A DNA stretch of 63,714 nucleotides, counting the filler, from Catajapyx aquilonaris (taxonomy: Eukaryota): assembly GCA_000934665.2 (NCBI GenBank). It is 2 parts of 2 records of this genome, joined end to end, with 100 filler letters (N's around TTAATTAATTAA, not from the genome) between each part and the next. Parts side by side here need not be neighbours in the genome. Positions count along the whole stretch, not along the records: positions 1 to 31,754 come from JYFJ02004491.1; 1 more part is not named here. One strand, written 5' to 3'. Positions 1 through 63,714 of this stretch are shown here, one piece after another. Position 1 is the first letter of the stretch; the number at the start of each line of letters is the position of its first letter. The notes beneath the pieces were generated by a model that had not been told where the DNA came from, searched no databases, and worked only from the letters and a program-made list of their open reading frames with translations. Made by a program: the position numbers and the translations under genes.

Positions 1-147
1 TGTGTTGCGTGCTTAAATAGTGGTGCAAACGCAATGCGAGATGGGAACAGCAGACTGGTGACGTCACGTGACCAGTCGGGGTGCAAGTACATTTGAGAAC
101 AAAATAATGGGACCATGTACAGACATGTCCAAAATAAAATGGTCACA
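1..147 (-). mobile_element. Start of a Ty3/Gypsy 3' LTR (runs off the window), preceded by a purine tract
   Basis: Minus strand reads GAGAGGT then TGTGACC at 147, directly after an integrase tail. The same TGTGAC terminus is seen on the other LTRs here. Confidence 0.5.
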
Positions 148-149
148 AC

Positions 150-520
150 CTCTCACGGTGATACCCACATCACTGTAATCGTCCTCCTCATCATCGCAGA
201 AAAATTCCGGTTGCTTCTCGGAATGCTTACTCTCTGGTTTTGCTTTCTCAACCTCGGGTTCCCTATTTACACGGTGGTTTTTGTGTGACCCTCTGAGGGG
301 TCATTACCTCTGTGTGATCATCCTCCACACTCGTATCCCATACTGGCTGCGGGAAAACCTGCCTTTCTGTGTACTTTTTCAGCCGATTTACATTGACCAC
401 CTGCGTGACCTTACTGCCTGTGAGAGGCTTGATCTCAAACACTACTGGTGACAACCGTTTGATTATCCTGTAAGGACCCTGCTTCTTCGCTCCTTCCCAA
501 TGTTTTGTGGCCTCGGCCTG
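150..520 (-). pseudogene. Ty3/Gypsy integrase C-terminal (GPY/F) fragment
   Basis: W..GPYRIIKRLSPVVFEIK..QVVNVNRLKKY; homologous to 30492-31040. Confidence 0.85.
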
Positions 521-864
521 AAACGTTGATGAGACGGGGTCTGAGGTCATCAGGTGATGACCCGACTTCCGCTCACTTGCAAAAGATCGTGACGAGGGGG
601 CAATGTAAGTAAGGTTGGTGGTTAGACCAACTTTAGTGCTTCAATCATTTCAAATGAGACGCCCAAAACAACACTGTTCATAAACAACCATGTCATTTAT
701 TTAATTAATATCTACTTTCATACATACGTCACATAAAAATCCAACAACACTAATCCCTTCTTCCGCAGTCCCAACTAAAGGGCCGCAGTCATCTAGCTGT
801 ATCAATGAAGGGCCACTGGACCACCCCGTCCCCTTCTGGGTCACAACTAACTCACGGTCATGCC

Positions 865-1398
865 TGGGTTTCCTGGACGTGCGATAGGCTTATGGTGGAA
901 GTTCTTCCGGTGTCCTCTTCTTCTTTGGCTGGTTCCGGCTGGTTTGGCTCAACTCGTAGCTTTTCGACTTCACTCACTGCTGCCTCTCTCCAACTCTCAT
1001 TTTTTTGAAATTTAGCCGCTGCTTATGTAGTGAGTTTAACTATCGGTCTTCGGTCAGCTTGGTTGCTTGTCGCATTCCAGTGCTCCATTGTGTAGTCCGA
1101 TAGGACGCTTTCCTTGGATTAACGCCTCCTCACCAACAATAGTATCGGTGGTTTTAATTATTTCAATGTCCTTACATTCTTCTTGGGGTGGGCGCAACTC
1201 GAAGGACAATCAGCTTATCTCCTGAGCAACGCTCCCGTAGTTTGGACATTTTAGTTGAATCTCGTCGTGAGGGCCTTTTGTGAACAATGCCTTTACATTC
1301 CGAAGAAATTCCTTAAATTCCTGATCCCTTCTTTGACTTTTGCAAATGCCACCTTACATGCGCCCTCTCTTAACAAATGAGGACCCTTATACCCCCTG
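865..1398 (-). repeat. High-identity copy of accessory ORF 'Z' region (duplicate of ~10713-11235)
   Basis: Near-identical DNA over ~530 bp. Confidence 0.9.
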
Positions 1399-1544
1399 TA
1401 TAAGCCAAAAATGGTCATAAGATTGTCTTGTCCCAAGGTAGCGAATTGATCTCTATGTTCAGACGTTTGACTCCCAAAAGAATATTTCCAACATCACTCC
1501 AGCCAAATTACAAAACTTAGAGTATCTACATGATTGAAACAAGG

Positions 1545-1910
1545 AGAACCTTGGTGTTGTGGCGGGTTTCTGGCCCGCCCACAAAAATAAAACGGGGGAA
1601 TTACTTGGTAACTGGTCCCTAGCCGAAATGGTTTAAACAACTATCCAGGACAGCACGCTGCCCTAATAAGTCGACCCAACCCACAAAAGCAAAAATAAAC
1701 CACCCGTTGTGACTTGCCAGCCTAATCCGAATAACCCCAGGTAGAATAGACCCATGAAATTTCAGAGGCCAAATTCGCCTACTTATTTTTCCCCACACTC
1801 CAGATCCTCGCGTGGTTCAGAATTGAGAGACCACGGGAGTCTGTGAAGTGCGGCTGACAAGTCGCCTTTTCAGGCTCGTTCCCAAAATTGCGACTATGGC
1901 CCACAGCTGT
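1545..1910 (-). ncRNA. Conserved structured cis-RNA inside an LTR element, copy A
   Basis: Homologous to 19005-19365; several helices with compensatory changes; G-U wobbles form only on the minus strand. Confidence 0.7.
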
Positions 1911-2559
1911 AACTGTGGACCCGCTATTATCAAACATTCGTCGTATCACAGTACGACCCTGACTAACACGCACGACTCAAAATAACCTCTCTAACAAAAG
2001 CTAATTTCCCCAAATTCATCAATGCACTTTGTTCCAGTTGATTCAAAGTACTCCAAATAGGGGGAAAATAACCAACTCAAAACATATTAAGGATTCAATG
2101 CGATCCAGGATAACCCCACAGCTTGAGGGTTATGGCCACGCCGGTCAAAGACGCCGCCTCGGCACCAACCAGGCCCCGCCAATTCTCCTCACTAAATACT
2201 GGAACATGAAACCTCAAATAGTTTCTTACTGATACATATCATTACAACGAAGTCTCTCTTTTTTTATACTTGTCCCTAATCATCCAGGGACCAGCGGTCC
2301 TGCAGTTGTTTTATGATCACCTTCTTTCCCCGTGACACCTTGTCACTATGCTCTTTTCGCACACATATTCCAAGACTTGTCCTTCACACAAAAATGCACT
2401 ACGGTTCCCAAAACTTACGCTACAGTTACACACCTCATTGACAACTGTATGACCGTAAAAGTTGGAACGAGAAAACGACGTTGCTGCTTTCTCACTGGTT
2501 AAAGGAAGGGAAAAGGATTCTCTCTTCCAAAACTACTTACGCACTTTTGCGTGTAATCA

Positions 2560-2918
2560 AAATTGGTGCTCATGATTCAATACTGTTTGCTTTGACTCAG
2601 TCTCAACCTCCTTTTTCTATCATAAAAAAACATTGTCGCTCCAATCTCACTGCCAATGGAAGCTTACTCAGCTGCCCATGTTTCAAAGACAAAATACACT
2701 ACGGACGTGCTCTGAGGGTTGCTGGTGTGGGAAGGGGACAGTGTGGGATGAGTTGTGTTGGCCTCACGCAACTGTGCTGTCAGCGTCTCGTTACGTTCCC
2801 GTTCCACTAATAGAAGCCTCCTAAATCTCTCATTCGCCTGGTTTGTAATGTCAATTTGCCACTCGAGCGTCTCAAGTTCGGCACGTAAGTCATCGTCCCT
2901 TGACTCGCTACTCGTCAT
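2560..2918 (-). pseudogene. Possible degenerate gag N-terminus (coiled coil + F..FE.WA motif)
   Basis: First ORF after the PBS; heptad-rich, then FVFETWAAE..LPL, resembling Ty3/Gypsy capsid starts. Confidence 0.35.
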
Positions 2919-3282
2919 TATATCGTCTTTCCATATTCAGTGCCCACCGCATTACGTGCATTACTGACCGAGCTCCACCTGACTCTTTTTTTTTTTTTAG
3001 CAAATCCTGGTCAACGGCACCATCTTGTCGACCAGAAAGGTACTGGTCCGTCAGGTGGTGGTAATAATGCACGTAACGTACTGATGGAACTAATAGTCTA
3101 TTGACAGAATAATGAAAGGCAAAAATGTAGGCGAGCGATGGTTTTTGTATTATACACTTCCTGCTACTAACCTGTGGGTGGTCGGCCTCCGGTACGCTAT
3201 AAGTGACACGACAATTTTTCTTGGACAACACATAAGTCCATTTACGATGCCAAGTCGGAGACAGAAAACGCAGCGTATTTGG

Positions 3283-3300
3283 ATCCCACTTCTGACACCA
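3283..3300 (-). promoter_or_regulatory. Primer-binding site, tRNA-Leu
   Basis: TGGTGTCAGAAGTGGGAT, complementary to the tRNA-Leu 3' end, 2 nt after an LTR end (..GTCACA). Confidence 0.9.
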
Positions 3301-3302
3301 TT

Positions 3303-3969
3303 TGTGACGTGATTAAGTCGTACACAACAAATGTGGGTCCACTGAGTAACTGGTTTATTCACAAGGCAAACGTAAAAATAACAAAACATGAACGGGTCAG
3401 AGGATAGCTCAAGTATAAGGAGAGAAAGAGAGGTGTAAGGATCGGCCAGTCACCGGCTAGGGCCGCCGGCAAAAAGGCCTTGAACAATCGTGGCTCTACG
3501 GTTTAAATAGTCGGGGTGAAGAAACCTTGCATGATGGGATGAATCAAAAAAAGGGAAGGGTAAGAGGACAGAGAGCAAGGCATGATGGATATGGTGGGGA
3601 GAATACATTGATATGTACATGTGAAATGAACCTTGAAACAATGCGATGACTCTATGACGCACTATACTGCTGGGATACGTCGTAAATAAACAAAATCAAA
3701 GTGACCATGAACTGAGATTCGTGACAGTTCAAGAAAGTCAAAACAATTAATAAAATGATGGATCCGGCGATATCATCACGGAGCCGTGTGTGGCTATGTA
3801 TTCCCCAAGACGGAGTTGCATCCACGGTTGTGGGGCGGTAATTGGTGCTGGGAGAGTGTAAGTTACTACCGGGTATCTTGGTTGAGAATAATCTTCCAGG
3901 AAAGGAGGAAGAGGTGTGAAGGAAGTCATGATGTATGATCGAAGGAGGACAGAGGACTGATTGGCCACA
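3303..3969 (-). mobile_element. LTR (3' boundary firm, 5' boundary tentative)
   Basis: Ends GTCACA before the PBS; minus-strand AATAAA (~3355) and TATTTAAA (~3505) sit as in the other LTRs; TGTGGCC at 3969 is a candidate start. Confidence 0.6.
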
Positions 3970-3984
3970 TCCCGGCGTATGCAT

Positions 3985-5029
3985 ACGTGCGTATGAGATC
4001 AAAATTATTCGCTTCTCCCTGCAGGGGAATGGAAATGAACAGTCTGACCTTCGATTTCCAAACTGTTAGTTGAACAAGACATTGTCTGTAGAGTTCTCTT
4101 TGCTCCCCCGCTGTATCGGATACGACAAAAGATAGGCCTTTTGGCAAAACTGCCGAAATTTGATATATTACTTCGGAAAGCAAATCAGGGGGTACCAATG
4201 CCGGATGTAAAACACCCACGCTTGCCTGTTGAACTGCGGGTAACAAAAACGCCAGTGCATGTCTCAACTGTCCTATGACCGAATGTAACATACGAGTGCA
4301 CTTCGTTAAAGCCACATTGGTCAGGAAAGTAGACACATACTGGTTATACAAATTTATAAATATGTCGTCCACGTGAGCTGCTAATTCTGAAAGCTGATTG
4401 GCCACCTTATTAAGCGCCAAAGTATTATTCACCACCTGCGCGTTCAGCTGGTTGAGCACGGTCAACTGCAATTTTTGAGCATGTATGAGCTTATTCGTCG
4501 ACTGACGGAGAGTGTCAATTTCCGTATTCACTTTATTTAGATCCGATTGCGTTGCGGTCCCAAAAACAAACTGTAAAATTTGACCACCGATGTCCATCAG
4601 ACCACGTTTGGTCCGGGACGGTCCTCTATTCATGCCCAAGAATTTCTCCAGCTGCTTATATTCCTCCTGTACGAGGTTCATTTCATCAGTCAAAAATTCC
4701 AGTTCCTGTGCAAACTGGCTTCGTACCACTTGAAACCAGATGGGTTTGTAAATTTCTATCTGATTGACCTCCGGGAGGGAGTCATTACAAACATCACCGT
4801 GTGAGCGCAGTAAATTGCTAAGCTGGGAAATCTGAGTGGACACATTCCACAGTTGCTCATTCAGAGGAGCAAAGTCTAAGTCCAAAACTACATCCCAGCT
4901 GTTGTCCGTGTTAATGAATTGTCCTATTTTGACGAATAGAACTCCGGAATTCTGAAGTGATCCTGGAACGGGGTCTTGGGTTCGTATCGCCAGAATCCGC
5001 AGTAGGCAGGTAATCATCAGGAACCACAT
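3985..5029 (-). CDS. env: Errantivirus-type env / baculovirus F-like fusion glycoprotein, C-terminally truncated
   Basis: Signal peptide MWFLMITCLL; furin site RTKR; fusion peptide GLMDIGGQILQFVFGTAT; heptad repeat; upstream pyrimidine tract + CAG acceptor at ~5053. Confidence 0.9.
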
Positions 5030-5969
5030 GTTGATTCCCTTTTCTTTTCTTGCTGAAAAAGAACACACTTATGCTAACATGGATTATTCATGCATTCCTC
5101 GAGTCTTCTACGTTGCTCCATGTGGGAACTGCCTTACATATTGATTCTTCATCTCTTCACATATGCCCCCCTAAGGAAAATGACCACACTTATACCCATG
5201 TATAAGGTCATCATTTTTTTTCTGAAGTGTCTCAGAAGTCGTGTCATCAACTAAACGTAATTAACACAAGACGGTTGACGTTAAAGTTTTCCGATAGCCA
5301 AACCACCAAGAAAAGATACCACAAGTATTCACAGTATATAGTTTATTGCGTATGTGTACACAGGCAAAGGGGTTGCCTGTTTTAAACAGTATTAAAAAGA
5401 TAACAAACTTGGGGCTACTTACACAAGTTGGAGCTTCCTGTAGAGTCGTCCTGGAGAGAGAGCCCAAGAGAGGCGGAGGACGCTTTATATAGGGACCGTT
5501 TGCCCTTCAGAACAAGGAAATCCACGCGTGTTACATAATTAACCTTGGATATGCAAAAGCCAAGATGGACGGTACATCCGATGTACCTGCAAAACTTAGT
5601 TATATAAAGGTGACCTCTGTCCGCCCTTGAACAATACTAGAAGAGTACTAACTCACGCGTGTGCAAATGCTACGTACAGAAACAAACATGGCGCCCTCCC
5701 CGACAATTCACTTCCCTCTCCGGAAGAAATTATGGCCAGCGCCATTTCTCCTTTCACACTCATGGATAAACTGACAAAATTGAACATCTCAAATAACACT
5801 GGGAGAGAAAACTCGCACACCAAAGGAACAATAATCAAAAAATCCAAAAGAAGAGCAGAAGAATACAAGACATGACCGTGAAGGCAACCTTTTTCACTTC
5901 TTCTGTTTGGGCTCCCGGACCTTCCAGACCCTTCGTGGACCGGGCTGCCGTCGGGTCCCATAGGGGCGC

Positions 5970-6716
5970 TCAGTATGGTCCCGGAACCTCTTCTGCATCC
6001 CGGGAAGTGGGGTTCTCAGCTCGTGTGAGGACGACGGGGGGCACCCCTGTCGCGACCTCCTCCAAAGCTCCAAATTCAGTCAAGAAGTTGTCGTCGATGG
6101 ACTCCTCGAAGTCGGAACAGCTGCTCACTGGTGACCACCCGGGTTGCGGCGTCTCCTCGGTTGGACCCCGGGTCATCGGAGCGTCCCCACTGCCGGTTGC
6201 TGTAGGGGCTTCGTGGCTGCCGGCGGGTGGTTCGGTGGCGTCCTGGCTGCTGGCAGTCAGTAGGCCTTGGCGCCAGGGCTGTACCTGGATTTTTGCTTCC
6301 GGGGGCAGCCACCGCCAATCTGCTATCCAATTGCTGGCAACCCTCATCACCAACATTCCTCCATGGTACCCGTCCGGGGAGATCACTATCGACCCATGTG
6401 GCACCACGTGCCCTCCCAGTTGTAACGCGGTCGGGGACTGCACATTCCCCGCGGCGGGCGGCGGCAGAATGTACGTCATTACTGGGCCCTGTTCAGACGA
6501 GTAGTCCTCGTAAATAGGAAACAGGTACCGGGATGAAAACGGTAGGTTCAGGTCCATTTCGGGTACTCTTGGGTACTCGATCAAAGAAACAGTGGAGGAC
6601 TTTGCTGGAGGGTGACTTAGAACCAACTGTTCAAAGTATCGCTGGGCGATTCTCACGGGGCGTACGCAGAAGTGATTAGTACGACAAAAAGTCCAACCGC
6701 CTCCATCAACTGTCAC
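5970..6716 (-). CDS. Unknown accessory ORF 'W' with acidic/Pro-rich tail
   Basis: 248-aa ORF; core EDYS..PVMTYILP..L.LG....HGS..ISPD also occurs at 3747-3968. Confidence 0.55.
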   Translation of the reverse strand: MTVDGGGWTFCRTNHFCVRPVRIAQRYFEQLVLSHPPAKSSTVSLIEYPRVPEMDLNLPFSSRYLFPIYEDYSSEQGPVMTYILPPPAAGNVQSPTALQLGGHVVPHGSIVISPDGYHGGMLVMRVASNWIADWRWLPPEAKIQVQPWRQGLLTASSQDATEPPAGSHEAPTATGSGDAPMTRGPTEETPQPGWSPVSSCSDFEESIDDNFLTEFGALEEVATGVPPVVLTRAENPTSRDAEEVPGPY

Positions 6717-6852
6717 CTTGAAGATGCTGCATTCGTAATAATGTAATTTTACAAATGGCCAGAAGATCGAATGACCATCAACGGTTGTCTAGTGACAATC
6801 GTACGTGGTGGCCGACATCTTGGACCGGAGTCGTATTCCACTTTGCACATCA

Positions 6853-7120
6853 CTATTTCTCTCTCAGCACTGCACTACGAGGGCCATTAGGCAGGTTTTG
6901 AATCCCAGTTTCATCTTTGTCTATTAGTTGAGGGTGTTTCCTTTTAAGATGCACGAGAAAGGACTGAAAGTTCATGTACACCTTGGTGCATGACTGAAAC
7001 CAACAGGAAATTTTGAATCCCGGCTGGGAATTGTGTACCACATTAATATGGTGGCTTAACCTATATGTTATTACAGAGCAATGGCACCTGGGACATGAAT
7101 AAAGTGGCAAGGTTGCACTG
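6853..7120 (-). pseudogene. Tandem C2H2 zinc-finger fragment, probably the N-terminus of a DNA transposase (EnSpm/CMC-like)
   Basis: CPRC..H....H and CWFQSC..Y..F..F..HL...H. Confidence 0.5.
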
Positions 7121-7314
7121 CTGGCCATTGCGTTAGCTTCAACGTATGTGCTGTTGTGATGTGCGATGTGATGCCTGCTGTTGTCAGTAATATTATCTGA
7201 ACACGCTGCCATTATTCTGAAATTGCAGGAGTGCTTCAATTATATTCATGAAAAAGTGCAACTATAAAGACTCGTCATCGAACTAACAAGCATATGACGC
7301 ACTTCTTAACAAGG

Positions 7315-7545
7315 TCCAGTCACTCCCACTCTGCGTCCGAATACTTTGGCTATCCAAAATATAGTTCATCAGGGGGCTTTGTCGGCTTCCCCTTTTTATG
7401 TCCATCCAGGCTGGCCAGTTATCAGCCGTCAGCCTTTGTCATGACGTCCAAGATTCAATAATTTCCAAAGTTTAGCAATAGTTTAGATTCGGCTGTTCAT
7501 CCTCCCCTTGCCTCACAATGGTCCTTGATAGTCTTGTATCATCTT
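7315..7545 (-). repeat. Decayed ORF family 'Y' (duplicate of ~24572-24810)
   Basis: Clear DNA similarity over ~230 bp. Confidence 0.8.
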
Positions 7546-8355
7546 CTTATGTTTTTCGGAGGTTGATTGTCTTCTTTAATGGGTCTGTTGTTCCATCCTC
7601 GGACGTCACATGGTCAGTCCCTTTCCGTCATGATAAAATTATACCGTTGAATGGGTATTGGGTAGATGCATTAATGTAATTAGTCCTGTTAAATAATTTT
7701 TTGATGTACAGGCGTGTATAGTATTGGTATTGTTTATGAATATGACATATTATTAGAAATACCGTCTTTTACAGTTACACACACTCACTAACAAGTCGTG
7801 TAACTAACAGGTGTAACAGCTAACAGGGTACGATGGGGTACGATGGTCTGATGTCCCAATGAACAGTGTGGACCACTATGGACCTATGGTGATATTGATA
7901 CTGTATTACCTCTCATATTGCGGCACGCTGGTATAAAACGAGGTCGACCAGCATGCCGGTATAACCCAAGGGTGGCCGGCATGCTGCAATATCCGAGGTA
8001 GATTTCCTTAATTTTGATCCTTGACAAAAATTTTGGAATGTATTTGGTACTGTACTAAAATAATGAAGCTTGGCACTTTTAACTGAAAATGTTGCCAGGA
8101 AAGAACTTAACAATAACGATCTTATGGGAAATGTCAGGCAACAGAAGTGTCCTGGGCTGTATCCGCACCATAGAACATGGTGCAATGCATTCATTTCAGT
8201 AATAATTTTCACAGAGATCGTAATAATGCCGTGCTTAAGAGAACCTCGCCTTATACCGCCATACCTCGCTTAGACCGGCATGCCGGTATAGCCACCAGAT
8301 CTAGCATTTTTCAAAACTGGTCCACCTCGGTATTATATAAAATGCATGGTATTAA

Positions 8356-8880
8356 CTACACTTGCATGGTACAGGTTATTTGGATGATTCTATGAGTATC
8401 CAATGCGGCCGGAGGGTGCACATATCTGCACTCCACGCCTCTGGGGCAGATGCCCAGGAGATAGTCTCGGCATATCTCTGTTTGATCTGGTTTTTGAGGA
8501 GCCTTGTTTGCTCTTTTCGACATCGTGAAGGTATCCGACAAGCTCTTCAGATTTGCTCTGCACTTCGTGATGCAAAAACCCTGGCGTTACGCTTCCTCCT
8601 CTTCCTGCCCGGAGGAGGGCTCCAAAGAGGCACTCCTTGTCGTTCATCGCCTCCCAGTCTGCCTCCTGCCACTCATCCCGGTCTTCTTCTTCCTCCCAGT
8701 CCCTGAAGTCCTCCTCCGGATCACTCCAGTGTGGGACTTCCTCTTCTGGGTTTTCCAGGTCAACGGCCCCCACTCGATGTCTATTTGGTTGTCACATTCC
8801 GGACTTGGTCCGTCAGCCGGAAGACGACCTTCGCTGTCCTCTTTGTTCTTGTGTCGGCGTTGGGTTTTCAACCAACGATA
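8356..8880 (-). pseudogene. Acidic Trp-rich accessory ORF fragment followed by a CCCH zinc finger
   Basis: HWSDPEEDFRDW..WEAMNDKECLFGALLRAG matches 11783-12301; CRDYLLGICPRGVECRYVH = C-x7-C-x5-C-x3-H. Confidence 0.7.
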
Positions 8881-9728
8881 ACTGTCGTGTAGGTTCGAAT
8901 AATGTGGGAAGGCTGTATTAAAAGTGTGACTTTAATATGAGATATGTACAAATGTTTTCTACAACTTATTATGGTACAAGATACAATCTTTTTTGAAGTT
9001 ACGATGTCCCCAAATAAAAGTTAATTCTCAATCAATGTTGTCTTAACAAAGGCCTGGCCAATGCCAGCCTCACGGGTTAATTCTGAGCAGCTACATTCCC
9101 AATTGTGAGCCCTAGCCCGCGCCCAGGAACTCTCTTGTCCTGTTCCTCAAGTTACTCTTATTATACTGGGCTGTGCCTGACAATATGAGGAAACCCTCCT
9201 ATTGCACAAGCAAAGTCAGCATGTTTTGCCCAATGTGGCAAGACTAATACTCGTGTGGCTCATTAAGATATGGATTGCCAAATCCACTTGTAACATACCC
9301 CCCACCTATGCTAAAAGTTGTTCTTGCGACCTAGAATAAGTTTTAGCTTAACCCAATATGCCTATTACTGTTGAGACAACATTCCGAACTCAACCAAAAT
9401 TGTTTTGACAAGATTTTTCGTCTTCTTCTTGGTCTTCTTTTGACTTCTTTTGACTTCGGTCCAGCCTCGTCATCTGGTCCGATTTCTCAGTTGTATCGTC
9501 CGTTCTCTTGGCGGTGTCCGTTCTCTTCGTCAGTGGTGTCCCTCTGGTTAACGTGGGGACCTGTTGTTGTAACCGAGAAGGGCGTCGTCTTCTTCCGGAC
9601 TATGATCTGTCTGCTCCGTATACTCTATAATAACGATACATTGTTACAAATCACCGCAATATATGACCCCTATATTCCAGGCTAGGCAGTCAAAGGACAA
9701 TTATTAGTGCAACAGTAGTAACTATTCC

Positions 9729-10205
9729 CTAATCAGGGATATGACTCCTTACTAGACCACGGGGTGATCTACTCCGAGGCGCGTCCTCCTCATCTTCCGG
9801 CTCCACCAAGAGCCTGGCGAACCAAAGCTCGTAGATGCGGCCCGGAAATAATGCCTTCTTGACCACTCCTCTTCTTGCTGTTGTCTGCCAACGAGTAGAC
9901 GGTGCCAACACCCACTTTGGGTCCTCCCCAAAAACGTTGACTAGTTGTCGCCAGGACCTTGCGGTCCCTGTCTCTAACTCCAGGTGCAGGCCCTTATGAC
10001 TGGTTCTTAGTCCCGTCCACCCCTTAATGGGCCCCCAGAGGCGGATTTGGATGTCCACAGTCGCACCTGTCGTGCCTTCCCTGGCTCTGATGGTCAGCCT
10101 TGATCCCTGCAGTTGTATCTCTGGTCGTTCAGGCTCGCTGGCGAAGATCTCTAGCACCAAGACTTTGCCGAATTGGCGCCAGCTGATCAGGTGAGAGCTG
10201 CCCAT
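9729..10205 (-). CDS. p23/CS (HSP20-like) domain protein, copy 1
   Basis: ISWRQ..LVLEI..P.IQL..RL.IRA..LWGPI..LEL..W..L..P.WV matches the p23/HACD3/TDRD12 CS pattern; paralog at 14402-14827. Confidence 0.7.
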   Translation of the reverse strand: MGSSHLISWRQFGKVLVLEIFASEPERPEIQLQGSRLTIRAREGTTGATVDIQIRLWGPIKGWTGLRTSHKGLHLELETGTARSWRQLVNVFGEDPKWVLAPSTRWQTTARRGVVKKALFPGRIYELWFARLLVEPEDEEDAPRSRSPRGLVRSHIPD

Positions 10206-10514
10206 CTTGTGACTGTCGATGTTCTCCTGTCGTCCCTTTTCAAAACTACTGCCCGATAATGTCCAACTGACATTTGCGTGGCGTCTCACGGTTTTCTCTC
10301 TGTGATTTCCTTTTTACTACACTCTAACTGTATGTTTCCCTGAAACAAAGTCTCAACCTTTACTCTCGGTTGGACTAGACCGCCTACCCAGACTTGGTAG
10401 CTGTCTATTTTATTCCTTTGAGGTTGTCCCTGACTTCCTCTCTTGTGCTTTTTACTATGCACCTTCCTACGTAGGACTCCTTTTCACGTTTCCGCGACCT
10501 TTTCCCGGTTTTGC

Positions 10515-11430
10515 CTATGATTGGCTAACCTTGTGGTATCCCTGACGACACCTACTTAGATGCTGCGTGTCCTGTGACACCAGCTTGAAATTTCTCCGAA
10601 GACACGATTTACTTTTCTGCCTCTTCTGGGCATGCTCATTGCTTCTTTGCTCGCTGTCCCATCTTTGGTCATGCGCGTGCCTAATGACCCAACTAAGCGC
10701 GCATGCCGTACGTGTTTCCTGGACGTGCGATAGGCTGATGGTGGAAGTTCTTCCGGTGTCCTCTTCTCCTTTGGCTGGTTCCGGCTGGTTTGGCTCAACT
10801 CGTAGCTTTTCGACTTCACTCACTACTGTCTCTCTCCAACCCCCCTTCTTGAAATTTAGTGAGTTTAACTATCGGTCGTCGGTCAGCTTGGTTGCTTGTC
10901 GCATTCCATTCCAGTGCTCCATTGTGTAGTCCGATAGGACGCTTTCCTTGGATTAACGCCTCCTCACCAACAATAGTATCGGTGGTTTTAATTATTTCAA
11001 TGTCCTTACATTCTTCTTGGGGAGGGCGCAACTCGAAGGACAATCAGCTTATCTCCTGAGCAACGCTCCTGTAGTTTGGACATTTTAGTTGAATCTCGTC
11101 GTGAGGGCCTTTTGTGAACAATGCCTTTACATTCCGAAGAAATTCCTTAAATTCCTGATCCCTTCTTTGAATTTTGCAATTGCCACCTTACATACGCCCT
11201 CTCTTGACAAATGAGGACCCTTATACCCGCTGTAAGGTCCTTCATTTCCTTTCGTCCCTCGATGAAACGTAGCTCTCCAGTCCATTCTTGACGGCACGAC
11301 CAGTGAGTCGACCACGCCCAGATCGCCACTGGATGTATTAGGAATTTCCTGACGTTTACCTCAAATTTGCAAGAAATTCCTCCAGCTTTTGAGGACGGAG
11401 TGATCAAATTGGTACCCCAATGAACAGGCT
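10515..11430 (-). pseudogene. Frameshifted unknown accessory ORF 'Z'
   Basis: Overlapping minus-strand ORF pieces; duplicated at 865-1398. Confidence 0.45.
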
Positions 11431-11782
11431 AGAGGAGAAATTACCCCTGGTTCTATACTGTTGGGATTTGGGATTTTTTGGTTGTTCTTTTCGATTTTAT
11501 TTCTAATCCTAATGGTCGAGGCTATTTGTGGTCGAACTACTAATCAAAAACAATCCAATTGAACTGACGAGTCTCCGGGTACACCGTTGTTGGGGGTGAG
11601 GCGGAGTGACAGGTTTTACTCCCCCACATTCTGCAGCAACTATCACTCACCAAGAGCAAAGAGCATGTGTGCGCACCACAGCCCCCAAAAGAAAGTATTA
11701 AAGTTTTTTTTTTTTCAAGTTCGATCACCAATCACCTCTCTATTGCCTAAACACTGTTAACCTAGCGAACTGATTGCCACTT

Positions 11783-12301
11783 CTAATGTATAATCGCTAA
11801 TTTTATTAACTCCCCTGTATTGTCACAATATTGACACTTTTTAAGTCCGGGGCCCGATGAGAATTTTTTTTTTGTATATCGGTACCCCGGACAATTTTGT
11901 TCTAGACAATATTTTCGAAACTCTTCATATTCCTCCACCACGCTGTCGAATTGGGCTTTTTCGTGACCCGACACGTGGAGGACCCAAGCGGTCGCCCAGC
12001 TGCCGGCCCGGAGGAGGGCTCCGAAGAGACACTGCTTGTCGTTCATGGCTTCCCAGTCCGTCTCCACCCATTCGTCTCGGGCGTCTTCCTCCTCCCACTC
12101 CCGGTAGTCCTCTTCCGGGTCGCTCCAGTGCTGGACTTCCTCGTCAGGATTGTCCAGGCCCACGGTCCCCTGCCCGATTTCTTCCTCGTTATCTCTTGGT
12201 TCGACAGCCGGACGACGACCGTCGCGGTCCTCTCCGTTTTTGTCTCCCCTGCCCAATTTTCCAAAGAAATAAGCAAGAATGCCTAACGTGATCACCAACA
12301 T
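11783..12301 (-). CDS. TM-anchored acidic protein with His/Cys C-terminal domain (accessory family 'T')
   Basis: Kozak ACCATG at 12301; hydrophobic N-terminus; TATATAAAA at 12354-12362; homologs at 8390, 13930, 15560 and 25164. Confidence 0.65.
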   Translation of the reverse strand: MLVITLGILAYFFGKLGRGDKNGEDRDGRRPAVEPRDNEEEIGQGTVGLDNPDEEVQHWSDPEEDYREWEEEDARDEWVETDWEAMNDKQCLFGALLRAGSWATAWVLHVSGHEKAQFDSVVEEYEEFRKYCLEQNCPGYRYTKKKFSSGPGLKKCQYCDNTGELIKLAIIH

Positions 12302-12574
12302 GGTGACTGTAGACAAATCAGGGTATGGTGTGGCAATCAGTTCGCTTGGTCTCTTTTATATACTTATTGCTTGAAGATATCATAGTTACACAAAGTACAT
12401 GGTGTTATCCTTTTGGCACTGCACTCAGTTGAAGGGAAAGAAAAAGAAAAAGGAAAGGAAAAAAAAAAGAAAGGCACTGTTGATCGGCTGCTAAGTCTGG
12501 TCTCTGGTCTTATCATAAATTTTGCTGATGCCGAGCAGCTGCTATCTTCAATTCCAGCAATTTTTTTTCTTCTT

Positions 12575-12830
12575 TTATTGTTCTGCTATTGCCTCCGTGG
12601 CCAGTCGGTTTTTCTTAATGCGCTGTTTAGGGGGTGGTTCGATGAATGTAGGGTCTGGATCTTCTTGGGCCGGAGGAAAGGGTGTTATGGGCATGGATTC
12701 CTCTGGAAGGGTCGGCAAAGGTGTCTGCTTCGGAAAGGTTTTCTTCAAGTAGTGCCTCACTCTCTGGAAAATTATGTAGGCTGCTCCAACGAAGAGGAAG
12801 TGTCCCAAGATTAAGGCCTATATCATCCAG
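12575..12830 (-). CDS. Small TM + Pro-rich ORF overlapping the end of ORF 'X'
   Basis: LGHFLFVGAAYIIF..EE.MP; homolog in the same position at 26161-26400. Confidence 0.5.
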
Positions 12831-13447
12831 AGACTTGGAGTAGTCGGGTTTGTAGTTGTTTGGTCCAAATTGTCAGCTAGTAGCTCCATTTTGCTTCTTA
12901 GGTGTTGTAATGGGATCTCCATGTCCTTGCTTTGCTGGAACTCCCTCCGCTGTCCCTCCAGCTCGGAGGCTACACCATCCAGCTTCTGGACCCACTCTTC
13001 CATCTCTTCCGTGGTCCTCGGCGTCATTATGGGATGATACTGGGGAGCTTCCAGCAAGGTGGTCATCTGGGGCTCGTTTTCAATGAAACTTTGACCCACG
13101 AAGGTAGCTGGTAAGTGTATCCCCGTGGTATAGGCAGCACACAAAGCAGGTAACTGTAGTATCCCCACCCCTTGAATTTCTTTCTCAAAAGATTCTACCC
13201 CACTGGGAAATTTTGAATCGGGACATCTTAGTGACATTGGAGACACTAGCTTACCGTTGGCCATGTTTCTGACGCGGAGCACCTCAAAGACGGCGTCGAC
13301 GGCTGCCTCCGCGTCTTCGTAGTCTTCTTCCAAGATCTCCTCTGGCAGCTCGGACAGCCGCCGGAGACTGGTGATCACCCCCGTCCCGCTCATCACGGTT
13401 AATGTGGCGATTGAGGAGGGGGGGTCAGATAGGCTGCACTGACTCAT
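12818..13447 (-). CDS. Unknown accessory ORF 'X'
   Basis: 209-aa ORF; homologs at 23610-23786 (N-terminal half) and 26400-26800 (LPALCAAY..GIHLPATF..PQYHPI). Confidence 0.65.
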   Translation of the reverse strand: MSQCSLSDPPSSIATLTVMSGTGVITSLRRLSELPEEILEEDYEDAEAAVDAVFEVLRVRNMANGKLVSPMSLRCPDSKFPSGVESFEKEIQGVGILQLPALCAAYTTGIHLPATFVGQSFIENEPQMTTLLEAPQYHPIMTPRTTEEMEEWVQKLDGVASELEGQRREFQQSKDMEIPLQHLRSKMELLADNLDQTTTNPTTPSLWMI

Positions 13448-13929
13448 TTCCCCACCAGATTCAATAGAGTCGACTGAGGTTGCCCTCTATTGTCAATTCT
13501 CCCGATGTCTTAGGCAGAGCCATCATAATTAGTGGTCATCCCGAGAAACCAACAATTGGCATTACTTCCTTAATACTAGTACAATAGTTATGCACTGGAA
13601 TATTTTGTTAGTACACTGACATATGTTAGTATACATACACTTCTGGTTTAACCCTGATGATAAGGACACTTGAGAATCATTTTAAAGCTAATTATATTTC
13701 ATTAAGAATGAGTGTTTCCTCACTCAATTGTTGAAGATGAGTTGTTGTTACACCCCATCCAGCCGCAATTGAGAAATTTAACTCCCATCAAGACAATGAA
13801 CATAAGTCCCATTTTGTTGTTGTTTTTGTTTAGTGGAAGGCTGCAATCCTGCCATTCGCTGGCCCCAGCATTTTTGGCCACAGGAAGCGTTGCCCCGGTC
13901 ATCCGGTGATCCTACAGTAGTGTTCAAAT

Positions 13930-14400
13930 AGGATTAGGTCGCCCCTGCCGTTGAACGCTCCGTTCAGGTGTTGCCACACGTGGTTGGACCCTCCAGCGTT
14001 CTCCCGGTGGTGGTGATAGTGGTAGAGCTCTCAGAAGACGTCTTCCATCTCTGGGGGCTCCGGCCAGGCCCCCCTGCCGAAGGACACTTCGCTGGCGCCC
14101 TCATCCCAGTCCTCGTCGTCCTCGGGAGAAGGCCCGGCCGGCCCCCTCCAGGTCGTCTTCCATCATCCTTGGTCGCACTACCGCCTGCTCAAACTGAGGC
14201 CCCTCCAGGTCGCTCGGGTCCAGCTGGGCCGGACCAGCTACTTTCTCCTCGTCCGGATTGACGTGTACTGCTGCTGGAGGGTCGACTGCTCCTTCGACTC
14301 AACCTCCGGGCAGCTGAGTTCCATCCGGGTCTGGACACCCATCTCCTTTTTCTGGAAGACCAGTGCCCATGCGGTCTTCAGCAACCAGTCGATACCCCTC
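13930..14400 (-). pseudogene. Degraded family 'T' member downstream of the CS gene
   Basis: Translates DEDWDE..WPEPPEMEDVF*ELYHYH..RENAG..NHVWQHLNGAF, matching 25164-25637. Confidence 0.65.
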
Positions 14401-14401
14401 C

Positions 14402-14827
14402 CTATACGCTACACAACATCTCCTTATAAGGTAAAATTGTTCTCCTTGCCTGGCTTATCTGGGCTGGGTGCCTCAAATAACTGCAAGCTGGGAATGGCAT
14501 GTGTAGCTTCCATTTGGAACTGGCCTTCAATACCCACCCCGGTTCCTCGCCTAGTGTGTGCACTAATTTTGTCCAACGCTGGTCTGTCTCTGTCTGGAGC
14601 TCTAGGTGTAGTCCGTCTTTGCTCGTCCTCAGACGTGTCCACCCCCGGACTCTCCCCCAGAATTTGAACCTCACGTCCACCGCGGCTCCGGAATCTTCTT
14701 CCCTCGCCCTGATGGTTAAAGTGGACTTCTCCAGTTGTATATTCGGCTCCTGTGGGTTGGAGCAGAAGACTTCCAAGACCAGGGTCTCCTCGTATTGTCG
14801 CCAGCTGATGTCGTGTGAACTGCCCAT
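14402..14827 (-). CDS. p23/CS-domain protein, copy 2
   Basis: MGSSHDISWRQYEETLVLEVF..FWGRV..RWTKLV..PGWVL. Confidence 0.7.
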   Translation of the reverse strand: MGSSHDISWRQYEETLVLEVFCSNPQEPNIQLEKSTLTIRAREEDSGAAVDVRFKFWGRVRGWTRLRTSKDGLHLELQTETDQRWTKLVHTLGEEPGWVLKASSKWKLHMPFPACSYLRHPAQISQARRTILPYKEMLCSV

Positions 14828-14832
14828 CTTGT

Positions 14833-14866
14833 GACTGAACGTTCCGTCTTCCTGGTCCTTTATATA
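14833..14866 (-). promoter_or_regulatory. TATA box + arthropod initiator for the CS gene
   Basis: TATATAAA (14866-14859) lies 30 nt before TCAGTC (14838-14833), followed by ACAAGATG. Confidence 0.7.
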
Positions 14867-15559
14867 GGGGTTGCTTCCTTCCTTGTGCTTATGCCACCCT
14901 TCGGTTCGTGGTGATTTATAAGTCAAAACACTAATTATTATCTGCACTATTGGTCGTTTGATTACCCTTACACATGCATTTTCGCAATTCCACATTGCGC
15001 AGTCTGGTCCTTTCTCGCAATGGCGCAAGTCATGCTCACTCTACGAACGCCTGTCTGTCTTTCCTAACTGCAAATAACTCGGACTTCGGAGTGATTTCTA
15101 CGATTACTTTGGAATTATTTATTCTAGTGGCCATGGGATTGCTCGGTACAATTCAAAAGAATCTGCATCTGCCTTCAGTGGAATTGACAGAACACGACGA
15201 GCAGTTTCGTCCATCGGTATCATTAACCCTTTTGCCCATCGGTAATACAAGGGTATTGACTCTTTATCAGCTGGTATTGCCAGATGTAACCCGTTCGGTA
15301 GATTGGGTAATATCTGGTGTAAATAGTGGGGTTTCCGGGAAAAACCCTCGAGCCTTGTACATCTTTATTTCCGGGTACTATAACAACATACATTTCATAC
15401 ATTGAGGGTCCCGAAGGCCCTAACGAAATCATCATTGTTTTACATATACCAGAATCAACACCCCTATTATGTATAACAACATCTAATGTTCTCTGGTTAG
15501 TTTCCACACTTTATAACTTCATCTGTATACTGTTTTTCACTCTGGGGTGACACTAATAC

Positions 15560-16100
15560 TCAGCAACACGACCGTTGCCCGGGCCCACCATCAGGGGTGA
15601 CAGATACCGGACAATCGGTCATGTTACAGAAGGTCTTAAATCCGCAGTACTCCTCCAAACTGGCCATGTGTTTTCTGATGTGGTCCATCCAGCGAGGGTT
15701 GTTCCTTATATCATGATGGTTGTATAGTTCAAAAAAAACGGCTCCATATCCACTGGGTCAGGCCAGGCCTCCTCGTCCCAATGTTGCACTGGAGGAGGAG
15801 GACCAAAAGCCTCCTCCAGGCCCTCTGTCCCCTCCTGCTCTTCTCGGAGCGGCGCTGGATCCTCTTCCGTCTGGGTCTCCTCCCGGTCATCACAGGGTGG
15901 TGTATTCCGGTCGGCCAGGTTTACCTGGTCGCAGACGTCTTCTATTTTTTTCTTCCTGGTGGCCAGGAAGAGAGCAAATCCCAAAACCACCAGCGACCCC
16001 CCCACCAAGAGTCCCTTCTCGATTGATAGGGTCCGGGAAGACCACATCCTGCTTCGTCGGAGTCTGGTCTGGATTTGTTCCTGGCTTCTGGGGACCACCT
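15560..16100 (-). pseudogene. Family 'T' member (frameshifted)
   Basis: TM GGSLVVLGFALFLA; QHWDEEAWPDPVDMEPFF; DNA similar to 25164-25770. Confidence 0.7.
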
Positions 16101-16142
16101 CTTTCTATTTTCTATGACGTCGTCATCCTCCTCTGTTCTTTC

Positions 16143-16935
16143 ATTTTTTTATTATTTATTTATTTATACTACCCCATTTTGGAGCAGAGCTTCTATAGGG
16201 GGACACACCTTAGCCATTACACAAGGACATAAATCTGCTTACATGGCAAAAAAAAAATTGTGAATGTCAAAAATAAACTGTTTAGTTGATTCTGCAAACA
16301 ACAAGTACATCTGATTTGGCGGGCAACGTGTAACATCTTCCAAATAGTTCGTACGAGGGGTGTGAAAAATGGGGCATTCAAACAACAAATGATGGTAGGT
16401 AAAGTCTAGACCCAAATTGCACCAATCACACACCTGCTCAGGGAGAAACGCAATTTTATGACCTACCACATAAACAGACCTTGAATTTTTTTTCAGGTTG
16501 AGCCAGAGCCTTAAATGGGGTAGGGGAAGATTGGTCGCTATCGATTTGCCTTTAATTAATTCCGTCTGGATATGAAACTTCCCTGAACTTGAGAAAGTTA
16601 CCCCAAGATACTTGTACTTATTTACAACTTCAATGACTTCTGAACCCAACGTAAACCTAGCATCTCGGGGCACCTTACCCGCCTTTCTAAAAACTATAAC
16701 TTTCGTCTTGGACACGTTAACCTTCAGACGTAAGGAATCGCTCCCTCATTCATTTTTCGATTCCTTATGTCACACAGCTAATATTTGCAGAAATTGATTG
16801 ATAGTTGTCAATCAATTTCTGCAAATATAAGCTGTGTTTAGAGAACAAAACAACATCATCAGCAAAAATCAAAAGTTGAATGTCTGCCGTATTGGGCCCA
16901 AAATTCACTCCCGGAGTCTGGGAATTTGCTAAAAA
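16143..16935 (-). mobile_element. 5'-truncated, internally deleted non-LTR retrotransposon (RT C-terminal part + CCHC + A-rich tail)
   Basis: LLIFADD, KTKVIVF, YKYLG, CDWC..HLLFEC; AATA tail at 16143-16165. Confidence 0.85.
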
Positions 16936-17989
16936 AGATTTTAGTTTTAGTGTGCAGAGTGTGACCGTTCGGTACGGTCGGTTCGATGGGTGCGTGGGAT
17001 TAGAACAACGAACAGTTAACAACAAGTAATATATATTTGATAACAATAACAGTCTACATTACTGGGGGTAACCCCCATACAATTGTGCTACATCGGATAG
17101 ACCATGCTATATTACCCTAACCGCACTAACTCCCTGTCCTGGCTTGCAGCCTCTTTTTATTGGGAGTTGGGCGGTTGTCACGTTGGAATTGTTTGTGTGT
17201 GTGTGTTCATCACCTATTGTTTTCACTATCTCATATTGTGCCATTACCTATGCACAATATGGTTGCGTTAGTTATGTCTACGGTGACAACACCCCCTTTC
17301 TTAATCCAAACGTCACGTTTAGATGCTTGTATATTACCTATGACTGACCTCACACACAACAATGTAATGGATGACAGATTTCCTCCGTATGATGCTGCCA
17401 GGAAGTAAAAACCTTATTTTTACGCAAGACTGAATTATATATGACAACGGGGTGTGTGGGATCGTTCTGCTGTGGACGGCGGCAGTGGCATCCAGCTCCT
17501 TGTATATGCTCCAGCTGACATCCCGCGGCGTTTGCTGAGGTAACTTGGCATATGAGGCTATGGTCTTGGTCTCCAGCGTCGAATTTGCTGCCGGTGGCCT
17601 TCTTGTGCTCCACCGTCGATGTGTGTGGTGTGTCAACGACCGCTGTCCTGTTGCCGGTTTCTTCATCCTCCTTGTTTCCCATCAGCCTATGTCTGCCTCC
17701 TCTTACAGCGTGCACATGCCCATTGTCCGCTTCTGTCCTTTGACTGCTCCCCATCCTTTCTCCTAGGTCGGGTGTTGTACAGGATGTTGCCATACATAAG
17801 ACAGTCATGTATTCGTTATTAACCAAACTATCTTCCTGAGAACATATACCATAATCATTTTAAATTCAATCACTCGTCCCCTTGTGGGATGTCATATTAA
17901 GTTGTTTTTTTCCGACTGGTGTACTACTCAACGTAGTATCTCGTTATCATGTCCCAAAAATAAATAAAGTAAACAAAATCACATAAAAC

Positions 17990-18375
17990 AATTCACATAC
18001 GTGGGTTCATCATGAGCCTCTCCCCTTAACGTCGGTGATCTACCTAGCTCAGGTTCTTCATCCCCCGCACGCAACCCATCACAACTGATGGTGAGACTTA
18101 GCTCGTCCGGTACATTGTAAAGCAAATGTCCATTTCTACCTAAATTAATGAATATAGGGTCGTATTTACCTATCAAAATCTTCAGGCATATGCTTGCCTC
18201 AAGTCCATATCCCGAAATCAAGGAAAACAGGCATGATACTCTCGGTTTGGAATATACTGCACGAGGTCTAGTGCATACCCTAGGTTGCCCACTCTCACAC
18301 TCGTTTAAGTCCCCTTCTTCCAGCATCATGTATGACTGCTTATCCGCCGACACGGCCATAATTATATGGATGGTC
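17990..18375 (-). pseudogene. env: env (F-like) Cys-rich ectodomain fragment
   Basis: MLEEGDLNEC....RVC....VY.....SCL parallels 26822-27060. Confidence 0.7.
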
Positions 18376-18844
18376 AATTTTAAATGCTACAGAAATGTTC
18401 ATTATTGGTACCGGCCACTGTATTGCTCTTTATAGCGTATATCGTTCACTGTCTTTCTGTAACGGTATCGTTATGTCGAACCCTCCGCGTAATTAAGGAC
18501 TTACCTCAATTATCTGGAAGAGAACGAAAGTTGTGGCAAACGCAGGAAAAAGTTGAAATGAATATGGACACGACTCACGTGTTTTTAAATATTGGTTATT
18601 ATTGACACTTGTTGTCCAATGACAACTGAATTTACACCGTAGTGCGCGGTTTTCGTGCCTCTCTTACTGTTGCTGACTTTTTCCATGGCGGGTAGCTTCC
18701 CGTCTGACCAGGGGAAGGTCACGGCCTCTGGTACATCTGGTCGTCAAACTGATCTGAATTGTTGGTCTGTCGTCTCCCCGTGCCACCTGCTCAAGGCTAT
18801 TTACTTTCCATGTTAAACGTTACTCGACATTACAACATGCGTAT

Positions 18845-18869
18845 TTTGGGGGCATCACATCCGCCACCC
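18845..18869 (-). promoter_or_regulatory. Candidate PPT and 3' LTR start
   Basis: Minus strand GGGTGGCGGA then TGTGATG at 18859. Confidence 0.4.
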
Positions 18870-19004
18870 AGTACCGTACGAAATGCTAAGTGGCGAGGCA
18901 ATTTAACTTTTCGTCAAGTGAAAACCTGAGATCGTTACGTTAAGACTATCCTTAAGGCAAGTACAACCCACCAAAAGTTTGTACAAAAATTACACGTTGA
19001 AGCA

Positions 19005-19365
19005 AGGAGCACCTTGTGGTTGTGTCCGGTTTCTGGCCGAACACTAAAAATAATGTGAGGGGAATTTCCGGTTGGCTCTTCCCTGAGCCGAAATTGTGAA
19101 ATAACTACACAAAAGCAGCACGCTGCTATGGTAAGTTAACCCAACCCGTGAGAGTAAAAACAACCCACCCGTTGTGGCTTGCCAGCCTAATCAAATACCC
19201 CCAGGTAGACTCCGGAGATCAGAGACGAATTCGCCGAAATTTGGCCCACACACCCCAGATCCTCGCGTGATCCAAAAGTAAGGATCACGGGATTCTGTGG
19301 GATGCCTGCTGACAAGCTGCCTTTTCAGGCTTGGTACCGAAATCTGTTTCCATGGCCCACAACTG
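19005..19365 (-). ncRNA. Conserved structured cis-RNA, copy B
   Basis: Homolog of 1545-1910 with covarying helices. Confidence 0.7.
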
Positions 19366-20221
19366 TGCTTGCGGCCGATGATGGCAAAAACTTGTTGTAA
19401 ACACAGTACAACCTATGCGCCTAGTACGGCTCCGAGTTACGTGCGTGTCATTAGCAATACCCTGCTTACATTAATGCGCAGTTCACGAAGGAATTAAACA
19501 CTTGCAAACAAGGGACGCCAAATTACGTCCTGTCCCAAACCTAGTCCGCGACATGTAGACTCGAAAATAGGGGTTGACGTAACCAATTTGAAAGCTATGT
19601 CTGGCTCCAATGAGCACCAGGCAATAACTTTTCCGTTGAAACACTGGTCACTAACATGCAACGCCGGACGGGTTGCTCACTGTCAAGGGGCAGTGGAGCC
19701 CTGATGGAAAAAATGCAGCAGCACACTGCTCCTTTTTCTCGACCGTTCGAGGTCGTGTGACGTCACTCACTTCACATGTGTTCGCACAGGTGATCACTGA
19801 GTAAATGTTGTTCTCTCCTCTTTCTCTCGAGGAAGGAACGCTTGCACTTTTTATGATGCACAGTTTCACGTATAACCAAGACTTGTCCGTAATTACGATG
19901 AGAAACCCAACTTACGCTAAAAAATATGTTGATGAACATAATGACTGTACGACACTTGACCTGTGTCATGACACTGACACTGAATGGCTGCTTAGAGAAT
20001 TCATGAGCGAGAAGGCATAATATCTGACACGCTGCTGGTGCCTGTGAACGCAATACGCGATGTGAAATGCAAAGAGTCCCACTTGGACCCATCGATAGCA
20101 GGCGGAAGCTGCCAATTATATTCGATTTAAGTAGACTGTCTCGAGAATGAAGTTACGAATGGTTGTGGTGTTAGGGCGAGCCCCAAGGAGGAGGCTCAAA
20201 GAGAAGGAGGGAATGACCACA

Positions 20222-20680
20222 TCAGTCGTCAGGGGCTGGAAGGTTCCCATCATCACCGGAGCTCTTCACAGCACAGGGATAGGAGCGTTGGGTGGGATTA
20301 TCGTACCCAAAGAGGGCAGGAAAACAGAAAGTATGAGAGTTTGGGATCCGGTACGGTACTAGTGGGGTACCACAGGGAGGCCCGTCTTGCATGGAAGATG
20401 ACGCTTTCGATAATCTGAGCCTTCCATGGTCGGACCATTTCAATCCCCTGGACGGAACCTGGATGAGGAAAACTTGGTGGAGGTGGCGCCAAGGTGGGGC
20501 ACCGGGATGTGTGAAAGTCAAAATTGGGGGGAGAGCTTGTTCACACAAGGCTAGAGCATAACTCCCTTCCAGCCGGACCTCCATCCCTCTCAGACAAGGG
20601 TAGGTTTCATCCATTCTGGGGATGCTGGGAGTCCATCGTTCTGGACACACTTGCCGCAATGTTTTGGTCCGCAGGTCGGA
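20222..20680 (-). CDS. Unknown ORF in the TE mosaic
   Basis: Open frame with protein-like composition; no motif recognised. Confidence 0.3.
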   Translation of the reverse strand, partial: SDLRTKTLRQVCPERWTPSIPRMDETYPCLRGMEVRLEGSYALALCEQALPPILTFTHPGAPPWRHLHQVFLIQVPSRGLKWSDHGRLRLSKASSSMQDGPPCGTPLVPYRIPNSHTFCFPALFGYDNPTQRSYPCAVKSSGDDGNLPAPDD

Positions 20681-21151
20681 CATGTGGCAAGCAGTGAAAG
20701 TGCTTACAATTTCACAAACGATTACATTTAAAATGCACAAACTTTAAAAAGTTGCAAAATATAAACAGTACAACTGTACAAGTGCAATGTCAGTACAATA
20801 TAAAAAATAACTGGGTGTTAAATGAGATCATGATCCATGCATCATGACTTATTAACCTAATGCAATATATGAAAAGAGACCAGCCTTAAACCGAAATATT
20901 CTATCAATCAAGCATATCTTAGCATATTTAATAATTCTCATCACCACCATCATCAGCAGAATCTGACTCCACATCACTTGGTTGGGTCACATTCCGTAAG
21001 GAGAGGACTTCCTGATCGAAATTTCTGTCCTGCTTATGTGACTGGTTGGCCAAAGTACTTAATCTACAGGATCTGAGCTTAAGAGAAGTCTCCTAAAAAG
21101 GTCTTCATTTGTCATCATCCGGCAACTTTTGCGTGTATGATGCGTCATGTA

Positions 21152-21273
21152 CTATATACGCCAAATTGTTTCATACCCCCGGGGTATGAAACAATTTGTC
21201 GTATAGCACTATACCTAGGTATACGACAAATTGTTTCATACCCCGGGGGTATGAAACAATTTGGCGTATATAG
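21152..21273. mobile_element. 122-bp palindromic MITE with TA TSD
   Basis: TA-CTATATACGCCAAATTG...CAATTTGGCGTATATAG-TA; excision restores the Transib frame. Confidence 0.85.
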
Positions 21274-21348
21274 TACCTCCTAATGTCCTTATTCTTATAC
21301 TCCTGGGCTTCCTCTGACAATTCCCCTATGGGCAGCAAAGCTTCAGTG

Positions 21349-23299
21349 TGTCACCATCCGACAAGAGCAGGGGATGACATAAGACACAAAAGGGTTCGTT
21401 CTATGACTCTGTTTAATGATCGATGGGATTTACATTCAGTAACAACGGTGGATAAGAAGTAGGTGAGGTGAGAGGTAGAAGGTGGGGTGGCCAGTCCTCT
21501 TGGGATATTCTCCCAAAGAGAAAAAGGCCTCGACTGAGAGATGGAATGGGTTTATAAAGGTAAAGGAAACCGCAAGGCATTGTGGGCGGGATAGGATTGT
21601 TCCAGAAGAGTCGTAGAGGAAAGTGAAGGATGACGTAATGTGAGGATGATATATACATGAAAAAATCTTAACGGTCACACACCCCCGGACCAAGCACGAC
21701 AAACAGAAACATTCAAAAACCAGGGGCGTCAAAACAAAATTTTCTTCTCGTATTAGCTGCTCGTAAGCCTGTAAGGATTGAGGTATGAGGCAATGAACAG
21801 ACAAGCTTGCAATGAACCATTGACGGATGAGGAGGCGCGTATATATTATGATCCATCGCGATGCATGATGGGTAGGGTAGGACATCCTTCCTCTATGGCC
21901 TCACAATCGCGGTTAGGTCGGGCCCGCCGAAAGTGATGCACTTGACCTTGCGGGGAAAAGTCGTTAAATGCACTACTACGGTACAGCAAATGAGGGAACC
22001 CCCCTGCCAGGGAAACACATCACAGCTGATAACTGTTTAAACGACACCCGCACCCAAGGAAGGACAGTCCAATCATAACTTGACCCGATTGGCCGACAAT
22101 CCGGGGTCTAAAGAAAATGGGTCACAGTTTTTTTTTTCACCATCTTCCACTTTCGCTTCCACTCGCACACCATGCATGGCTGCCTCCAATCGGATGATGA
22201 TATGTCCGATCCGTAAGTAGATATGTACACCGGAGTCCAAATTCTCTTCTTTCACTCACAGGGGGTTGGTGAGATGGGTACACCAAATGGGGTTAATACA
22301 CGTCCGGCGTTAGATATCAGGCAGGAAAAAGAAAAAAGAAGGGGCCCCGCTCCGTAGTAGAGTTTGTGTAGAGGGGCTCCATCCAAACATAACCATCCAC
22401 CTTTACGGGTCACTTCACGGAATGTCCTGACTCTGATGTAACAGGGTGACTCGTAATTTCAGGTCTCTCAACCTCCCAGTCTTCATTCTTTTCTTCACAG
22501 AAAGGGGCTACACATCCACCAGGGAATAAATTAGGACAAGGATAAGGTTAAGGTTACGTGCGGACGGGGATTGATGTCCACAGTGGGGTTCTTGCGACAT
22601 GCAAGCCTCCGGATAAATAGGGTGTGAGGTAAGGTTTTCTAGGAGGGGAAAAAGGAACTCTCAACGTAAGGATAAGGAGAGACGGTACGTGGGAAAAACA
22701 CGTTACCGAAAGTGTTCCAAGATTGTTTCCAATCGGAGCACAAGTCGACCTGATGGGTACTAGATACGTACACCGAGTGGTCGGGGAAAGGATTCATAAG
22801 CACGTAGCTCAATAAGAAAAGGATTTTAGGTCAGGAGGGAAAAGTCGTCGTATAGGACAGGGAAATGCTACATTGCAGATATGTCCATCACAGACGAGTG
22901 AAATACACTGAACACATCCCAAACGATACAGAGGTAAGAGTAAAAATCCCACTTCTGACTCCACTTTATGTCACCATCCGACAAGAGCAGGGGATGACAT
23001 AAGACACAAAAGGGTTCGCTCCATGACTCTGTTTAATGATCGATGGGATTTACATTCAGTAACAACGGTGGATGAGAAGTAGGTGAGGTGAGAGGTAGAA
23101 GGTGGGGTGGCCAGTCCTCTTGGGATATTCTCCCAAAGAGAAAAAGGCCTCGACTGAGAGATGGAATGGGTTTATATAGGTAAAGGAAACCGCAAGGCAT
23201 TGTGGGCGGGATAGGATTGTTCCAGAAGAGTCGTAGAGGAAAGTGAAGGATGACGTAATGTGAGGATGATATATACATGAAAAAATCTTAACGGTCACA
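21349..23299 (-). mobile_element. Intact non-autonomous mini-LTR retrotransposon (TRIM-like)
   Basis: 331-bp LTRs at 21349-21679 and 22969-23299 (about 4 differences seen); TSD AGTG; Leu PBS 22946-22963; G-rich PPT after 21679. Confidence 0.95.
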
Positions 23300-23609
23300 A
23301 GTGATCACACAGGAGCATGAAGAGCGTTTCTGATGAACATTGTGCACCGTTTTCTGGCTAACCGCGTTACACAATGGTACCCGTAAATGAGAAGAAGCAG
23401 TGATGATCGCATCACAATAACTGATTTTCACCGACTGGGTAGAGTTAAACGTTGAATAACGAACCGAATGTCATACACGCATTGGAAGTACTGGTATAGA
23501 TAGTGGTCGCAAATGTAACGTGACTGGGTCGCCGGTCAACGGACTGCTGTTAGTTCACTGCATGCAAGGAGGTCGTGCATGAACGGAGGAGGAAGAAAGA
23601 AAGGAAAGA

Positions 23610-23840
23610 AGCTGGAGACACTAGCTTACCGTTGGCCATGTTCCGGACGCGGAGGATGTCAAAGACTGCGTCGATGGCATCCTCTTTGTCGTCATAGTCT
23701 TCTTCCAACACCTCATCAGGCAGCTGCGAAATACGCCTGATGCTGACGACCAGCCCCGTGCCACTCATAATTGTCAGTGTGGCCATGATGATCTAAAAAG
23801 AAGGAGGGTTGAGGGAGGGGGTCAGATATGCTGCACATGC
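23610..23840 (-). pseudogene. ORF 'X' N-terminal fragment
   Basis: ATLTIMSGTG..LRVRNMANGKLVSP. Confidence 0.75.
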
Positions 23841-25163
23841 AGGCAATGGTCATGGAATGTGAGGGGCGAAAGGAAAGGATGCACTGGAACACTGTCTCAT
23901 TACTATGTCATTACAATAATGAGTTAGTTTTACTGGGGGTTAGTAACACATATTACACCAATGTTTTGGTTTATTTTATATTCAGAGGAAATCTGTAACA
24001 CACTCTAGATGTTACAATATTATTGTCCAATTGTCCACTTGTTGACACGTGTGTGAAGTTTGGATCCAAAATGGACTCCCAAGTCACGAGTTGTAACATC
24101 CAAACCTCTGCAAGTCATTTTCGAGTTGTAACGTAGGCAAGGTTACCTGCCGTGTCTCCACTTGAAAGCGGCGGGTTAGGTAACTGTCTAGTCGACCAAT
24201 GAGTTGAGATCATAGACCTTTCTCCCATACATAATCATGGTATTTATTTGACCCTTTTAAACCCCATTACAATGACTTATTAACTAATAGCATGACCCAA
24301 AAACGGACTGACAACACTTAAAACATGACCCTTCAACAATGCCAACCGGCTGGGCTCTGCAGGACTACACCCATGACCACCCTGCCCATCCGTCAGTAAC
24401 TCACGGCCATGTTGTCGCTGTTCCTTCCGTCTCTGAGGTCGTTCCTTCCCTCTAAATCAGGCTGAACTTCAGGAGATGGTCACTGTAGCTTCGCGACTTC
24501 TTCCAGACGTCCTGGCTGAATGGCTGGTTGACTTCTTGGCTACTTCTGGTATGAAGGTGGCCTAGTTGTACGTCCAGTCACTCCCACTCTGCGTCCGGAT
24601 ACTTTGGCTGTCCAAAATATAGTTCTCTTCTCCTTCTTGGGGCTTTGTCGTCTTCCCCTTTTATATCCAACCAGGCTGGCCGGTTATCAGCGGTCAGCCT
24701 TGGTCATGACGTCCAAAAATTCCATAATTTCCAAAGTTTAGCGGTAGTTTAGATTCCATTGTTAATCCGCCCCTCGCCGCACAATGGTCCTTGATAGTCT
24801 TGTATCATCTTCTGTCATTTGTTTGTTTTTGGGTAGATTTTATTTTCCTTTTTTCTCAAGAATCCTTTTTTTCTCGTATATTCTACCTGAATATTTATTA
24901 TATCTCTGTTTTTTTTCTCATATACATAATCCCAAAAACAATTTTCTTCTTCATTTCTTTTTTTCTCATAGGCCTAGTTGGCCCGATACATTGCATAACC
25001 AAAAAAATCATATATATTTGACTTCCCTTACTTTTTTCCATACATAAGCTAAATCAGAAACAAAATTTGAGAGAGAAAAAAATCTTTTTGGTTTTTTTCT
25101 TTTTCCATTGACTTCATAACTTCGTCCGCACACTGAGTCACTGATCTTCACCTTGGGGCGTCA

Positions 25164-25740
25164 CTAGTACTCAGCAGCACGACCGTTGCCCGGGCCCACC
25201 ATCAAGGGTGTCAGGTGCCTGTGACTCGGACAAGCGGTCATGTTGCAGAAGGTGGCGAAGCCGTAGAACTCTTCCAAGCTGGTAAATGTCCCATCCAGAT
25301 GCTTCCGGATATGGGCCCTCCAACCTGGATTGTTCCGTGCTACGTGATGATCATATAGCTCCCAGAAAAATGGTTCCATGTCCACAGGTTCCGGCCAGGC
25401 CTCGTCATCGTCATCGTCCCAATCCTGGGCTAGAGGCGGAGGACCAAAGGCCTCCTCCCGTTCCTCACTGCCCTCTGGTTCTTCCCGGATCGGTCTCGGC
25501 GCTACCTCTTCCTCCGTCCGAGTCACCTCTTCCTCCGTCCGAGTCACCTCTTCCTCCGTCCGAGTCACCTCTCCTTTCTTCTTTCTTATGGCCCAGAAGA
25601 GAGCAAGTCCGGCCAAAACCACCAGCGAACCCCCCATCAGGAGTCCTTTTTCGACTGCCCGAGTCCGAGAGGGCCACGTCCTGCTTCGCCGGAGTCTGGT
25701 CTGGAGTTGTTCCTGGCTTCTGATGACCTATCTTCTATGA
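25164..25740 (-). CDS. Family 'T' member with a 21-bp tandem repeat (EEEVTRT x3)
   Basis: TM, acidic linker, W..H...H..F.SLEEF..F..FC....CP..R..GPG. Confidence 0.7.
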
Positions 25741-26140
25741 CGTCGTTATCCTCCTCCGTTCCTTCATAGTACATAACAACCCCTTATATGGTATAAAAAT
25801 GTTCCCCTTGTTGTCCATGCACTGCTTATCTGGGCTGGATGTCTCAAATTACTGCAAGCTGGCAATGCCACGTACAGTTCCCGCAAAAAAAAAAATCACA
25901 TCCCATTCCCAAGGATTTTTTTTCTTCTTAGTCAATTTGTTTTGATCCCCAATGTACTAGTCCACCAAGCTGCCATTGTTTTTCTGCTCAGGCGGCTGGT
26001 GCTCAATCCCGAAGCTCTACCCACACGTACGAAGAAATTATCTTTTGTACACTCACAAAAAAAATCACTTGCTCACTCAGTACTTCTAGTTCGTCCGTAT
26101 CCAGTGGTTCTTCTTTTCCTCGTGTCAGGTATCTCCTACT

Positions 26141-26800
26141 TCAGTTATTCAGTCTGTAATCTATTTGGTGACGTCCACCTTCCTGGCACGAGGCTTCACG
26201 GGCTGCTCGGTGACAGTGTCCGTCGGTATTGGAACGGACCTGGAGCGAGAAGGGATCGGATTCAGGGGTATGGCTTCTTCGGGTATGTTTACTAAGGTCT
26301 CCATTTTCTCCAGGATTTTGTGTTGTCCCCTGTACCAGCGGTAGGCGAAGATGATGACCCCCCAGCAGAGCAAAATGGGCCAGGATCATCCCCTCCATCA
26401 CTAGGATGATAAACGTTGTACTATGGTTTGTGGCAGGTGTTGTTGCTTGGTCCGCTGCTTTTTTTATTCTGTCTCGTAGCAACTTCAACGGTAGTCCGAG
26501 GTCTTGTGACGGCTCGAATTCTGCAAGCTGCTTCCCCAGTATGGCGGCCGTCTTCTCCAAGTCATGGATAATCTTGGTCATCTCTTTGGAGGTCCCTGGC
26601 TTCAGTATGGGGTGATATTGAGGCGGCTCCAGCAACGTGTTCAACTGTGGTTCACTGGAGACATGGCTGTGGCCGGTAAAAGTTGCAGGTAAATGTATTC
26701 CTGCTGCATAGGCGGCACACAAAGCTGGCAGCTTTATCACTCCTACTCCTTTTAGTTCTTTTTCAAATGAGTCCATCCCGTTTGGACTCTTGAGTGTTCG
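26141..26800 (-). pseudogene. ORF 'X' C-terminal half plus overlapping small TM ORF
   Basis: Homology to 12575-13200. Confidence 0.7.
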
Positions 26801-27066
26801 GGCACCGAATTGACATCGGCGTCAGTTTTGGGACAGAAAACAACCACTCGCCTCTTTTGATTCGATAAAAAATTGGGTTGTGTGTTTGATAATTTTTGCA
26901 TCACATAAATCATCATCTACTGGTAAACGTTTTAGGGTGTTGTATGCACAATTTTGAATGGGGGAGCTTTTTATCGGTCCACTAGGTTTGCAAATTCGTT
27001 TAGGGTTTAATGTACAGTGAGACAGATCTTCCTCTGTCATTTCCAAAAAGTAAATCTGATTTGTAG

Positions 27067-29449
27067 TGTGACCTCATTAGGGAACACACATGAAAAAACG
27101 TGGGATCAGTCGAGACAGTTTTAATAGCCAGAAAAAGGGAACAGGGTATAACGGATGAACACAAGCGCCCACCCGGGCTGATCAGTACAATCCCCGCAAC
27201 GGGGAGAGACCAAAAAGCCTTGATACAAATACAAGAGCGGTTTATATAGATCGGGGTATGGGAAGTGCATGATGGGATATCCCCGTCTCTACTAGTCAGA
27301 CGTCAGGCTAAAATGCACTTGGGTAGGAAAATGGGTATGCGTACATCAAGGAGAAATGGGATCGGAACGACAGACTATAATGTGCCCAAGGACAACAGTG
27401 TATAATGGGCATATGTAACAGAATTCTTGACGGACATACAATACAGATAGAGAAGTTACTCAACCGGGATTTAGGCATGACACCTGTTCCTCAAAGTAAA
27501 AGGGTCACACACCTCCGCCGTGAGAACTCTCCCCGGGTTTCATCTGACTGAGGTTTCAATTTTCTTACGATAATGGGGATGGCATTTATACAGGTGAAAA
27601 AGGGTGAGAGGGGTGAAATTGTTCTTTACCAATGTTGGTCCATTAAACTTTGACATGCGCGTGAAACACCACTGTACTCTTCAGCCAAATGTCATGAAAA
27701 TTAAACACATAAAACGGACTTGGCCTCATTCTCAATCAACACGAGAAACAACATTAAAAAAAACCGTGACACACAACATCTGGTGCACAACACCGTAGTT
27801 CGATGTGGTACTGGGTGGCTATTCACTCACTCGTGCACATGTCAGGGAAGTCCAAAAAAATGCAGGAGTCGTCCTCTTTGTGGTCACTGGCGTCATCTAT
27901 GGAAATCCGCTGACGGTACCATCAGAGCTGTTCAGTTCGACCAGCCGTCGGGATGGTTCTCGGCGCCGGCGGCGTCGTCGTGCCCCTCCACTATGGGTCA
28001 AGGTCCATGATGGGTTCAACACCACCGGGATGATCGGCGTCTCAAAGTATTCACGAGGTGATTGGTCGGTCTCCGGGGCACATCCCAGCAGACACCGTCG
28101 GTGAAGGTCAATTTGACAATGGTATTCAGTCAAAAGGTCGTTACCGATGATAACCGGGGTTATGGATGACCGGATTACGTAGAACGGATGGTGAAGCAAG
28201 GAAGTCCCAATTAATACCGGGAGTATCACCTCTTCACGAGGTGGGATGCAACGTCCATCATACATCACCAAAAAAGCTCCTGGGGTTGGCCTTGAAGGGG
28301 GCCGATCGATACCAGTCAGCACTGCCAAAGCGCCTGCCGCTATGGTTGAAGCTCCTGTGGCTCCTAACAGTAGTGCTTTCCACTCCCGGCCGTATATGGT
28401 GATGACAATGGAGGAGGCGGGACATTCACGGACGCCCTCGGTCAAAAGGGACTGGCTGGTGGCCATCTGGTCGGTAGTCACTCTGATGATCCACTTGGCG
28501 ATGGGATGGTTGTCGTACTCCAACTCCACCTTGCAAACGAATAGACGCCAGGTCCCTCCACATGAGGGTTAAATAAGGGGTGGTAGATATCCCAACATGC
28601 ATTAGATCAACTCTGCTTTAACCTTGTGACGACACGGGTTCAAACCGCATGTCAAAAAAGGCAATCTAAAGGGAGATGCATCTCCCCATTGCACCAAGGT
28701 ATCCATGTAACGAATACACAGTAGGGCATACCCCCACCGTGTGTGGGGGTGGCCCCAAAACGTGATTAGCTCGTATACAGGGCAGAACGACGGGACACAA
28801 AAAAAGGGACCCCCTCCAGGAATTTTCCAAGGGGTACAAATGTCCGTGTTGACCTTTACAAATATGCATTTAAAATTGGGAATCACGTCATCCTCCTTCA
28901 CCACGCACAAAAGAGGCATGTGTGGACTGGGACCGTCCCGTAGGGAACGAGGGTCATGTCCTTCTGGCACTGTAAGACTATTTTGGATCCCACTTCTGAC
29001 ACCATTTGTGTGACCTCATTAGGGAACACATGAAAAAACGTGGGATCAGTCGAGACAGTTTTAATAGCCAGAAAAAGGGAACAGGGTATAACGGATGAAC
29101 GCAAGCGCCCACCCGGGCTGATCAGTACAATCCCCGCAACGGGGAGAGACCAAAAAGCCTTGATACAAATACAAGAGAGGTTTATATAGATCGGGGTATG
29201 GGAAGTGCATGATGGGATATCCTCGTCTCCACTAGTCAGACGTCAGGCTAAAATGCACTTGGGTAGGAAAATGGGTATGCGTACATCAAGGAGAAATGGG
29301 GTCGGAACGACAGACTATAATGTGCCCAAGGACAACAGTGTATAATGGGCATATGTAACAGAATTCTTGACAGACATACAATACAGATAGAGAAGTTACT
29401 CAACCGGGATTTATGCATGACACCTGTTCCTCAAAGTAAAAGGGTCACA
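27067..29449 (-). mobile_element. Intact non-autonomous LTR element carrying a degenerate retropepsin ORF
   Basis: LTRs at 27067-27509 and 29009-29449 (~98% identical by eye); TSD GTAG; Leu PBS 28987-29004. Confidence 0.95.
27897..28529 (-). CDS. Retropepsin-like ORF lacking the catalytic Asp
   Basis: ITIYGREWKALLLGATGASTI..HPFYVI..PVIIGNDLL..HCQID. Confidence 0.7.
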   Translation of the reverse strand: MELEYDNHPIAKWIIRVTTDQMATSQSLLTEGVRECPASSIVITIYGREWKALLLGATGASTIAAGALAVLTGIDRPPSRPTPGAFLVMYDGRCIPPREEVILPVLIGTSLLHHPFYVIRSSITPVIIGNDLLTEYHCQIDLHRRCLLGCAPETDQSPREYFETPIIPVVLNPSWTLTHSGGARRRRRRREPSRRLVELNSSDGTVSGFP

Positions 29450-30491
29450 GTAGTAAGTGCCAAGTACGGATATTTTGGTGTAACCACAAATGCAGTCTCT
29501 GAATTGTTAATGGGGGTCGGCCAAGACAATACCTTGTATAACTCAAAATATTGCGTAGAATCTCGCAACGGAATGTCTATTAATAATCTAGTGGCTCCAG
29601 GAATGGCCACTGCTATCAATTTTCCAAACTGATAATAGTCATACAAAGTAGATTTGTCTAATGGCACCACAAAGGACAATTGACTTGGAAGTTTCTTAAT
29701 GAGCTGTATCAAAATTGCATTTAGTTGTGATGGTGGCAAAATGTATGTGGGTATTGACCCCTGGCTCATAACATCTATGGAGTGCAATATTTTGTTGTAC
29801 AAATCGTTTATGACTCCTAAATTAACTTCGAAAGCCCTAAACAATGTGTCCGTGTTTACAATGGCTAAAATTTGGGTTCCCATCTCACTGAATTGTTTAC
29901 TAACTGTTTGTACTAACTGTAAGTCTTTCATATCTGTTGTCAAGGTGTAAGTAATATTTCTGAGTGAGTTTAATGCTAATTCATTTTCTTTGGTCCTCCC
30001 TGCAATCTGTTCAATTATTGTGGCTTGCTCATCGAAAATGTGGAAAGTTCCTTTTTGAGTCGACACCAAGTGATCTATGCGCTTGTTAATATCCTTCTGA
30101 GTAGAGAGGCCAAACAAAAACCCTAGTGTTGCTCCCACAAACGTTAATATTTTTAACCCTCTTTTCTTCCATTGCTGTAATGGCAATGTGAAAGTGTCCT
30201 TTAATTCGCTGAATCTACATCTGAGACCACGTGTTTCATTCATTAGGCGTGACAACTCTGTCTCTTTCAAATAATAGATCTCAACTCCTGTGACCCCAAG
30301 CTTAGCCAAAAATTCATTCCATTTTTCAAAGAAATTATTGGTAGTTTTGAAAACTTTTGTAGCTCTGCCCCTAGCGTACTGATTAGTTCCATATAAGGTT
30401 CAAATTTAAAGTCCATGATTAGGCGCCATTGATTCTCAGAAACCAAGAATCCTTCATCTTGCGGTATGTACATAGACTCTAGCTTCCGGAT

Positions 30492-31390
30492 TCAATCTCG
30501 GTGCAGGTGCACGATTAGTGGTTGGGTTTCCAGTAACAGGTGGGGCCCCTCTTTGGTGAACTTAGGCTGTGAAGGCCCCCGCTCATCTACCCACGCATCC
30601 TCATAGAAAACCTGAGGCATCTCCTCTTCCTCCAAGTCCTCACCTGAATCCTCAATGTGTTTATTTCCGGAGTCGGCAGGTGAGTCCCACTCAACCTGCC
30701 CTTGTACCGGGTCAGACACAGGTTCCTTCTCCGGATAGGGTGCTCTAGGGTAATACTTTCTCAACCTGTCAACATGTACTACCTGAGTTTTCTTACCATT
30801 TAGCTGCTTGATTTCAAAATTAACTGGGGTTGTCTGTTTAATAATACGGTGTACTTCCTTCCAATGCTTATCCAGCTTTGGTGACCCCCCTGGCTTAGTT
30901 AAGGGATGGTACAACAATAGTAAATCCCCTACTTTCAAATTCTTCTGCTTAATTATCTTGTCATGATATTTCTTCTGACTGGCAAAAGCTTCAGCTATAT
31001 GTTCTCTAGCTGATTTGTACGCATTCTGTAGCCGTAACAACAGCTCTTCCTTGTAATTTTCTCATACCGCGTAATTGATTCTAGTAGTTCCTAGAAACGT
31101 ATCAAACGGCAGTTCAGGGTCACGGCCAAACAATAGGAAAAAGGGTGTCTCCAGAGTTGAGGCGTGCACTGCTGTGTTGTAAGCCATGGCGACCAACTTC
31201 AGTTGTTCGTCCCCAGTTCTCTGGTCCTCGTCGATGTAATGGCTAATGGGAAATCATTTTCACCAAATTTCCGTTAAATCCCACTTGTCCATTTGCGGCT
31301 GCGTAGTATGCAGAAATCTGGCAATAATTTGCTAATGTCCTTGAGTAACTGTGAAGTTCGATCCATGATCGGTGATAAACGTCCTTGGCA
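30492..31390 (-). pseudogene. Ty3/Gypsy integrase core + C-terminus
   Basis: ITDHGSNF, AYNTAVHAST..TPF..FGRDP, QKKYHD..VGDL..KL..HW..VVHVDRLRKY. Confidence 0.9.
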
Positions 31391-31754
31391 CGTGTAGTTA
31401 TTTTTAATGTTTGGATTTAAAACTTGAGGACACGCACTGTGATTCAGAAGTAGGTAGACGTTATTAATTAGGCATTTGAAATGCAGTAGGCCTACGTGAC
31501 ATAAATAGACGAATTATTCAGTGCAAGCAGTGAAAGTGCTTACAATTTTACAAACGATTACATTTAAAATGCACAAACTTTAAAAAGTTGCAAAATATAA
31601 ACAGTACAACTGTACTGTGTCAGAGTTACGGCGACCCGACCATAAAGGCCCCGCGCCACTGTACTAGTGTAATGTCAGTAACAATATAAAAAATAACTGT
31701 GTGTTAAATGAGATCATGATCCATCCATCAAGGTGCAAGATTCAATCAGAAAAA

Positions 31755-31854
31755 NNNNNNNNNNNNNNNNNNNNNNNNNNNNNNNNNNNNNNNNNNNNTT
31801 AATTAATTAANNNNNNNNNNNNNNNNNNNNNNNNNNNNNNNNNNNNNNNNNNNN
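31755..31854. other. Scaffold gap with artificial TTAATTAATTAA spacer
   Basis: N runs flanking a 12-mer; 100 bp in total. Confidence 0.95.
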
Positions 31855-32030
31855 ATCAGCACCCCCCCTCCTCCCCACCGATGAAAATTCGAGCACGTGT
31901 CATAAGGTCGCGGGAGGAAAGCTGTCGAAGGCACTCGCCCAAATCACCTGCACCTGGCACACTGATTGGCGGGAGAAAAAGTCGCGGACGATTCCATAAC
32001 AGTCCGACAATCTTTTTGACCGTGATAGTA

Positions 32031-32742
32031 CAGTCTAATCCCTCTATAACGAAATTGAAGGCAACCAAATTTTCTTCCGTTATATGCAAATTTTGTTATA
32101 TTTAAAATACGCGTTTAAACCTCACTTTTTTAAATATTTAGGTGTTATATTAAGCACTGGTAGCAGGAAAAATAGTAAAAAAATTCTTCCATGCTAAATT
32201 AGATTATCTCACAAAGCACGGCATAAACTCTTCCTCTTTGGTGCCATCTGCCATGCCGAAAACTGCTTCTGAGTGAAGTTTGCAGGAGTCGGACACTGAC
32301 TGAACAAACACCAGAGGACTGCACTAGATGCAGGCCAGGCCCTTCTCCTTTTCCGCTCCCGCCCTCATCCCACCTTTTAGGCGTCTGGGAATTCCATTCC
32401 AGATGTGATTGGTTTAGCTGCTCATGAATTTTCCGAGGTTCTCCCAGAGAATCCTTTCCCTTCCATTAGGACCCCAGATTATCAACTTTTGGATGGAATG
32501 TGTTGAAGAGGTTGAATCCCTAACACACAGATGGTGATTTATGGCCCAATTTGCCAACTTCCGCCCTTTATCGGCCGAGAGGTGGGACAAGAGGAGCGAA
32601 GTTTTTCGTTATATGTGAACCGAAACCGATAATCCTTTCGTTAAAAGCGGATATGTTTAACATGGGTTTATATATGGGGTCTCTGATGGTCATAAATTTT
32701 TTTTCGTTATAAGTGGATTTTCGTTATAAAGGGATTCGACTG
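32031..32742. mobile_element. pogo/Tigger-like MITE
   Basis: TA TSD; TIR CAGTC.AATCCCT.TATAACGAAA. Confidence 0.85.
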
Positions 32743-32813
32743 TAGTTGCAATTAGCTTTCACTGGACATGTGATCTATTGTTTTTTTTCTCTCTCTCTCC
32801 CTCTCTCTGTCAG

Positions 32814-35800
32814 TTGGAAGAGTGGGAGAAGCAGCACCTTTTGCTCATGAATTTTGTGCATACCAAAGCAGAACCACATATATGCTACTTGCCCAAGACA
32901 CACAACGATGTGTCAATGCACCGCTTGGATGCTTCGCGTAAGGTTGTATCAGGTGAGGGATGCTGATAAGTTGAATTATTGGTCATGCACAAGAGATATG
33001 GCTGAATTTATTTGATACTACCTGGTTCCAAAAGGAAGTACCTTTGGTCATTAAATAATTAAAGGTCTGAACTCATATCGACTTAGGGGGCGACACGGTG
33101 GCCGAGTGGTTAGCGCCGCAGCCTTCCACCTCTAAGGTCCCGAGTTCGATCCCCAGGTCAGACGGAGGATACTTAATGTGGATAGAGTTTCGATGGGTTC
33201 TCTCCGTGTTCGCGTGGGTTTTCCCGGGGTTCTCCCGTTTCCTCCCGCAATCAAAATCCATCACATTACAGGCAAATGATTAAAGTCGGGTATTCAAAAG
33301 ATGATCCCCTAAGAGGCCCAAGGGGCTTATCACGGGGTATCCATTATTATTATTATTATTATTATAACTCATATCGACTTGAAACTACGACTTGTACGTG
33401 CGTGGAGGCCTCTTGTTGACATTGGTTGACCGTGGTTGCCATTCACCGCACACAACTGTTGGCCTCCTTGTGCGTTTGGCTTCGATCTGCTCCAGGTCGA
33501 TCGATATGCAACAATATTCGATGCAATACCATTGCTACGCGTTGTGGGTTCTTGTTGACACTCGCCATGCGCATCTGTTGGCGCCTTGTGCGCGCGTCTC
33601 CGATCTATTCCAGGTAGATCCTACGTGCAAGCACATGCCACAAGTACGACCGGTAACCAATCACAGTCCTCGTGTGTGGTCACGTGGGTCTCCCCTGCTT
33701 GCCACGTCCACTGCCCCCTTCTTTTGGCACCCCTGCCAATTGACCACTTTCAAGTTTCCCACCAGTATAGAGGCGAAATCTGGCGGGCTGTCAAAGAGCG
33801 ACGAAATGCTATCATCCACTGGAGTCTTGTATTGCCTGCCCATTGTGGATGGGGCCTGGTCGTCAGCATCTGGTGGTCTGACCAAGAGGCTGCTGATCAT
33901 CTTTCACGGAAAAGCCAACAGTAGGCATATTACAAAGTTGCGTTTTCCTTGCCTTCCTCCTTCTTTGTATAATAATATGTTTATTAAGTTCTGACCACTT
34001 CCACCAACGAATAAAAATTCCCCTAAAAAGGCCTCATTTTCACTTCCCTCCAAAATATCGGGCGCGCCCCCTGACCACGGTAGTCTTTCGCAATATGGCT
34101 GAAACTTGATATGCAGCGTTATGTCATAGTTCTGTACTGCCGTGATTTTTTCCTGCGAAATCTGAGATGGTCGAGGAACATTCTTGCGCTCTCTTGATTC
34201 GGAATGGCCCAACTATTTCGAGAAATGTGGTTTTTTGACTGCCCCGAGGTTAAAAATTAAGTTCAGACAAACGGAATGCTCATTATTGTGATTTACGAGT
34301 GACCTAAGGAACATGGTAATAGCGATGAAATTCCATGGACAAGAAGAGTGTTACATGTAGATGTAGTGTCATTACCAAAGAAAGTTTCATTAAACATTTC
34401 AAAAAATAATATACTGAAAACCCAATAGCCAAATAGCAGTCTCTCGTTTTCATCACTCCTCAAAAAATATCGGGCTGGTCTGCCCCATATCCAGACCTCC
34501 ACACCACCAGACCACCACACGTGCTAGAGAAGATCCCATTCACAATGGGCGGGTACGGGCAATAGAGAGCAAGTCGCAATCGACTCAAAATTCGCTCGAG
34601 GGGCAGGCTGCCATGAGGCCGATTGACTTCAGACACACGGAAAGGGAAGGGCAGGTCCCTCCTCACATTTATAAAAAAAATCTCCGGATGATCTGCCCCG
34701 GGGCCAGACCACCAGATGCGGACAAGCAGAGCCCATCCACAATAATGGGCAGGTAATACAAGACTCCAGCGCATGATTGCATTTCGCCGACATTTTGACA
34801 TGATGCCTGATTGCGCCGCTAGAGGTACGAAACTGGAACGTGGTCAATCTCATTGTTGACATTCGATTGTTGGCACTTTTCGATTATCGTTCTGCACGAC
34901 ATACTGCGCATGTGCCCTCGGGGATGGAACTGCACGCGCATGCGCAGCCGGCGCGTCGGGATGGATTCGAACACGCATAAGTTCGACTTTGACGCACAAG
35001 GCGATATGGAAACAGCCCTCTTTCCCAAGCAAACAAGGCCATGGAAACGCACACGCAAAAGTACGACTTTGACGCACAAGTCGTAGTTTCAAGTCGATAG
35101 GAGTTCAGACCTTAAGAACAATTTCCTCCAAAAATTATCATAGTTGCATAATGACAAATATTTTTAGCTACCACTGCACCAAACACTACATTGATGGAAT
35201 AATTTTATGAACAGTGAGACCACATATTGCAAGGCTCTATGGAGCACTCACAGCCAAACCTATGCTGTTGGGTATTGGTCACTTCTTGTGCTGTCACCTG
35301 CCAAAGATTTTATGGTGATGGTGAAACAAATGAACGCTTGGTCTAGATCAGCTGTTCTTAAACTGTCCTAGACCGCGGACCCCCTTCAGAGATCACTCGC
35401 CATCGAGGACCCCCAAGAATTAAGTCAAAGTTTTAGCTCAGAATTATTTGTATTTTGTATTTCTATCATACATGCATATTTCTTTCTAGTGTTTCATCCC
35501 CGATTTTCACCATTTAAGGTCGGGGAAATTACACGGACGTACACATTTCATTTTTATTTTATTTTATTGTAATGTTAATTGTAGCAATTACATTCGATTA
35601 ACCAAAAGTGTATGGAATACATTTACTAGCTTCTCGCAAGGGGTGTTTTTATAACAACTGTAAACAACTGCGTGCGTATTTTTCAGAACCTTTGTGGAAC
35701 ACTGGTAGGGTCTCGCGGACCCCCTGAGAGAGTCCCGCGGACCCCAAGGGGTCCGTGGACCACAGTTTAAGAACCACTGGTCTAGATCATGGTCTGAATA

Positions 35801-38800
35801 CTTAAAGGTGCCCCACTTAAACTTCTTGAGATTCTAAGTGATGCCTGCATATGAGCTGCCATTTTCAGTCACGCATTGTCAGTATTCATTCTTCAGCTAT
35901 TTAAGTGGAATATCTGTGTTGCATCATCTCCAGAAAATATTTTGCAGGTGAGAACTTAGGTAGTGACCAGTAGACAAATAAATGGGTTGGGCAGGGAAAG
36001 AGTTCAATGCATGCTGACAAAATGTGCACTTACGTTAGAGAACAGCTCCCATCGATGGGGCAGGTGGGCATCCATTTCATGCAAGTGTTGCTGAGGGGAT
36101 TCCCAAAGAAGGTGTGGACAGTGTGCTTGTCTCTTTTCCCACTTGACTCTCACACTGAAATGTTTCCTGGTCAAATTATTCATATTTCTTCAGAGTGCAG
36201 ACCCATACACAGATGCCGATGTGGGAATCAAGGCTAGCTGCACAATGAAAAAAAAGAAGAAGAATGCTGAAAGAGAATTTTGTGCTGATCCAGAGCATGT
36301 AAAATTAGTACATTCTGAAAGTAAGAGCTGTTTGGGCATGAGTATGCAGTAGTAGTTGAAGATTTGTCCCATCATGCTGATTTGTAGTTTGTTGGGGGAA
36401 ATGGTGTCCAAATGGCCCTCTAGGAACACTATTATACAGGGTGTTTCTTACTAATATGTCGTCTGGTCAGTAGTATACTCCTTGGCACAAAACAAGTCAA
36501 AAAGTGGGTTAGAAATGTCAAAGGAGCAGCTGGTAATAAGGGAGGCAACGAGACACACATTGGCCTGCCCCTTGACACATGTCAACATACATTACACCTG
36601 TTTGTAGAGAGATCACCTAAAAGCTTGACCAGCATACCTTGCAATAGTTACCTAGGGAGCAGAATGTGAGCATGATGATAATGATTATTACCAATGGAGT
36701 TTTGTGAGATCGCCTCTTCTGCTGTAGTGATAATAATCACACTCATATGCTGCTCCCTAGACAACTACACTGTTAGGTATGCAGGTCCACCCATCAGGTG
36801 ATCTCCCTACAAGAAGGCAGTGTGTGTATTGCCATGTACTATGGGATTTAAATTGTTTTGGCCACTTCGTCCGGACTCTTTGGTTCATCCTGCTCTTGAA
36901 GCAACCCGTTGCACATGTCCCAAGGTGAGTACGTGTGTTTCAATGTTTATCTGCTGAGTTTTTTTTCCCTCCGCCCTTAATCTCACTTTCTCCTCCGGCA
37001 GCTCGCTTATCTGTCTTTGTAAGCTGCGAGGTGCCTCCAAAATTCTAGTAGGAAGGCAAGTATTGCGGTTTTATTTTGTTGGTTCTGATTGGTGTGATAA
37101 TCGATTCCGATCGAATGTCAATAAGTGCAATGCGTCGCTGTTCTGACAAAACCTCGTAAGCAACAAAAAACAAATTTCACAGGAGACACAAAAAACCGTT
37201 TTCCGAAGCCGTGAGTCGTAATAAAATTATGAGTCATTATTCCTAGCTTGCGTGGCCTGAACAGTCACCGGAAGATTCATTGTAATGGTCATATGAGACG
37301 GCTAGGTACAAACTAGTCGTCGCTGGCTACCCCATGTCTGGGATTAAGCCGTGATGTATGTATGTATGTATGTATGTATGTATGTATGTATGTATGTGTG
37401 TATGTATGTGTGTATGTATGTGTGTATGTATGTATGTATGTATGTATGTATGTATGTATGTATGTATGTATGTATTCATTCATTCATTCATTCATTCATT
37501 CATTCATTCATTCCTAGCTTGCCTAAATGATTACATGTAAGGCAGTAAATCCAGGTTTCGAACATCATGGCCTGTGGAATGATAATAAATAATGGTGCTT
37601 ATAGAATAGTAGTGTCCTGCCCCAAATGCCTCAGACGTGGTTTTATAGCAATAGGGTATAATAATTAAGAATGTGACCAGACACACCACAATGCACTCAT
37701 TTAAATTTTTTTTATTCACCAAAGGTTATTATCCATGAGCAAGGTTGTCATAAAAATCATGGCAATCAGGAGGAATTACATGTTTCAGTGATTGCAGGTG
37801 TCCATACTTGTCTGTGGAGATCTTCAATGGTGACTTATACAATGGCAGTACCTCAAAAGGGCCTTTATTCATCCGTCTGGGCAACATAGTCCACTCATCA
37901 GGGACACGTAACTTGTAGTATATTTCTCCCACAGGACAGTACTTGTACGCCTTTGTATAGTCACCCTTGGCTCCTACCACATGCTCAGCTGTCATGGCGG
38001 AACTGTTGCTTACATGGTTTTGCCTTGGGTTTTGCGCACAGAAAAGGCTTCCAACCAGATACGTGTTTCGGTCATGTGACCGCATGGAGCTTTTCCATTG
38101 GGCCAACGGTTACGATGTTTTCGCTGGACGTAAAGGGTGCCAGTTTGTTCTCGAATGTGCAATAAAACGTAATCGGCGCCTGGTGGTTTTGTCAGAACAG
38201 CGACGAATAGTTTTATTCTGGCATGCTGCTCAAAATGATAGGTAGGGATAGACCATGAATGAGTCGATCGAGTGTGATGGAAAACATTTACCGGGGCAAG
38301 TTATCTTCCGCGTTACATGGGAGGGAATGAATGCGGGGGTGGAGAAACAGTGGCAGATTACGTCTCGTTCATTTAGTTTGTGTGAGTGGGTCAAATTTTT
38401 TATGTAACATTTTTCGGAAAGTCTATCGTTTATCCGCACATAGCGACGCGGTGCTTCAAACATGTTGGCTACGCGTCGCAAACAACCGGTTGCCGGGAGA
38501 GCACAACAAAGGGCGTCTTCTTACCCCTGCCACGCGAACCGTTCAGACGAATGCTAGGACCACAGTATTAATGAAGGAGGTGGGAAATATGAAAGCCATG
38601 ATGGTTGCTGCAGTCCGTTAACCCAAAGAACGATATGATGTCACACCAGCCGTGTTTTCTGAGCATGTGCAGTAGTATGCCTGCAGAGTGAGTCGTGGGC
38701 ATGATTGGAGGGGAGAGCCGGGTGGTGGCGGGCGGAATTTGGCGTCATGTAGTTCGTTGGTTTAACGGACTGTGTGAAGGTGTACTTGGCGCCCCGTCAA

Positions 38801-40577
38801 ATGTTTTCCATCACACTCGATCGACTCTTTCATGGTCTATCCCTACCTATCATTTTGAGCAGCACGCCAGAATAAAACTATTGCACTTATTGACATTCGA
38901 TAGGAATCAATTAGCACACTAATCAGAGCCAGCAAAATAAAACCGCAATATTTGCCTTCCTACTAGAATTTTGGAGGCACCTTGCTGCTTACAAAGACAG
39001 ATAAGTAAGCTGGTGGAGGAGAAAGTGAGATTAAGGGCGGAGGGGGAAAAAACTCAGCAGATAACTACCGACACACACACGTACTCACCTTGGGACGTGT
39101 GCGGCTGGTTGCTTCAAGACCAGGATGAACGAAAGAGTCCGGACGAAGTGGCCAAAACAATTTGAATCCCATAGTATGTCTAGATGAAGGGCAATGCATC
39201 TGGGGTTGGCTTCCTCATTACTAACATTTCTCCCCCCTGCATTTTTGACATGTTTTGGGGCAAGAAGTATGCTGCCAGGCAGGTGACATGCAAGTAAGAA
39301 ACACCCTGTAAACTCAGTAGTGCGGTCTTCCTGTGACATGAGCCATGTGTAAAGGCATTTTGATTAAGGTCACGCTACATTTAGGTTAATTTCAATTAAC
39401 CCTATGCAGGTTTGATGGAAAAGAAGAGGGTTAATGTACAGGAAGAGCTAGAAGCTTTTGATGCCCGCCGTCGCCGACGTGATGAAGGAGCACCTCCAGA
39501 GCGCACCTTAAGATCGCTTGTGGGAGATGTAAAGCAAAAAGCTGCCGTTGTTGCTGAGGAACCGTTTGAACCTGCTGATGAAAGTGAAAAGAGGGGTAAG
39601 CTCCTGAGCACTACTTTTGGGATGCCGGACGGTGTAATGCACTCAATGTGAAAGCCCAAGGGCCAGCCAGGTGGCAGGTGATTCCATCATCCAAAGAATG
39701 TTGCTGAAAGTGTGGTGTTGCAATACCTCAAAGGCTGTCTTAGAATTATTTAGTTAATTCATATCAGTTTTACTGTTTTAATATTTTATGATATGGTTAA
39801 CTCATTAACTGGCCCAAATTATTGTAAAATGTACTATCAACTATAATAATTCAGAGCAATGAGATGTAGTTGAATTAACCACCGAACAGATTGTAAAATA
39901 TCAAGCCAGGGATCTTTCACTCAATCTCTGGATGCCAGAATGAACTGACAAACATGTTGCCACCTCAGCTAAGAAAACTGCATGACAGGAAGCACATCTT
40001 TCATACGAGATTTTCTGTCAGGGTTGTGTCAGGGGGATGAGCCAATAATATAGTGTTGGACATTAATCAAGGCATGCTGCTAGCGACATTTTCCGAAGCG
40101 GCAGAAGAAGGAATCTTGCTTGCCCAGCTTGCAGTATCCTTATCTTGGATTCCTTCTTCTGCCGCTTCGGAAAATGTCGCTAGCAATATGCCTCGATTAA
40201 TGTCCAACACTGTACATATACTTGGTATGCTGACAGCCTCTGCTTTTATGGAGTTATTGCTTCAAAGACACATGAATATTACATTGTTTTTTTTTGCAAG
40301 GTTGAGAAAAATTTGGTAATTAGGAAAATTGTGAAAAGTGGCCTTGTTGATGAGATTGTTTCTGTTGACAGAAGTGGCGATGGACATAAATGACCTGAAT
40401 GCGGAGAGGAAAGATGAGGCTGAGGAAGGAGAGAGCGAATATGCAATGCTTGAGGTTTCGACTGAACAAGAGTTGAATACTGAAATGGAGGCGGAAACAG
40501 ATGTTGAGAGCTTTCCTACCAGTCAGGTGATGACCATTGATGTGGATGAAAATGAGTTCCAGCCATTGTATGATTAA
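32814..40577 (+). CDS. PNN: Pinin, 3' exons: 32814-32952, 39410-39595, 40372-40577 (5' exons not visible)
   Basis: LEEWEKQH..FVHTKAEPHICYLP..RLDASRK..LMEKKR..EELEAFDAR resembles the pinin/SDK/memA domain; GT-AG sites with matching phase 1/1; AATAAA at ~40593. Confidence 0.85.
33063..35112. mobile_element. PIF/Harbinger-like non-autonomous element
   Basis: TAA TSD; TIR AGGTCTGAACTC.TATCGACTTGAAACTACGACTTGT, with the left copy split by a SINE. Confidence 0.85.
33085..33365 (+). mobile_element. tRNA-derived SINE family 1 (V/Meta-domain-like core); second copy at 54273-54546 (-)
   Basis: A/B boxes; (ATT)n tail; 15-bp TSD AACTCATATCGACTT; 17-bp TSD at the second copy. Confidence 0.9.
35349..35779. 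mobile_element. hAT (Charlie/Buster-like) MITE
   Basis: 8-bp TSD GTCTAGAT; TIR CAG..GTTCTTAAACTGT. Confidence 0.9.
37252..37509 (+). mobile_element. 3' end of an RTE-like LINE/SINE with (TGTA)n/(TTCA)n tail
   Basis: 13-bp TSD ATTCCTAGCTTGC; TACCCC..GGGA..GCCGTGA before the microsatellite. Confidence 0.75.
38209..38879. mobile_element. MITE with ~80-bp TIRs inserted in the Sola-like TIR
   Basis: AGTTTTATTCTGGC...GCCAGAATAAAACT flanked by AT. Confidence 0.75.
40050..40213. mobile_element. Palindromic MITE; related copy at 59798-59960
   Basis: Near-perfect foldback with GCGACATTTTCC.GAAGCGGCAGAAGAAGGAATC arms. Confidence 0.75.
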
Positions 40578-41060
40578 AAACACTAATAATAATAATAAAA
40601 CTTTCAACACAATATAAGAGTTTCATTTGTGCATGAAGAGTGTAGACAAATGTTGTTACATTAGGGTAATGCCAACATATTCCAATTTACTAATTTTTGA
40701 GAAATTTTACATGCGAATGACACAATTCCTGTTTCCTGATCATTTTCTCTTATATGGTGATTCACAAACTATATGGCAGGTGTCGGTGTGTGATAAAAGT
40801 AGATGATCACCAATACCACAATTTGTCTGGAGGCCATCATCTCTTCATGTGGAAGGGAATGGTAGTTCTGGACACAATCACAGTGGCAACATGCACAGAA
40901 CCTTTTGGCAGTAAACTTGAATTTGCAGGTGCAAAAAGTTGGCTCCCTAAGTGTGCTGCATGTGCTGTGCTGAGTTTATAAACTGGAATGCATACAGGGT
41001 GGTCAGTATCTCCTGCATAATGGAGCAGGCAGGGTGATTTCCTGGCCTATTCCATGCTCT

Positions 41061-41429
41061 TAGAATAGGAAGGTCTGGTCACTCCCCTCTTCTCGCTTCT
41101 TATCGCCTTTTGGGGCTGACGGGGTGGTTTGCTGCGGGTGGCCGTGAGAGTGCTTGTGTTCAGGGGTGAGACCTGTGGCGACGCTACTGGACTCCTCTAA
41201 ACTTATGTAAACAGGAGTTCCATGAGCGCTCACCGAAGGGGATAGTATGGGTGTAGATGTATATTTACTCTATGGCTCTCATGGAGCTCCTCTTTTACGT
41301 TTGGAGGAGTCCAGTAGGGTCGCCACAGGTCTCACCCCTGAAGACAAGCACTCTTGCAGCCACCTGCCGCAAACCACCCCCGTCAACCCCTAGGCGATAA
41401 GAGGGGAGTGACCAGACCGTACTATTCTA
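41061..41429. mobile_element. Foldback MITE
   Basis: ~170-bp inverted arms TAGAATAG..CTATTCTA. Confidence 0.8.
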
Positions 41430-42370
41430 AAACAATGGCCTATTCCAAGACTCAAATGCTCTCTCATTTTGGGTTGGCAGGTGCCTCTAGACACATGCAG
41501 CAACACAATACAACAACTGGGAGATTGCCTGGCAAATTGACCTGCCCACATACAGTATTTGAGCATGATAATGATTACTCTGAATGAGCAACTTCACAAA
41601 ATCTCATCAGTAATCAACATCCATGCTCATATATTATTCTCCCTAGGCAACCACTGAACAGTACGGTGCATGCATTGGGGCAATCTGCCAGGTGATCTCT
41701 ACACAAGGGTTTCATATGTTGCCATGTGTGTCTAGCGTATTAGGCCAATGATTACGCAGGGTACAGTAAAATTAGGGGACTTCGGACGTATGGGGTGAAA
41801 TCTGACACTTACACTTTTCTTTGCTTGGGTCAGTGTGGACACTCACTGGGAATCCAAAAAAGCTGTTTCTCAAGGGCATTTGGTACTACAGTGGGTTCAA
41901 GAGCTGCACATTGAGAGTACTTCTTACACACTTAATTCCCCGACTCAAAATCAACGTACATTAGGATATGAATGTTACAGTAACTACTCTAACTAGTGCT
42001 CACACTCCCCTACTGCACGGAAGTAAACTGAAACACTTCCGACTTGTGATGTCATGATTCCTCTCCTTTGTCCCAGAGTATTGGTTGGGGCAAAAATTCA
42101 GGGTTGTAAATGCGTTAAATTTGATATCTTTCTGTAATTTTGTGGGGTGACTTTGGACATGGGGAGGAAGTACGTCAAAGTTGTGTGTGTGTGTGTGGGG
42201 GGNGGGGAGGAGAGGTCTTATACCAACACTACAAGAGTGAGGACCTTGAATGGGCTGTGCCTGATGTGAAAAGCAAAGTTCTTTACATCAGGGCAGCAAA
42301 AAATCAGCAGAAAAGGACCAGGTCCTATGCAGCACCATTTTGGACATGGTCAGAAAACAAACATTTAGAG

Positions 42371-42669
42371 CAGCGGTTCTCAACCGGTAGGGTGCGAAGG
42401 GGAGGCAAGGGGGAATCAAAAAATTATGTGACTCGAAACAGGCACAAAAGTTGCACTGATTAGGTAAGAACTACTCAGGGCTTACTGTAGCATGCAGTTC
42501 TGCATAATTTGTGCAGTTCTACATAATTTGTGCAGTTCTACATAATTTGTGCAGTTCTGAATAAGGATTTGTAAAGTCAGATAGCAGACAAGTCTGTTAT
42601 ATCCGGATTCAACTGCACTTGAAATTACTTTCCAGGGGGGCCCGACATGGCAAAGGTTGAGAACCGCTG
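42371..42669. mobile_element. hAT-like MITE with an internal 20-bp tandem repeat
   Basis: TIR CAGCGGTTCTCAACC. Confidence 0.7.
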
Positions 42670-43780
42670 GCCTAGGCGATGGAAGTGTCGTAAGCAGTAT
42701 CCGACACCTATGAGGTGGGATAATGTACTTTTTATTTAATGCTAATTATCTCGGTAACTATGCATCGCAGACCCATGATGCATACACTTGTCAAAGTGAT
42801 CGCCTAGAACACCTCTATCATTTCCCAAAGCAACGGTAGATTAAATTTCCGAATGCTGTATAACTCAGCAAAATTCGGCTAGTTTGTTTGTGGAAGAAGT
42901 TAAAGCAACTATAGCTAGCTACCAAAGCAACAACGGCTACAACAAGATGGTTATAGATGGAGAGATAACGGTGGTGTCTCTGCTCTTTGGCTGTCTCCAC
43001 CTACACCACCAAGGCCTTTTTACACCTTCAGTGACCCTGATGCTGACTGGCTGCGGATGACTTTGCTTAAGCTACCAGCAATGTAGCTGTCGGTGTTGTC
43101 AGACAACAGAAGTCTCACAACCAGAACATGGCACGGTGGAGATGTTATGGGAGGGCAACGTTCGTCTAGAACCTCTAACCCAGGGGTTCTCAATCTTTTC
43201 GGGCTTCCGCACCCCTTTGAAGACAGCCATCAATATTGCTCTCCAATATAGTGATTACCTTGCACAGTGTGCACAGTGTCCTGAGTTGAGATGTGAAACT
43301 AGTATTTAGGCCAGTACCATAGCAATTTTCCCTGTTATTGCCCTTGCCTTTGTGGAATTATTACTTTCAGAATAATTTTAATGAACATAAATCTAACAGG
43401 CAAGCATAATATAACATGTGTTTCATAACCGAGTCTATATCAGTAGAGGATGAAGTGTTGTGGTCTCTGCTGTACTTCATCAAGTTCCTGCACCAGCTAT
43501 TTTCAAGCCTGCTCACAAACAAGCAATGCTATTTGCAATAACAGACATTCTCATCACCTGAAAGTGGATTCCAGCCTGCATAATTATCTAACATACTTGA
43601 TATTTGTTACTATAGGGGTTCCACATTGATCATGACATTCACTACTGTGTGAATTGAGTACTCACTTGTTCTGGATTTACCATTAATCAAGCAACTGGTC
43701 CTGAGTAGTATTGAATCATATTATAGTGACAATAGGGTAGGGGTAGACTATATCCCGAGAGGGTACTGAAACCTGTGGCG

Positions 43781-43816
<36 letters not shown>

Positions 43817-43844
43817 NNCCCCCCCCACACACACACCTCCTCAC

Positions 43845-44100
43845 ATAGTTCTGTTCTGAATTAGCTGTGGGGACATGAAAATTCAACTTTTCGAAGCTAG
43901 TGTAAACTAACCTAACCTAACCATACCTAACCTACCCTACCCTACCCTAACTCACCTAGGCTGAGAAAAATGGACTTTTGTGAAACCCTACGAATGAAAA
44001 TAGTGAGGACATGTCCCCACTATTTTTTTCATGTCCCCACATTTATAGTAAAATCAAAAAAACACACAAACTTCCGTCCCCTGAGCTAATTGAAGACCTG
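43845..44100. mobile_element. TIR element with internal (CCTAA)n sitting in (CA)n; second copy at ~48325-48660
   Basis: GGGGAC/GTCCCC subterminal repeats; shared core; CA repeats on both flanks of both copies. Confidence 0.65.
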
Positions 44101-47003
44101 TACACACACACAGAGGAATCTACTGGGGGGGTCAGTTTGGGTTGGCCGCCTTCGGAACCAACCCAAACCGGCGTTTCCTTGGAAGGCGTTAGCAGACTAG
44201 GATTCGGATGGCTGGCAGCGGTAGATCCCTGTGGAGGGGCGGCAGGGCCAAATTCCCCGCATGGCGGAGATTTTTATATTAAACAACCGCATTGTATGGG
44301 GTTATCCTAAGGTCAAAATAAGAGTGGGGGTCTCCTGCAGGCATAGTTCCAGTGCTGCCGGAAATGGGACTGAGGAGATGATGGCACTTGGAAGCAACTC
44401 TGTGATTGGCAAAGGCAGCAGCATATAGCGTATCACTTTCGTGTGGCCCGTCTTGCTCTTACCCGCCGGGGTTTGGCAGCTTGGAGGTGCGGTGGGATTG
44501 GCACCACTTTCCGACAGTGGGGGAAGAGGGAGGCGGGAGTAAAATAAGAAAAAAGAGAGGGCAACGAGGAGAGAGGAAAGATGTGTGTGCAGCGGGTGTG
44601 AGCAGAGAGTGTGGGTAGTGGGTGTACCGAGAGGGAATTAGACAGCAATAAAACACGAGTTGATTGAAAGAGTTGTGTGGATAGCATTTACTGTAATAAG
44701 CACATGCCTGCAGGGTTACACACAAATGAGTCTTCACCTTCTACTATTTTGGCCACTCACCCCGCGGGATCAGGATTTGGGTAAGCCTGGAAAACACATG
44801 CATAAAATTGCATCATAATATGCACCTAATATTTTTTAAAGCGTCACACTGACTTACACGGAGAACTTGTCTCTGAATGCTTGGATGTAGTCTGGACTGA
44901 ATGCAGGTAGGGATGCGTCTCCGCCGTATCCTGACAGAAGTTCGCACACGTTGTCCATGTGTTCTTTCTTGTTTGGTTCCTTAAAACAGGCTTCCATACC
45001 CTGGAAGAAGCAAAAGTGTGCAAAATAATGCCAACTTGTAAAAGAATACTTGACTCAGCCAGATCTATACTCACAAAAACCCGAAAGCAATCAACCATAA
45101 ATATCATAGAGAGCATCTGTAACATTGCCACAATACACCATGTGATCCATTGTCAAGAACAAATATTTATTCAACGCAAATGAAGCACCCAGAATGAAAA
45201 TGCGCATAACTCCAAAATAACAAATTTTTCAGGGGAACGTTTTTTCTGCCTCCTGTTGTTAGCACCTAAATAAGTGAAACGTGGCTTCACATGGTCAAGG
45301 ACTATGTTATAAGCTGCTACTTCCACCACTGACAGACTGGTTTCTCCACATGGGATAGGCGCCAAATCAAGATATATCATGTGGAGTTAGGTTCCTTTCA
45401 TTCTTGATGAACACTTTTATCGAGGTAACTGTACACTCCTGCTGTGGATTATGGATAAATGCATGTTAATCAATTTCATTCTGTATTGCTTTGTTGGTGC
45501 AGCATTCATTCCCACAGGCATCAAAAAATACATCATATATACATCAAATTCCTTACAATACAGACACACTGATTTACTAATCAGAATCTGAGTCATTGTC
45601 ACCGTCAAGAGACTTTAATGACCTGATCAATCGGTCAGCTTCAGCTGATTTGAGGTACAGTTTCAGAACATCTGTCAATTTTGCAGACTTGACTGGAATG
45701 AATTCCTTGTACAATGCTTCCGTAGGAAATGAGACACATGTTGCTTTCCTCTGTCCAACATATGACTGCCACAGAGAACCAGACTAGACTTTGTTTGTGA
45801 TACCCTGACCTGAAACTTGTGCACCTTTGAGTATTCCAGAATCCAGAATCTTGCGCTTTGAAATCAGAAGCAGTGACAGACCATGTAAAAATCGGAGCAA
45901 AATGCCCTTTGAAATCATGGAAATCATGACCATTCATGATAATGACATCAAACTTTGCCCCAACCAACATTTTGGACAAATGACTATCGCCATGCACCAG
46001 GCCACTGAGAATGAAAGCAACCATACTCCCCTCAAAAAATTAGGTCGGGGTTTTGGCCCCTTCTTATCCCGTGTTCCGTGTGGAATTAGGTAAGGGTGTT
46101 TCCTCTCTGCAGCTGTTGCACCTAGGCTTGAGGTACCCTTTGCGATCATAAACAGAATTTTTTATTATTATTATTATTTAGTTATGCGCGTTTTCTTTCT
46201 GGGTGCTTCAAATGTTACCTTACAGGCATTATGTATGCATTTTGTCTTTTTCCAAGGGGTCCTCAGTACACATTACACAATAATCTATTAACAGTACTAT
46301 CAGTATTAACACTGGCAATGCAAAACAACAAAATCTAAAACAGGATTCATTGATTATGCTAAAAATACTTAAGAAAATAATATTACATCAAAAAATTAAT
46401 ATTTCCATTCTCACATTTGTTACACCACACAGGCTGTTATCATGACAGCTCCCTACAACATGGTCATAATACTTCCATGCAAAATTGTGTTACCACATGC
46501 AACCTTGACCCACAATGCACAGTGGTCCGGAAGTGATTGGGACCCCTAATTCACACAGAATTTTTTTTAAATTTCTTATTCTACATCTAACCCCTCTAAA
46601 TAAACAGGAAATAAATAAAAGGACCTTCTACGTATTACTGCAACTTGCAGACAAAAGTGAAACATCATCTCTCTCCAAATATTAGACCTTGTCCTGCCAC
46701 ATCCGTTGGTGCATGAACTTTATTTCATACTAGTGTCTGTCAAAACCATTAGCATATAAAACTACGATGACATTCATTGCTCTACAGACTCAAGAGGCAA
46801 AAATGTGCACACTGGTCCATGGACCACTGTGCCCCGGAGGGCAGCAACTGACATGATGTTACGAATCGTAGCTTCCATTTCAAATGGCGCTTTCCAAATC
46901 CCAGCATTTATGGACAAAGGATGGGGGCCATCCATAAATTACGTAACGCTGATTTTCAGGTTTTTGAACCCCCCCCCCCCCCCCCCCCATGTAACGCATA
47001 GTA

Positions 47004-47324
47004 ATAATAATAATAATAATAATAATTTGATACCCCATTATCAGCCTACGGGCCTTCCTAGGGGGGGATTTCTCCCAATTTTTTTTTTTTTGTCTGGAAC
47101 TCTTCCATTTTTTACTATTTTTCTCATCTTCGGAATGAAGCAGGGAAAGGGAAGGAAGGAAGCGGCTGTGGCCTATATTACGGTAACGACCCCGGAATTC
47201 TCCTGCAAGGACCATGGGAAACCACAGAAAACCATGGTCAGGGTCGCCGGCCTCCGGGATTCGAACCCGGGACCTCCCGATTAGCAGTCGGACACCTTAC
47301 CACTACACCACTACTGCTTCGGTT
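47004..47324 (-). mobile_element. tRNA-derived SINE family 3; second copy at ~62664-62988 (-)
   Basis: A/B boxes, (ATT)n tail, TSDs. Confidence 0.85.
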
Positions 47325-47339
47325 ATGTAACGCATAGTA

Positions 47340-47706
47340 TTTTTATTATTATTTTATTTATTTATTTTTATTAATTTACCCCGTGCCAGGCATCAATGGC
47401 CTATTTGGGGGGTGGCACACCACCATCAGTTTTCTCTGTCATTTTTCTTCAGTCACCGGTGCAAGGAGTCAAGGATATAGGGTAGGGGTAGGGATTTTTG
47501 GGGAGGGAACATGGGGTGCAAGTGCAATGTCTACAACATGGGTCATGTGCTGTCCCCCAGGAGGTTAGGTTGCAAGACACCTCCTTGGTGCAGGTCAGAG
47601 ACCCTCCCGACGCAGGTGAAAGGAAAGTTCCCCAGGCGGGGATCGAACCTGGGGCCGTTCACTCAGCAAGCCGTGACGTTACCATCACGGCCACCACACC
47701 TCCCCA
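47340..47706 (-). mobile_element. tRNA-derived SINE family 2; copies at 50258-50618 (-) and 54815-55156 (+)
   Basis: GGTTCGATCCCC B box; 14-16-bp TSDs at each copy. Confidence 0.9.
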
Positions 47707-48829
47707 TTGTAACGCATAGTAACGCTGAGTCAGACCCCCCTGTACCCCCATGTAACACATACCTTACGTTATGAAATGGAATTTTCCAATTAATTGTATT
47801 TAAATTAGGGCATTACGTAACGGTCGGCCTGACCCCCCCCCCCCATTGTAACGGCATGTCACGCTGGCGTCGACCCCCCCCCCCCCAAAGCGTTACGTAA
47901 TTTATGGATGGCTCCATGGCACTAATCAACAACATTTTTACACCAGGGTCATGCCCAGCATCTACACCTGACATGGCATTTAAAGATTTTAAACTGTGGG
48001 TTAGAAGTAACTTCACTACCTTTCAAGTACCTTTCCCCTGATACAGCAGGATCGCAGGCATCTCACCAATAGTGACCTGTTCCACGAGGTAGCGTACCAG
48101 ATGAAGACATTATTCCGATTTCTAATATTTTTAAAATGGGAAGGACCACTGTGCCCCGGTCTCCCCAACAAACAATGGGACACACTTCGCGCACTACCAA
48201 AGTCTGATTCTCCATCATATCACTGGCAGGTTTTAGCCACAACTTAGGCCTGAGGGGAGAGTCGCCAGTAGAACCGCAACTACTTTGTGGGCCAAACGAA
48301 ACACACACACACACACACACACACCCTCTTGTCTTGACTAAGGCGTGGGGACGGACATTGATCACTTTTCACTGCGAGTGTAAACTGATCTAACCTAACC
48401 TAACCTAACCTAACCTACCCTACCCTACCTAACCTACCCTACCCTAAGTAACCTAGGCTGAGAAAAATGGACTTTTGTGAAACCCTACAAATGAAAATAG
48501 TGGGGACATGTCCCCACTAATTTACACATGTCCCCACTGTAATGGTACACTTCGCGTGTGTGAGACTGTGGGGACCGACAAATGTCCCCACAATTGGAAC
48601 TGGTCCCCACAGCTACAGTAAAACCACAGACTTCCGTCCCCAGACCTTAGTCAAGACCTGATCACACCCACACCCACACACACCCACACCCACGCACACC
48701 CACACACAAACAAATTCATTGGTACCTGAGAGTCACACTGTCACATCTCATTTGCACGAGTAGAAACTAAAAACTTGGCACACCAAAATGTGCATGCCTG
48801 TCTATAGCGGGTAGCCCTCCCTGAACTTT

Positions 48830-49182
48830 TAAAATAATAATAATAATAATCCGGGTAGTGTATGAACTCCTTAGGAGTTATATGGCAGGGACCTTTATTA
48901 CTCATATACATTAGTATACATCAGGACCTGATAACGTAGCGCCCAGGCCCATAGGCAGGGTGACAGGAGGGGATGTGCAAGGTGCAGCGCAATGTCTTAA
49001 TGTGGCCATTTTCAGTGAACTCCTCCGGGTGGTTTAGTCTATTGGAAATACCACCAGAGACGAAGCCAGAGGTGACCCTGAACTCTGCACGAGATGAAGG
49101 GGGTGTCCCCGGGCTGGGATCGAACCCGGGACCTTAACATCCGTGGGCGCATACGTTACAGCAGCACCACTCCACCTCCCCT
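48830..49182 (-). mobile_element. tRNA-derived SINE family 4
   Basis: B box GGTTCGATCCC; (ATT)n tail; TSD ~CCCTGAACTT. Confidence 0.75.
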
Positions 49183-49767
49183 GCCCACCCTGAACTTACA
49201 AACCATACAAGTCTAATGTTTCCTATCCAATTAAGCATCCAGGCCACGCACAAGCACCTAATCACCTTGGGATCACATAGTCATGTGCATCACGGCAACT
49301 ACACACTACGGATGGCGTTTGAATGCAAGACATACACCAAGATGCATAAACATGTCACCAAAAAATTTGGCTGTGTGCACTTGACCTGGTCTGCATCCGT
49401 AATTCAACTGTGACTTACTCCTTACCATCTGCCTGTACCAGATTGCTGTGGAAGCTATGGTAACACATAGCTTTCACTAACGAGGAAGTGGGTTACATCA
49501 AGTTATACTGTCCAGGCTACATAAAGAGGAGAATTGATGGCCAACACTTGTTGGATAAGTGTTGTGCCATCACATCTACCAACTTGGATGGAATTAACTG
49601 CATATGCCTCAAATGTGAAAGTGTTTCCCATGCTGACCAACAGTCAATAACGAGCACTTTATTCCATCAAAAGGTGGGAGAAGTAAAGATTCAAAAGCTG
49701 GATGCTGGCTATCCACACACCTCTCCTGCAATGGAAAGGTTTGGGGGTTGCCACAACTTTGGTCTAT

Positions 49768-51544
49768 TAGTCTAGGAGCTAGGACAGTCCTGTTGGCATT
49801 TTGAGAGCCACAAGTTTTGTTTGTTTTGATAAATTGTACTATGTCCAGGGTCCTGTTGCGATTCGAACCCCAGAAGGTATCCATGTTGACAGGAATGGGC
49901 GTGCTTGGGTTGTTCAGAGTTACATCAATAGGATCAACTCTGTTCCGGCTTGGTATTTCCCTGTTTTTAATACTTTCGTCTTCATACAAGTCGAAAACAA
50001 TGTAAATGCGCAAACATCCTTCCGAAAGCTTTAAGAATCTTTTCCACAGGTAGTCAAAATAGTCTCCAAATGTCTTGCACATGAGCTGTTTGACGTACAC
50101 TTTTCGTGCGTATGCCACGAAGTCAGTCACAACAGCTGTTATCTCCTTGGATGCTTGAAGCTGAGTTACATCTTCCTCATTTAAAAACTGGTTTTCTAGT
50201 TCTTTGCTGAGTTGCGCTTTGTCTGGTTTCTTCAAAATCCGTTACACGTCAGGTAATTTATTTATCTTTTAATTTTTTTATTTAGTTTACCCCGTGATGA
50301 CACTTACAGGTGCTATAGGGGGGTGGCATATCACCATCAGTTTTCTGTATATTTTCTGCTTCATTCTCCGGTGCAAGGAAACAGGGACAATGGGAAAAGA
50401 TAGGGATTTTTGGGGAGGGAACATGGGTGCAAGGTGCAATATCGTAGCTATGGGTCATGTGCTGTTCCCCAGGAGGTTAGGTTGCCAGACACCTCCTTGG
50501 TGCAGGTCAGAGACCCTCCTGACGCAGGTGAAAGGAAAGTTCCCCAGGCGGGGATCGAACCTGGGGCCTTTCACTCAGCAAGCCGAGACATTACCATCTC
50601 GGCCATCTACACCTCCCCACACGTCAGGTAATAAGATGTGGACGTCAACTCATATTTCAGTCGAGTCTCTGTATCAAATCCTCTGGAACGTGCTACTTCT
50701 ATGCACCGGAGTGCATCACTCGTTTCTTTGAATGCGGACTCAGTTGCAGATTTGGCTTTCTTATTTTTAGGAAATTCCTTATGTAGGCCTATAGGAACAA
50801 AGAGACCTTTGGATTTTTCAGCCAGCCTTTCTTTAAAAGAAGCAGTTTGTAGTTATTATCTCCTTTTTCTTGTATCTGGAGTAAGTAATCAGCTACTACT
50901 GGATCGATTTTTGTTCCAGTAATGAGGTTTGATATCCCACAACTGTCATCTTTCGAGAAGGGGTTTCCTCTGTCCAGTACAAACATAAACATCCTTGAAA
51001 CACTCTGTTGGTCTTGGAGTTGTTAGAGACTTGGAAAACTCGTGATGGAGAGCAAATTCGTCCTCTTCATCGAGGCCACAAAACGTTTTTAAGAAATGCG
51101 TAAGGCTTTCTTTTTCATGTTTGATCATATTGTGCTTTGTCACAGCTTCCTTCTGCCTTGTAATCCCTATTATGCCTCCAGATCCCTTTGCTGGCGTGCG
51201 GGGAGGGGGAAAGGGGTATGAACTCGTGCCCAGGCTGAAAAATAGCCATAAACACAAAATACAACATGATGCTTCAATTTTATTACTTTTTAATGGTTTT
51301 AATGAACTCAGCACACCTGAAAACATATAAAATGATACATAGCAACCCTATATTAGACACCAAAATATTATTTTACAAGGATTTCAAAAATTAAAGATGG
51401 CGGCCATTTTCTCAAAACTGACCACAGACTATTCAGAACATGTGACCAACATTTTTTTAAACCCTGGACATAGTACAATTTATCAAAACAAACAAAACCC
51501 GTGGCTCTCAAAATGCCAACAGGACTGTCCTAGCTCCCCGACTA
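49768..51544 (-). mobile_element. Academ-like non-autonomous DNA transposon
   Basis: ~84-bp TIRs starting TAG; TSD CTAT; relic ORF with KGSGGIIGIT and IVFDLY...SIK..E..R (PIN/XPG-like) motifs. Confidence 0.8.
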
Positions 51545-52118
51545 CTATTGCTTGATCAAAGACTGATCCATGCTACACATAATATTAAATAGATAACTTC
51601 TCCTGGATAACTTGTGATCATGCAAATGGCCACAAAGGCACACTGGTGTACACTACTAGTAGGCACTGTTGTATTTCAATGTTTAAAAGTTCTGACTGCG
51701 ATTGCCTTCGTTTTCTTTACATGCAGGGGTTGCACCAGCGCAAGATTCCGGTACTGGCTTGCGCTTATTGTAATTGCTGGTGACACTGAATTTAAACCAT
51801 GGCAAATGCTGGCCTGTGCACTAGTCTGTCAGTGATACTGGCAACATCAGTGCTGCCAGTCGAACCTGAAGCACGCTTCGTTTGCAACCAGCAGCAAGTA
51901 TATAATCACAGTAACAGCCAAACTCCCACTGCAATCTCAGTATTCTGGCAGACCGCGTAAGAAGCGATCAGTGTGGGACACTCTGCGTGTGACATGGCCT
52001 GCCCCAACCCCTGCGGCCAACAGCTGAACATACCTGTGTCAGTGACCTGTTACCTTCCTCTCCCCTGCTCAACATCCATACATCCTCCTCCCTCATCTCC
52101 AAAAACTCCAGCCTATAG

Positions 52119-52778
52119 TCATCGCCTACCCTGCACTTTTTCCCCTCCAGTGTTCCGTCTCTCCCTGGAGGAATAGCTGGAGGGGTTGGGGGGGGGGGGG
52201 GTCCAGACCGGGTTGGAATAATAAAGGGTCCGCAAGAGGCGACCGAACCCTCCCCGACCCAGTGAAGAAGCCCTTGATTCGAACAACTTCCCCCCAGGAT
52301 CCCCTTGGAACGAGAGGTTCATTCCCATTTCCTTATTAATCCTTCTCCACCCCAATGTTCTCACCTTGCTGATGGCCATTATGAACTGGTTCTCTTTCTC
52401 GTCATCCGGGCCAAGAACAGCAGCAGCCATCTTGTAGTACTTGTACGGGTCCCCATCGTCCGGGTCAGGAACAGACGTTGTAGCCTTCTTCTCCGGGTCC
52501 CCATCCGCGCCAAGAAGAGCAGCAGCCATCTTGTAGTACTTGTCCGGGTCCCCATCCGGGTCAAGAACAGACGTTGTAGCCTTCTTCTCCGGGTCCCCAT
52601 CCGGCTCAAGAACAGACGTTGTAGCCTTCTTCTCCGGGTCCCCATCCGGCTCAAGAACAGACGTTGTAGCCTTCTTCTCCGGGTCCCCATCCGGGAGATG
52701 TCCGTTGGCTGACGAAGACGAGGTGGGCCCGGTGTCGTTGGTAGTAAGGGAAACCGACCCTTCACTCACGGACGCCAT
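52119..52778 (-). CDS. Unknown ORF/first exon with 45-bp repeats (PDGDPEKKATTSVLE)
   Basis: ATGGCG start; in-frame repeats; AAG/GTGAGA donor at ~52366. Confidence 0.45.
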   Translation of the reverse strand: MASVSEGSVSLTTNDTGPTSSSSANGHLPDGDPEKKATTSVLEPDGDPEKKATTSVLEPDGDPEKKATTSVLDPDGDPDKYYKMAAALLGADGDPEKKATTSVPDPDDGDPYKYYKMAAAVLGPDDEKENQFIMAISKVRTLGWRRINKEMGMNLSFQGDPGGKLFESRASSLGRGGFGRLLRTLYYSNPVWTPPPPNPSSYSSRERRNTGGEKVQGRR

Positions 52779-52864
52779 CCTAACGAGAAGGTTTTCTCCT
52801 ATTTAGTTGTCTCGTTCACGCCCTCGTGCACTCGGCCTCCTAAGTTTCACCCGTCCTCCACAAT

Positions 52865-53172
52865 AGGTGAATTCGTTTATGGCTGAGTGTAGCAATAGTG
52901 TAGCAATAGTGTAGCTCCAGCGGGAGTTCTGCATTCGTTTATGACGAAGCTGCTCTAAAGGGGCGGGGCTTGGTGTAGCACTGCATTCGTTTATCCCAGA
53001 GCAAGGGTCGGGTGTAGCGCGAGTGTAGCTCTGGCCTGCACGCTCGTTCAGGAGGGTGCAAGCGGTGTAGCAGTGGGTGTAGCTCCTCTTCCACTGTGAC
53101 GTTTCACACACGTGACCAGTCTGCACTAGAGCTACACTCCAGTGCTACAATCAGCCATAAACGAATTCACCT
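52865..53172. mobile_element. Harbinger-like MITE
   Basis: TIR AGGTGAATTCGTTTATGGCTGA; AAT duplication. Confidence 0.8.
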
Positions 53173-55995
53173 AATATGTCTGGGGAGAGCGGAGCGGATG
53201 AGCGGAGGTGCGGAGCGAATAGCCGGATACCTATCCAGCGCCACAGGAGAAGTGGCGGCACACTCTGGTACTTCCTTTATACCCTAGATACAGTACCTAG
53301 AATACAGTGGCGATGGCGACTGATGGCGAGTCTAGGCTCTAAGGGCTCCATACTGACTTCTGAGTCGGACTGAGTCATACTGAGCTGGCCAAAATAGCTG
53401 CCGGAGTGCCAGAGTGCCCGATGCGCTGCTCTTTGACTGCTTCAACACCACAGACCTGTATAAGCATGAGGGCTGACATGCACTTATTTTTAGCTGTGTC
53501 ATAGGAAGCCACTATGATTTTGCATATGTATGGCATGGTTGTCACCATATGGCTAGATAGGGAGTTGCAGGGGGCTGGTATCAGTACAACTGTACCCATT
53601 TATGGCAACCCTGTACTCCCATGCAGTACATCCAGGTACCGGTACCGTACCAACATCACTTATTTGGAGGTGCCCTTTGTGGCTATTTAAAAACTGTAAT
53701 ACATGTCTGAGGCTGCACCATTAATGTGCAGACTCATCCTACAATGTGAAATAAAGGGGTGTCCAAAGACACCTCACCTATAGTGGGGTGACTCCGGACA
53801 GCATAGTATATTTTCACATTAAAGAACACTTTTTATGTGAACTACTGTTGTGTTCTTCGATATATAACTTTTCCTCCTGTCTAAGTTAATTTATTCAGAA
53901 TTTTCAAGAGCTAATAACTTATTAGCTCTTGGAATTTTCCATCAATATGTCTTAATGGAACAGCTAAAAAACTGCCAAAAAGCATCCGAAGTCACCCCAT
54001 TCTACAGTACAAAACATCTGGAAAATACGTACCGGAAAAACTTCTGTACTACCATGTGTGTTAGCCAAATACGTCTTACCTGGTTTATGATGTTTCACAT
54101 TAAAGTGGGATGGGCAGGTGATTTAGGTGTCAATGCAGTCAAAGGCTGCTACTGTGCATGTGCAATCTTTGTATTGCATTGATTGAACCATGTACTCAAA
54201 CAGATCGAATTTTGTAACAATATTAAATGTCATTTGGATATCACATCCACTGGGAGAGTAAGACACATTCTATAAAAAATAACGATAATAATGGATACCC
54301 CGTGATAAGCCTCCTTGGGCATTTTAGGGGATCATCTTTTTAATTGACCGACTTTAATCATTGACTTGCTGTGATGGATTTTGATTGTGGGAGGAAACGG
54401 GAGAACCCTGAGAAAACCCACGCGAACATGGAGAGAACCCACCGAAACTCTATCCACGTAAGTATCCTCTGTCCGACACAGGGATCAAACTTGGGACCTC
54501 CGAGGTGGAAGGCTGTGTCGCTAACCACTCGGCCACCATGTCGCCCGAGTAAGACACATTCTACTCATAATTGAAAAATTTCCCAAAATTGTTTGATAAC
54601 TTCATTTACTTGTCAACAATAATGCAGCCCAGCCTGATCCTAATCAGCCATGATTTTGTGTAGTTCCAAAAGGCTGTCTGCACCATACAAGTGACAGATT
54701 ACCCTTAAGCCCACTTTACACAGGCCCTTTGACTTAGACTCTCTCCAAATCAGAATGATAGAAGAGAAGTTGGTTCCCCAATGTCCTCAGCACCTCCAAC
54801 ACTCCTCCCCATCGGGGAGGTGTAGATGGCTGAGATGGTAACGTCTCGGCTTGCTGAGCGAACGGCCCCAGGTTCGATCCCCGCCTGGGGAACTTTCCTT
54901 TCACCTGCATCAGGAGGGTCCCTGACCTGCACCTTGGAGGTGTCTGGCAACCTAACCTCCTGGGGAACAGCACGTGACCCCTTTACCAACATTGCACTTG
55001 CACCCATGTTCCCTCCCCAAAAATCCATATCCTTTCCCAATGTCCCTGTTTCCTTGCACCAGAGAATGAAGTTGAAAAATATATAGAAAACTGATGGTGG
55101 TGTGCCACCCCCCTATAGATCCCGTAAGGGACATCACGGGGTATTAAAAAAAAAGCACACTCCTCCCCATCGCTTCTGCCCTATCTTCAGGTGGGGTTAT
55201 GAGGTCAGGGGCGGATCCAAGGGGGGTCACGGGGGTCATGACCCCCCCCCAAACCGTGGAAAGTGAAATATTTTCTAAATCTTAATCTGCAAATTAGGAT
55301 GATTTTTTGGAAAAAGTGCTACCAATTTCATCAAATCTCCCACATTCACCTAAGCTCGTGTGACCTTGAACCCCTCCAAAATTTTGCCTGCGGCGCTCTT
55401 GCTTCCCGCCCTTTGCGACTTATGCCCCCGCCCCGCCTCGCAAACGCCACCAAGTCTGCGGTATGGTACAGAACGTGGTGGTACAGAAAGTGGTGGGGGG
55501 CAAAAGTTTTGGTGGAGGAGGTGGTGCAGTGGGTAGCGGTCGAGATCAGGAGTCCAACAGGAAAGATGGCACAAGCCATTCAGAGATCCACTTTCTTTCC
55601 AACAGTTCCTCCACACGGTTACTTTGATACTATCCCCTGCCCTCTCTCCAATGTCAGACTACCCTAGGAGACCAAAGATGGTCTCCCTGGTTCCGATGTT
55701 GAATCAACATGGAGTGCCATTTATACAGAGGGTTCGATGGTCAAATCTGTGTCGGATGATGGAAAGTGAAACTTTGTCAAGCCCACTTTATTGATCACTT
55801 ACAAGTGCTGCAAAAAATTTGCAAAGTATTGTTGCCAATGCAGAAACAAACTCATTCTGTGGATCACATAAGGGACAAAATTTAGACTGTACATTTTGCA
55901 ACGCATGTTTATTAAAAACGAGTGTTCACAAAAATGTCAGCGACCTCAGGTTTTATTTATCAAGACTTGTCTCGGCTGTGCCACTGTCCAATATA

Positions 55996-58900
55996 TTACA
56001 CGTCATCCCATGGGTCTTCTGGAGCTGTTGCTAACCCATGCTCCTCTATAACATCACTCTCTGCATCAGACGCTGCAAAATACAACAGGTTAGATTCTCT
56101 TTTACGACCTTTCAAACTTATGAATATACTTACATTCAGACTTATAAACCAAAACTGGCTTGGTGTATGATGTGCTAAATGCTGTGGGGCTGCTCAATGC
56201 AGTTAAAAATTCCAGCTTGCCTTGCAGCTGGGAGAGAGATGAATTCATTTTGACCCTTGATTTGAGAATGTCAAACAAAGCCTGCACGTCACTTTCATCT
56301 TTGTAGATAGCAAAATATGACGTGTGTGTTTGTGCAAGGCAGTTCAACCACTGTGTGTGTGATGATCGACTGAAAAGAATAACAATGAATTTATACTTGT
56401 TAATGAGCTGAGAAACAACTCACTCTTTGCTGTAGGACTTGACCGAATCTTTAAGGTATGCTAATAGCGGCAATAATGCTTCCTGATCAAGCTTCCGCAC
56501 TGTATCCGTTATGATGTCTAGGTCATCCTTCTGAAGGACAGATTGCACAACTTTGGTATTCTTTGTCCGTAATCCGTCCCAAAGTGTCTGGGAAAGGTTC
56601 CCTTGGGCCTTCTCTTTCATCCACTTCTGTTTGGCCACATCTCTGAATCCAAGAACTGCCTTCTCACACTGGCCATTTTTATTTTCTGAAGCCTGCTCTA
56701 CATCTTCTGTTGATTCTTCCTCTTCCATTGATTCTTCCCCCTAACAGAAAAAAAATCAAAATGACATTATCCAATTGCTAGATAGTATTATTGACAATTG
56801 AGTTAGGAGTGATGCAACTATTGGTAAGTGACAATGTTTCCTTCACAAGTGTGTTTCTGTACTTGGGTCGTGACATGGGATGCTAAGATCAAGAGGTGAT
56901 GGTTCAAGACTGCCACAAGACATTGGCTGGCATCTGTAACTGTGACCAAATTCATTTCAAAGAACAACTTAAATGTTTCACTTACATCTTCAACTATTTC
57001 TGGTGTTGGCTCTAGTAGCTTCCACATGAATGTATTCTCCTCCAACTTGCTCATTTCCTGTAAATGGCAGATGTACGTAAATTGTTTTGCTTCAAAAATT
57101 ATGACAATAAAGGTTACACTCACAAAGGTTTCAAACAGAGGGCGATCATATGATCCCCAGAGGACTACTATTTTCTGTCCGGCAACACAAGCACCAGCTA
57201 GAATGGATATTGGCTGCTCTCCTTCAGACACACTATCTCTGAGAGTGTCGATCCGAATGTTTTTGATCGGCTTCACCGGTTTCTGAGAGCTCCTGCAAGA
57301 GGAAATATGTCATCATCTGATAGGTCACTTCTGTTAATGAACTTACCTGTGCAATTGATGCTGGAAAACGTGAAGCATTCCTGTCTTGGTCACAATCGCC
57401 ATCCATAAGTCTCCTTTCATTTGACCTTCATGCACATGTGCAAAAATGGCCTCACCAGACAGGACAAATGATGGGGTGTGGGTAGTTTTGCCTTTTACTT
57501 GTAAGTTCCATGCACTAACAACCCTCTCACCCCTTGCCACACTGATGCAAAATCCAGGAACCCATCCTAGTAGAAGTATACTGTTAGCATGTCCTGGGTA
57601 TCTCCTGATGGCCTTCTCCTTCTCAACATTCCACATTGTTATGGTTTGGCTCGCAGTCAGCAGCCACTGTCCATCTGTTGTGGAGCATATGGCTGATATG
57701 GATTCTTCTCCACTTTTCCACTTCCTAGAGAGGAAATAGATCTTTTGAGTTCAACTGTAGGCCCTCACAAAGATGGCTTGGAGAGGTGTGCCCACACACA
57801 CACAGTGGTCTTGGAATATCATAGCATAAAGCCTTGTTCCCACAGTTAAAGGAAGGGTTCAGTGATTTTGCATGTTGGGCTTCAAAGATCAAGGAAGACT
57901 CCCTGGTTCCAAAAATGTGGTCAGTTTTTGAATCTGATGTCGCATAAGTGAATGCTGTTAGTTCAAAGTCGTAACCCACTTTGGTATTAGCTAAGGTATT
58001 TTTGCGCCGCCTGTGGAGCTCCCGGTAAATTGGGAAGACAAGATGCTCCGAGATGCCCAATGGGAAGGCTTAGCCGCTGAGCCAATTTTTGAACTAGGAT
58101 ACGGCTGAATTTTGAACTAGGAAGGGAGAGGGACGGTGGGAAAGGATATCGATAGTAGTGCTAGTGCTCCAGGCAAGTGGCAGACAAGTGTGGCTGTGTT
58201 TTGCACTTGTCACGTCTCTATTCTCAGGTAGTGGTTCAAGCACAATGCTCAAAGCCAGGAAGCAACCCGTGTGGGGATGCTGCATGGTGTGTGGGCGAAA
58301 AGACAAGGATGACAAAGCAGATGTGATGTTCTTCTCCTTCCCCTGTGCCAAGGAAGACTTGATGCAACAGTGGAGGTATTCCGTGTCTCCCTCTGGATTA
58401 TACTCCGCGACAGTACCGTCTTGGTAGGGCTCGAATTGGTACAGAAGTATCCCGTAGGTATCACTTGGTCGCGTGGTCTGGTCACTCGCGCCTCTCGCTC
58501 CCTCTTGCCCTCCATCTGCCCACCCCGCCTCATCCTCGCCTGCCTTTCCATGGCTCTTGGCACCTGGGGCAGGTCCCACTCAGGTCGAAAACCCAACCAC
58601 CTGGCTTGCATGCGGCTTGTCTCTGAGGGACACCATCTTTATGACGTCATCTCATCTTCGAAGCTTCCCTGCTCACGGCTAGATGGAACGCGTGTTCAGC
58701 GCTGATTTTTAACAAAATTGACTGACTTGAAATTTTACGCCTTATGGTGCATCTGCCAACAAAAACGGATTGGATATTTGAAATCAGGGAGTGTTGCTTG
58801 ATTTTTGGAGTCCAACAGGCAAAATCACTGAACCTTTCTTTTAAGGCAGCACATGAACCAGGAGTAAAGTTCTTCTTTACGAAGGCCCTGGCCACATGTG

Positions 58901-61607
58901 ACGTTGCATGTTTTCTCTGTGTCAGAGTTACGGTGACACTTGCATGTTCTTTCTGTGCTCATGAAAGTTTTCTCGTGGTTGTCATGTTTCCTCCCATAAT
59001 CCAAATTCAACAATAGTGCAGCCACTAATACAAAGACACCAGCAGCCCCCAGTCACTTGTATACCTGATACATTGCTCCTCCTGTGAGCTTTGCTCCTCC
59101 TGTGAGCTTTGCTCCTCCTGTGAGCTTTGCTCCTCCTGTGAGCTTTGCTCCTCCTGTGAGCTTTGCTCCTCCTGTGAGCTTTGCTCCTCTTCCTGACCAA
59201 GGGGGGTTTGCCACGGCGGCGCAGGGATCAGGAGCCAACATAGGTGATGCTGCCACTAGCGGGTGGCCTAGTCCATATCAATTCAGGCAGGCAAAGAGAA
59301 AATCTTACCTTCATAGCCTCAGATGTTTTTGAATTGAACATATGTTAAATTTCAGAAAAAGGTCAACAACCCGTATTTTAATCAGAAAAATACTATCTTT
59401 CAAATATTAAAAAATGCAACAAAATATGTTGAACCGTTCCAGAGATAGAGGGTTTTAAAATTTTGACGAAAATCGCACATGAGAAATGGCGGCGAGGCGT
59501 CATCTTTGGCGGCCTGTATCTTGGGCCAGGAATTTGTTTGAACAAAACAAAAAAATACGGGTTGTCGACTTCTTCCGGAATTTTAACATAGGTTAAATTC
59601 AAAAACATCTGAGACTATGAAGGTATCCCCTGAACAGGGTTGGCATGATTATAATCATGATTATAATCAACTGATTTATAATGAAAAATCTTGATTATAA
59701 TCACTAATAATAATAACAATAACAACAATAGTAACAATAATTTAAAGAAGTTAAAATGTTGAAAGGCTAAAAAAATATCCTACCATAGAACCATAGTACA
59801 GTACTGGCCAATAATCGAGGCAACGACTAGCGACATTTTCCCGAAGCGGCAGAAGAAGGAATCGAAGATAAGCATGCTTCAAGCCGGGCGAGCATGATTC
59901 CTTCTTCTGCCGCTTCGGGAAAATGTCGCTAGTCGTTGCCTCGATTATTGGCCAGTACTGTACCATGTACAGTCAATCCTCGTTTAACATCGGGGATAGC
60001 CGGATAGGTTCGTGACTTCGTGTAAAGTGAAACATTATTACATTAATCATTTAATCTTATGGGAATTGGGAAATAGGGGGATAGGTTCCTGGGAGACCAG
60101 GTTCGTCATACATTTATCCTACCAATAATCACAAACTCACCAGTCAAAAAGTTAAAAGTTAAAACTCTTGACTCTTGAATTTTGACTTATTGTATATGTA
60201 GTAAAATACAGTTTAATTATCATAATCAGTACATGAGAACATGACAGAGCCACAGAGGTAGTACATCAGGCACTGCTTTCTGCGTAATACAGATACAGTA
60301 TAGTGTACAATAATACTGTAAGTGTTACAGACTTACAGGTATGTACACACGTGCACTACTGAATAGTGTAGTCGGCTAGTCGCTCCCAAGTAAGCGGAAT
60401 CCGTGTTAAACGAGGATTGACTGTATATTGTATCATGCACTTTCCTTGGAATGTAACATGTTTGACAATATTAACATACATTTCTTGATTATCTTCAAAT
60501 AGCAGGTGGGGTTTTTATCAGGAAAATTAAATAAAGTGCTGTACTACAAATAATAACATTATTATATTAAAATAATCTGATTATAATCAAAATAATCCGA
60601 TTATTGGATTATTTTAAAATAATCATTGATTATTGCCAACCCTGCCCCTGAATGGATATGGACTAGGCCGGGCAATTCTGAACCATTTTGCTATATTCTG
60701 ATTGGCTGGATTTTCCTCCAGCCTCCAGCCTATCGGAGACGAGCAAGATGGTTCAGAAATGCCCACTAGTTGTGACGTCACCTGTGTTGGCTCCTGATCT
60801 CTGCGCCGCTGTGACAAACCCCCCTGGGTCGGGGAGAGGAGCTGTGGTCACACAAAATGGCGGGGATATGTCGCAAAGTAGTTATTTTTTGGTAGCTTGT
60901 TTAACCCCAACCCAGGTGGTTGAACATAGCATTTGCTATGTAATCTGGCACTTGGGCAAGCTACAAAACACAACAGCTTCGAGCAAAATTTCCTATAACC
61001 AGAGGGACCCGCACACTTGGAATACCCTGTACATTGCACTTGTGATTACACAGGGGCTTGCCTCCTGTAATGTCATGAGAGATTAGTGGCACTTGGGACC
61101 AGGGCCTAACTCAGCCATCATAAGATGATGAACGTTACCTCATAGAAACACCACGGTGCAAATCCCATTGAATCAAGCAGTTGTCCTGCGCAGCTGAAAA
61201 TGCTTGTTGCGACCCTTTGCTCCAGCACATGCAGGTAACAGGCGATGCATGCTTATTGGTCAAGGTCACAGCGACCTCACAGAGTGAGATGTCAAACACC
61301 AGCACTGTCCCAGAGAATGTGCCTAAAAGCAGCTTCTCCTCCGCCTTCTCCTCCTCTCCATCCTGCAACAAAATCCCAATCAGTTGTTCCCAAAATGGCA
61401 TGACACCAGCAGTTTACTCACAACTGGAAGCCATGCCAAGCAGGTGTATCGTGAGGCCATGACTTCATCTGCAGCATAGTTGCACCAAAGTGTTGCTGTG
61501 GACACCTTCCATAGCTTGAGACGACCATCACAGCCGACGCAAGCCCAGTATTTGCCTTTCTCGCTAAAACCGGCGCGGTTCCACCCCACCCACGAGTCCC
61601 AGGACAT
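55996..61607 (-). CDS. WDR43: WD repeat-containing protein 43 / UTP5; exons 61607-61422, 61362-61139, 57724-57347, 57292-57124, 57057-56986, 56740-56424, 56369-56134, 56072-55996
   Basis: FS..G.Y.A....DGRLKLW, WD40 repeats, C-terminal Utp12-like L.QLQGKLEFL; all introns GT-AG with consistent phases. Confidence 0.9.
58240..58430 (+). pseudogene. THAP-like zinc-finger relic in a WDR43 intron
   Basis: CCMVCG...FFSFP.......QQW. Confidence 0.45.
59073..59188. repeat. 18-bp minisatellite, about 6 copies
   Basis: TTGCTCCTCCTGTGAGCT tandem. Confidence 0.95.
59307..60643. mobile_element. MITE stack: 59307-59625 TIR element; hAT-like 59635-60643 containing a palindromic MITE and a Tigger-like element at 59970-60423
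   Basis: TIR pairs ACCTTCATAG, CAGGGTTGGCA, CAGTCAATCCTCGTTTAACA. Confidence 0.75.
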
Positions 61608-62421
61608 GTTTTTAACCAAAAACCACTAACGGCGTGCTGGATGCATCGTGCACGATCTCAACAAGCGGTGAGCACACTGTTAAATGAAATATTCACCGTA
61701 TATGATATTAGGTACCGTCAAATCATTACTACACAATACCTTGCATTGCAGTGTACTGCATTTAAAAAGAAGTAGCATTTGAAGTTGTTCTGGGTAGAAA
61801 ATATCTCGTATGATATTTTAATTGTGTCAAGATTATGTTAAAGGGTCAACAATCACAAGTTAATCATAGGGTAATTTTGTTTGGAAGGCAACAGGAATTC
61901 ATGTTATTTCGATTTGACTGTACAAAGTATCAGAAAATTACTTCAACCCCTCACAGGTAGTAGGTGATCCAAGCAGTGCTGGTAAACACAGGCAGTACTA
62001 TACTATATACTTGAGTAGGGTTGTGGACTCTGTGGACTTGTGGTACGTCAGGTAGCGTCAGGCGCGTCAGGTGGCAACTGAATGACCACGGTGCTAAGGT
62101 GAGATCAGGTGAGATGGGCTTGACAGAGTACAGACCTAACTTGACAATGGGCGTCAACTATTGTTGAGACATGTGTTCTAGGGCTGAAGTATGGTATGGC
62201 AGCCTTTATTGAGGATAATAGTGATTAATGAACAGTGATCATGATTCTAATTTGCTATTGTTGGTGTAGCGAACACTACGTGGCTCGTAAAATTTCAAAT
62301 CGCATGATTGTCTGGAAAATAAAAATAAAAATTCTAGAAGGTTTCTCGCAATTTACATAACTACTTTTAACAATAAAAATGTGCAAATTTATGATGTTCA
62401 TATCTCAGAGAACATAACTAT

Positions 62422-62662
62422 AGGGGGTGTTCCAAATAAAGGATAAAGTGAAGCAATATCTCCAGAGCTATTTGTCTCATTTGAGTGCCAGTAGTACCAT
62501 TAGCTCTTGGTAGTACCTGTGAGTAGGCACTTGCTGGCCAATTGTCATGCAGAGTAGTAAGTAGTTAGTATGCATGTATCGGGCAGGAGAGCATTTTATG
62601 CAAAACCTCTTGGGCTATGGATTCGTCCAATCAGGCACAACTCACCATCATCCTTTTTCCTC

Positions 62663-62704
<42 letters not shown>

Positions 62705-63465
62705 GTAATAGTAATATCATACCCCGTTATCAGCCAGCGGCTCTTTAGGGGGGAGTTTTTTGTTTTGACTGGAACTCCTTTGCATTTTTACTTCGCTTTT
62801 GGGGATAGGCTAGGGATGGAAGGAAGCGGCTGTGGCCTATTATTTTAGGACACAACCCCGCATTTACCTGGAGGGACCATGGGAAACCACAGAAAACCAC
62901 AGTTAGCGTTTCCGGCCCCGGGGATCGAACCCAGGACCTCCCGATTAGCAGTCGGATACCATATCCCCTCCGCCATCACTGCTTCGGTCTCCTTTTTCGT
63001 CTTCACTGCACCAGTGAACAGTGTCCATTGGATGCCAAGGGCATGTGGGAAAGCCTGCTTCAACCACAACACCTTGGTGGTGATGACAACACCCACTTAT
63101 CCAGGGCTCGAAAGGTCCTCCATGCACACACGTCTGCCCAGAAATTCCATACACCTTGAGAAGAGAGTCTTGTGGTTGAAACAGGTATCCATACACCTTT
63201 TGCATCTAATGGACAACGTCCACTGGTGCAGTGCCTTACTTGATGAGGGAAAAGGATGATGGCAAGTTGTGCCTGGTTGGACAAATCATTCTCCCAGGGG
63301 ATCTTGGATAAAATGCTCTCCTGCCCAATACATGCATACTAACCACTAACTACGGTGCATGGCAATTAGCCATGCAAGTGCCTACTCAGAGGTACCACTA
63401 GCACACGGCTGAGACGAAAAGCTCCAGAGATATTGCCTCACTTTGTTTAATTTGAACATCCCTTA
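62422..63465. mobile_element. Degenerate TIR element containing a SINE
   Basis: 62422-62550 is inverted at 63360-63465. Confidence 0.55.
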
Positions 63466-63714
63466 TACAGGGTGTTCCTTACTAGTAGGTCAAGCTGCAA
63501 ATGGCATATTCCTTGGCCCAAACCACTTCTAAAATGTAGGGGGGAGAAATGTCAAGGGACCGACCTGTAAAGAGGTAGATGACCTGAAACATTGGCCTAC
63601 CTCGTTAATGGTTGGTACCAGGGCCGGCCCTAGGTGGGTGCGGGGCCTAGGGCAAGAACTAAATGCGGGGCCTATTCTCCGTGAGTGAATTTCTGTACAA
63701 CACGAATTGCGTAT

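What the first reader, a model, noticed from the sequence alone, without database searches (positions are those of the whole stretch)
1..31754. Flamenco-like uni-strand piRNA cluster candidate
Seen: at least 31 kb without recognisable host genes or SINEs. Independent insertions of different classes (Gypsy integrase x2, env x3, three PBS/LTR units, LINE RT, Transib, C2H2 relic, all accessory ORFs) are all on the minus strand, whereas SINEs and genes right of the gap are mixed. Established: Drosophila flamenco is a single-strand cluster enriched in antisense env-bearing gypsy fragments. Inference: a plus-strand piRNA precursor locus in this species.
Basis: partly seen in the sequence, partly recalled or inferred. 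Interest (0 to 1): 0.8.

Follow-up and report, generated by a model that had tools for sequence, protein, structure and literature searches.

The report
One-way retroelement graveyard, candidate piRNA source
A 32-kb stretch of an arthropod genome is a pile of broken virus-like retroelements that all point the same way, the layout of loci that make transposon-silencing small RNAs, but no RNA data could be obtained to show that this one does.

Summary
The co-orientation is real. In 1-31754 every recognisable mobile-element feature lies on the minus strand. These are two Gypsy integrase C-termini, two strong, one weak and one fragmentary F-type env, three LTR/primer-binding-site units, one LINE reverse-transcriptase relic and two zinc-finger ORFs. 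All 16 of 16 internal paralogous pairs are co-oriented, against 4 of 20 in the right half. No plus-strand protein domain was found by four kinds of scan.

Three corrections apply:
- Transib was not found.
- Many "independent" pieces belong to a few families, so about nine insertions can be counted, not dozens.
- The "gap" is 44 N + TTAATTAATTAA + 44 N, an all-frame stop spacer. The left part is therefore probably a separate contig, and the contrast with the Pinin/WDR3 side is not a comparison of neighbours.

The piRNA reading fits the anatomy: a strand-pure graveyard rich in env-bearing Gypsy, with two young nested insertions in the same direction. It remains untested because no RNA data could be reached. 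A long plus-strand intron or other transcription unit explains the bias almost as well.

The scan has already flagged at least eight similar one-strand graveyards elsewhere in this same genome. I read it as a candidate new member of a known kind.

The parts
1..31754 (.). Whole left piece: gene-free mosaic of retroelement fragments, all readable features on the minus strand. Under the piRNA reading the precursor would be the plus strand. Open at both ends: both ends lie in Gypsy pol sequence.
266..640 (-). Element A: Gypsy integrase C-terminal domain. The rest of the element runs off the left end.
   Evidence: Pfam Integrase_p58_C E 3.2e-12 and SH3_Tf2-1 E 4.9e-4; 51% aa to 30729-30869
841..1406 (.). 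Repeat R1, copy 1 (93% identical, same direction as copy 2 at 10687-11240); nature unknown
3283..3745 (-). Unit G: end of an LTR (...GTCACA) followed by the primer-binding site at 3283-3300. The LTR start near 3745 is estimated by eye. No matching 3' LTR was found.
   Evidence: no partner
3929..5068 (-). Element B: F-type envelope ORF (N-terminal half of the Baculo_F profile)
   Evidence: Pfam Baculo_F E 4.9e-14, profile 27-312 of 609; 26% aa to env at 29518-30165
6856..7239 (-).
   Evidence: frame read; Atlas nearest clusters C2H2-type 0.92-0.95, a lead only; no Pfam hit at E<=0.01
8359..8586 (-). CCCH zinc-finger ORF, single copy; may be a captured host fragment
   Evidence: Pfam zf-CCCH E 4.5e-8
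8393..8791 (-). Accessory ORF family c, copy 1 (copy 2 at 11786-12355, same strand)
   Evidence: 77% nt; 76% aa over 49
9732..10313 (-). Accessory ORF family a, copy 1 (copy 2 at 14405-15040, same strand, 54% aa over 120)
   Evidence: no Pfam or PDB relative
10687..11240 (.). Repeat R1, copy 2
11786..12355 (-). Accessory ORF family c, copy 2
12821..13486 (-). ORF family b, copy 1. Inferred, not shown, to be a C-terminal envelope half. Partial copies at 23604-23810 and 26144-26821.
   Evidence: 48% aa over 131 to 26399-26791; no Pfam hit even at E<=1; Atlas 0.85 PH-like, not trusted
14405..15040 (-). Accessory ORF family a, copy 2
15128..15322 (-). Element X: envelope fragment
   Evidence: 32% aa over 65, E 1e-11, to env at 29518-29712
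16269..16887 (-). LINE (non-LTR) reverse-transcriptase relic, internally deleted
   Evidence: weak RVT_1 E 0.14
17982..18386 (-). Element C: envelope fragment (weak)
   Evidence: Pfam Baculo_F E 6.3e-3, profile 344-440, below cut-off
20579..20844 (-). Element C (probably): pol fragment homologous to the integrase-core region of element D
   Evidence: 37% aa over 83 and 74% nt to 31331-31730
21349..23299 (-). Element F: complete but internally deleted LTR element. It has 331-bp LTRs 98.8% identical, a PBS at 22946-22963, a purine run before the 3' LTR and a 4-bp target duplication CACT.
26144..26821 (-). ORF family b, copy 2. Inferred continuation of element D's env beyond the nested element E.
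   Evidence: inference from position
27066..29449 (-). Element E: complete but internally deleted LTR element abutting the env ORF of D. It has 444-bp LTRs 98.0% identical (TGTGAC...GTCACA), a PBS at 28987-29004 and a 4-bp target duplication CTAC.
29434..30399 (-). Element D: F-type envelope ORF
   Evidence: Pfam Baculo_F E 9.7e-12, profile 190-347
30495..31754 (-). Element D: integrase C-terminal domain (30495-31061) and a stop-riddled integrase-core-like frame up to the end of the piece
   Evidence: Pfam Integrase_p58_C E 1.1e-8; the core was recognised only by eye in the frame printed; no Pfam or PDB hit
31755..31854 (.). 44 N + TTAATTAATTAA + 44 N: artificial all-frame stop spacer, not a sized assembly gap

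Best explanation
The left 31.7 kb is a stand-alone stretch made of at least nine separate retroelement insertions. These are several subfamilies of envelope-carrying Gypsy (errantivirus-like) elements, three small LTR units that use the same tRNA primer site, and one LINE. They are broken, nested in one another, and all read on the minus strand.

The most likely reason for such purity is orientation-dependent retention inside a long plus-strand transcription unit, most probably a one-strand piRNA source locus of the flamenco type. Under that model Pol II transcribes the plus strand. The transcript is therefore antisense to every trapped element and is cut into piRNAs that silence active copies elsewhere. 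Insertions in the other direction give no protection or disrupt the precursor, and are lost.

Shown here: the co-orientation, the nesting with target-site duplications, the recent same-direction insertions and the env-Gypsy content.
Inferred only: transcription, its strand, and processing into piRNAs.
For: (1) Strand purity of protein features. Nine of 104 minus-strand ORFs of 60 aa or more gave a Pfam hit at E<=0.01, six of them to integrase, envelope or zinc-finger families. None of 103 plus-strand ORFs did. Nothing appeared on the plus strand in read-through frames or in 178 of 178 short ORFs.
(2) The LINE relic maps to the minus strand only.
(3) All three primer-binding sites are on the minus strand.
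(4) 16 of 16 paralogous locus pairs are co-oriented (binomial 3e-5; 14 of 14 without the two LTR pairs). The offsets are not collinear, so this is not one segmental duplication. In the right half 4 of 20 pairs are co-oriented.
(5) Elements E and F have 98.0% and 98.8% identical LTRs and 4-bp target duplications. They are therefore separate, recent insertions that again landed, or were kept, in the same direction. E abuts the env ORF of an older element.
(6) Content fits flam-like loci, which are defined by LTR enrichment plus strand bias, driven by Gypsy and enriched for env carriers (PMC10643416, passages). Gypsy-on-one-strand bins alone predict such clusters in Drosophila with TPR 0.80 and FPR 0.011 (PMC11400887, passages).
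(7) Poly(A) hexamers are half as frequent on the plus strand (18) as on the minus strand (36; p 0.02). On the right the counts are 37 and 44. The plus strand can thus be read through, although this is partly a by-product of element orientation.
(8) Earlier notes of this scan list at least eight other one-strand graveyards in the same genome (unchecked by me). This argues for a systematic cause rather than luck.
Against: No small-RNA or RNA-seq evidence of any kind bears on this stretch.

No promoter, transcription start or flanking gene can be seen, because both ends of the piece lie inside repeats.

The number of truly independent insertions is modest. About nine gives roughly p 0.004 by my own arithmetic, 2 x 0.5^9, and the window was picked because it looked biased.

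About 40-45% of the stretch has no assigned identity by my rough sum of the parts list, so hidden opposite-strand elements without recognisable proteins, for instance DNA transposons or SINE-like repeats unique to this piece, cannot be excluded.

Pfam recognised only six domains. The integrase core, the protease-like ORF and the 'env C-terminal half' are my readings by eye.

env enrichment cannot be judged without a genome-wide background.

flam-like clusters are documented in the papers I read only for Drosophila (PMC10643416).
Confidence: 0.45

Rival explanations
1. Ordinary long intron, or other long plus-strand transcription unit, of a host gene. Retroelements inserted in the sense direction bring splice and poly(A) signals and are removed by selection, so only antisense ones accumulate. 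No piRNA role is needed.
For: Intronic ERVs and LTRs show a marked antisense bias. Sense copies are a further two- to threefold rarer, and fourfold rarer for one avian retrovirus (PMC1794541, passages; abstract of PMC3517506 in the listing). All orientable features here are LTR or LINE elements, the classes most affected. Poly(A) hexamers are depleted on the plus strand. Two earlier notes on sister windows raised the same alternative.
Against: A 2-4:1 bias gives all-antisense for nine insertions only about 3-13% of the time (my arithmetic, 0.67^9 to 0.8^9). No plus-strand exon was detected in 31.7 kb by any scan. None of the short repeats that fill the one confirmed intron on the other piece (Pinin, 32952-39405) occurs here. 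The bias figures come from vertebrates.
Confidence: 0.3
2. Heterochromatic repeat island whose uniform direction has no function. It would arise by chance, by local duplication, unequal exchange and rearrangement of a few founder elements, or by elements that prefer to insert into relatives in a fixed direction.
For: Many pieces belong to few families: three accessory-ORF families, four env fragments, and LTRs with the same primer site. Blocks 8.6-10.2 kb and 12.0-14.9 kb share two segments in the same order, so some copies may be local duplicates rather than new insertions. The window was selected for looking biased. Both ends are assembly breaks in repeats, as in heterochromatin.
Against: Identities range from 26% aa to 98.8% nt, and the offsets of the pairs are not collinear, so copies differ greatly in age and origin. 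E and F carry their own target duplications. The unrelated LINE and the zinc-finger ORFs share the direction. In Drosophila, centromere-like TE islands carry Gypsy on both strands (the FlaHMM states, PMC11400887). The pattern recurs in other windows of the genome (unchecked).
Confidence: 0.15
3. The stretch lies in a giant intron of the Pinin gene, whose exons follow on the plus strand at 32.8 and 39.4 kb. The elements would then be antisense to Pinin.
For: Pinin exons at 32805-32951(+) (E about 1e-11) and 39406-39462(+) (E 0.006) correspond to residues about 226-292 of full-length Pinins. Nothing matching residues 1-225 was found anywhere in the window, although that part contains motifs identical in most of the homologues printed.
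Against: The two halves are separated by 44 N + TTAATTAATTAA + 44 N, which reads as an artificial joiner between separate contigs. The missing 5' exons are then explained by the right piece simply starting there. The earlier-findings index also speaks of 'pieces'. No sequence family is shared between the halves.
Confidence: 0.05

Closest known systems
Drosophila flamenco and flam-like one-strand piRNA clusters (van Lopik et al. 2023, PMC10643416; FlaHMM, PMC11400887)
   Same: Tens of kb of transposon fragments; Gypsy-family content on one strand only; several copies with an envelope gene; young insertions nested in old ones in the same direction.
   Different: No piRNA, promoter, splicing or tissue data here. 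The size seen is only 31.7 kb and is open-ended. The host is an unnamed arthropod rather than a drosophilid. env enrichment cannot be measured without a genome background.
Antisense retrovirus insertions in host-gene 3' UTRs as de novo piRNA sources (Rafanel et al. 2026, PMC13226689; abstract and passages read)
   Same: The principle that any exported transcript carrying antisense retroelement sequence can feed piRNA production.
   Different: Those cases are single insertions in a known mRNA. Here there is a 32-kb pile with no recognisable host exon.
Antisense-biased ERV/LTR populations in introns (Brady/Mager group 2006, PMC1794541; passages read)
   Same: LTR elements kept preferentially opposite to the direction of transcription.
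   Different: The reported bias is two- to fourfold, not total, and no enclosing gene is visible here.
Dual-strand piRNA clusters and centromere-like TE islands (as contrasted in PMC10643416 and PMC11400887)
   Same: Dense graveyards of nested transposon fragments at assembly-breaking repeats.
   Different: Those carry elements on both strands. Here 0 of 16 paralogous pairs and 0 protein features are on the other strand.

Membership tests
flamenco-like one-strand piRNA cluster | Long locus (tens to hundreds of kb) dense in transposon fragments, without host genes | tested here: met
   31.7 kb, open at both ends. No host family apart from one CCCH finger.
flamenco-like one-strand piRNA cluster | Strong strand bias of LTR/Gypsy elements | tested here: met
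   All integrase, env and PBS/LTR features are on the minus strand. 16 of 16 paralogous pairs are co-oriented. There was no plus-strand hit.
flamenco-like one-strand piRNA cluster | Selective enrichment of env-carrying Gypsy over other elements | tested here: inconclusive
   Four env fragments fall among about nine countable insertions, but no genome was available to give a background rate.
flamenco-like one-strand piRNA cluster | piRNAs (about 23-30 nt, 5' U) from one strand only, antisense to the elements | not testable with these tools
   No small-RNA data could be laid on the stretch.
flamenco-like one-strand piRNA cluster | Canonical Pol II promoter at one end and a long, spliced precursor | not testable with these tools
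   Both ends of the piece are inside Gypsy pol sequence. No flank is available.
flamenco-like one-strand piRNA cluster | Expression in somatic gonad cells; control of the matching active elements | not testable with these tools
   Needs tissue RNA and genetics.
Intronic antisense TE accumulation | Lies between exons of a gene transcribed from the opposite strand to the elements | tested here: inconclusive
   No plus-strand exon was found in 31.7 kb. The apparent neighbour Pinin is across an artificial spacer.
Dual-strand cluster / centromere-like TE island | Elements of the same families on both strands | tested here: not met
   0 opposite-strand pairs of 16.
Errantivirus-type Gypsy elements (the trapped elements) | Ty3/Gypsy pol followed by an F-type envelope gene, LTRs and a tRNA primer site | tested here: met
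   In element D the integrase C-terminus is followed by Baculo_F env on the same strand. LTR, PBS and target duplications are present in E and F. No copy is intact.

The most novel reading that the evidence does not exclude
This is one of many flamenco-type traps in a non-drosophilid arthropod, specialised in F-type-envelope Gypsy elements. That would mean the arms race between infectious retroelements and one-strand piRNA source loci is a general and old arthropod feature rather than a Drosophila peculiarity. Envelope-carrying Ty3/Gypsy elements are themselves reported to be ancient and widespread in metazoans (PMC13524379, passages).
Probability: 0.3. Interest if true: 0.65.

Novelty: new member of a known kind. 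Interest (0 to 1): 0.35.

Why it matters
If small RNAs confirm it, this locus and its sister loci in the same genome would show that strand-pure retroelement traps can be predicted from sequence alone outside Drosophila. They would also give a catalogue of the envelope-carrying elements this animal has had to silence. If instead it proves to be an intron, it gives a useful measure of how complete orientation selection can be in a large arthropod genome. As it stands it is a reasonable candidate of a known kind, not a discovery.

Tried and rejected
RNA and read evidence
- The look-up of sequencing runs listed 5 runs and no RNA holder. This blank says nothing about expression.
- Read laying failed. 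One search, on the left part alone, was stopped by a filter and counted, so nothing was laid. I did not resend.
- No whole genome is held for this window, so copy numbers, flanks and a genome-wide strand-bias test were impossible.

Protein searches
- Whole-frame scanning through stops added nothing to the ORF scan. One search exceeded the print limit. The scan was then done through 18 translate calls. Short-ORF scans also added nothing.
- The search for homologous proteins found nothing for the Pinin exon or the integrase ORF.
- Atlas on ORF 12821-13486 gave only a 0.85 PH-like lead, which I do not trust.
- PDB sequence searches of three accessory ORFs and of the integrase frame found nothing useful.

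Other tests
- Rfam and ARAGORN found nothing on the left.
- The Pinin-intron idea took the one representative search and was then undercut by the spacer.
- CpG observed/expected is 0.73 on the left and 0.55 on the right. This is inconclusive, because element age and gene-body methylation are confounded.
- Earlier-findings look-ups by sequence and by place 'near' returned nothing.
- Transib was sought only through Pfam, which gave no hit. I could not run a dedicated Transib/RAG1-like profile beyond Pfam.

Full report
WHAT THE WINDOW IS

The window is 63,714 bases of animal-type DNA. No whole genome is held for it. Earlier notes of this scan describe the genome as arthropod.

The only long N run is 31755-31854. 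Read directly, it is 44 N, then TTAATTAATTAA, then 44 N. That 12-mer puts a stop codon in every frame of both strands. From memory, such spacers are used to join separate contigs. The scan's own index also speaks of "pieces".

I therefore treat 1-31754 and 31855-63714 as probably separate contigs. This affects the finding in two ways. And the left piece has no known flanks: both its ends lie inside Gypsy pol sequence.

CHECK OF THE OBSERVATION BY PROTEIN DOMAINS

I listed all 413 stop-to-stop ORFs of at least 60 aa, 207 on the left and 206 on the right, and scanned them against Pfam.

On the left, 9 of 104 minus-strand ORFs and 0 of 103 plus-strand ORFs had any family at E<=0.01. Six of the nine are meaningful:

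| Family | Place (strand) | E-value |
|---|---|---|
| Integrase_p58_C | 266-640(-) | 3.2e-12 |
| Integrase_p58_C | 30495-31061(-) | 1.1e-8 |
| Baculo_F (F-type envelope) | 3929-5068(-) | 4.9e-14 |
| Baculo_F | 29434-30399(-) | 9.7e-12 |
| Baculo_F, below Pfam's cut-off | 17982-18386(-) | 6.3e-3 |
| zf-CCCH | 8359-8586(-) | 4.5e-8 |

The other three hits (Mis12, MBOAT, eIF-1a) are far below their cut-offs, and I take them as chance.

To give the plus strand a fair chance I made three further scans:
- All six frames were translated with stops read as X and scanned. The nine plus frames gave 0 families. The nine minus frames gave only five of the six hits above, missing the weak env.
- All short ORFs of 35-59 aa were scanned. 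For the plus strand, 178 of 178 gave 0 hits at E<=0.01.
- For the minus strand, 146 of 146 short ORFs also gave 0 hits.

Pfam is thus exhausted, and everything it sees is on the minus strand.

LINE RT. ORF 16242-16745(-) finds six database proteins (E 2e-13 to 9e-6). Five of the six carry RVT_1. One 1014-residue hit also carries two endonuclease/exonuclease/phosphatase families, which marks a non-LTR element. Laid back on the window, these proteins match only 16269-16887 on the minus strand, with an internal deletion.

Three PBS/LTR units. This is confirmed. The motif TGGNGTCAGAAGTGGGAT occurs three times, at 3283, 22946 and 28987. All three are on the minus strand and on the left, against 0.18 expected and 0 of 100 shuffles reaching three.

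C2H2 relic. ORF 6856-7239(-) shows two Cys-Cys...His-His pairs in the printed frame. Its nearest Atlas clusters are C2H2-type at 0.92-0.95, which is a lead only. Pfam gives nothing at E<=0.01.

Transib. No tool found it, so I count it as not confirmed.

ANATOMY OF THE LTR UNITS

Element E (27066-29449, minus):
- 444-bp LTRs, 98.0% identical, starting TGTGAC and ending GTCACA.
- The primer site lies right after the upstream LTR, and a purine run lies before the downstream one.
- CTAC flanks it on both sides.
- Its upstream LTR begins 15 bases inside the end of the env ORF of element D. E therefore looks like a later insertion into D, in the same direction.

Element F (21349-23299, minus):
- 331-bp LTRs, 98.8% identical.
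- The same kind of primer site, and CACT on both sides.

Both elements are only about 2-2.4 kb, so they are internally deleted.

Unit G (about 3745-3283, minus) is an LTR end plus a primer site identical to E's. No partner LTR was found.

PARALOGUES AND INDEPENDENCE

Self-comparison by blastn and by tblastn of all 876 ORFs of at least 40 aa was clustered into locus pairs.

| Region | Locus pairs | Same strand | Opposite strand |
|---|---|---|---|
| Left piece | 16 | 16 | 0 |
| Right piece | 20 | 4 | 16 |
| Pairs linking the two pieces | 0 | - | - |

The left result gives binomial 3e-5, or 14 of 14 without the two LTR pairs. Left against right gives Fisher 7e-7. A relaxed blastn also finds no similarity between the two pieces.

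Identities on the left run from 26% aa (env against env) to 98.8% nt. The offsets are not collinear, so this is not one duplicated block.

- The long "accessory" ORFs fall into three families. Family a is 9732-10313 and 14405-15040. Family b is 12821-13486, 23604-23810 and 26144-26821. Family c is 8393-8791 and 11786-12355.
- Blocks 8.6-10.2 kb and 12.0-14.9 kb share two segments in the same order.

I can defend about nine separate insertions whose direction can be read: A, B, G, X, the LINE, C, F, E and D. All nine one way has a two-sided chance of about 0.004 (my arithmetic). That is significant but not overwhelming for a window picked because it looked biased.

By my rough sum of the parts list, a little over half of the 31.7 kb is assigned. 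The rest is unidentified.

WHAT IT MOST LIKELY IS

A strand-pure graveyard needs a cause that distinguishes the two strands. The obvious one is transcription of the plus strand.

Piece by piece, the layout matches what defines flam-like clusters in Drosophila: LTR enrichment with strand bias, driven by Gypsy and enriched in env carriers (PMC10643416, passages read). In that genus, Gypsy-on-one-strand bins alone predict such clusters with a true-positive rate of 0.80 and a false-positive rate of 0.011 (PMC11400887, passages).

The two young elements E and F show that the direction rule still held recently. Poly(A) hexamers are half as common on the plus strand (18 against 36, p 0.02) as on the minus strand, while the right piece has 37 against 44. 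This fits a strand that can be read through, although it partly follows from element orientation.

I put the one-strand piRNA source at 0.45.

RIVALS

An ordinary long intron or other plus-strand transcription unit (0.30) would also favour antisense retroelements. Reported biases are two- to fourfold (PMC1794541, passages). That makes nine of nine unusual (roughly 3-13%) but not absurd, and introns are far commoner than piRNA clusters.

Two points count against it. No plus-strand exon appears in 31.7 kb. And none of the short repeats that fill the one confirmed intron in the window occurs here.

The two readings can also merge. In flies, antisense insertions in host 3' UTRs are enough to start piRNA production (PMC13226689, abstract and passages).

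A functionless heterochromatic island shaped by chance and local rearrangement gets 0.15.

The specific idea that the stretch is a giant Pinin intron gets 0.05:
- Pinin exons lie at 32805-32951 and 39406-39462 on the plus strand.
- The conserved first 225 residues are found nowhere in the window. The search returned 30 homologues. The nine longer ones were laid back by tblastn.
- The spacer explains that absence more simply.

COMPARISON, NOVELTY AND VERDICT

The stretch works like, and may be, a flamenco-type cluster. The defining tests could not be run: one-strand 5'-U small RNAs, a promoter, and somatic gonad expression.

Earlier notes of this scan list at least eight other one-strand transposon graveyards in the same genome, all equally without RNA data (not checked by me). 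This is therefore a repeat of something the scan has already found on other DNA of the genome. That recurrence argues against luck, but it does not choose between a piRNA cluster and a long transcription unit.

I class it as a candidate new member of a known kind, with interest 0.35.

The boldest reading still open has probability about 0.3. It is that non-drosophilid arthropods keep many flamenco-type traps against envelope-carrying Gypsy elements, which are themselves ancient in animals (PMC13524379, passages). That would make the system old and general.

Noticed in passing
31755-31854: The 'gap' is 44 N + TTAATTAATTAA + 44 N, a spacer with stops in all six frames. The window is probably two contigs joined artificially, which affects any finding that relies on adjacency across it.
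   Followed up: partly
32805-32951 (+) and 39406-39462 (+): Two exons of a Pinin gene, matching residues about 226-292 of full-length homologues. They are separated by a 6.4-kb intron full of short inverted repeats. The conserved N-terminal 225 residues are not in the window, so the piece starts mid-gene.
   Followed up: yes
56105-61625 (-): Exons of a WDR3/UTP12-type WD40 gene: Utp12 and WD40 beta-propeller Pfam hits on five minus-strand ORFs.
   Followed up: no
47254-47310 (-), within repeat 46998-47323 / 62687-62988: A tRNA-like segment (Rfam tRNA, 33.9 bits) inside a repeat present twice in the same direction. Probably a tRNA-derived SINE family, found on the right piece only.
   Followed up: no
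40049-40214, 41052-41438, 59792-59967; also 21149-21276 on the left: Self-complementary (palindromic) repeats of 130-400 bases, MITE- or hairpin-like. The right piece has many inverted pairs (16 of 20 pairs). The left piece has only the one palindrome, just downstream of element F.
   Followed up: no
3283-3300, 22946-22963, 28987-29004 (all -): Three LTR units whose LTRs no longer align with one another by blastn keep an almost identical 18-nt primer-binding site (17-18 of 18) and similar LTR ends. This suggests a family of small non-autonomous LTR elements riding on the same tRNA primer.
   Followed up: partly
1-31754 versus 40001-63714: CpG observed/expected is about 0.73 across the left piece and the first Pinin intron, but 0.38-0.56 across the gene-rich part of the right piece. 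This hints at germline DNA methylation of gene bodies in this genome.
   Followed up: no
8359-8586 (-): A well-preserved CCCH zinc finger at the start of an ORF beginning with Met, single copy, next to accessory ORF family c. It could be a captured host gene fragment or part of an unknown element's gene.
   Followed up: no

Follow-up and report, generated by a model that had tools for sequence, protein, structure and literature searches.

A non-coding block of about 430 nt with an extensive predicted RNA fold was found in two diverged retroelement regions of Catajapyx aquilonaris (GCA_000934665.2), and from these two copies it stands, with reasonably good support, as a candidate new element of structured RNA in arthropod retroelements. 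The window, i.e. the whole stretch of DNA that was analysed (63,714 nt, positions 1–31,754 being JYFJ02004491.1), holds a cluster of decayed retroelements from an animal genome. Copy A of the block (432 nt) lies at 1527–1958 and copy B (423 nt) at 18991–19413, both on the minus strand. When compared with each other by blastn, the copies were 73.6% identical across 440 columns (E 6e-68) and the edges of the match were sharp. According to the self-comparison, the block is the sole strong nucleotide similarity between the two retroelement regions. The large RNA fold that the initial annotation had described as common to both regions was found again, in a block a little wider (1527–1958) than the proposed 1545–1910.

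Each reading frame of the block, on both strands, contained 2–9 stops, none of the 11 gap runs in the alignment had a length that is a multiple of three, and the mismatches showed no 3-periodicity. A coding explanation of the conservation was rejected on these three grounds, in agreement with the initial annotation, which had seen no conserved ORF in the ~1 kb of weaker homology. The whole window was searched with Rfam 15 (4227 covariance models) at the gathering threshold of each family, and no match fell in the block, the only match being a tRNA at 47254–47310. At E≤10, a search of both copies with their flanks returned four unrelated matches of 13.7–22.9 bits, compared with gathering scores of 40–100. 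Since no Rfam score reached gathering level, known RNA families were rejected, and the novelty of the structure with respect to Rfam stands. A presumed resemblance of the block to 7SK or telomerase RNA was considered and had no Rfam support. The view of the block as a structured module, conserved and non-coding, that two diverged retroelement regions have in common is supported. The tRNA-like match itself (minus strand, 33.9 bits against a gathering score of 29) lies in a segment at 46998–47323 that is repeated with 75% identity at 62687–62988, and this repeat could be a tRNA-derived SINE.

Copy A lies within an element, here called element A, whose 3′ LTR (849–1400, minus strand, in element sense) is a direct repeat of its 5′ LTR (10691–11234, minus strand), with 514 of 561 positions (92%) identical. 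The env-like ORF of this element, an open frame of 380 aa at 3929–5068 (Pfam Baculo_F, E 4.9e-14), is on the minus strand, and the sense of element A is therefore minus. The encoded protein shares 26% amino acid identity with a second env-like ORF (29518–30165, within 29434–30399 on the minus strand). Used as a query, it gave a single distant match, to an ant F-like protein (E 1.4e-5), and no relative was found among viral contigs. The motifs ATTAAA and TATAAG occur in the LTR in minus orientation only, and the bins covering the LTR had a depth of about 150–200. In element sense, the copy A block is situated between the env-like ORF and the 3′ LTR, 127 nt from the latter.

Of the 82 ORFs with a length of 110 aa or more, 42 were covered by the Pfam scans, as were all 76 minus-strand ORFs of 60–109 aa in the first 32.6 kb, and in these no gag, protease, RT or integrase was recognisable inside element A. 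With regard to the hallmarks of an errantivirus-type host, element A has the LTR pair (92%) and the Baculo_F env, with RT and integrase giving no match inside it. Integrase C-terminal domains were detected solely in the neighbouring fragments at 266–640 and 30495–31061, both on the minus strand. The ORFs at 5973–6788 and 9732–10313 of element A gave no usable family match (Pfam at E≤5), and ORF 20225–20743 had no relative among longer proteins. For element A, neither a canonical TG..CA LTR end nor a PBS, a PPT or a target-site duplication was seen on inspection by eye. According to contig depth, the interior segment 7441–9252 is a high-copy insert (depths summed over contigs reach about 6,600, compared with about 30 for single-copy sequence). 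Because of this insert, and because RT, protease, integrase and gag were not found, element A appears to be defective or composite, or it may be a non-autonomous env-carrying element.

All recognisable retroelement ORFs in positions 1–31100 are on the minus strand. Apart from the integrase C-terminal and env-like frames already given, a weak env-like match (17982–18386, minus strand, E 0.006) was below the cut-off, and an env-like fragment was seen at 15122–15364 on the same strand. Such an accumulation of env-type elements in a single direction is reminiscent of flamenco-type piRNA clusters. Two near-identical direct-repeat pairs, at 21349–23299 (331 nt, 98.8%) and 27066–29449 (444 nt, 98%), have their members 1.6–1.9 kb apart and may represent short units bounded by LTRs, or LTRs arranged in tandem; the latter of the two pairs abuts the env-like ORF at 29434–30399. 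Beside the integrase fragment, positions 31755–31854 hold two N runs of 44 bases each, which are record-joining filler, and the element map is incomplete there.

Sequencing depth was taken from contigs and unitigs of four DNA runs of one sample, placed at 80% likeness, a placement that would overlook an old family with copies differing by ~26%. Both copies of the block were at single-copy depth, copy A in a unitig at 1375–2756 (depth about 30) and copy B in contigs extending from 18830 or 18894 to about 19700. The unitigs spanning the two copies had depths of 25–36, and run X5 gave almost no cover over either block. Across the copy B block the depth was 37–47, compared with 160–240 in the bin at 18313–18916. 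The single-copy contigs at copy B end at 18830 (X3) or 18894 (X1, X2), and this depth step places an approximate unique-to-repeat boundary at 18830–18860, beyond which the sequence is repeated ~8-fold. Copy B lies about 135 nt from the boundary, a distance comparable to the 127 nt between copy A and its LTR, and we infer that the boundary is a candidate start of the 3′ LTR of copy B. The LTR of copy B stays at the level of a candidate because the repeat beside it has no partner in the window. The initial annotation had placed the structure in two LTR-element interiors, which holds for copy A with its LTR pair (92% identity) and is conjectural for copy B, as is the candidate PPT that it had placed beside this copy.

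No third copy of the block was detected in the window. The next best nhmmer match had an E of 0.27, and a covariance model of the core domain (R1, 181 positions, filters off) gave as its next best match 64 nt at 13.7 bits (E 0.023), which was judged to be noise. Two conserved motifs of the block gave no matches in viral, metagenome and prokaryote-genome collections.

Beyond the block, patchy and faint collinear homology was detected by local alignment and word search on its 5′ side in element sense (A 1959–2430, B 19414–19930, minus strand). It consists of a 65-nt patch (A 2114–2050, B 19628–19559) with a local score of 22, compared with a mean of 14.7 and a maximum of 22 in shuffles, and of two exact words collinear with this patch, one a 13-mer (A 2382, B 19888) and the other an 11-mer (A 2422, B 19919). 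Blastn between the two regions at E≤10 found no match beyond the block, and nothing else passed E 0.26. On the other side, a local-alignment test showed no similarity between A and B in the spacer toward the LTR or in the LTR itself. The weaker homology of ~1 kb that had been reported earlier was thus recovered as three faint collinear islands reaching ~2430 and ~19930, but it is patchy and invisible to blastn at E≤10. A block that is the sole strong similarity, together with faint islands upstream of it, fits common descent with the block changing much more slowly than its surroundings, and the patchy homology favours the interpretation that the whole 3′ region of A and B may descend from a common ancestor.

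The RNAalifold consensus of the minus strand contained 97 common pairs in 16 helices over 437 columns (−97.7 kcal/mol). Twelve of these pairs were changed on both sides, and a further 11 carried a wobble-compatible change on one side. When each copy was folded singly, copy A reached an MFE z-score of −4.1 in minus orientation and −2.4 in plus orientation, and copy B one of −2.8 in each. The predicted layout is built around a core domain of ~165 nt that is closed by a 10-bp long-range helix, with a GAAA-loop hairpin beside this helix and a long bulged hairpin inside it. In copy A the core (1699–1878, minus strand), which corresponds to helices 4–9, comprises the GAAA-loop hairpin (1875–1864) and the long-range helix (1862–1853 with 1721–1712), and the interior enclosed by the long-range helix consists of the extended hairpin (1851–1795) and a variable arm. 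The core of copy B (19164–19333, minus strand) has its GAAA hairpin at 19330–19319, its long-range helix at 19317–19308 with 19186–19177, and its extended hairpin at 19305–19250. The isolated cores of both copies folded into the same predicted architecture, with z-scores of −4.5 (A) and −3.2 (B), and in neither case was any of 200 shuffles as stable.

Three elements were predicted on the 3′ side of the core, all on the minus strand: a hairpin with a CGUG loop, a stem whose CCAGAAA loop is invariant and, at the end, a small hairpin. The CGUG-loop hairpin (helix 12; A 1638–1673, B 19102–19138) has 14 pairs, with three two-side and two one-side changes, and the CCAGAAA-loop stem (helix 15; A 1561–1579, B 19024–19042) has six pairs. 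The 3′-terminal hairpin (helix 16; A 1540–1553, B 19003–19016) is an invariant stem of five pairs, and since these never vary it is mute on covariation. At the 5′ end of the block there are two hairpins, helix 1 (A 1957–1940, B 19412–19394) and helix 2 (A 1922–1898, B 19376–19354), each with one pair that is changed on both sides.

The helices singled out in the initial annotation were all recovered. The stem that closes the identical CCAGAAA loop (A 1579–1574 with 1566–1561, B 19042–19037 with 19029–19024) contains two two-side changes and one C-G to U-G change. The hairpin GGCAG-CGUG-CUGUC of copy A, which corresponds to AGCAG-CGUG-CUGCU in copy B, is borne by an additional outer stem, which holds more such double changes and brings the number in the whole helix to three. 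The 10-bp long-range helix showed the A-U to G-C swap that had been claimed for it; it spans alignment columns 99–250, has a central U-G in both copies and was found in both the MFE and the centroid folds of each. The remaining helix, CGTGGT/ACCACG in one copy and CGTGATCC/GGATCACG in the other, has one G-C to A-U swap. Both copies also contain the 6-mer CACAAC at two places, columns 251–256 and 403–408 (A 1711–1706 and 1561–1556). It begins at the final paired base of the long-range helix in the first case and of the CCAGAAA-loop stem in the second, running 3′ from there, and this repeated word could be a candidate site of protein binding. An informal inspection of the A/B alignment by eye found no kissing-loop palindromes and no GNRA-receptor motif.

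Several controls were used to judge whether the fold is kept beyond chance. Column shuffles within conservation classes gave a consensus energy of −59.9 ± 5.1 kcal/mol, compared with the observed −97.7, corresponding to a z-score of −7.3 with none of 100 shuffles reaching the observed value on either strand, and the SCI was 0.64, compared with 0.46 in the column shuffles (0 of 100). When the same differences were relocated neutrally over the whole alignment, consensus energies were −62 and −68, and relocation within bins of 12 or 24 columns, which preserves the local conservation pattern, gave −70 to −77 (z −3.5 to −4.4); in both designs none of 240 simulations reached the observed energy. Changed positions made up 35 of 194 paired columns (18%), compared with 76 of 224 unpaired columns (34%). 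The fold of copy A, projected on B, retained nine double changes compared with 3.9 expected (p 0.0075) and 100 pairs compared with 90.9 expected (p 0.016). The reverse projection, of the fold of copy B on A, gave seven double changes compared with 3.5 expected (p 0.06), and its pair retention was no better than expected (90 compared with 88.3, p 0.38).

The same alifold pipeline found 7–8 compensatory pairs in neutral simulations, with averages of 7.7–7.8 under global relocation, compared with the 12 observed, and 12 double changes were reached by 17 of 240 simulations with global relocation and by 11 of 240 with local bins. When the positions of the differences were fixed and their identities permuted, there was no significant pairing bias, either in the pairs kept (p 0.21 and 0.80) or in the double changes (p 0.07 and 0.27). 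Sliding the partners by 1–3 columns left 0–2 double changes, a control that is biased because the structure was derived from these same sequences. The covariation reported in the initial annotation is thus borne out as far as the 12 two-side changes and the retention of a common fold are concerned (0 of 240), but the number of compensatory pairs, coming from two sequences, is on its own only borderline evidence (11 of 240). Taken together, the controls suggest that the differences between A and B were placed and chosen so that the common fold survives, beyond what regional conservation would bring about.

An explanation that is unlikely, yet deserves to be taken seriously, is that the block is a neutral relic, i.e. 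the least decayed piece of a common ancestor, whose inherited hairpins were kept by chance or through uneven mutation rates. At 74% identity most ancestral hairpins persist by descent alone, and 34 of the 134 ungapped pairs of the copy A MFE fold are broken in B. The yield of 7–8 'compensatory' pairs under neutrality and the lack of a significant pairing bias in the substitution identities at fixed positions are also what such a relic would give. It is harder to reconcile with the local-relocation simulations, none of which matched the consensus energy although block-wise conservation was kept, and with the paired columns changing about half as often as the unpaired ones; the flanks, moreover, are nearly undetectably similar while the block keeps 74%. 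The sharp edges of the strong homology, and the dissimilarity of the LTR and of the block-adjacent spacer between A and B, would also suit a sequence from a third party, such as an old SINE- or MITE-like repeat or a captured host non-coding RNA, acquired independently at both places, and with contig placement at 80% likeness an old family that is ~26% diverged would escape notice. We regard this origin as distinctly unlikely, considering that faint collinear homology runs about 470 nt past one edge, that both copies have the same orientation and lie nearly equally far from an LTR or repeat boundary (127 nt and about 135 nt), and that neither a poly(A) tail nor a terminal inverted repeat or a tRNA-like head was seen at the block ends on inspection of the sequence. 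The block is also at single-copy depth and has no Rfam match, and a third copy was not found in the 64 kb of repeat-rich sequence.

The strand on which the fold would act was also considered. The initial annotation had stated that mismatches become G-U only on the minus strand; G-U pairs are indeed present in key helices on that strand, and the minus-strand consensus has 11–14 of them per copy. Nevertheless, a strand-neutral count gave 20 G-U-type and 14 A-C-type outcomes, which is not significant, and the conservation z-scores of the plus strand were equal to those of the minus strand, so the statement is not statistically established. The same observations, and the 10 double changes that plus-strand folds keep compared with about four expected, speak for a fold that acts in a plus-strand (antisense) transcript or, as single-stranded DNA, in a reverse-transcription intermediate near the putative PPT. 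This is nevertheless improbable, because on the plus strand the long-range helix would hold a central A-C mismatch in both copies, the consensus has 82 pairs in plus orientation compared with 97 in minus, and minus is also the sense of the env ORF and of the sole poly(A)-like and TATA-like motifs in the LTR. Reading the fold as RNA of the minus strand, i.e. in element sense, is favoured, since the long-range helix then has a central U-G in both copies, more consensus pairs are formed, the z-score of the copy A fold is better and the env ORF sets the element sense. An IRES or a self-cleaving ribozyme would be in keeping with a large, multi-helix, conserved fold, and Drosophila Idefix has an IRES in a long 5′ UTR (PMC5443660). 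Both are highly improbable here, given that nothing translatable lies 3′ of the block in element sense, where 127 nt (A) or about 135 nt (B) separate it from the LTR or repeat boundary, and that no self-cleaving family of Rfam matched even at E≤10. The location of the block in the 3′ part of the element, its ~430-nt multi-stem fold closed by a long-range helix, and the lack of an ORF behind it point instead to a cis-acting module of the full-length transcript, and on the modelled fold the chances that the block represents a new cis-acting module of structured RNA within the 3′ untranslated region of a retroelement appear evenly balanced.

Retroviruses must export intron-containing RNA from the nucleus. 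To our knowledge, the RNA signals that serve this export are known almost only from vertebrate viruses, and the solution adopted by arthropod env-type retroelements is poorly known. The MPMV-type CTE is one extended hairpin of ~160 nt, with two near-identical internal loops in two-fold symmetry, and binds NXF1/TAP, and the RmRE of MMTV and the RcRE of HERV-K are response elements akin to the HIV-1 RRE. For Cer1 of C. elegans, a protein factor for the RNA export problem was found only recently (PMC10309623). The CTE (referred to in PMC10309623 and PMC4829213) lets intron-containing full-length RNA exit the nucleus, and the copy A block resembles it in being structured and in lying between env and the 3′ LTR, a position that for copy B would follow from the candidate boundary. 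The block differs from the CTE in its length (~430 nt), its ~16 helices with multi-branch loops and its arthropod host. Furthermore, it has no two-fold repeat of an internal loop, the only repeated conserved word being CACAAC at columns 251 and 403, and it has no sequence or Rfam relation to the CTE.

Compared with RRE, RmRE and RcRE, the block is of similar size (350–500 nt) and is likewise multi-stem, closed by a long-range helix and located in the 3′ part of the genome; its 97 pairs over 437 columns and its 10-bp helix agree with the RRE/RmRE type in size and closing helix. Those elements, however, overlap env or U3 and need an element-encoded adaptor (Rev, Rem or Rec), whereas the block carries no coding signal and lies outside the LTR at a distance of 127 nt, and the other ORFs of element A match no family. 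Among the ORFs considered for such an adaptor, a CCCH zinc-finger ORF (8359–8586, minus strand, E 4.5e-8) lies in the high-copy repeat, just beside its densest part, and is probably part of a nested insert. The segment adjoining this ORF (8601–8855) has a 77%-identical copy at 12000–12246.

The SPRE acts post-transcriptionally from the 3′ UTR of env and syncytin genes that belong to endogenous retroviruses (PMC8579622). Like the block it is an RNA element directly 3′ of env, is common to different ERV families and raises expression, but it consists of short sequence motifs, is mammalian and has no large fold (PMC8579622). The 17-nt SPRE core had no match in the window with up to three mismatches. 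Idefix, a Drosophila element of errantivirus type, has a long structured 5′ UTR with an IRES and a Gag-binding switch (PMC5443660). Both this region and the block are long non-coding regulatory or putatively regulatory RNA regions of LTR elements of the env type, in an insect in the case of Idefix, but the Idefix region is in the 5′ leader ahead of gag, and the block is 3′-located with no ORF behind it (PMC5443660).

By analogy with these systems, post-transcriptional export or expression would be the likeliest mechanism for a cis-acting module at this site, a proposal that we make tentatively and with considerable doubt. On this proposal, a factor for export or expression would be brought by the fold to unspliced RNA that contains env. 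This factor could be a host protein, as for the CTE, or an element-encoded adaptor, as for the RRE or RmRE, and the RNA would then exit the nucleus, or be expressed, despite its retained splice sites. The next most likely job would be in packaging, dimerisation or reverse transcription next to the putative PPT. Of the functions suggested in the initial annotation, a cis element for export or packaging fits the site of copy A, as does one for expression, and an IRES and known ribozymes are disfavoured.

A bolder possibility, again drawn from analogy and to be regarded as unlikely, is that arthropod env-bearing retroelements carry an RRE-like system, in which a multi-stem response element of ~430 nt in the 3′ UTR is read by a host or element-encoded adaptor that brings about export or expression of unspliced RNA. 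If the block should prove to be a mere relic, the case would show how far 'covariation' readings from two sequences deserve trust. If the RRE-like reading is true, no large RNA fold for export or regulation would have been described before the block in endogenous retroviruses of invertebrates, and it has a sequence unrelated to CTE, RRE, RmRE or SPRE. The block is a concrete candidate for tests at the equivalent 3′ position, and its covariance model may serve for mining arthropod genomes.

Follow-up and report, generated by a model that had tools for sequence, protein, structure and literature searches.

What do two small paralogous ORFs encode when they lie on the minus strand amid the debris of retroelements, and do they belong to the host or to an element? 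A preliminary description of the window (the whole stretch of 63,714 nucleotides analyzed here) took them for two intronless copies of a mobile-element-borne gene specifying a p23-like Hsp90 co-chaperone with a CS domain. We regard them as genuine genes that diverged long ago and belong to a lineage-restricted family of small proteins with several copies; they are probably carried as retroelement cargo. The features on which this reading draws are collected in Table 1.

Table 1. Features of the two CS/p23-like copies and of their surroundings, in window coordinates
Feature	Position	Strand	Remarks
CS/p23-like gene, copy 1	9729-10205	-	158 aa including non-conserved tail; CS core 9885-10205
CS/p23-like gene, copy 2	14402-14827	-	141 aa from conserved ATG at 14827; CS core 14507-14827
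TATA box of copy 2, TATATAAA	14866..14859	-	From sequence
TCAGT initiator-like motif of copy 2	14838..14834	-	30 nt from first T of TATA to A; ATG at 14827
Conserved stretch upstream of copy 1	10206..10240	-	ACAGT at 10216..10212, 9 nt before ATG
Candidate intron of copy 1	9623..9752	-	130 nt, GT..AG, phase 0, after codon 151; hint only
Candidate second coding exon of copy 1	9548..9622	-	24 codons and stop; translation across the joint
Copy 2 tail, flanking element sequence entered by the ORF	14410..14511	-	Not conserved as protein
Env-derived fragment	15066..15322	-	About 200 nt upstream of copy 2 TATA; blastp and tblastx
Degenerate post-env segment downstream of copy 2	13836..14070	-	Colinear with 25167-25401; tblastx, blastn
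Counterpart of copy 2 tail in second env-bearing remnant	25770..25881	-	No CS module upstream
Env ORF (Baculovirus F type) of CS-less remnant	29434..30399	-	Pfam PF12259, E 9.7e-12
Small LTR-bounded insertion cutting that env ORF	27066-29449		Direct repeats 27066-27509 and 29008-29449, 98%
C-terminal integrase domain immediately upstream of that env ORF	30495..31061	-	Pfam PF22938, E 1.1e-8
Acidic Trp-rich module and frame-shifted CCCH zinc finger, downstream of copy 1	8359..8791	-	zf-CCCH, E 4.5e-8
Membrane-anchor and acidic module ORF, downstream of copy 2 unit	11786..12355	-	Paralogue of 8393-8791
0.5-kb repeat R upstream of copy 1	10714..11234	-	Other copy 868-1400, 93% identical

Both ORFs were recovered from the ORF list and by BLASTP where the preliminary description had placed them, and the motifs quoted from them (ISWRQ, LVLE, LWGPI/FWGRV, WRQLV/WTKLV, and PKWV/PGWV) occur in the two copies; when read from its first ATG, the ORF of copy 2 spans 14402-14995 and encodes 197 aa. 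The two proteins are identical at 61 of 107 residues (57%) in an ungapped alignment with an E-value of 7e-45, and a likeness of this kind between sequences is not due to chance. At the DNA level the identity is 60%, divided over the three codon positions as 57/77/46%, with a pN of 0.30, a pS of 0.73, and a dN/dS of approximately 0.13, in which dS is saturated. This pattern is the coding signature of purifying selection. The sole part conserved between the copies is the 107-residue CS-type domain, the frame of which is intact in both, whereas neighboring sequences are broken.

A tblastn search of the window with both proteins (E≤10) returned only these two copies and a 21-aa match of the copy 2 tail to 25818-25880. 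Judging from contigs, the family has further related copies: run X5 provided ungapped contigs over the two CS ORFs that are 95% and 87% alike, and contigs 80-99% alike cover both copies at summed word depths of 109-116 and 65-108, whereas contigs that match the window exactly reach 16-23, these depths not being a copy count.

The profile search suggested earlier as a check did not succeed, since the Pfam CS model (PF04969) matched neither complete ORF at E≤1, and both 107-aa cores matched 0 Pfam families at E≤10. PDB sequence searches with the CS proteins gave 0, 0, and one irrelevant match, and hmmsearch of 1.84 billion proteins from predicted proteomes found no usable relative of the CS ORFs; its single match was a repeat protein that was judged spurious.

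Structure prediction, the other check suggested, turned out in favor of the CS reading. The AlphaFold model, built from a two-row alignment, has seven strands (pLDDT 69.9, pTM 0.60) and best matches p23, Sgt1, and Sba1; copy 2 folded alone gave no usable model (pLDDT 39.9). In Foldseek, all eight matches with E≤0.001 were p23, Sgt1 CS, or Sba1, with p23 at an E-value of 1.2e-4 and a TM score of 0.74. A Foldseek-independent search of 48,161 chains also placed p23 at the top (Z 11.8, rmsd 3.0, 101 residues aligned), and the CS domains of Sgt1, Ncb5or, and Sba1 come after p23 among the structural matches. The best ten rows of that search bear p23, Sgt1, Sba1, Shq1, Ncb5or CS-b5R, and nuclear-movement-protein titles (Z 9.3-11.8), and small heat-shock proteins appear from Z 8.8 down; the co-chaperone-type rows lie two to three Z units higher than the heat-shock-protein rows. 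Structural alignments of the model to p23/PTGES3/Sba1 show 10-15% identity.

Language-model searches of both copies are independent of the AlphaFold model, and in both the first Atlas match is a cluster with PF04969 in 88% of its members. Copy 1 scored 0.91, with 191 of 256 features in common and CS sets making up 28 of 30 matches; copy 2 likewise scored 0.91, with 193 of 256 features in common, and p23-named clusters followed. The fold proposed in the preliminary description is supported by structure prediction, two independent fold searches, and the language-model features of both copies. One model from a two-row alignment, together with these features, supports a predicted p23-type CS domain, an HSP20-like beta-sandwich.

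The promoter layout described for copy 2, a TATA box 30 nt before TCAGT and then the ATG, is present, and on the minus strand of the window the pattern TATA-N17-26-CAGT is found only there. The motif attributed to copy 1, ACAGTCACAAGATG, is likewise present and is followed by the ATG at 10205; the TATA is degenerate, and inspection of the sequence upstream of copy 1 found no TATA box. Homology with copy 2 begins at about 10239, and the 18 nt from CAGT across the ATG are identical in the two copies. With CAGT conserved 9 nt before each start and a canonical TATA in copy 2, each gene probably forms a small transcription unit of its own with promoter-like motifs.

As a description of the CS domain proper, the term "intronless" is correct. 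Towards the 3' end of copy 1, a contig of run X5 (of unrecorded library type) connects 9753 with 9621 through a single T, which no more than hints at an intron with the ends GTAAGGAG..TTATAGAG. With the candidate second exon, the product of copy 1 would have 175 aa and a more acidic tail (13 D/E in 68 residues, compared with 8 in 51). The tail of copy 2, with 1 D/E in 34 residues, is not acidic, and a comparison of the two tails found no homology. Over 113 nt, the tail region of copy 2 is 76% identical to 25770-25881 (blastn), and an 11-nt length difference in the alignment shifts the frame between them.

The 32-kb region around the copies is a single-orientation patchwork of degenerate integrase-env pieces that are errantivirus-like in that a Baculovirus-F-type env comes after an integrase in the same orientation. 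Besides the pair listed in Table 1, Pfam finds a second one, with PF22938 at 266-640 and PF12259 at 3929-5068. Copy 2 is flanked on both sides by sequence derived from such elements. Upstream, ORF 15122-15364 matches the env ORF at 29434-30399 (blastp, E 8.7e-12), and tblastx pairs 15322..15066 with 29712..29455; downstream, the post-env segment resembles its colinear counterpart at 43.6% over 78 aa (tblastx) and 57.7% over 220 nt (blastn). That colinear remnant, at 25.1-30.4 kb, possesses the copy 2-like tail and no CS module. Around copy 1, recurrence is limited to the downstream acidic module, which is 79% identical to 12002-12169 over 56 aa, and to the Y segment. Nucleotide identity between paralogous segments rises from 60% for CS through 77% for the acidic module and 87% for Y to 93% for R.

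A bounded element (LTR pair, target duplication, gag, and RT) was not found around either copy in the window. No repeat pair in the window brackets copy 2, and the only pair bracketing copy 1, the R repeats, is without TG..CA ends, target duplication, or a recognizable primer-binding site; of the two R copies, only the upper one has a purine-rich run before it, and R has no inverted partner in the window. Pfam matches to gag, RT, RNase H, or protease were absent from the 215 window ORFs scanned, a set that includes only a minority of the plus-strand ORFs below 32.7 kb. The label "mobile-element-borne" is supported only in part: copy 2 lies between element-derived sequences and the family has further related copies, but no element with boundaries was found around either copy. 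A host locus that underwent segmental duplication would also fit the tandem layout in one orientation.

The explanation that we favor, to which we give about an even chance, is that a lineage-restricted p23-type CS family serves as an optional cassette in errantivirus-like debris and docks on Hsp90 to the benefit of the carrier element. When present, the CS module would have env-derived sequence on one side and, downstream, an acidic ORF with a membrane anchor. Like p23/Sba1, its domain would dock on the ATP-closed Hsp90 dimer, and we infer that docking would alter the hold of Hsp90 on its clients, to the advantage of the element. Since the conserved part comes without the tail of p23 itself, it would be expected to bind Hsp90 and not to chaperone clients alone. 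In a more far-reaching and decidedly tentative form, one might envisage a lineage of env-carrying arthropod retroelements with a separately promoted p23-type accessory gene, kept under purifying selection between env and a membrane-protein gene; such an Hsp90 co-chaperone mimic could steer the Hsp90-dependent maturation of element enzymes or compete in Hsp90/p23-dependent PIWI loading.

There are several other ways to account for the locus. It is possible, if not the reading we would choose, that these are host genes, namely lineage-specific p23 paralogues that arose by tandem or segmental duplication and became specialized Hsp90 co-chaperones, with retroelement debris merely lying around them. 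Their own TATA/CAGT promoter-like motifs just before the ATG, which are unlike those of an LTR-driven retroelement ORF, would suit host genes well, as would prolonged purifying selection on both lineages, the one orientation of all units across 32 kb, the lack of any LTR, target duplication, or RT found around either copy, and the possible spliceosomal intron in copy 1. However, the env fragment and the post-env sequence between which copy 2 lies both recur, CS-less, in another remnant, the very unequal divergence of the segments fits repeated insertion or recombination better than a single duplication, and no relative was found in the predicted proteomes searched. The copies might also be decaying relics of an anciently captured or retroposed gene in dead fragments, with frames left open by chance or by past selection. 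The surroundings are indeed heavily degraded (frame-shifted CCCH, split env genes, and insertions), the tails are not conserved, and the constraint between lineages could predate immobilization; yet intact CS frames among broken neighbors, a core promoter and start context kept (18 identical nt) despite saturated synonymous sites, and two more paralogous contigs ungapped across the CS ORF make this a poor prospect.

The roles proposed in the preliminary description, whereby an element-encoded protein recruits Hsp90 to fold its own RT or soaks up Hsp90/PIWI-loading complexes to blunt piRNA silencing, strike us as unlikely in that specific form. The p23-type fold is in keeping with them, and PMC2094093 describes Hsp90 with p23 as acting on hepadnaviral RT and maturing reverse transcriptases. 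According to a preprint (bioRxiv 10.64898/2026.07.04.736496), Hsp90 with p23 opens Argonaute and PIWI proteins for loading, p23 co-purifies with apo-PIWI-HSP90 complexes, and there is an AGO2-HSP90-P23 maturation complex. Nonetheless, the window shows no RT associated with either copy, neither role is distinguishable from that of a general co-chaperone, and none of the results speaks for one role more than the other or more than for host genes. We consider it least probable that the domain is not CS at all and is another small beta-sandwich (e.g., alpha-crystallin-like, or of an unrelated fold) pulled towards p23 by the predictor. HMM support is nil, model confidence is middling, copy 2 was unusable by itself, and small heat-shock proteins match as well, at Z 8-9; against this, co-chaperone-type entries occupy all of the best ten rows, and the model-free language-model searches lead to CS/p23 clusters.

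The setting of the CS copies hints, without proof, at a mobile element that has picked up a chaperone helper. If the genes travel with env-bearing elements, they offer a direct handle on how retroelements manipulate host chaperones or piRNA defence; as genes of the host, they would represent a fast-evolving family of p23 paralogues wholly missed by HMM-based annotation. Our literature search found no report of a mobile element or virus encoding its own p23-like partner. Extra ORFs in endogenous retroviral elements were reportedly treated by Rodriguez et al. (2017). They are a known theme (PMC13524379, in which chaperone and p23 occur 0 times).

Among known systems, env-carrying Ty3/gypsy errantiviruses share the order of integrase C-terminal domain and Baculovirus-F-type env on one strand. 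Unlike errantiviruses and LTR elements with captured ORFs, the CS copies have no LTR pair, gag, or RT beside them, and the cargo is seemingly self-promoted. Giant viruses offer a CS fold in a non-cellular genome: in BFVD, proteins of Hyperionvirus, ChoanoV1, Hokovirus, and Pithovirus are the best viral structural matches (E 7.2e-5 to 1.2e-3, TM 0.65-0.72), and no retroelement or insect-virus entry is among the significant rows. These proteins, however, come from large dsDNA viruses of protists and have 191-264 aa with extra regions. The alpha-crystallin domain of small heat-shock proteins is a sandwich of the same HSP20-like superfamily, but it matches worse (Z≤8.8, Foldseek E≥7e-3) and is absent from the language-model neighbors listed.

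The CS domains of Sgt1, Ncb5or, Shq1, and nuclear movement protein/NudC have the same fold (Z 9.4-10.9, rmsd 1.8-2.6 over 79-92 residues); there, CS is a module of a longer multi-domain protein, whereas in the present copies it is the only domain, followed by a short variable tail. The closest likeness is to p23/PTGES3/Sba1, which provide the best structural matches and share the N-terminal beta-sandwich of approximately 107 residues. The p23 signature is Trp-Pro-x-Leu after the last core strands; the conserved Trp positions of the two copies include one in W-R-Q-L and W-T-K-L at residues 85-88, which have the Trp and Leu of that signature but not its Pro. Unlike p23, to which identity in structural alignments is as low as stated above and to which neither Pfam nor PDB sequence searches lead, the copies have tails unrelated to each other, that of copy 2 lacking acidic character, and where p23 is one conserved host gene, the CS sequences described here are several diverged copies amid retroelement pieces.

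Copy 1 and copy 2, the two minus-strand CS/p23-like open reading frames (ORFs), align without gaps over a core of 107 residues, 61 of which are identical (BLASTP, E 7e-45), and all the motifs quoted in the preliminary description are found in both. DNA identity of the cores is only 60% overall, and 57%, 77%, and 46% at codon positions 1, 2, and 3, respectively; pN is 0.30 versus a pS of 0.73, and dN/dS is ~0.13, an imprecise value since dS is saturated. To judge by these figures, the divergence has the pattern of an old duplication preserved as protein. A tblastn search of the window with both proteins (E≤10) revealed no further copy of the CS gene, the sole extra match being 21 residues of the copy 2 tail at 25818-25880.

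Features of the CS genes and of the element pieces around them
Feature	Position	Strand	Basis	Remark
Copy 1 ORF	9729-10205	minus		158 aa
Copy 2 ORF	14402-14995	minus		conservation with copy 1 begins at ATG 14827
Copy 2 TATA, TATATAAA	14866..14859	minus	sequence	
Copy 2 TCAGT	14838..14834	minus	sequence	
MITE-like insertion	9034-9383			after copy 1
Baculovirus-F-type env	3929-5068	minus	Pfam scan	
Baculovirus-F-type env	29434-30399	minus	Pfam scan	
Env fragment	17982-18386	minus	Pfam scan	weak
Integrase C-terminal domain	266-640	minus	Pfam scan	
Integrase C-terminal domain	30495-31061	minus	Pfam scan	
CCCH finger	8359-8586	minus	Pfam scan	

The Pfam HMM search, proposed earlier as a check for a CS domain, gave no CS match at E≤1 on the ORFs and zero families at E≤10 on the cores. 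PDB sequence searches returned zero, zero, and one irrelevant match (FeoA, E 0.62). In an hmmsearch of 1.84 billion representative proteins, the single match was P0001 (221 aa), a repeat protein in which the shared 18-residue motif recurs four times; we judged it spurious. A word-indexed search with copy 1 yielded two candidates, neither of which scored, and none of the pattern matches in viral (37) or metagenome (187) contigs was confirmed.

Folding the two-row alignment with AlphaFold2 gave a seven-strand sandwich (pLDDT 69.9, pTM 0.60; residues 94-107 below 50); copy 2 folded by itself gave an unusable model (pLDDT 39.9). All eight Foldseek matches in the PDB at E≤0.001 are p23, Sgt1 CS, or Sba1, the best being p23 of the glucocorticoid-receptor maturation complex (E 1.2e-4, TM 0.74). 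A Foldseek-independent search of 48,161 chains, in which models without a true match usually peak at Z 7-8, also placed p23 at the top (Z 11.8, rmsd 3.0, 101 aligned), followed by Sgt1 CS (10.9), Ncb5or CS (10.8), and Sba1 (10.5), whereas small heat-shock proteins appear from Z 8.8 down. Comparison with a protein atlas is independent of the structure model; for both copies, the nearest cluster has PF04969 in 88% of its members (score 0.91), with 191 (copy 1) and 193 (copy 2) of 256 features in common, and the clusters that follow for copy 2 carry p23 names. The CS/p23 fold proposed earlier is thus backed by the model, two fold searches, and the language-model atlas, and we conclude that the conserved domain has a predicted p23-type CS fold. 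Identity in the structural alignments is only 10-18%, a divergence that would put the domain beyond the reach of profile HMMs and so explain their silence.

Both promoter-like motifs noted previously are present at copy 2, with 30 nt from the first T of the TATA to the A of TCAGT, and the ATG lies 9 nt downstream of that A. In copy 1 the corresponding motif is ACAGT (10216..10212), the 9-nt spacer is unchanged, and TTTGAAAAGG stands at the position expected for a TATA. The stretch from CAGT through ATG (18 nt) is identical in the two copies despite saturated synonymous sites elsewhere. Copy 2 has the only minus-strand TATA-N17-26-CAGT in the window; the two plus-strand sites are unrelated, with downstream ORFs of 3 and 5 codons. 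We read the layout as a putative core promoter. The CAG right before the ATG could instead be a splice acceptor, but the 25 nt preceding it are purine-rich in both copies.

Beyond the CS domain, the tails of the two copies are unrelated. The DNA of the 34-residue copy 2 tail is 76% identical to 25770-25881, and as the two differ in length by 11 nt and are thus out of frame, this tail is evidently flanking sequence that the ORF enters. Over copy 1, a contig of sequencing run X5 (95% alike, gap-free over 9753-10240) links positions 9753 and 9621 through a single T. The skipped 130 nt start with GTAAGG and finish with TATAGAG, the junction is in phase, and their removal would extend the product to 175 aa and make its tail more acidic. 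As the library type of X5 is not on record, the joint may be a splice junction or come from a paralogue with a deletion.

That the CS genes are borne by a mobile element, as was first proposed, is favoured by the flanks of copy 2 and by related contigs, but no convincing LTR pair was found around either copy. Upstream of copy 2, 15322..15066 matches the env (29712..29455; blastp E 8.7e-12) of a second element remnant at ~25.1-30.4 kb, and 14511..14410 and 14070..13852 match 25881..25770 and 25401..25183 with their order kept. This remnant comprises env, the tail, and a membrane-anchored acidic ORF, with the CS module absent. Copy 2 is thus embedded in element-derived sequence. The 200 nt from the env fragment to the copy 2 TATA gave no match in the window above shuffled controls. 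Past the MITE-like insertion, copy 1 is followed by an acidic module (protein 79% identical to 12002-12169) and then by a sharp-edged 245-nt segment, 87% identical to 24569-24813. A membrane-anchor or acidic ORF lies downstream of each CS module, and two further units have such an ORF without CS. In runs X1 and X2, contigs 80-99% alike stack over each of the two copies; for X1 the summed word depth, which is not copy number, is 109-116 for copy 1, 65-108 for copy 2, and 16-23 for window-identical contigs. Contigs of a second sample span both CS ORFs gap-free, at 95% and 87% identity.

A 0.5-kb repeat upstream of copy 1 (10714-11234) has a 93% identical counterpart at 868-1400, likeness ending within about 20 nt beyond the 3' end. 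It was rejected both as an LTR pair, being without TG..CA ends, target duplication, or primer-binding site, and as a TIR element, there being no inverted partner; no repeat pair bracketing copy 2 was found in the window. We put the chances at about even that the CS genes are retroelement cargo. The main rival is a host gene family: the same-orientation tandem layout also fits segmental duplication of a locus descended from an element's 3' half, and, for a gene, a TATA/initiator of its own 9 nt before the ATG is atypical of ORF expression in LTR elements.

Up to about 32 kb, the window is a patchwork in a single orientation: the recognisable retroelement pieces, namely two integrase ends, three or four pieces of env, the CCCH finger, and the acidic ORFs, are all on the minus strand. 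Such diverged one-strand fragments recall the layout of a piRNA cluster of the uni-strand type or a domesticated locus that was duplicated in tandem. Among the 215 scanned ORFs, a set that took in a minority of the plus-strand ORFs below 32.7 kb, there was no match to gag, protease, RT, or RNase H. Two by-eye guesses, a LINE RT end (16242-16745) and a retroviral protease (27900-28568), were dropped, as Pfam gave neither family at E≤5. Database searches with two neighbouring ORFs, env and the acidic-module ORF, found no relatives, and tRNA and Rfam scans gave nothing close to the CS genes. Host genes start past 32.7 kb, with exonic sequence of the conserved pinin/SDK/memA region at 32730-32963 (plus strand) and exons of a WDR3/Utp12-like WD40 gene at 56105-61413 (minus strand).

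The acidic Trp-rich module (8359-8791 and 11786-12355; 79% amino acid identity over 56 residues) follows a membrane anchor in one copy and in the other stands before a canonical but frame-shifted CCCH zinc finger; run X5 has a contig identical to 11911-12190. The ~245-nt segment, whose other copy is at 7311-7547, contains a TATAAAAGGGG-like box, in one copy immediately precedes an ORF that has Cys/His pairs (6856-7239), and may be a shared promoter module. An insertion at 27066-29449, with 444-nt direct repeats (98% identical) at its ends, interrupts the env ORF at ~29449; the frame apparently continues from ~27065 and ends with a hydrophobic anchor near 26250. A like pair of 331-nt repeats (99%) is seen at 21349-21679 and 22969-23299. 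A very high-copy repeat lies at 7900-8330 (summed contig depth ~3,000 versus ~20 for window-identical contigs), and the element at 9034-9383, adjoining the CS-gene locus, is 350 nt long and has terminal inverted repeats of 15 nt. Further along, CCTAA/CCCTA runs (the complement of TTAGG-like telomere-type repeats) occur within a repeated 150-nt segment at 43886-43968 and 48364-48455, and at least five tandem 45-51-nt units at 52390-52700 form a coding peptide repeat in a 227-codon minus-strand ORF.

p23/Sba1 docks on the N-domains of ATP-closed Hsp90, and by analogy the conserved CS domain would do the same. Because the conserved part is without a p23-like tail, it would bind and not chaperone by itself, which makes a role as modulator or competitor plausible. 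The putative RT-helper and anti-piRNA decoy roles are biologically reasonable, since Hsp90 is described as activating the hepadnaviral RT (PMC2094093), and p23 as co-purifying with apo-PIWI-HSP90 complexes and belonging to a reported AGO2-HSP90-P23 complex (bioRxiv 10.64898/2026.07.04.736496).

Our literature search retrieved no report of a p23 or CS protein encoded by a transposable element or small virus, and the main text of an eLife paper on envelope-carrying retrotransposons (PMC13524379) does not mention p23 or chaperones. Giant viruses, in contrast, do encode CS proteins (BFVD matches). The CS fold of co-chaperones is known already, as is the capture of genes by retroelements, and we file the CS genes described here as a variant of both.
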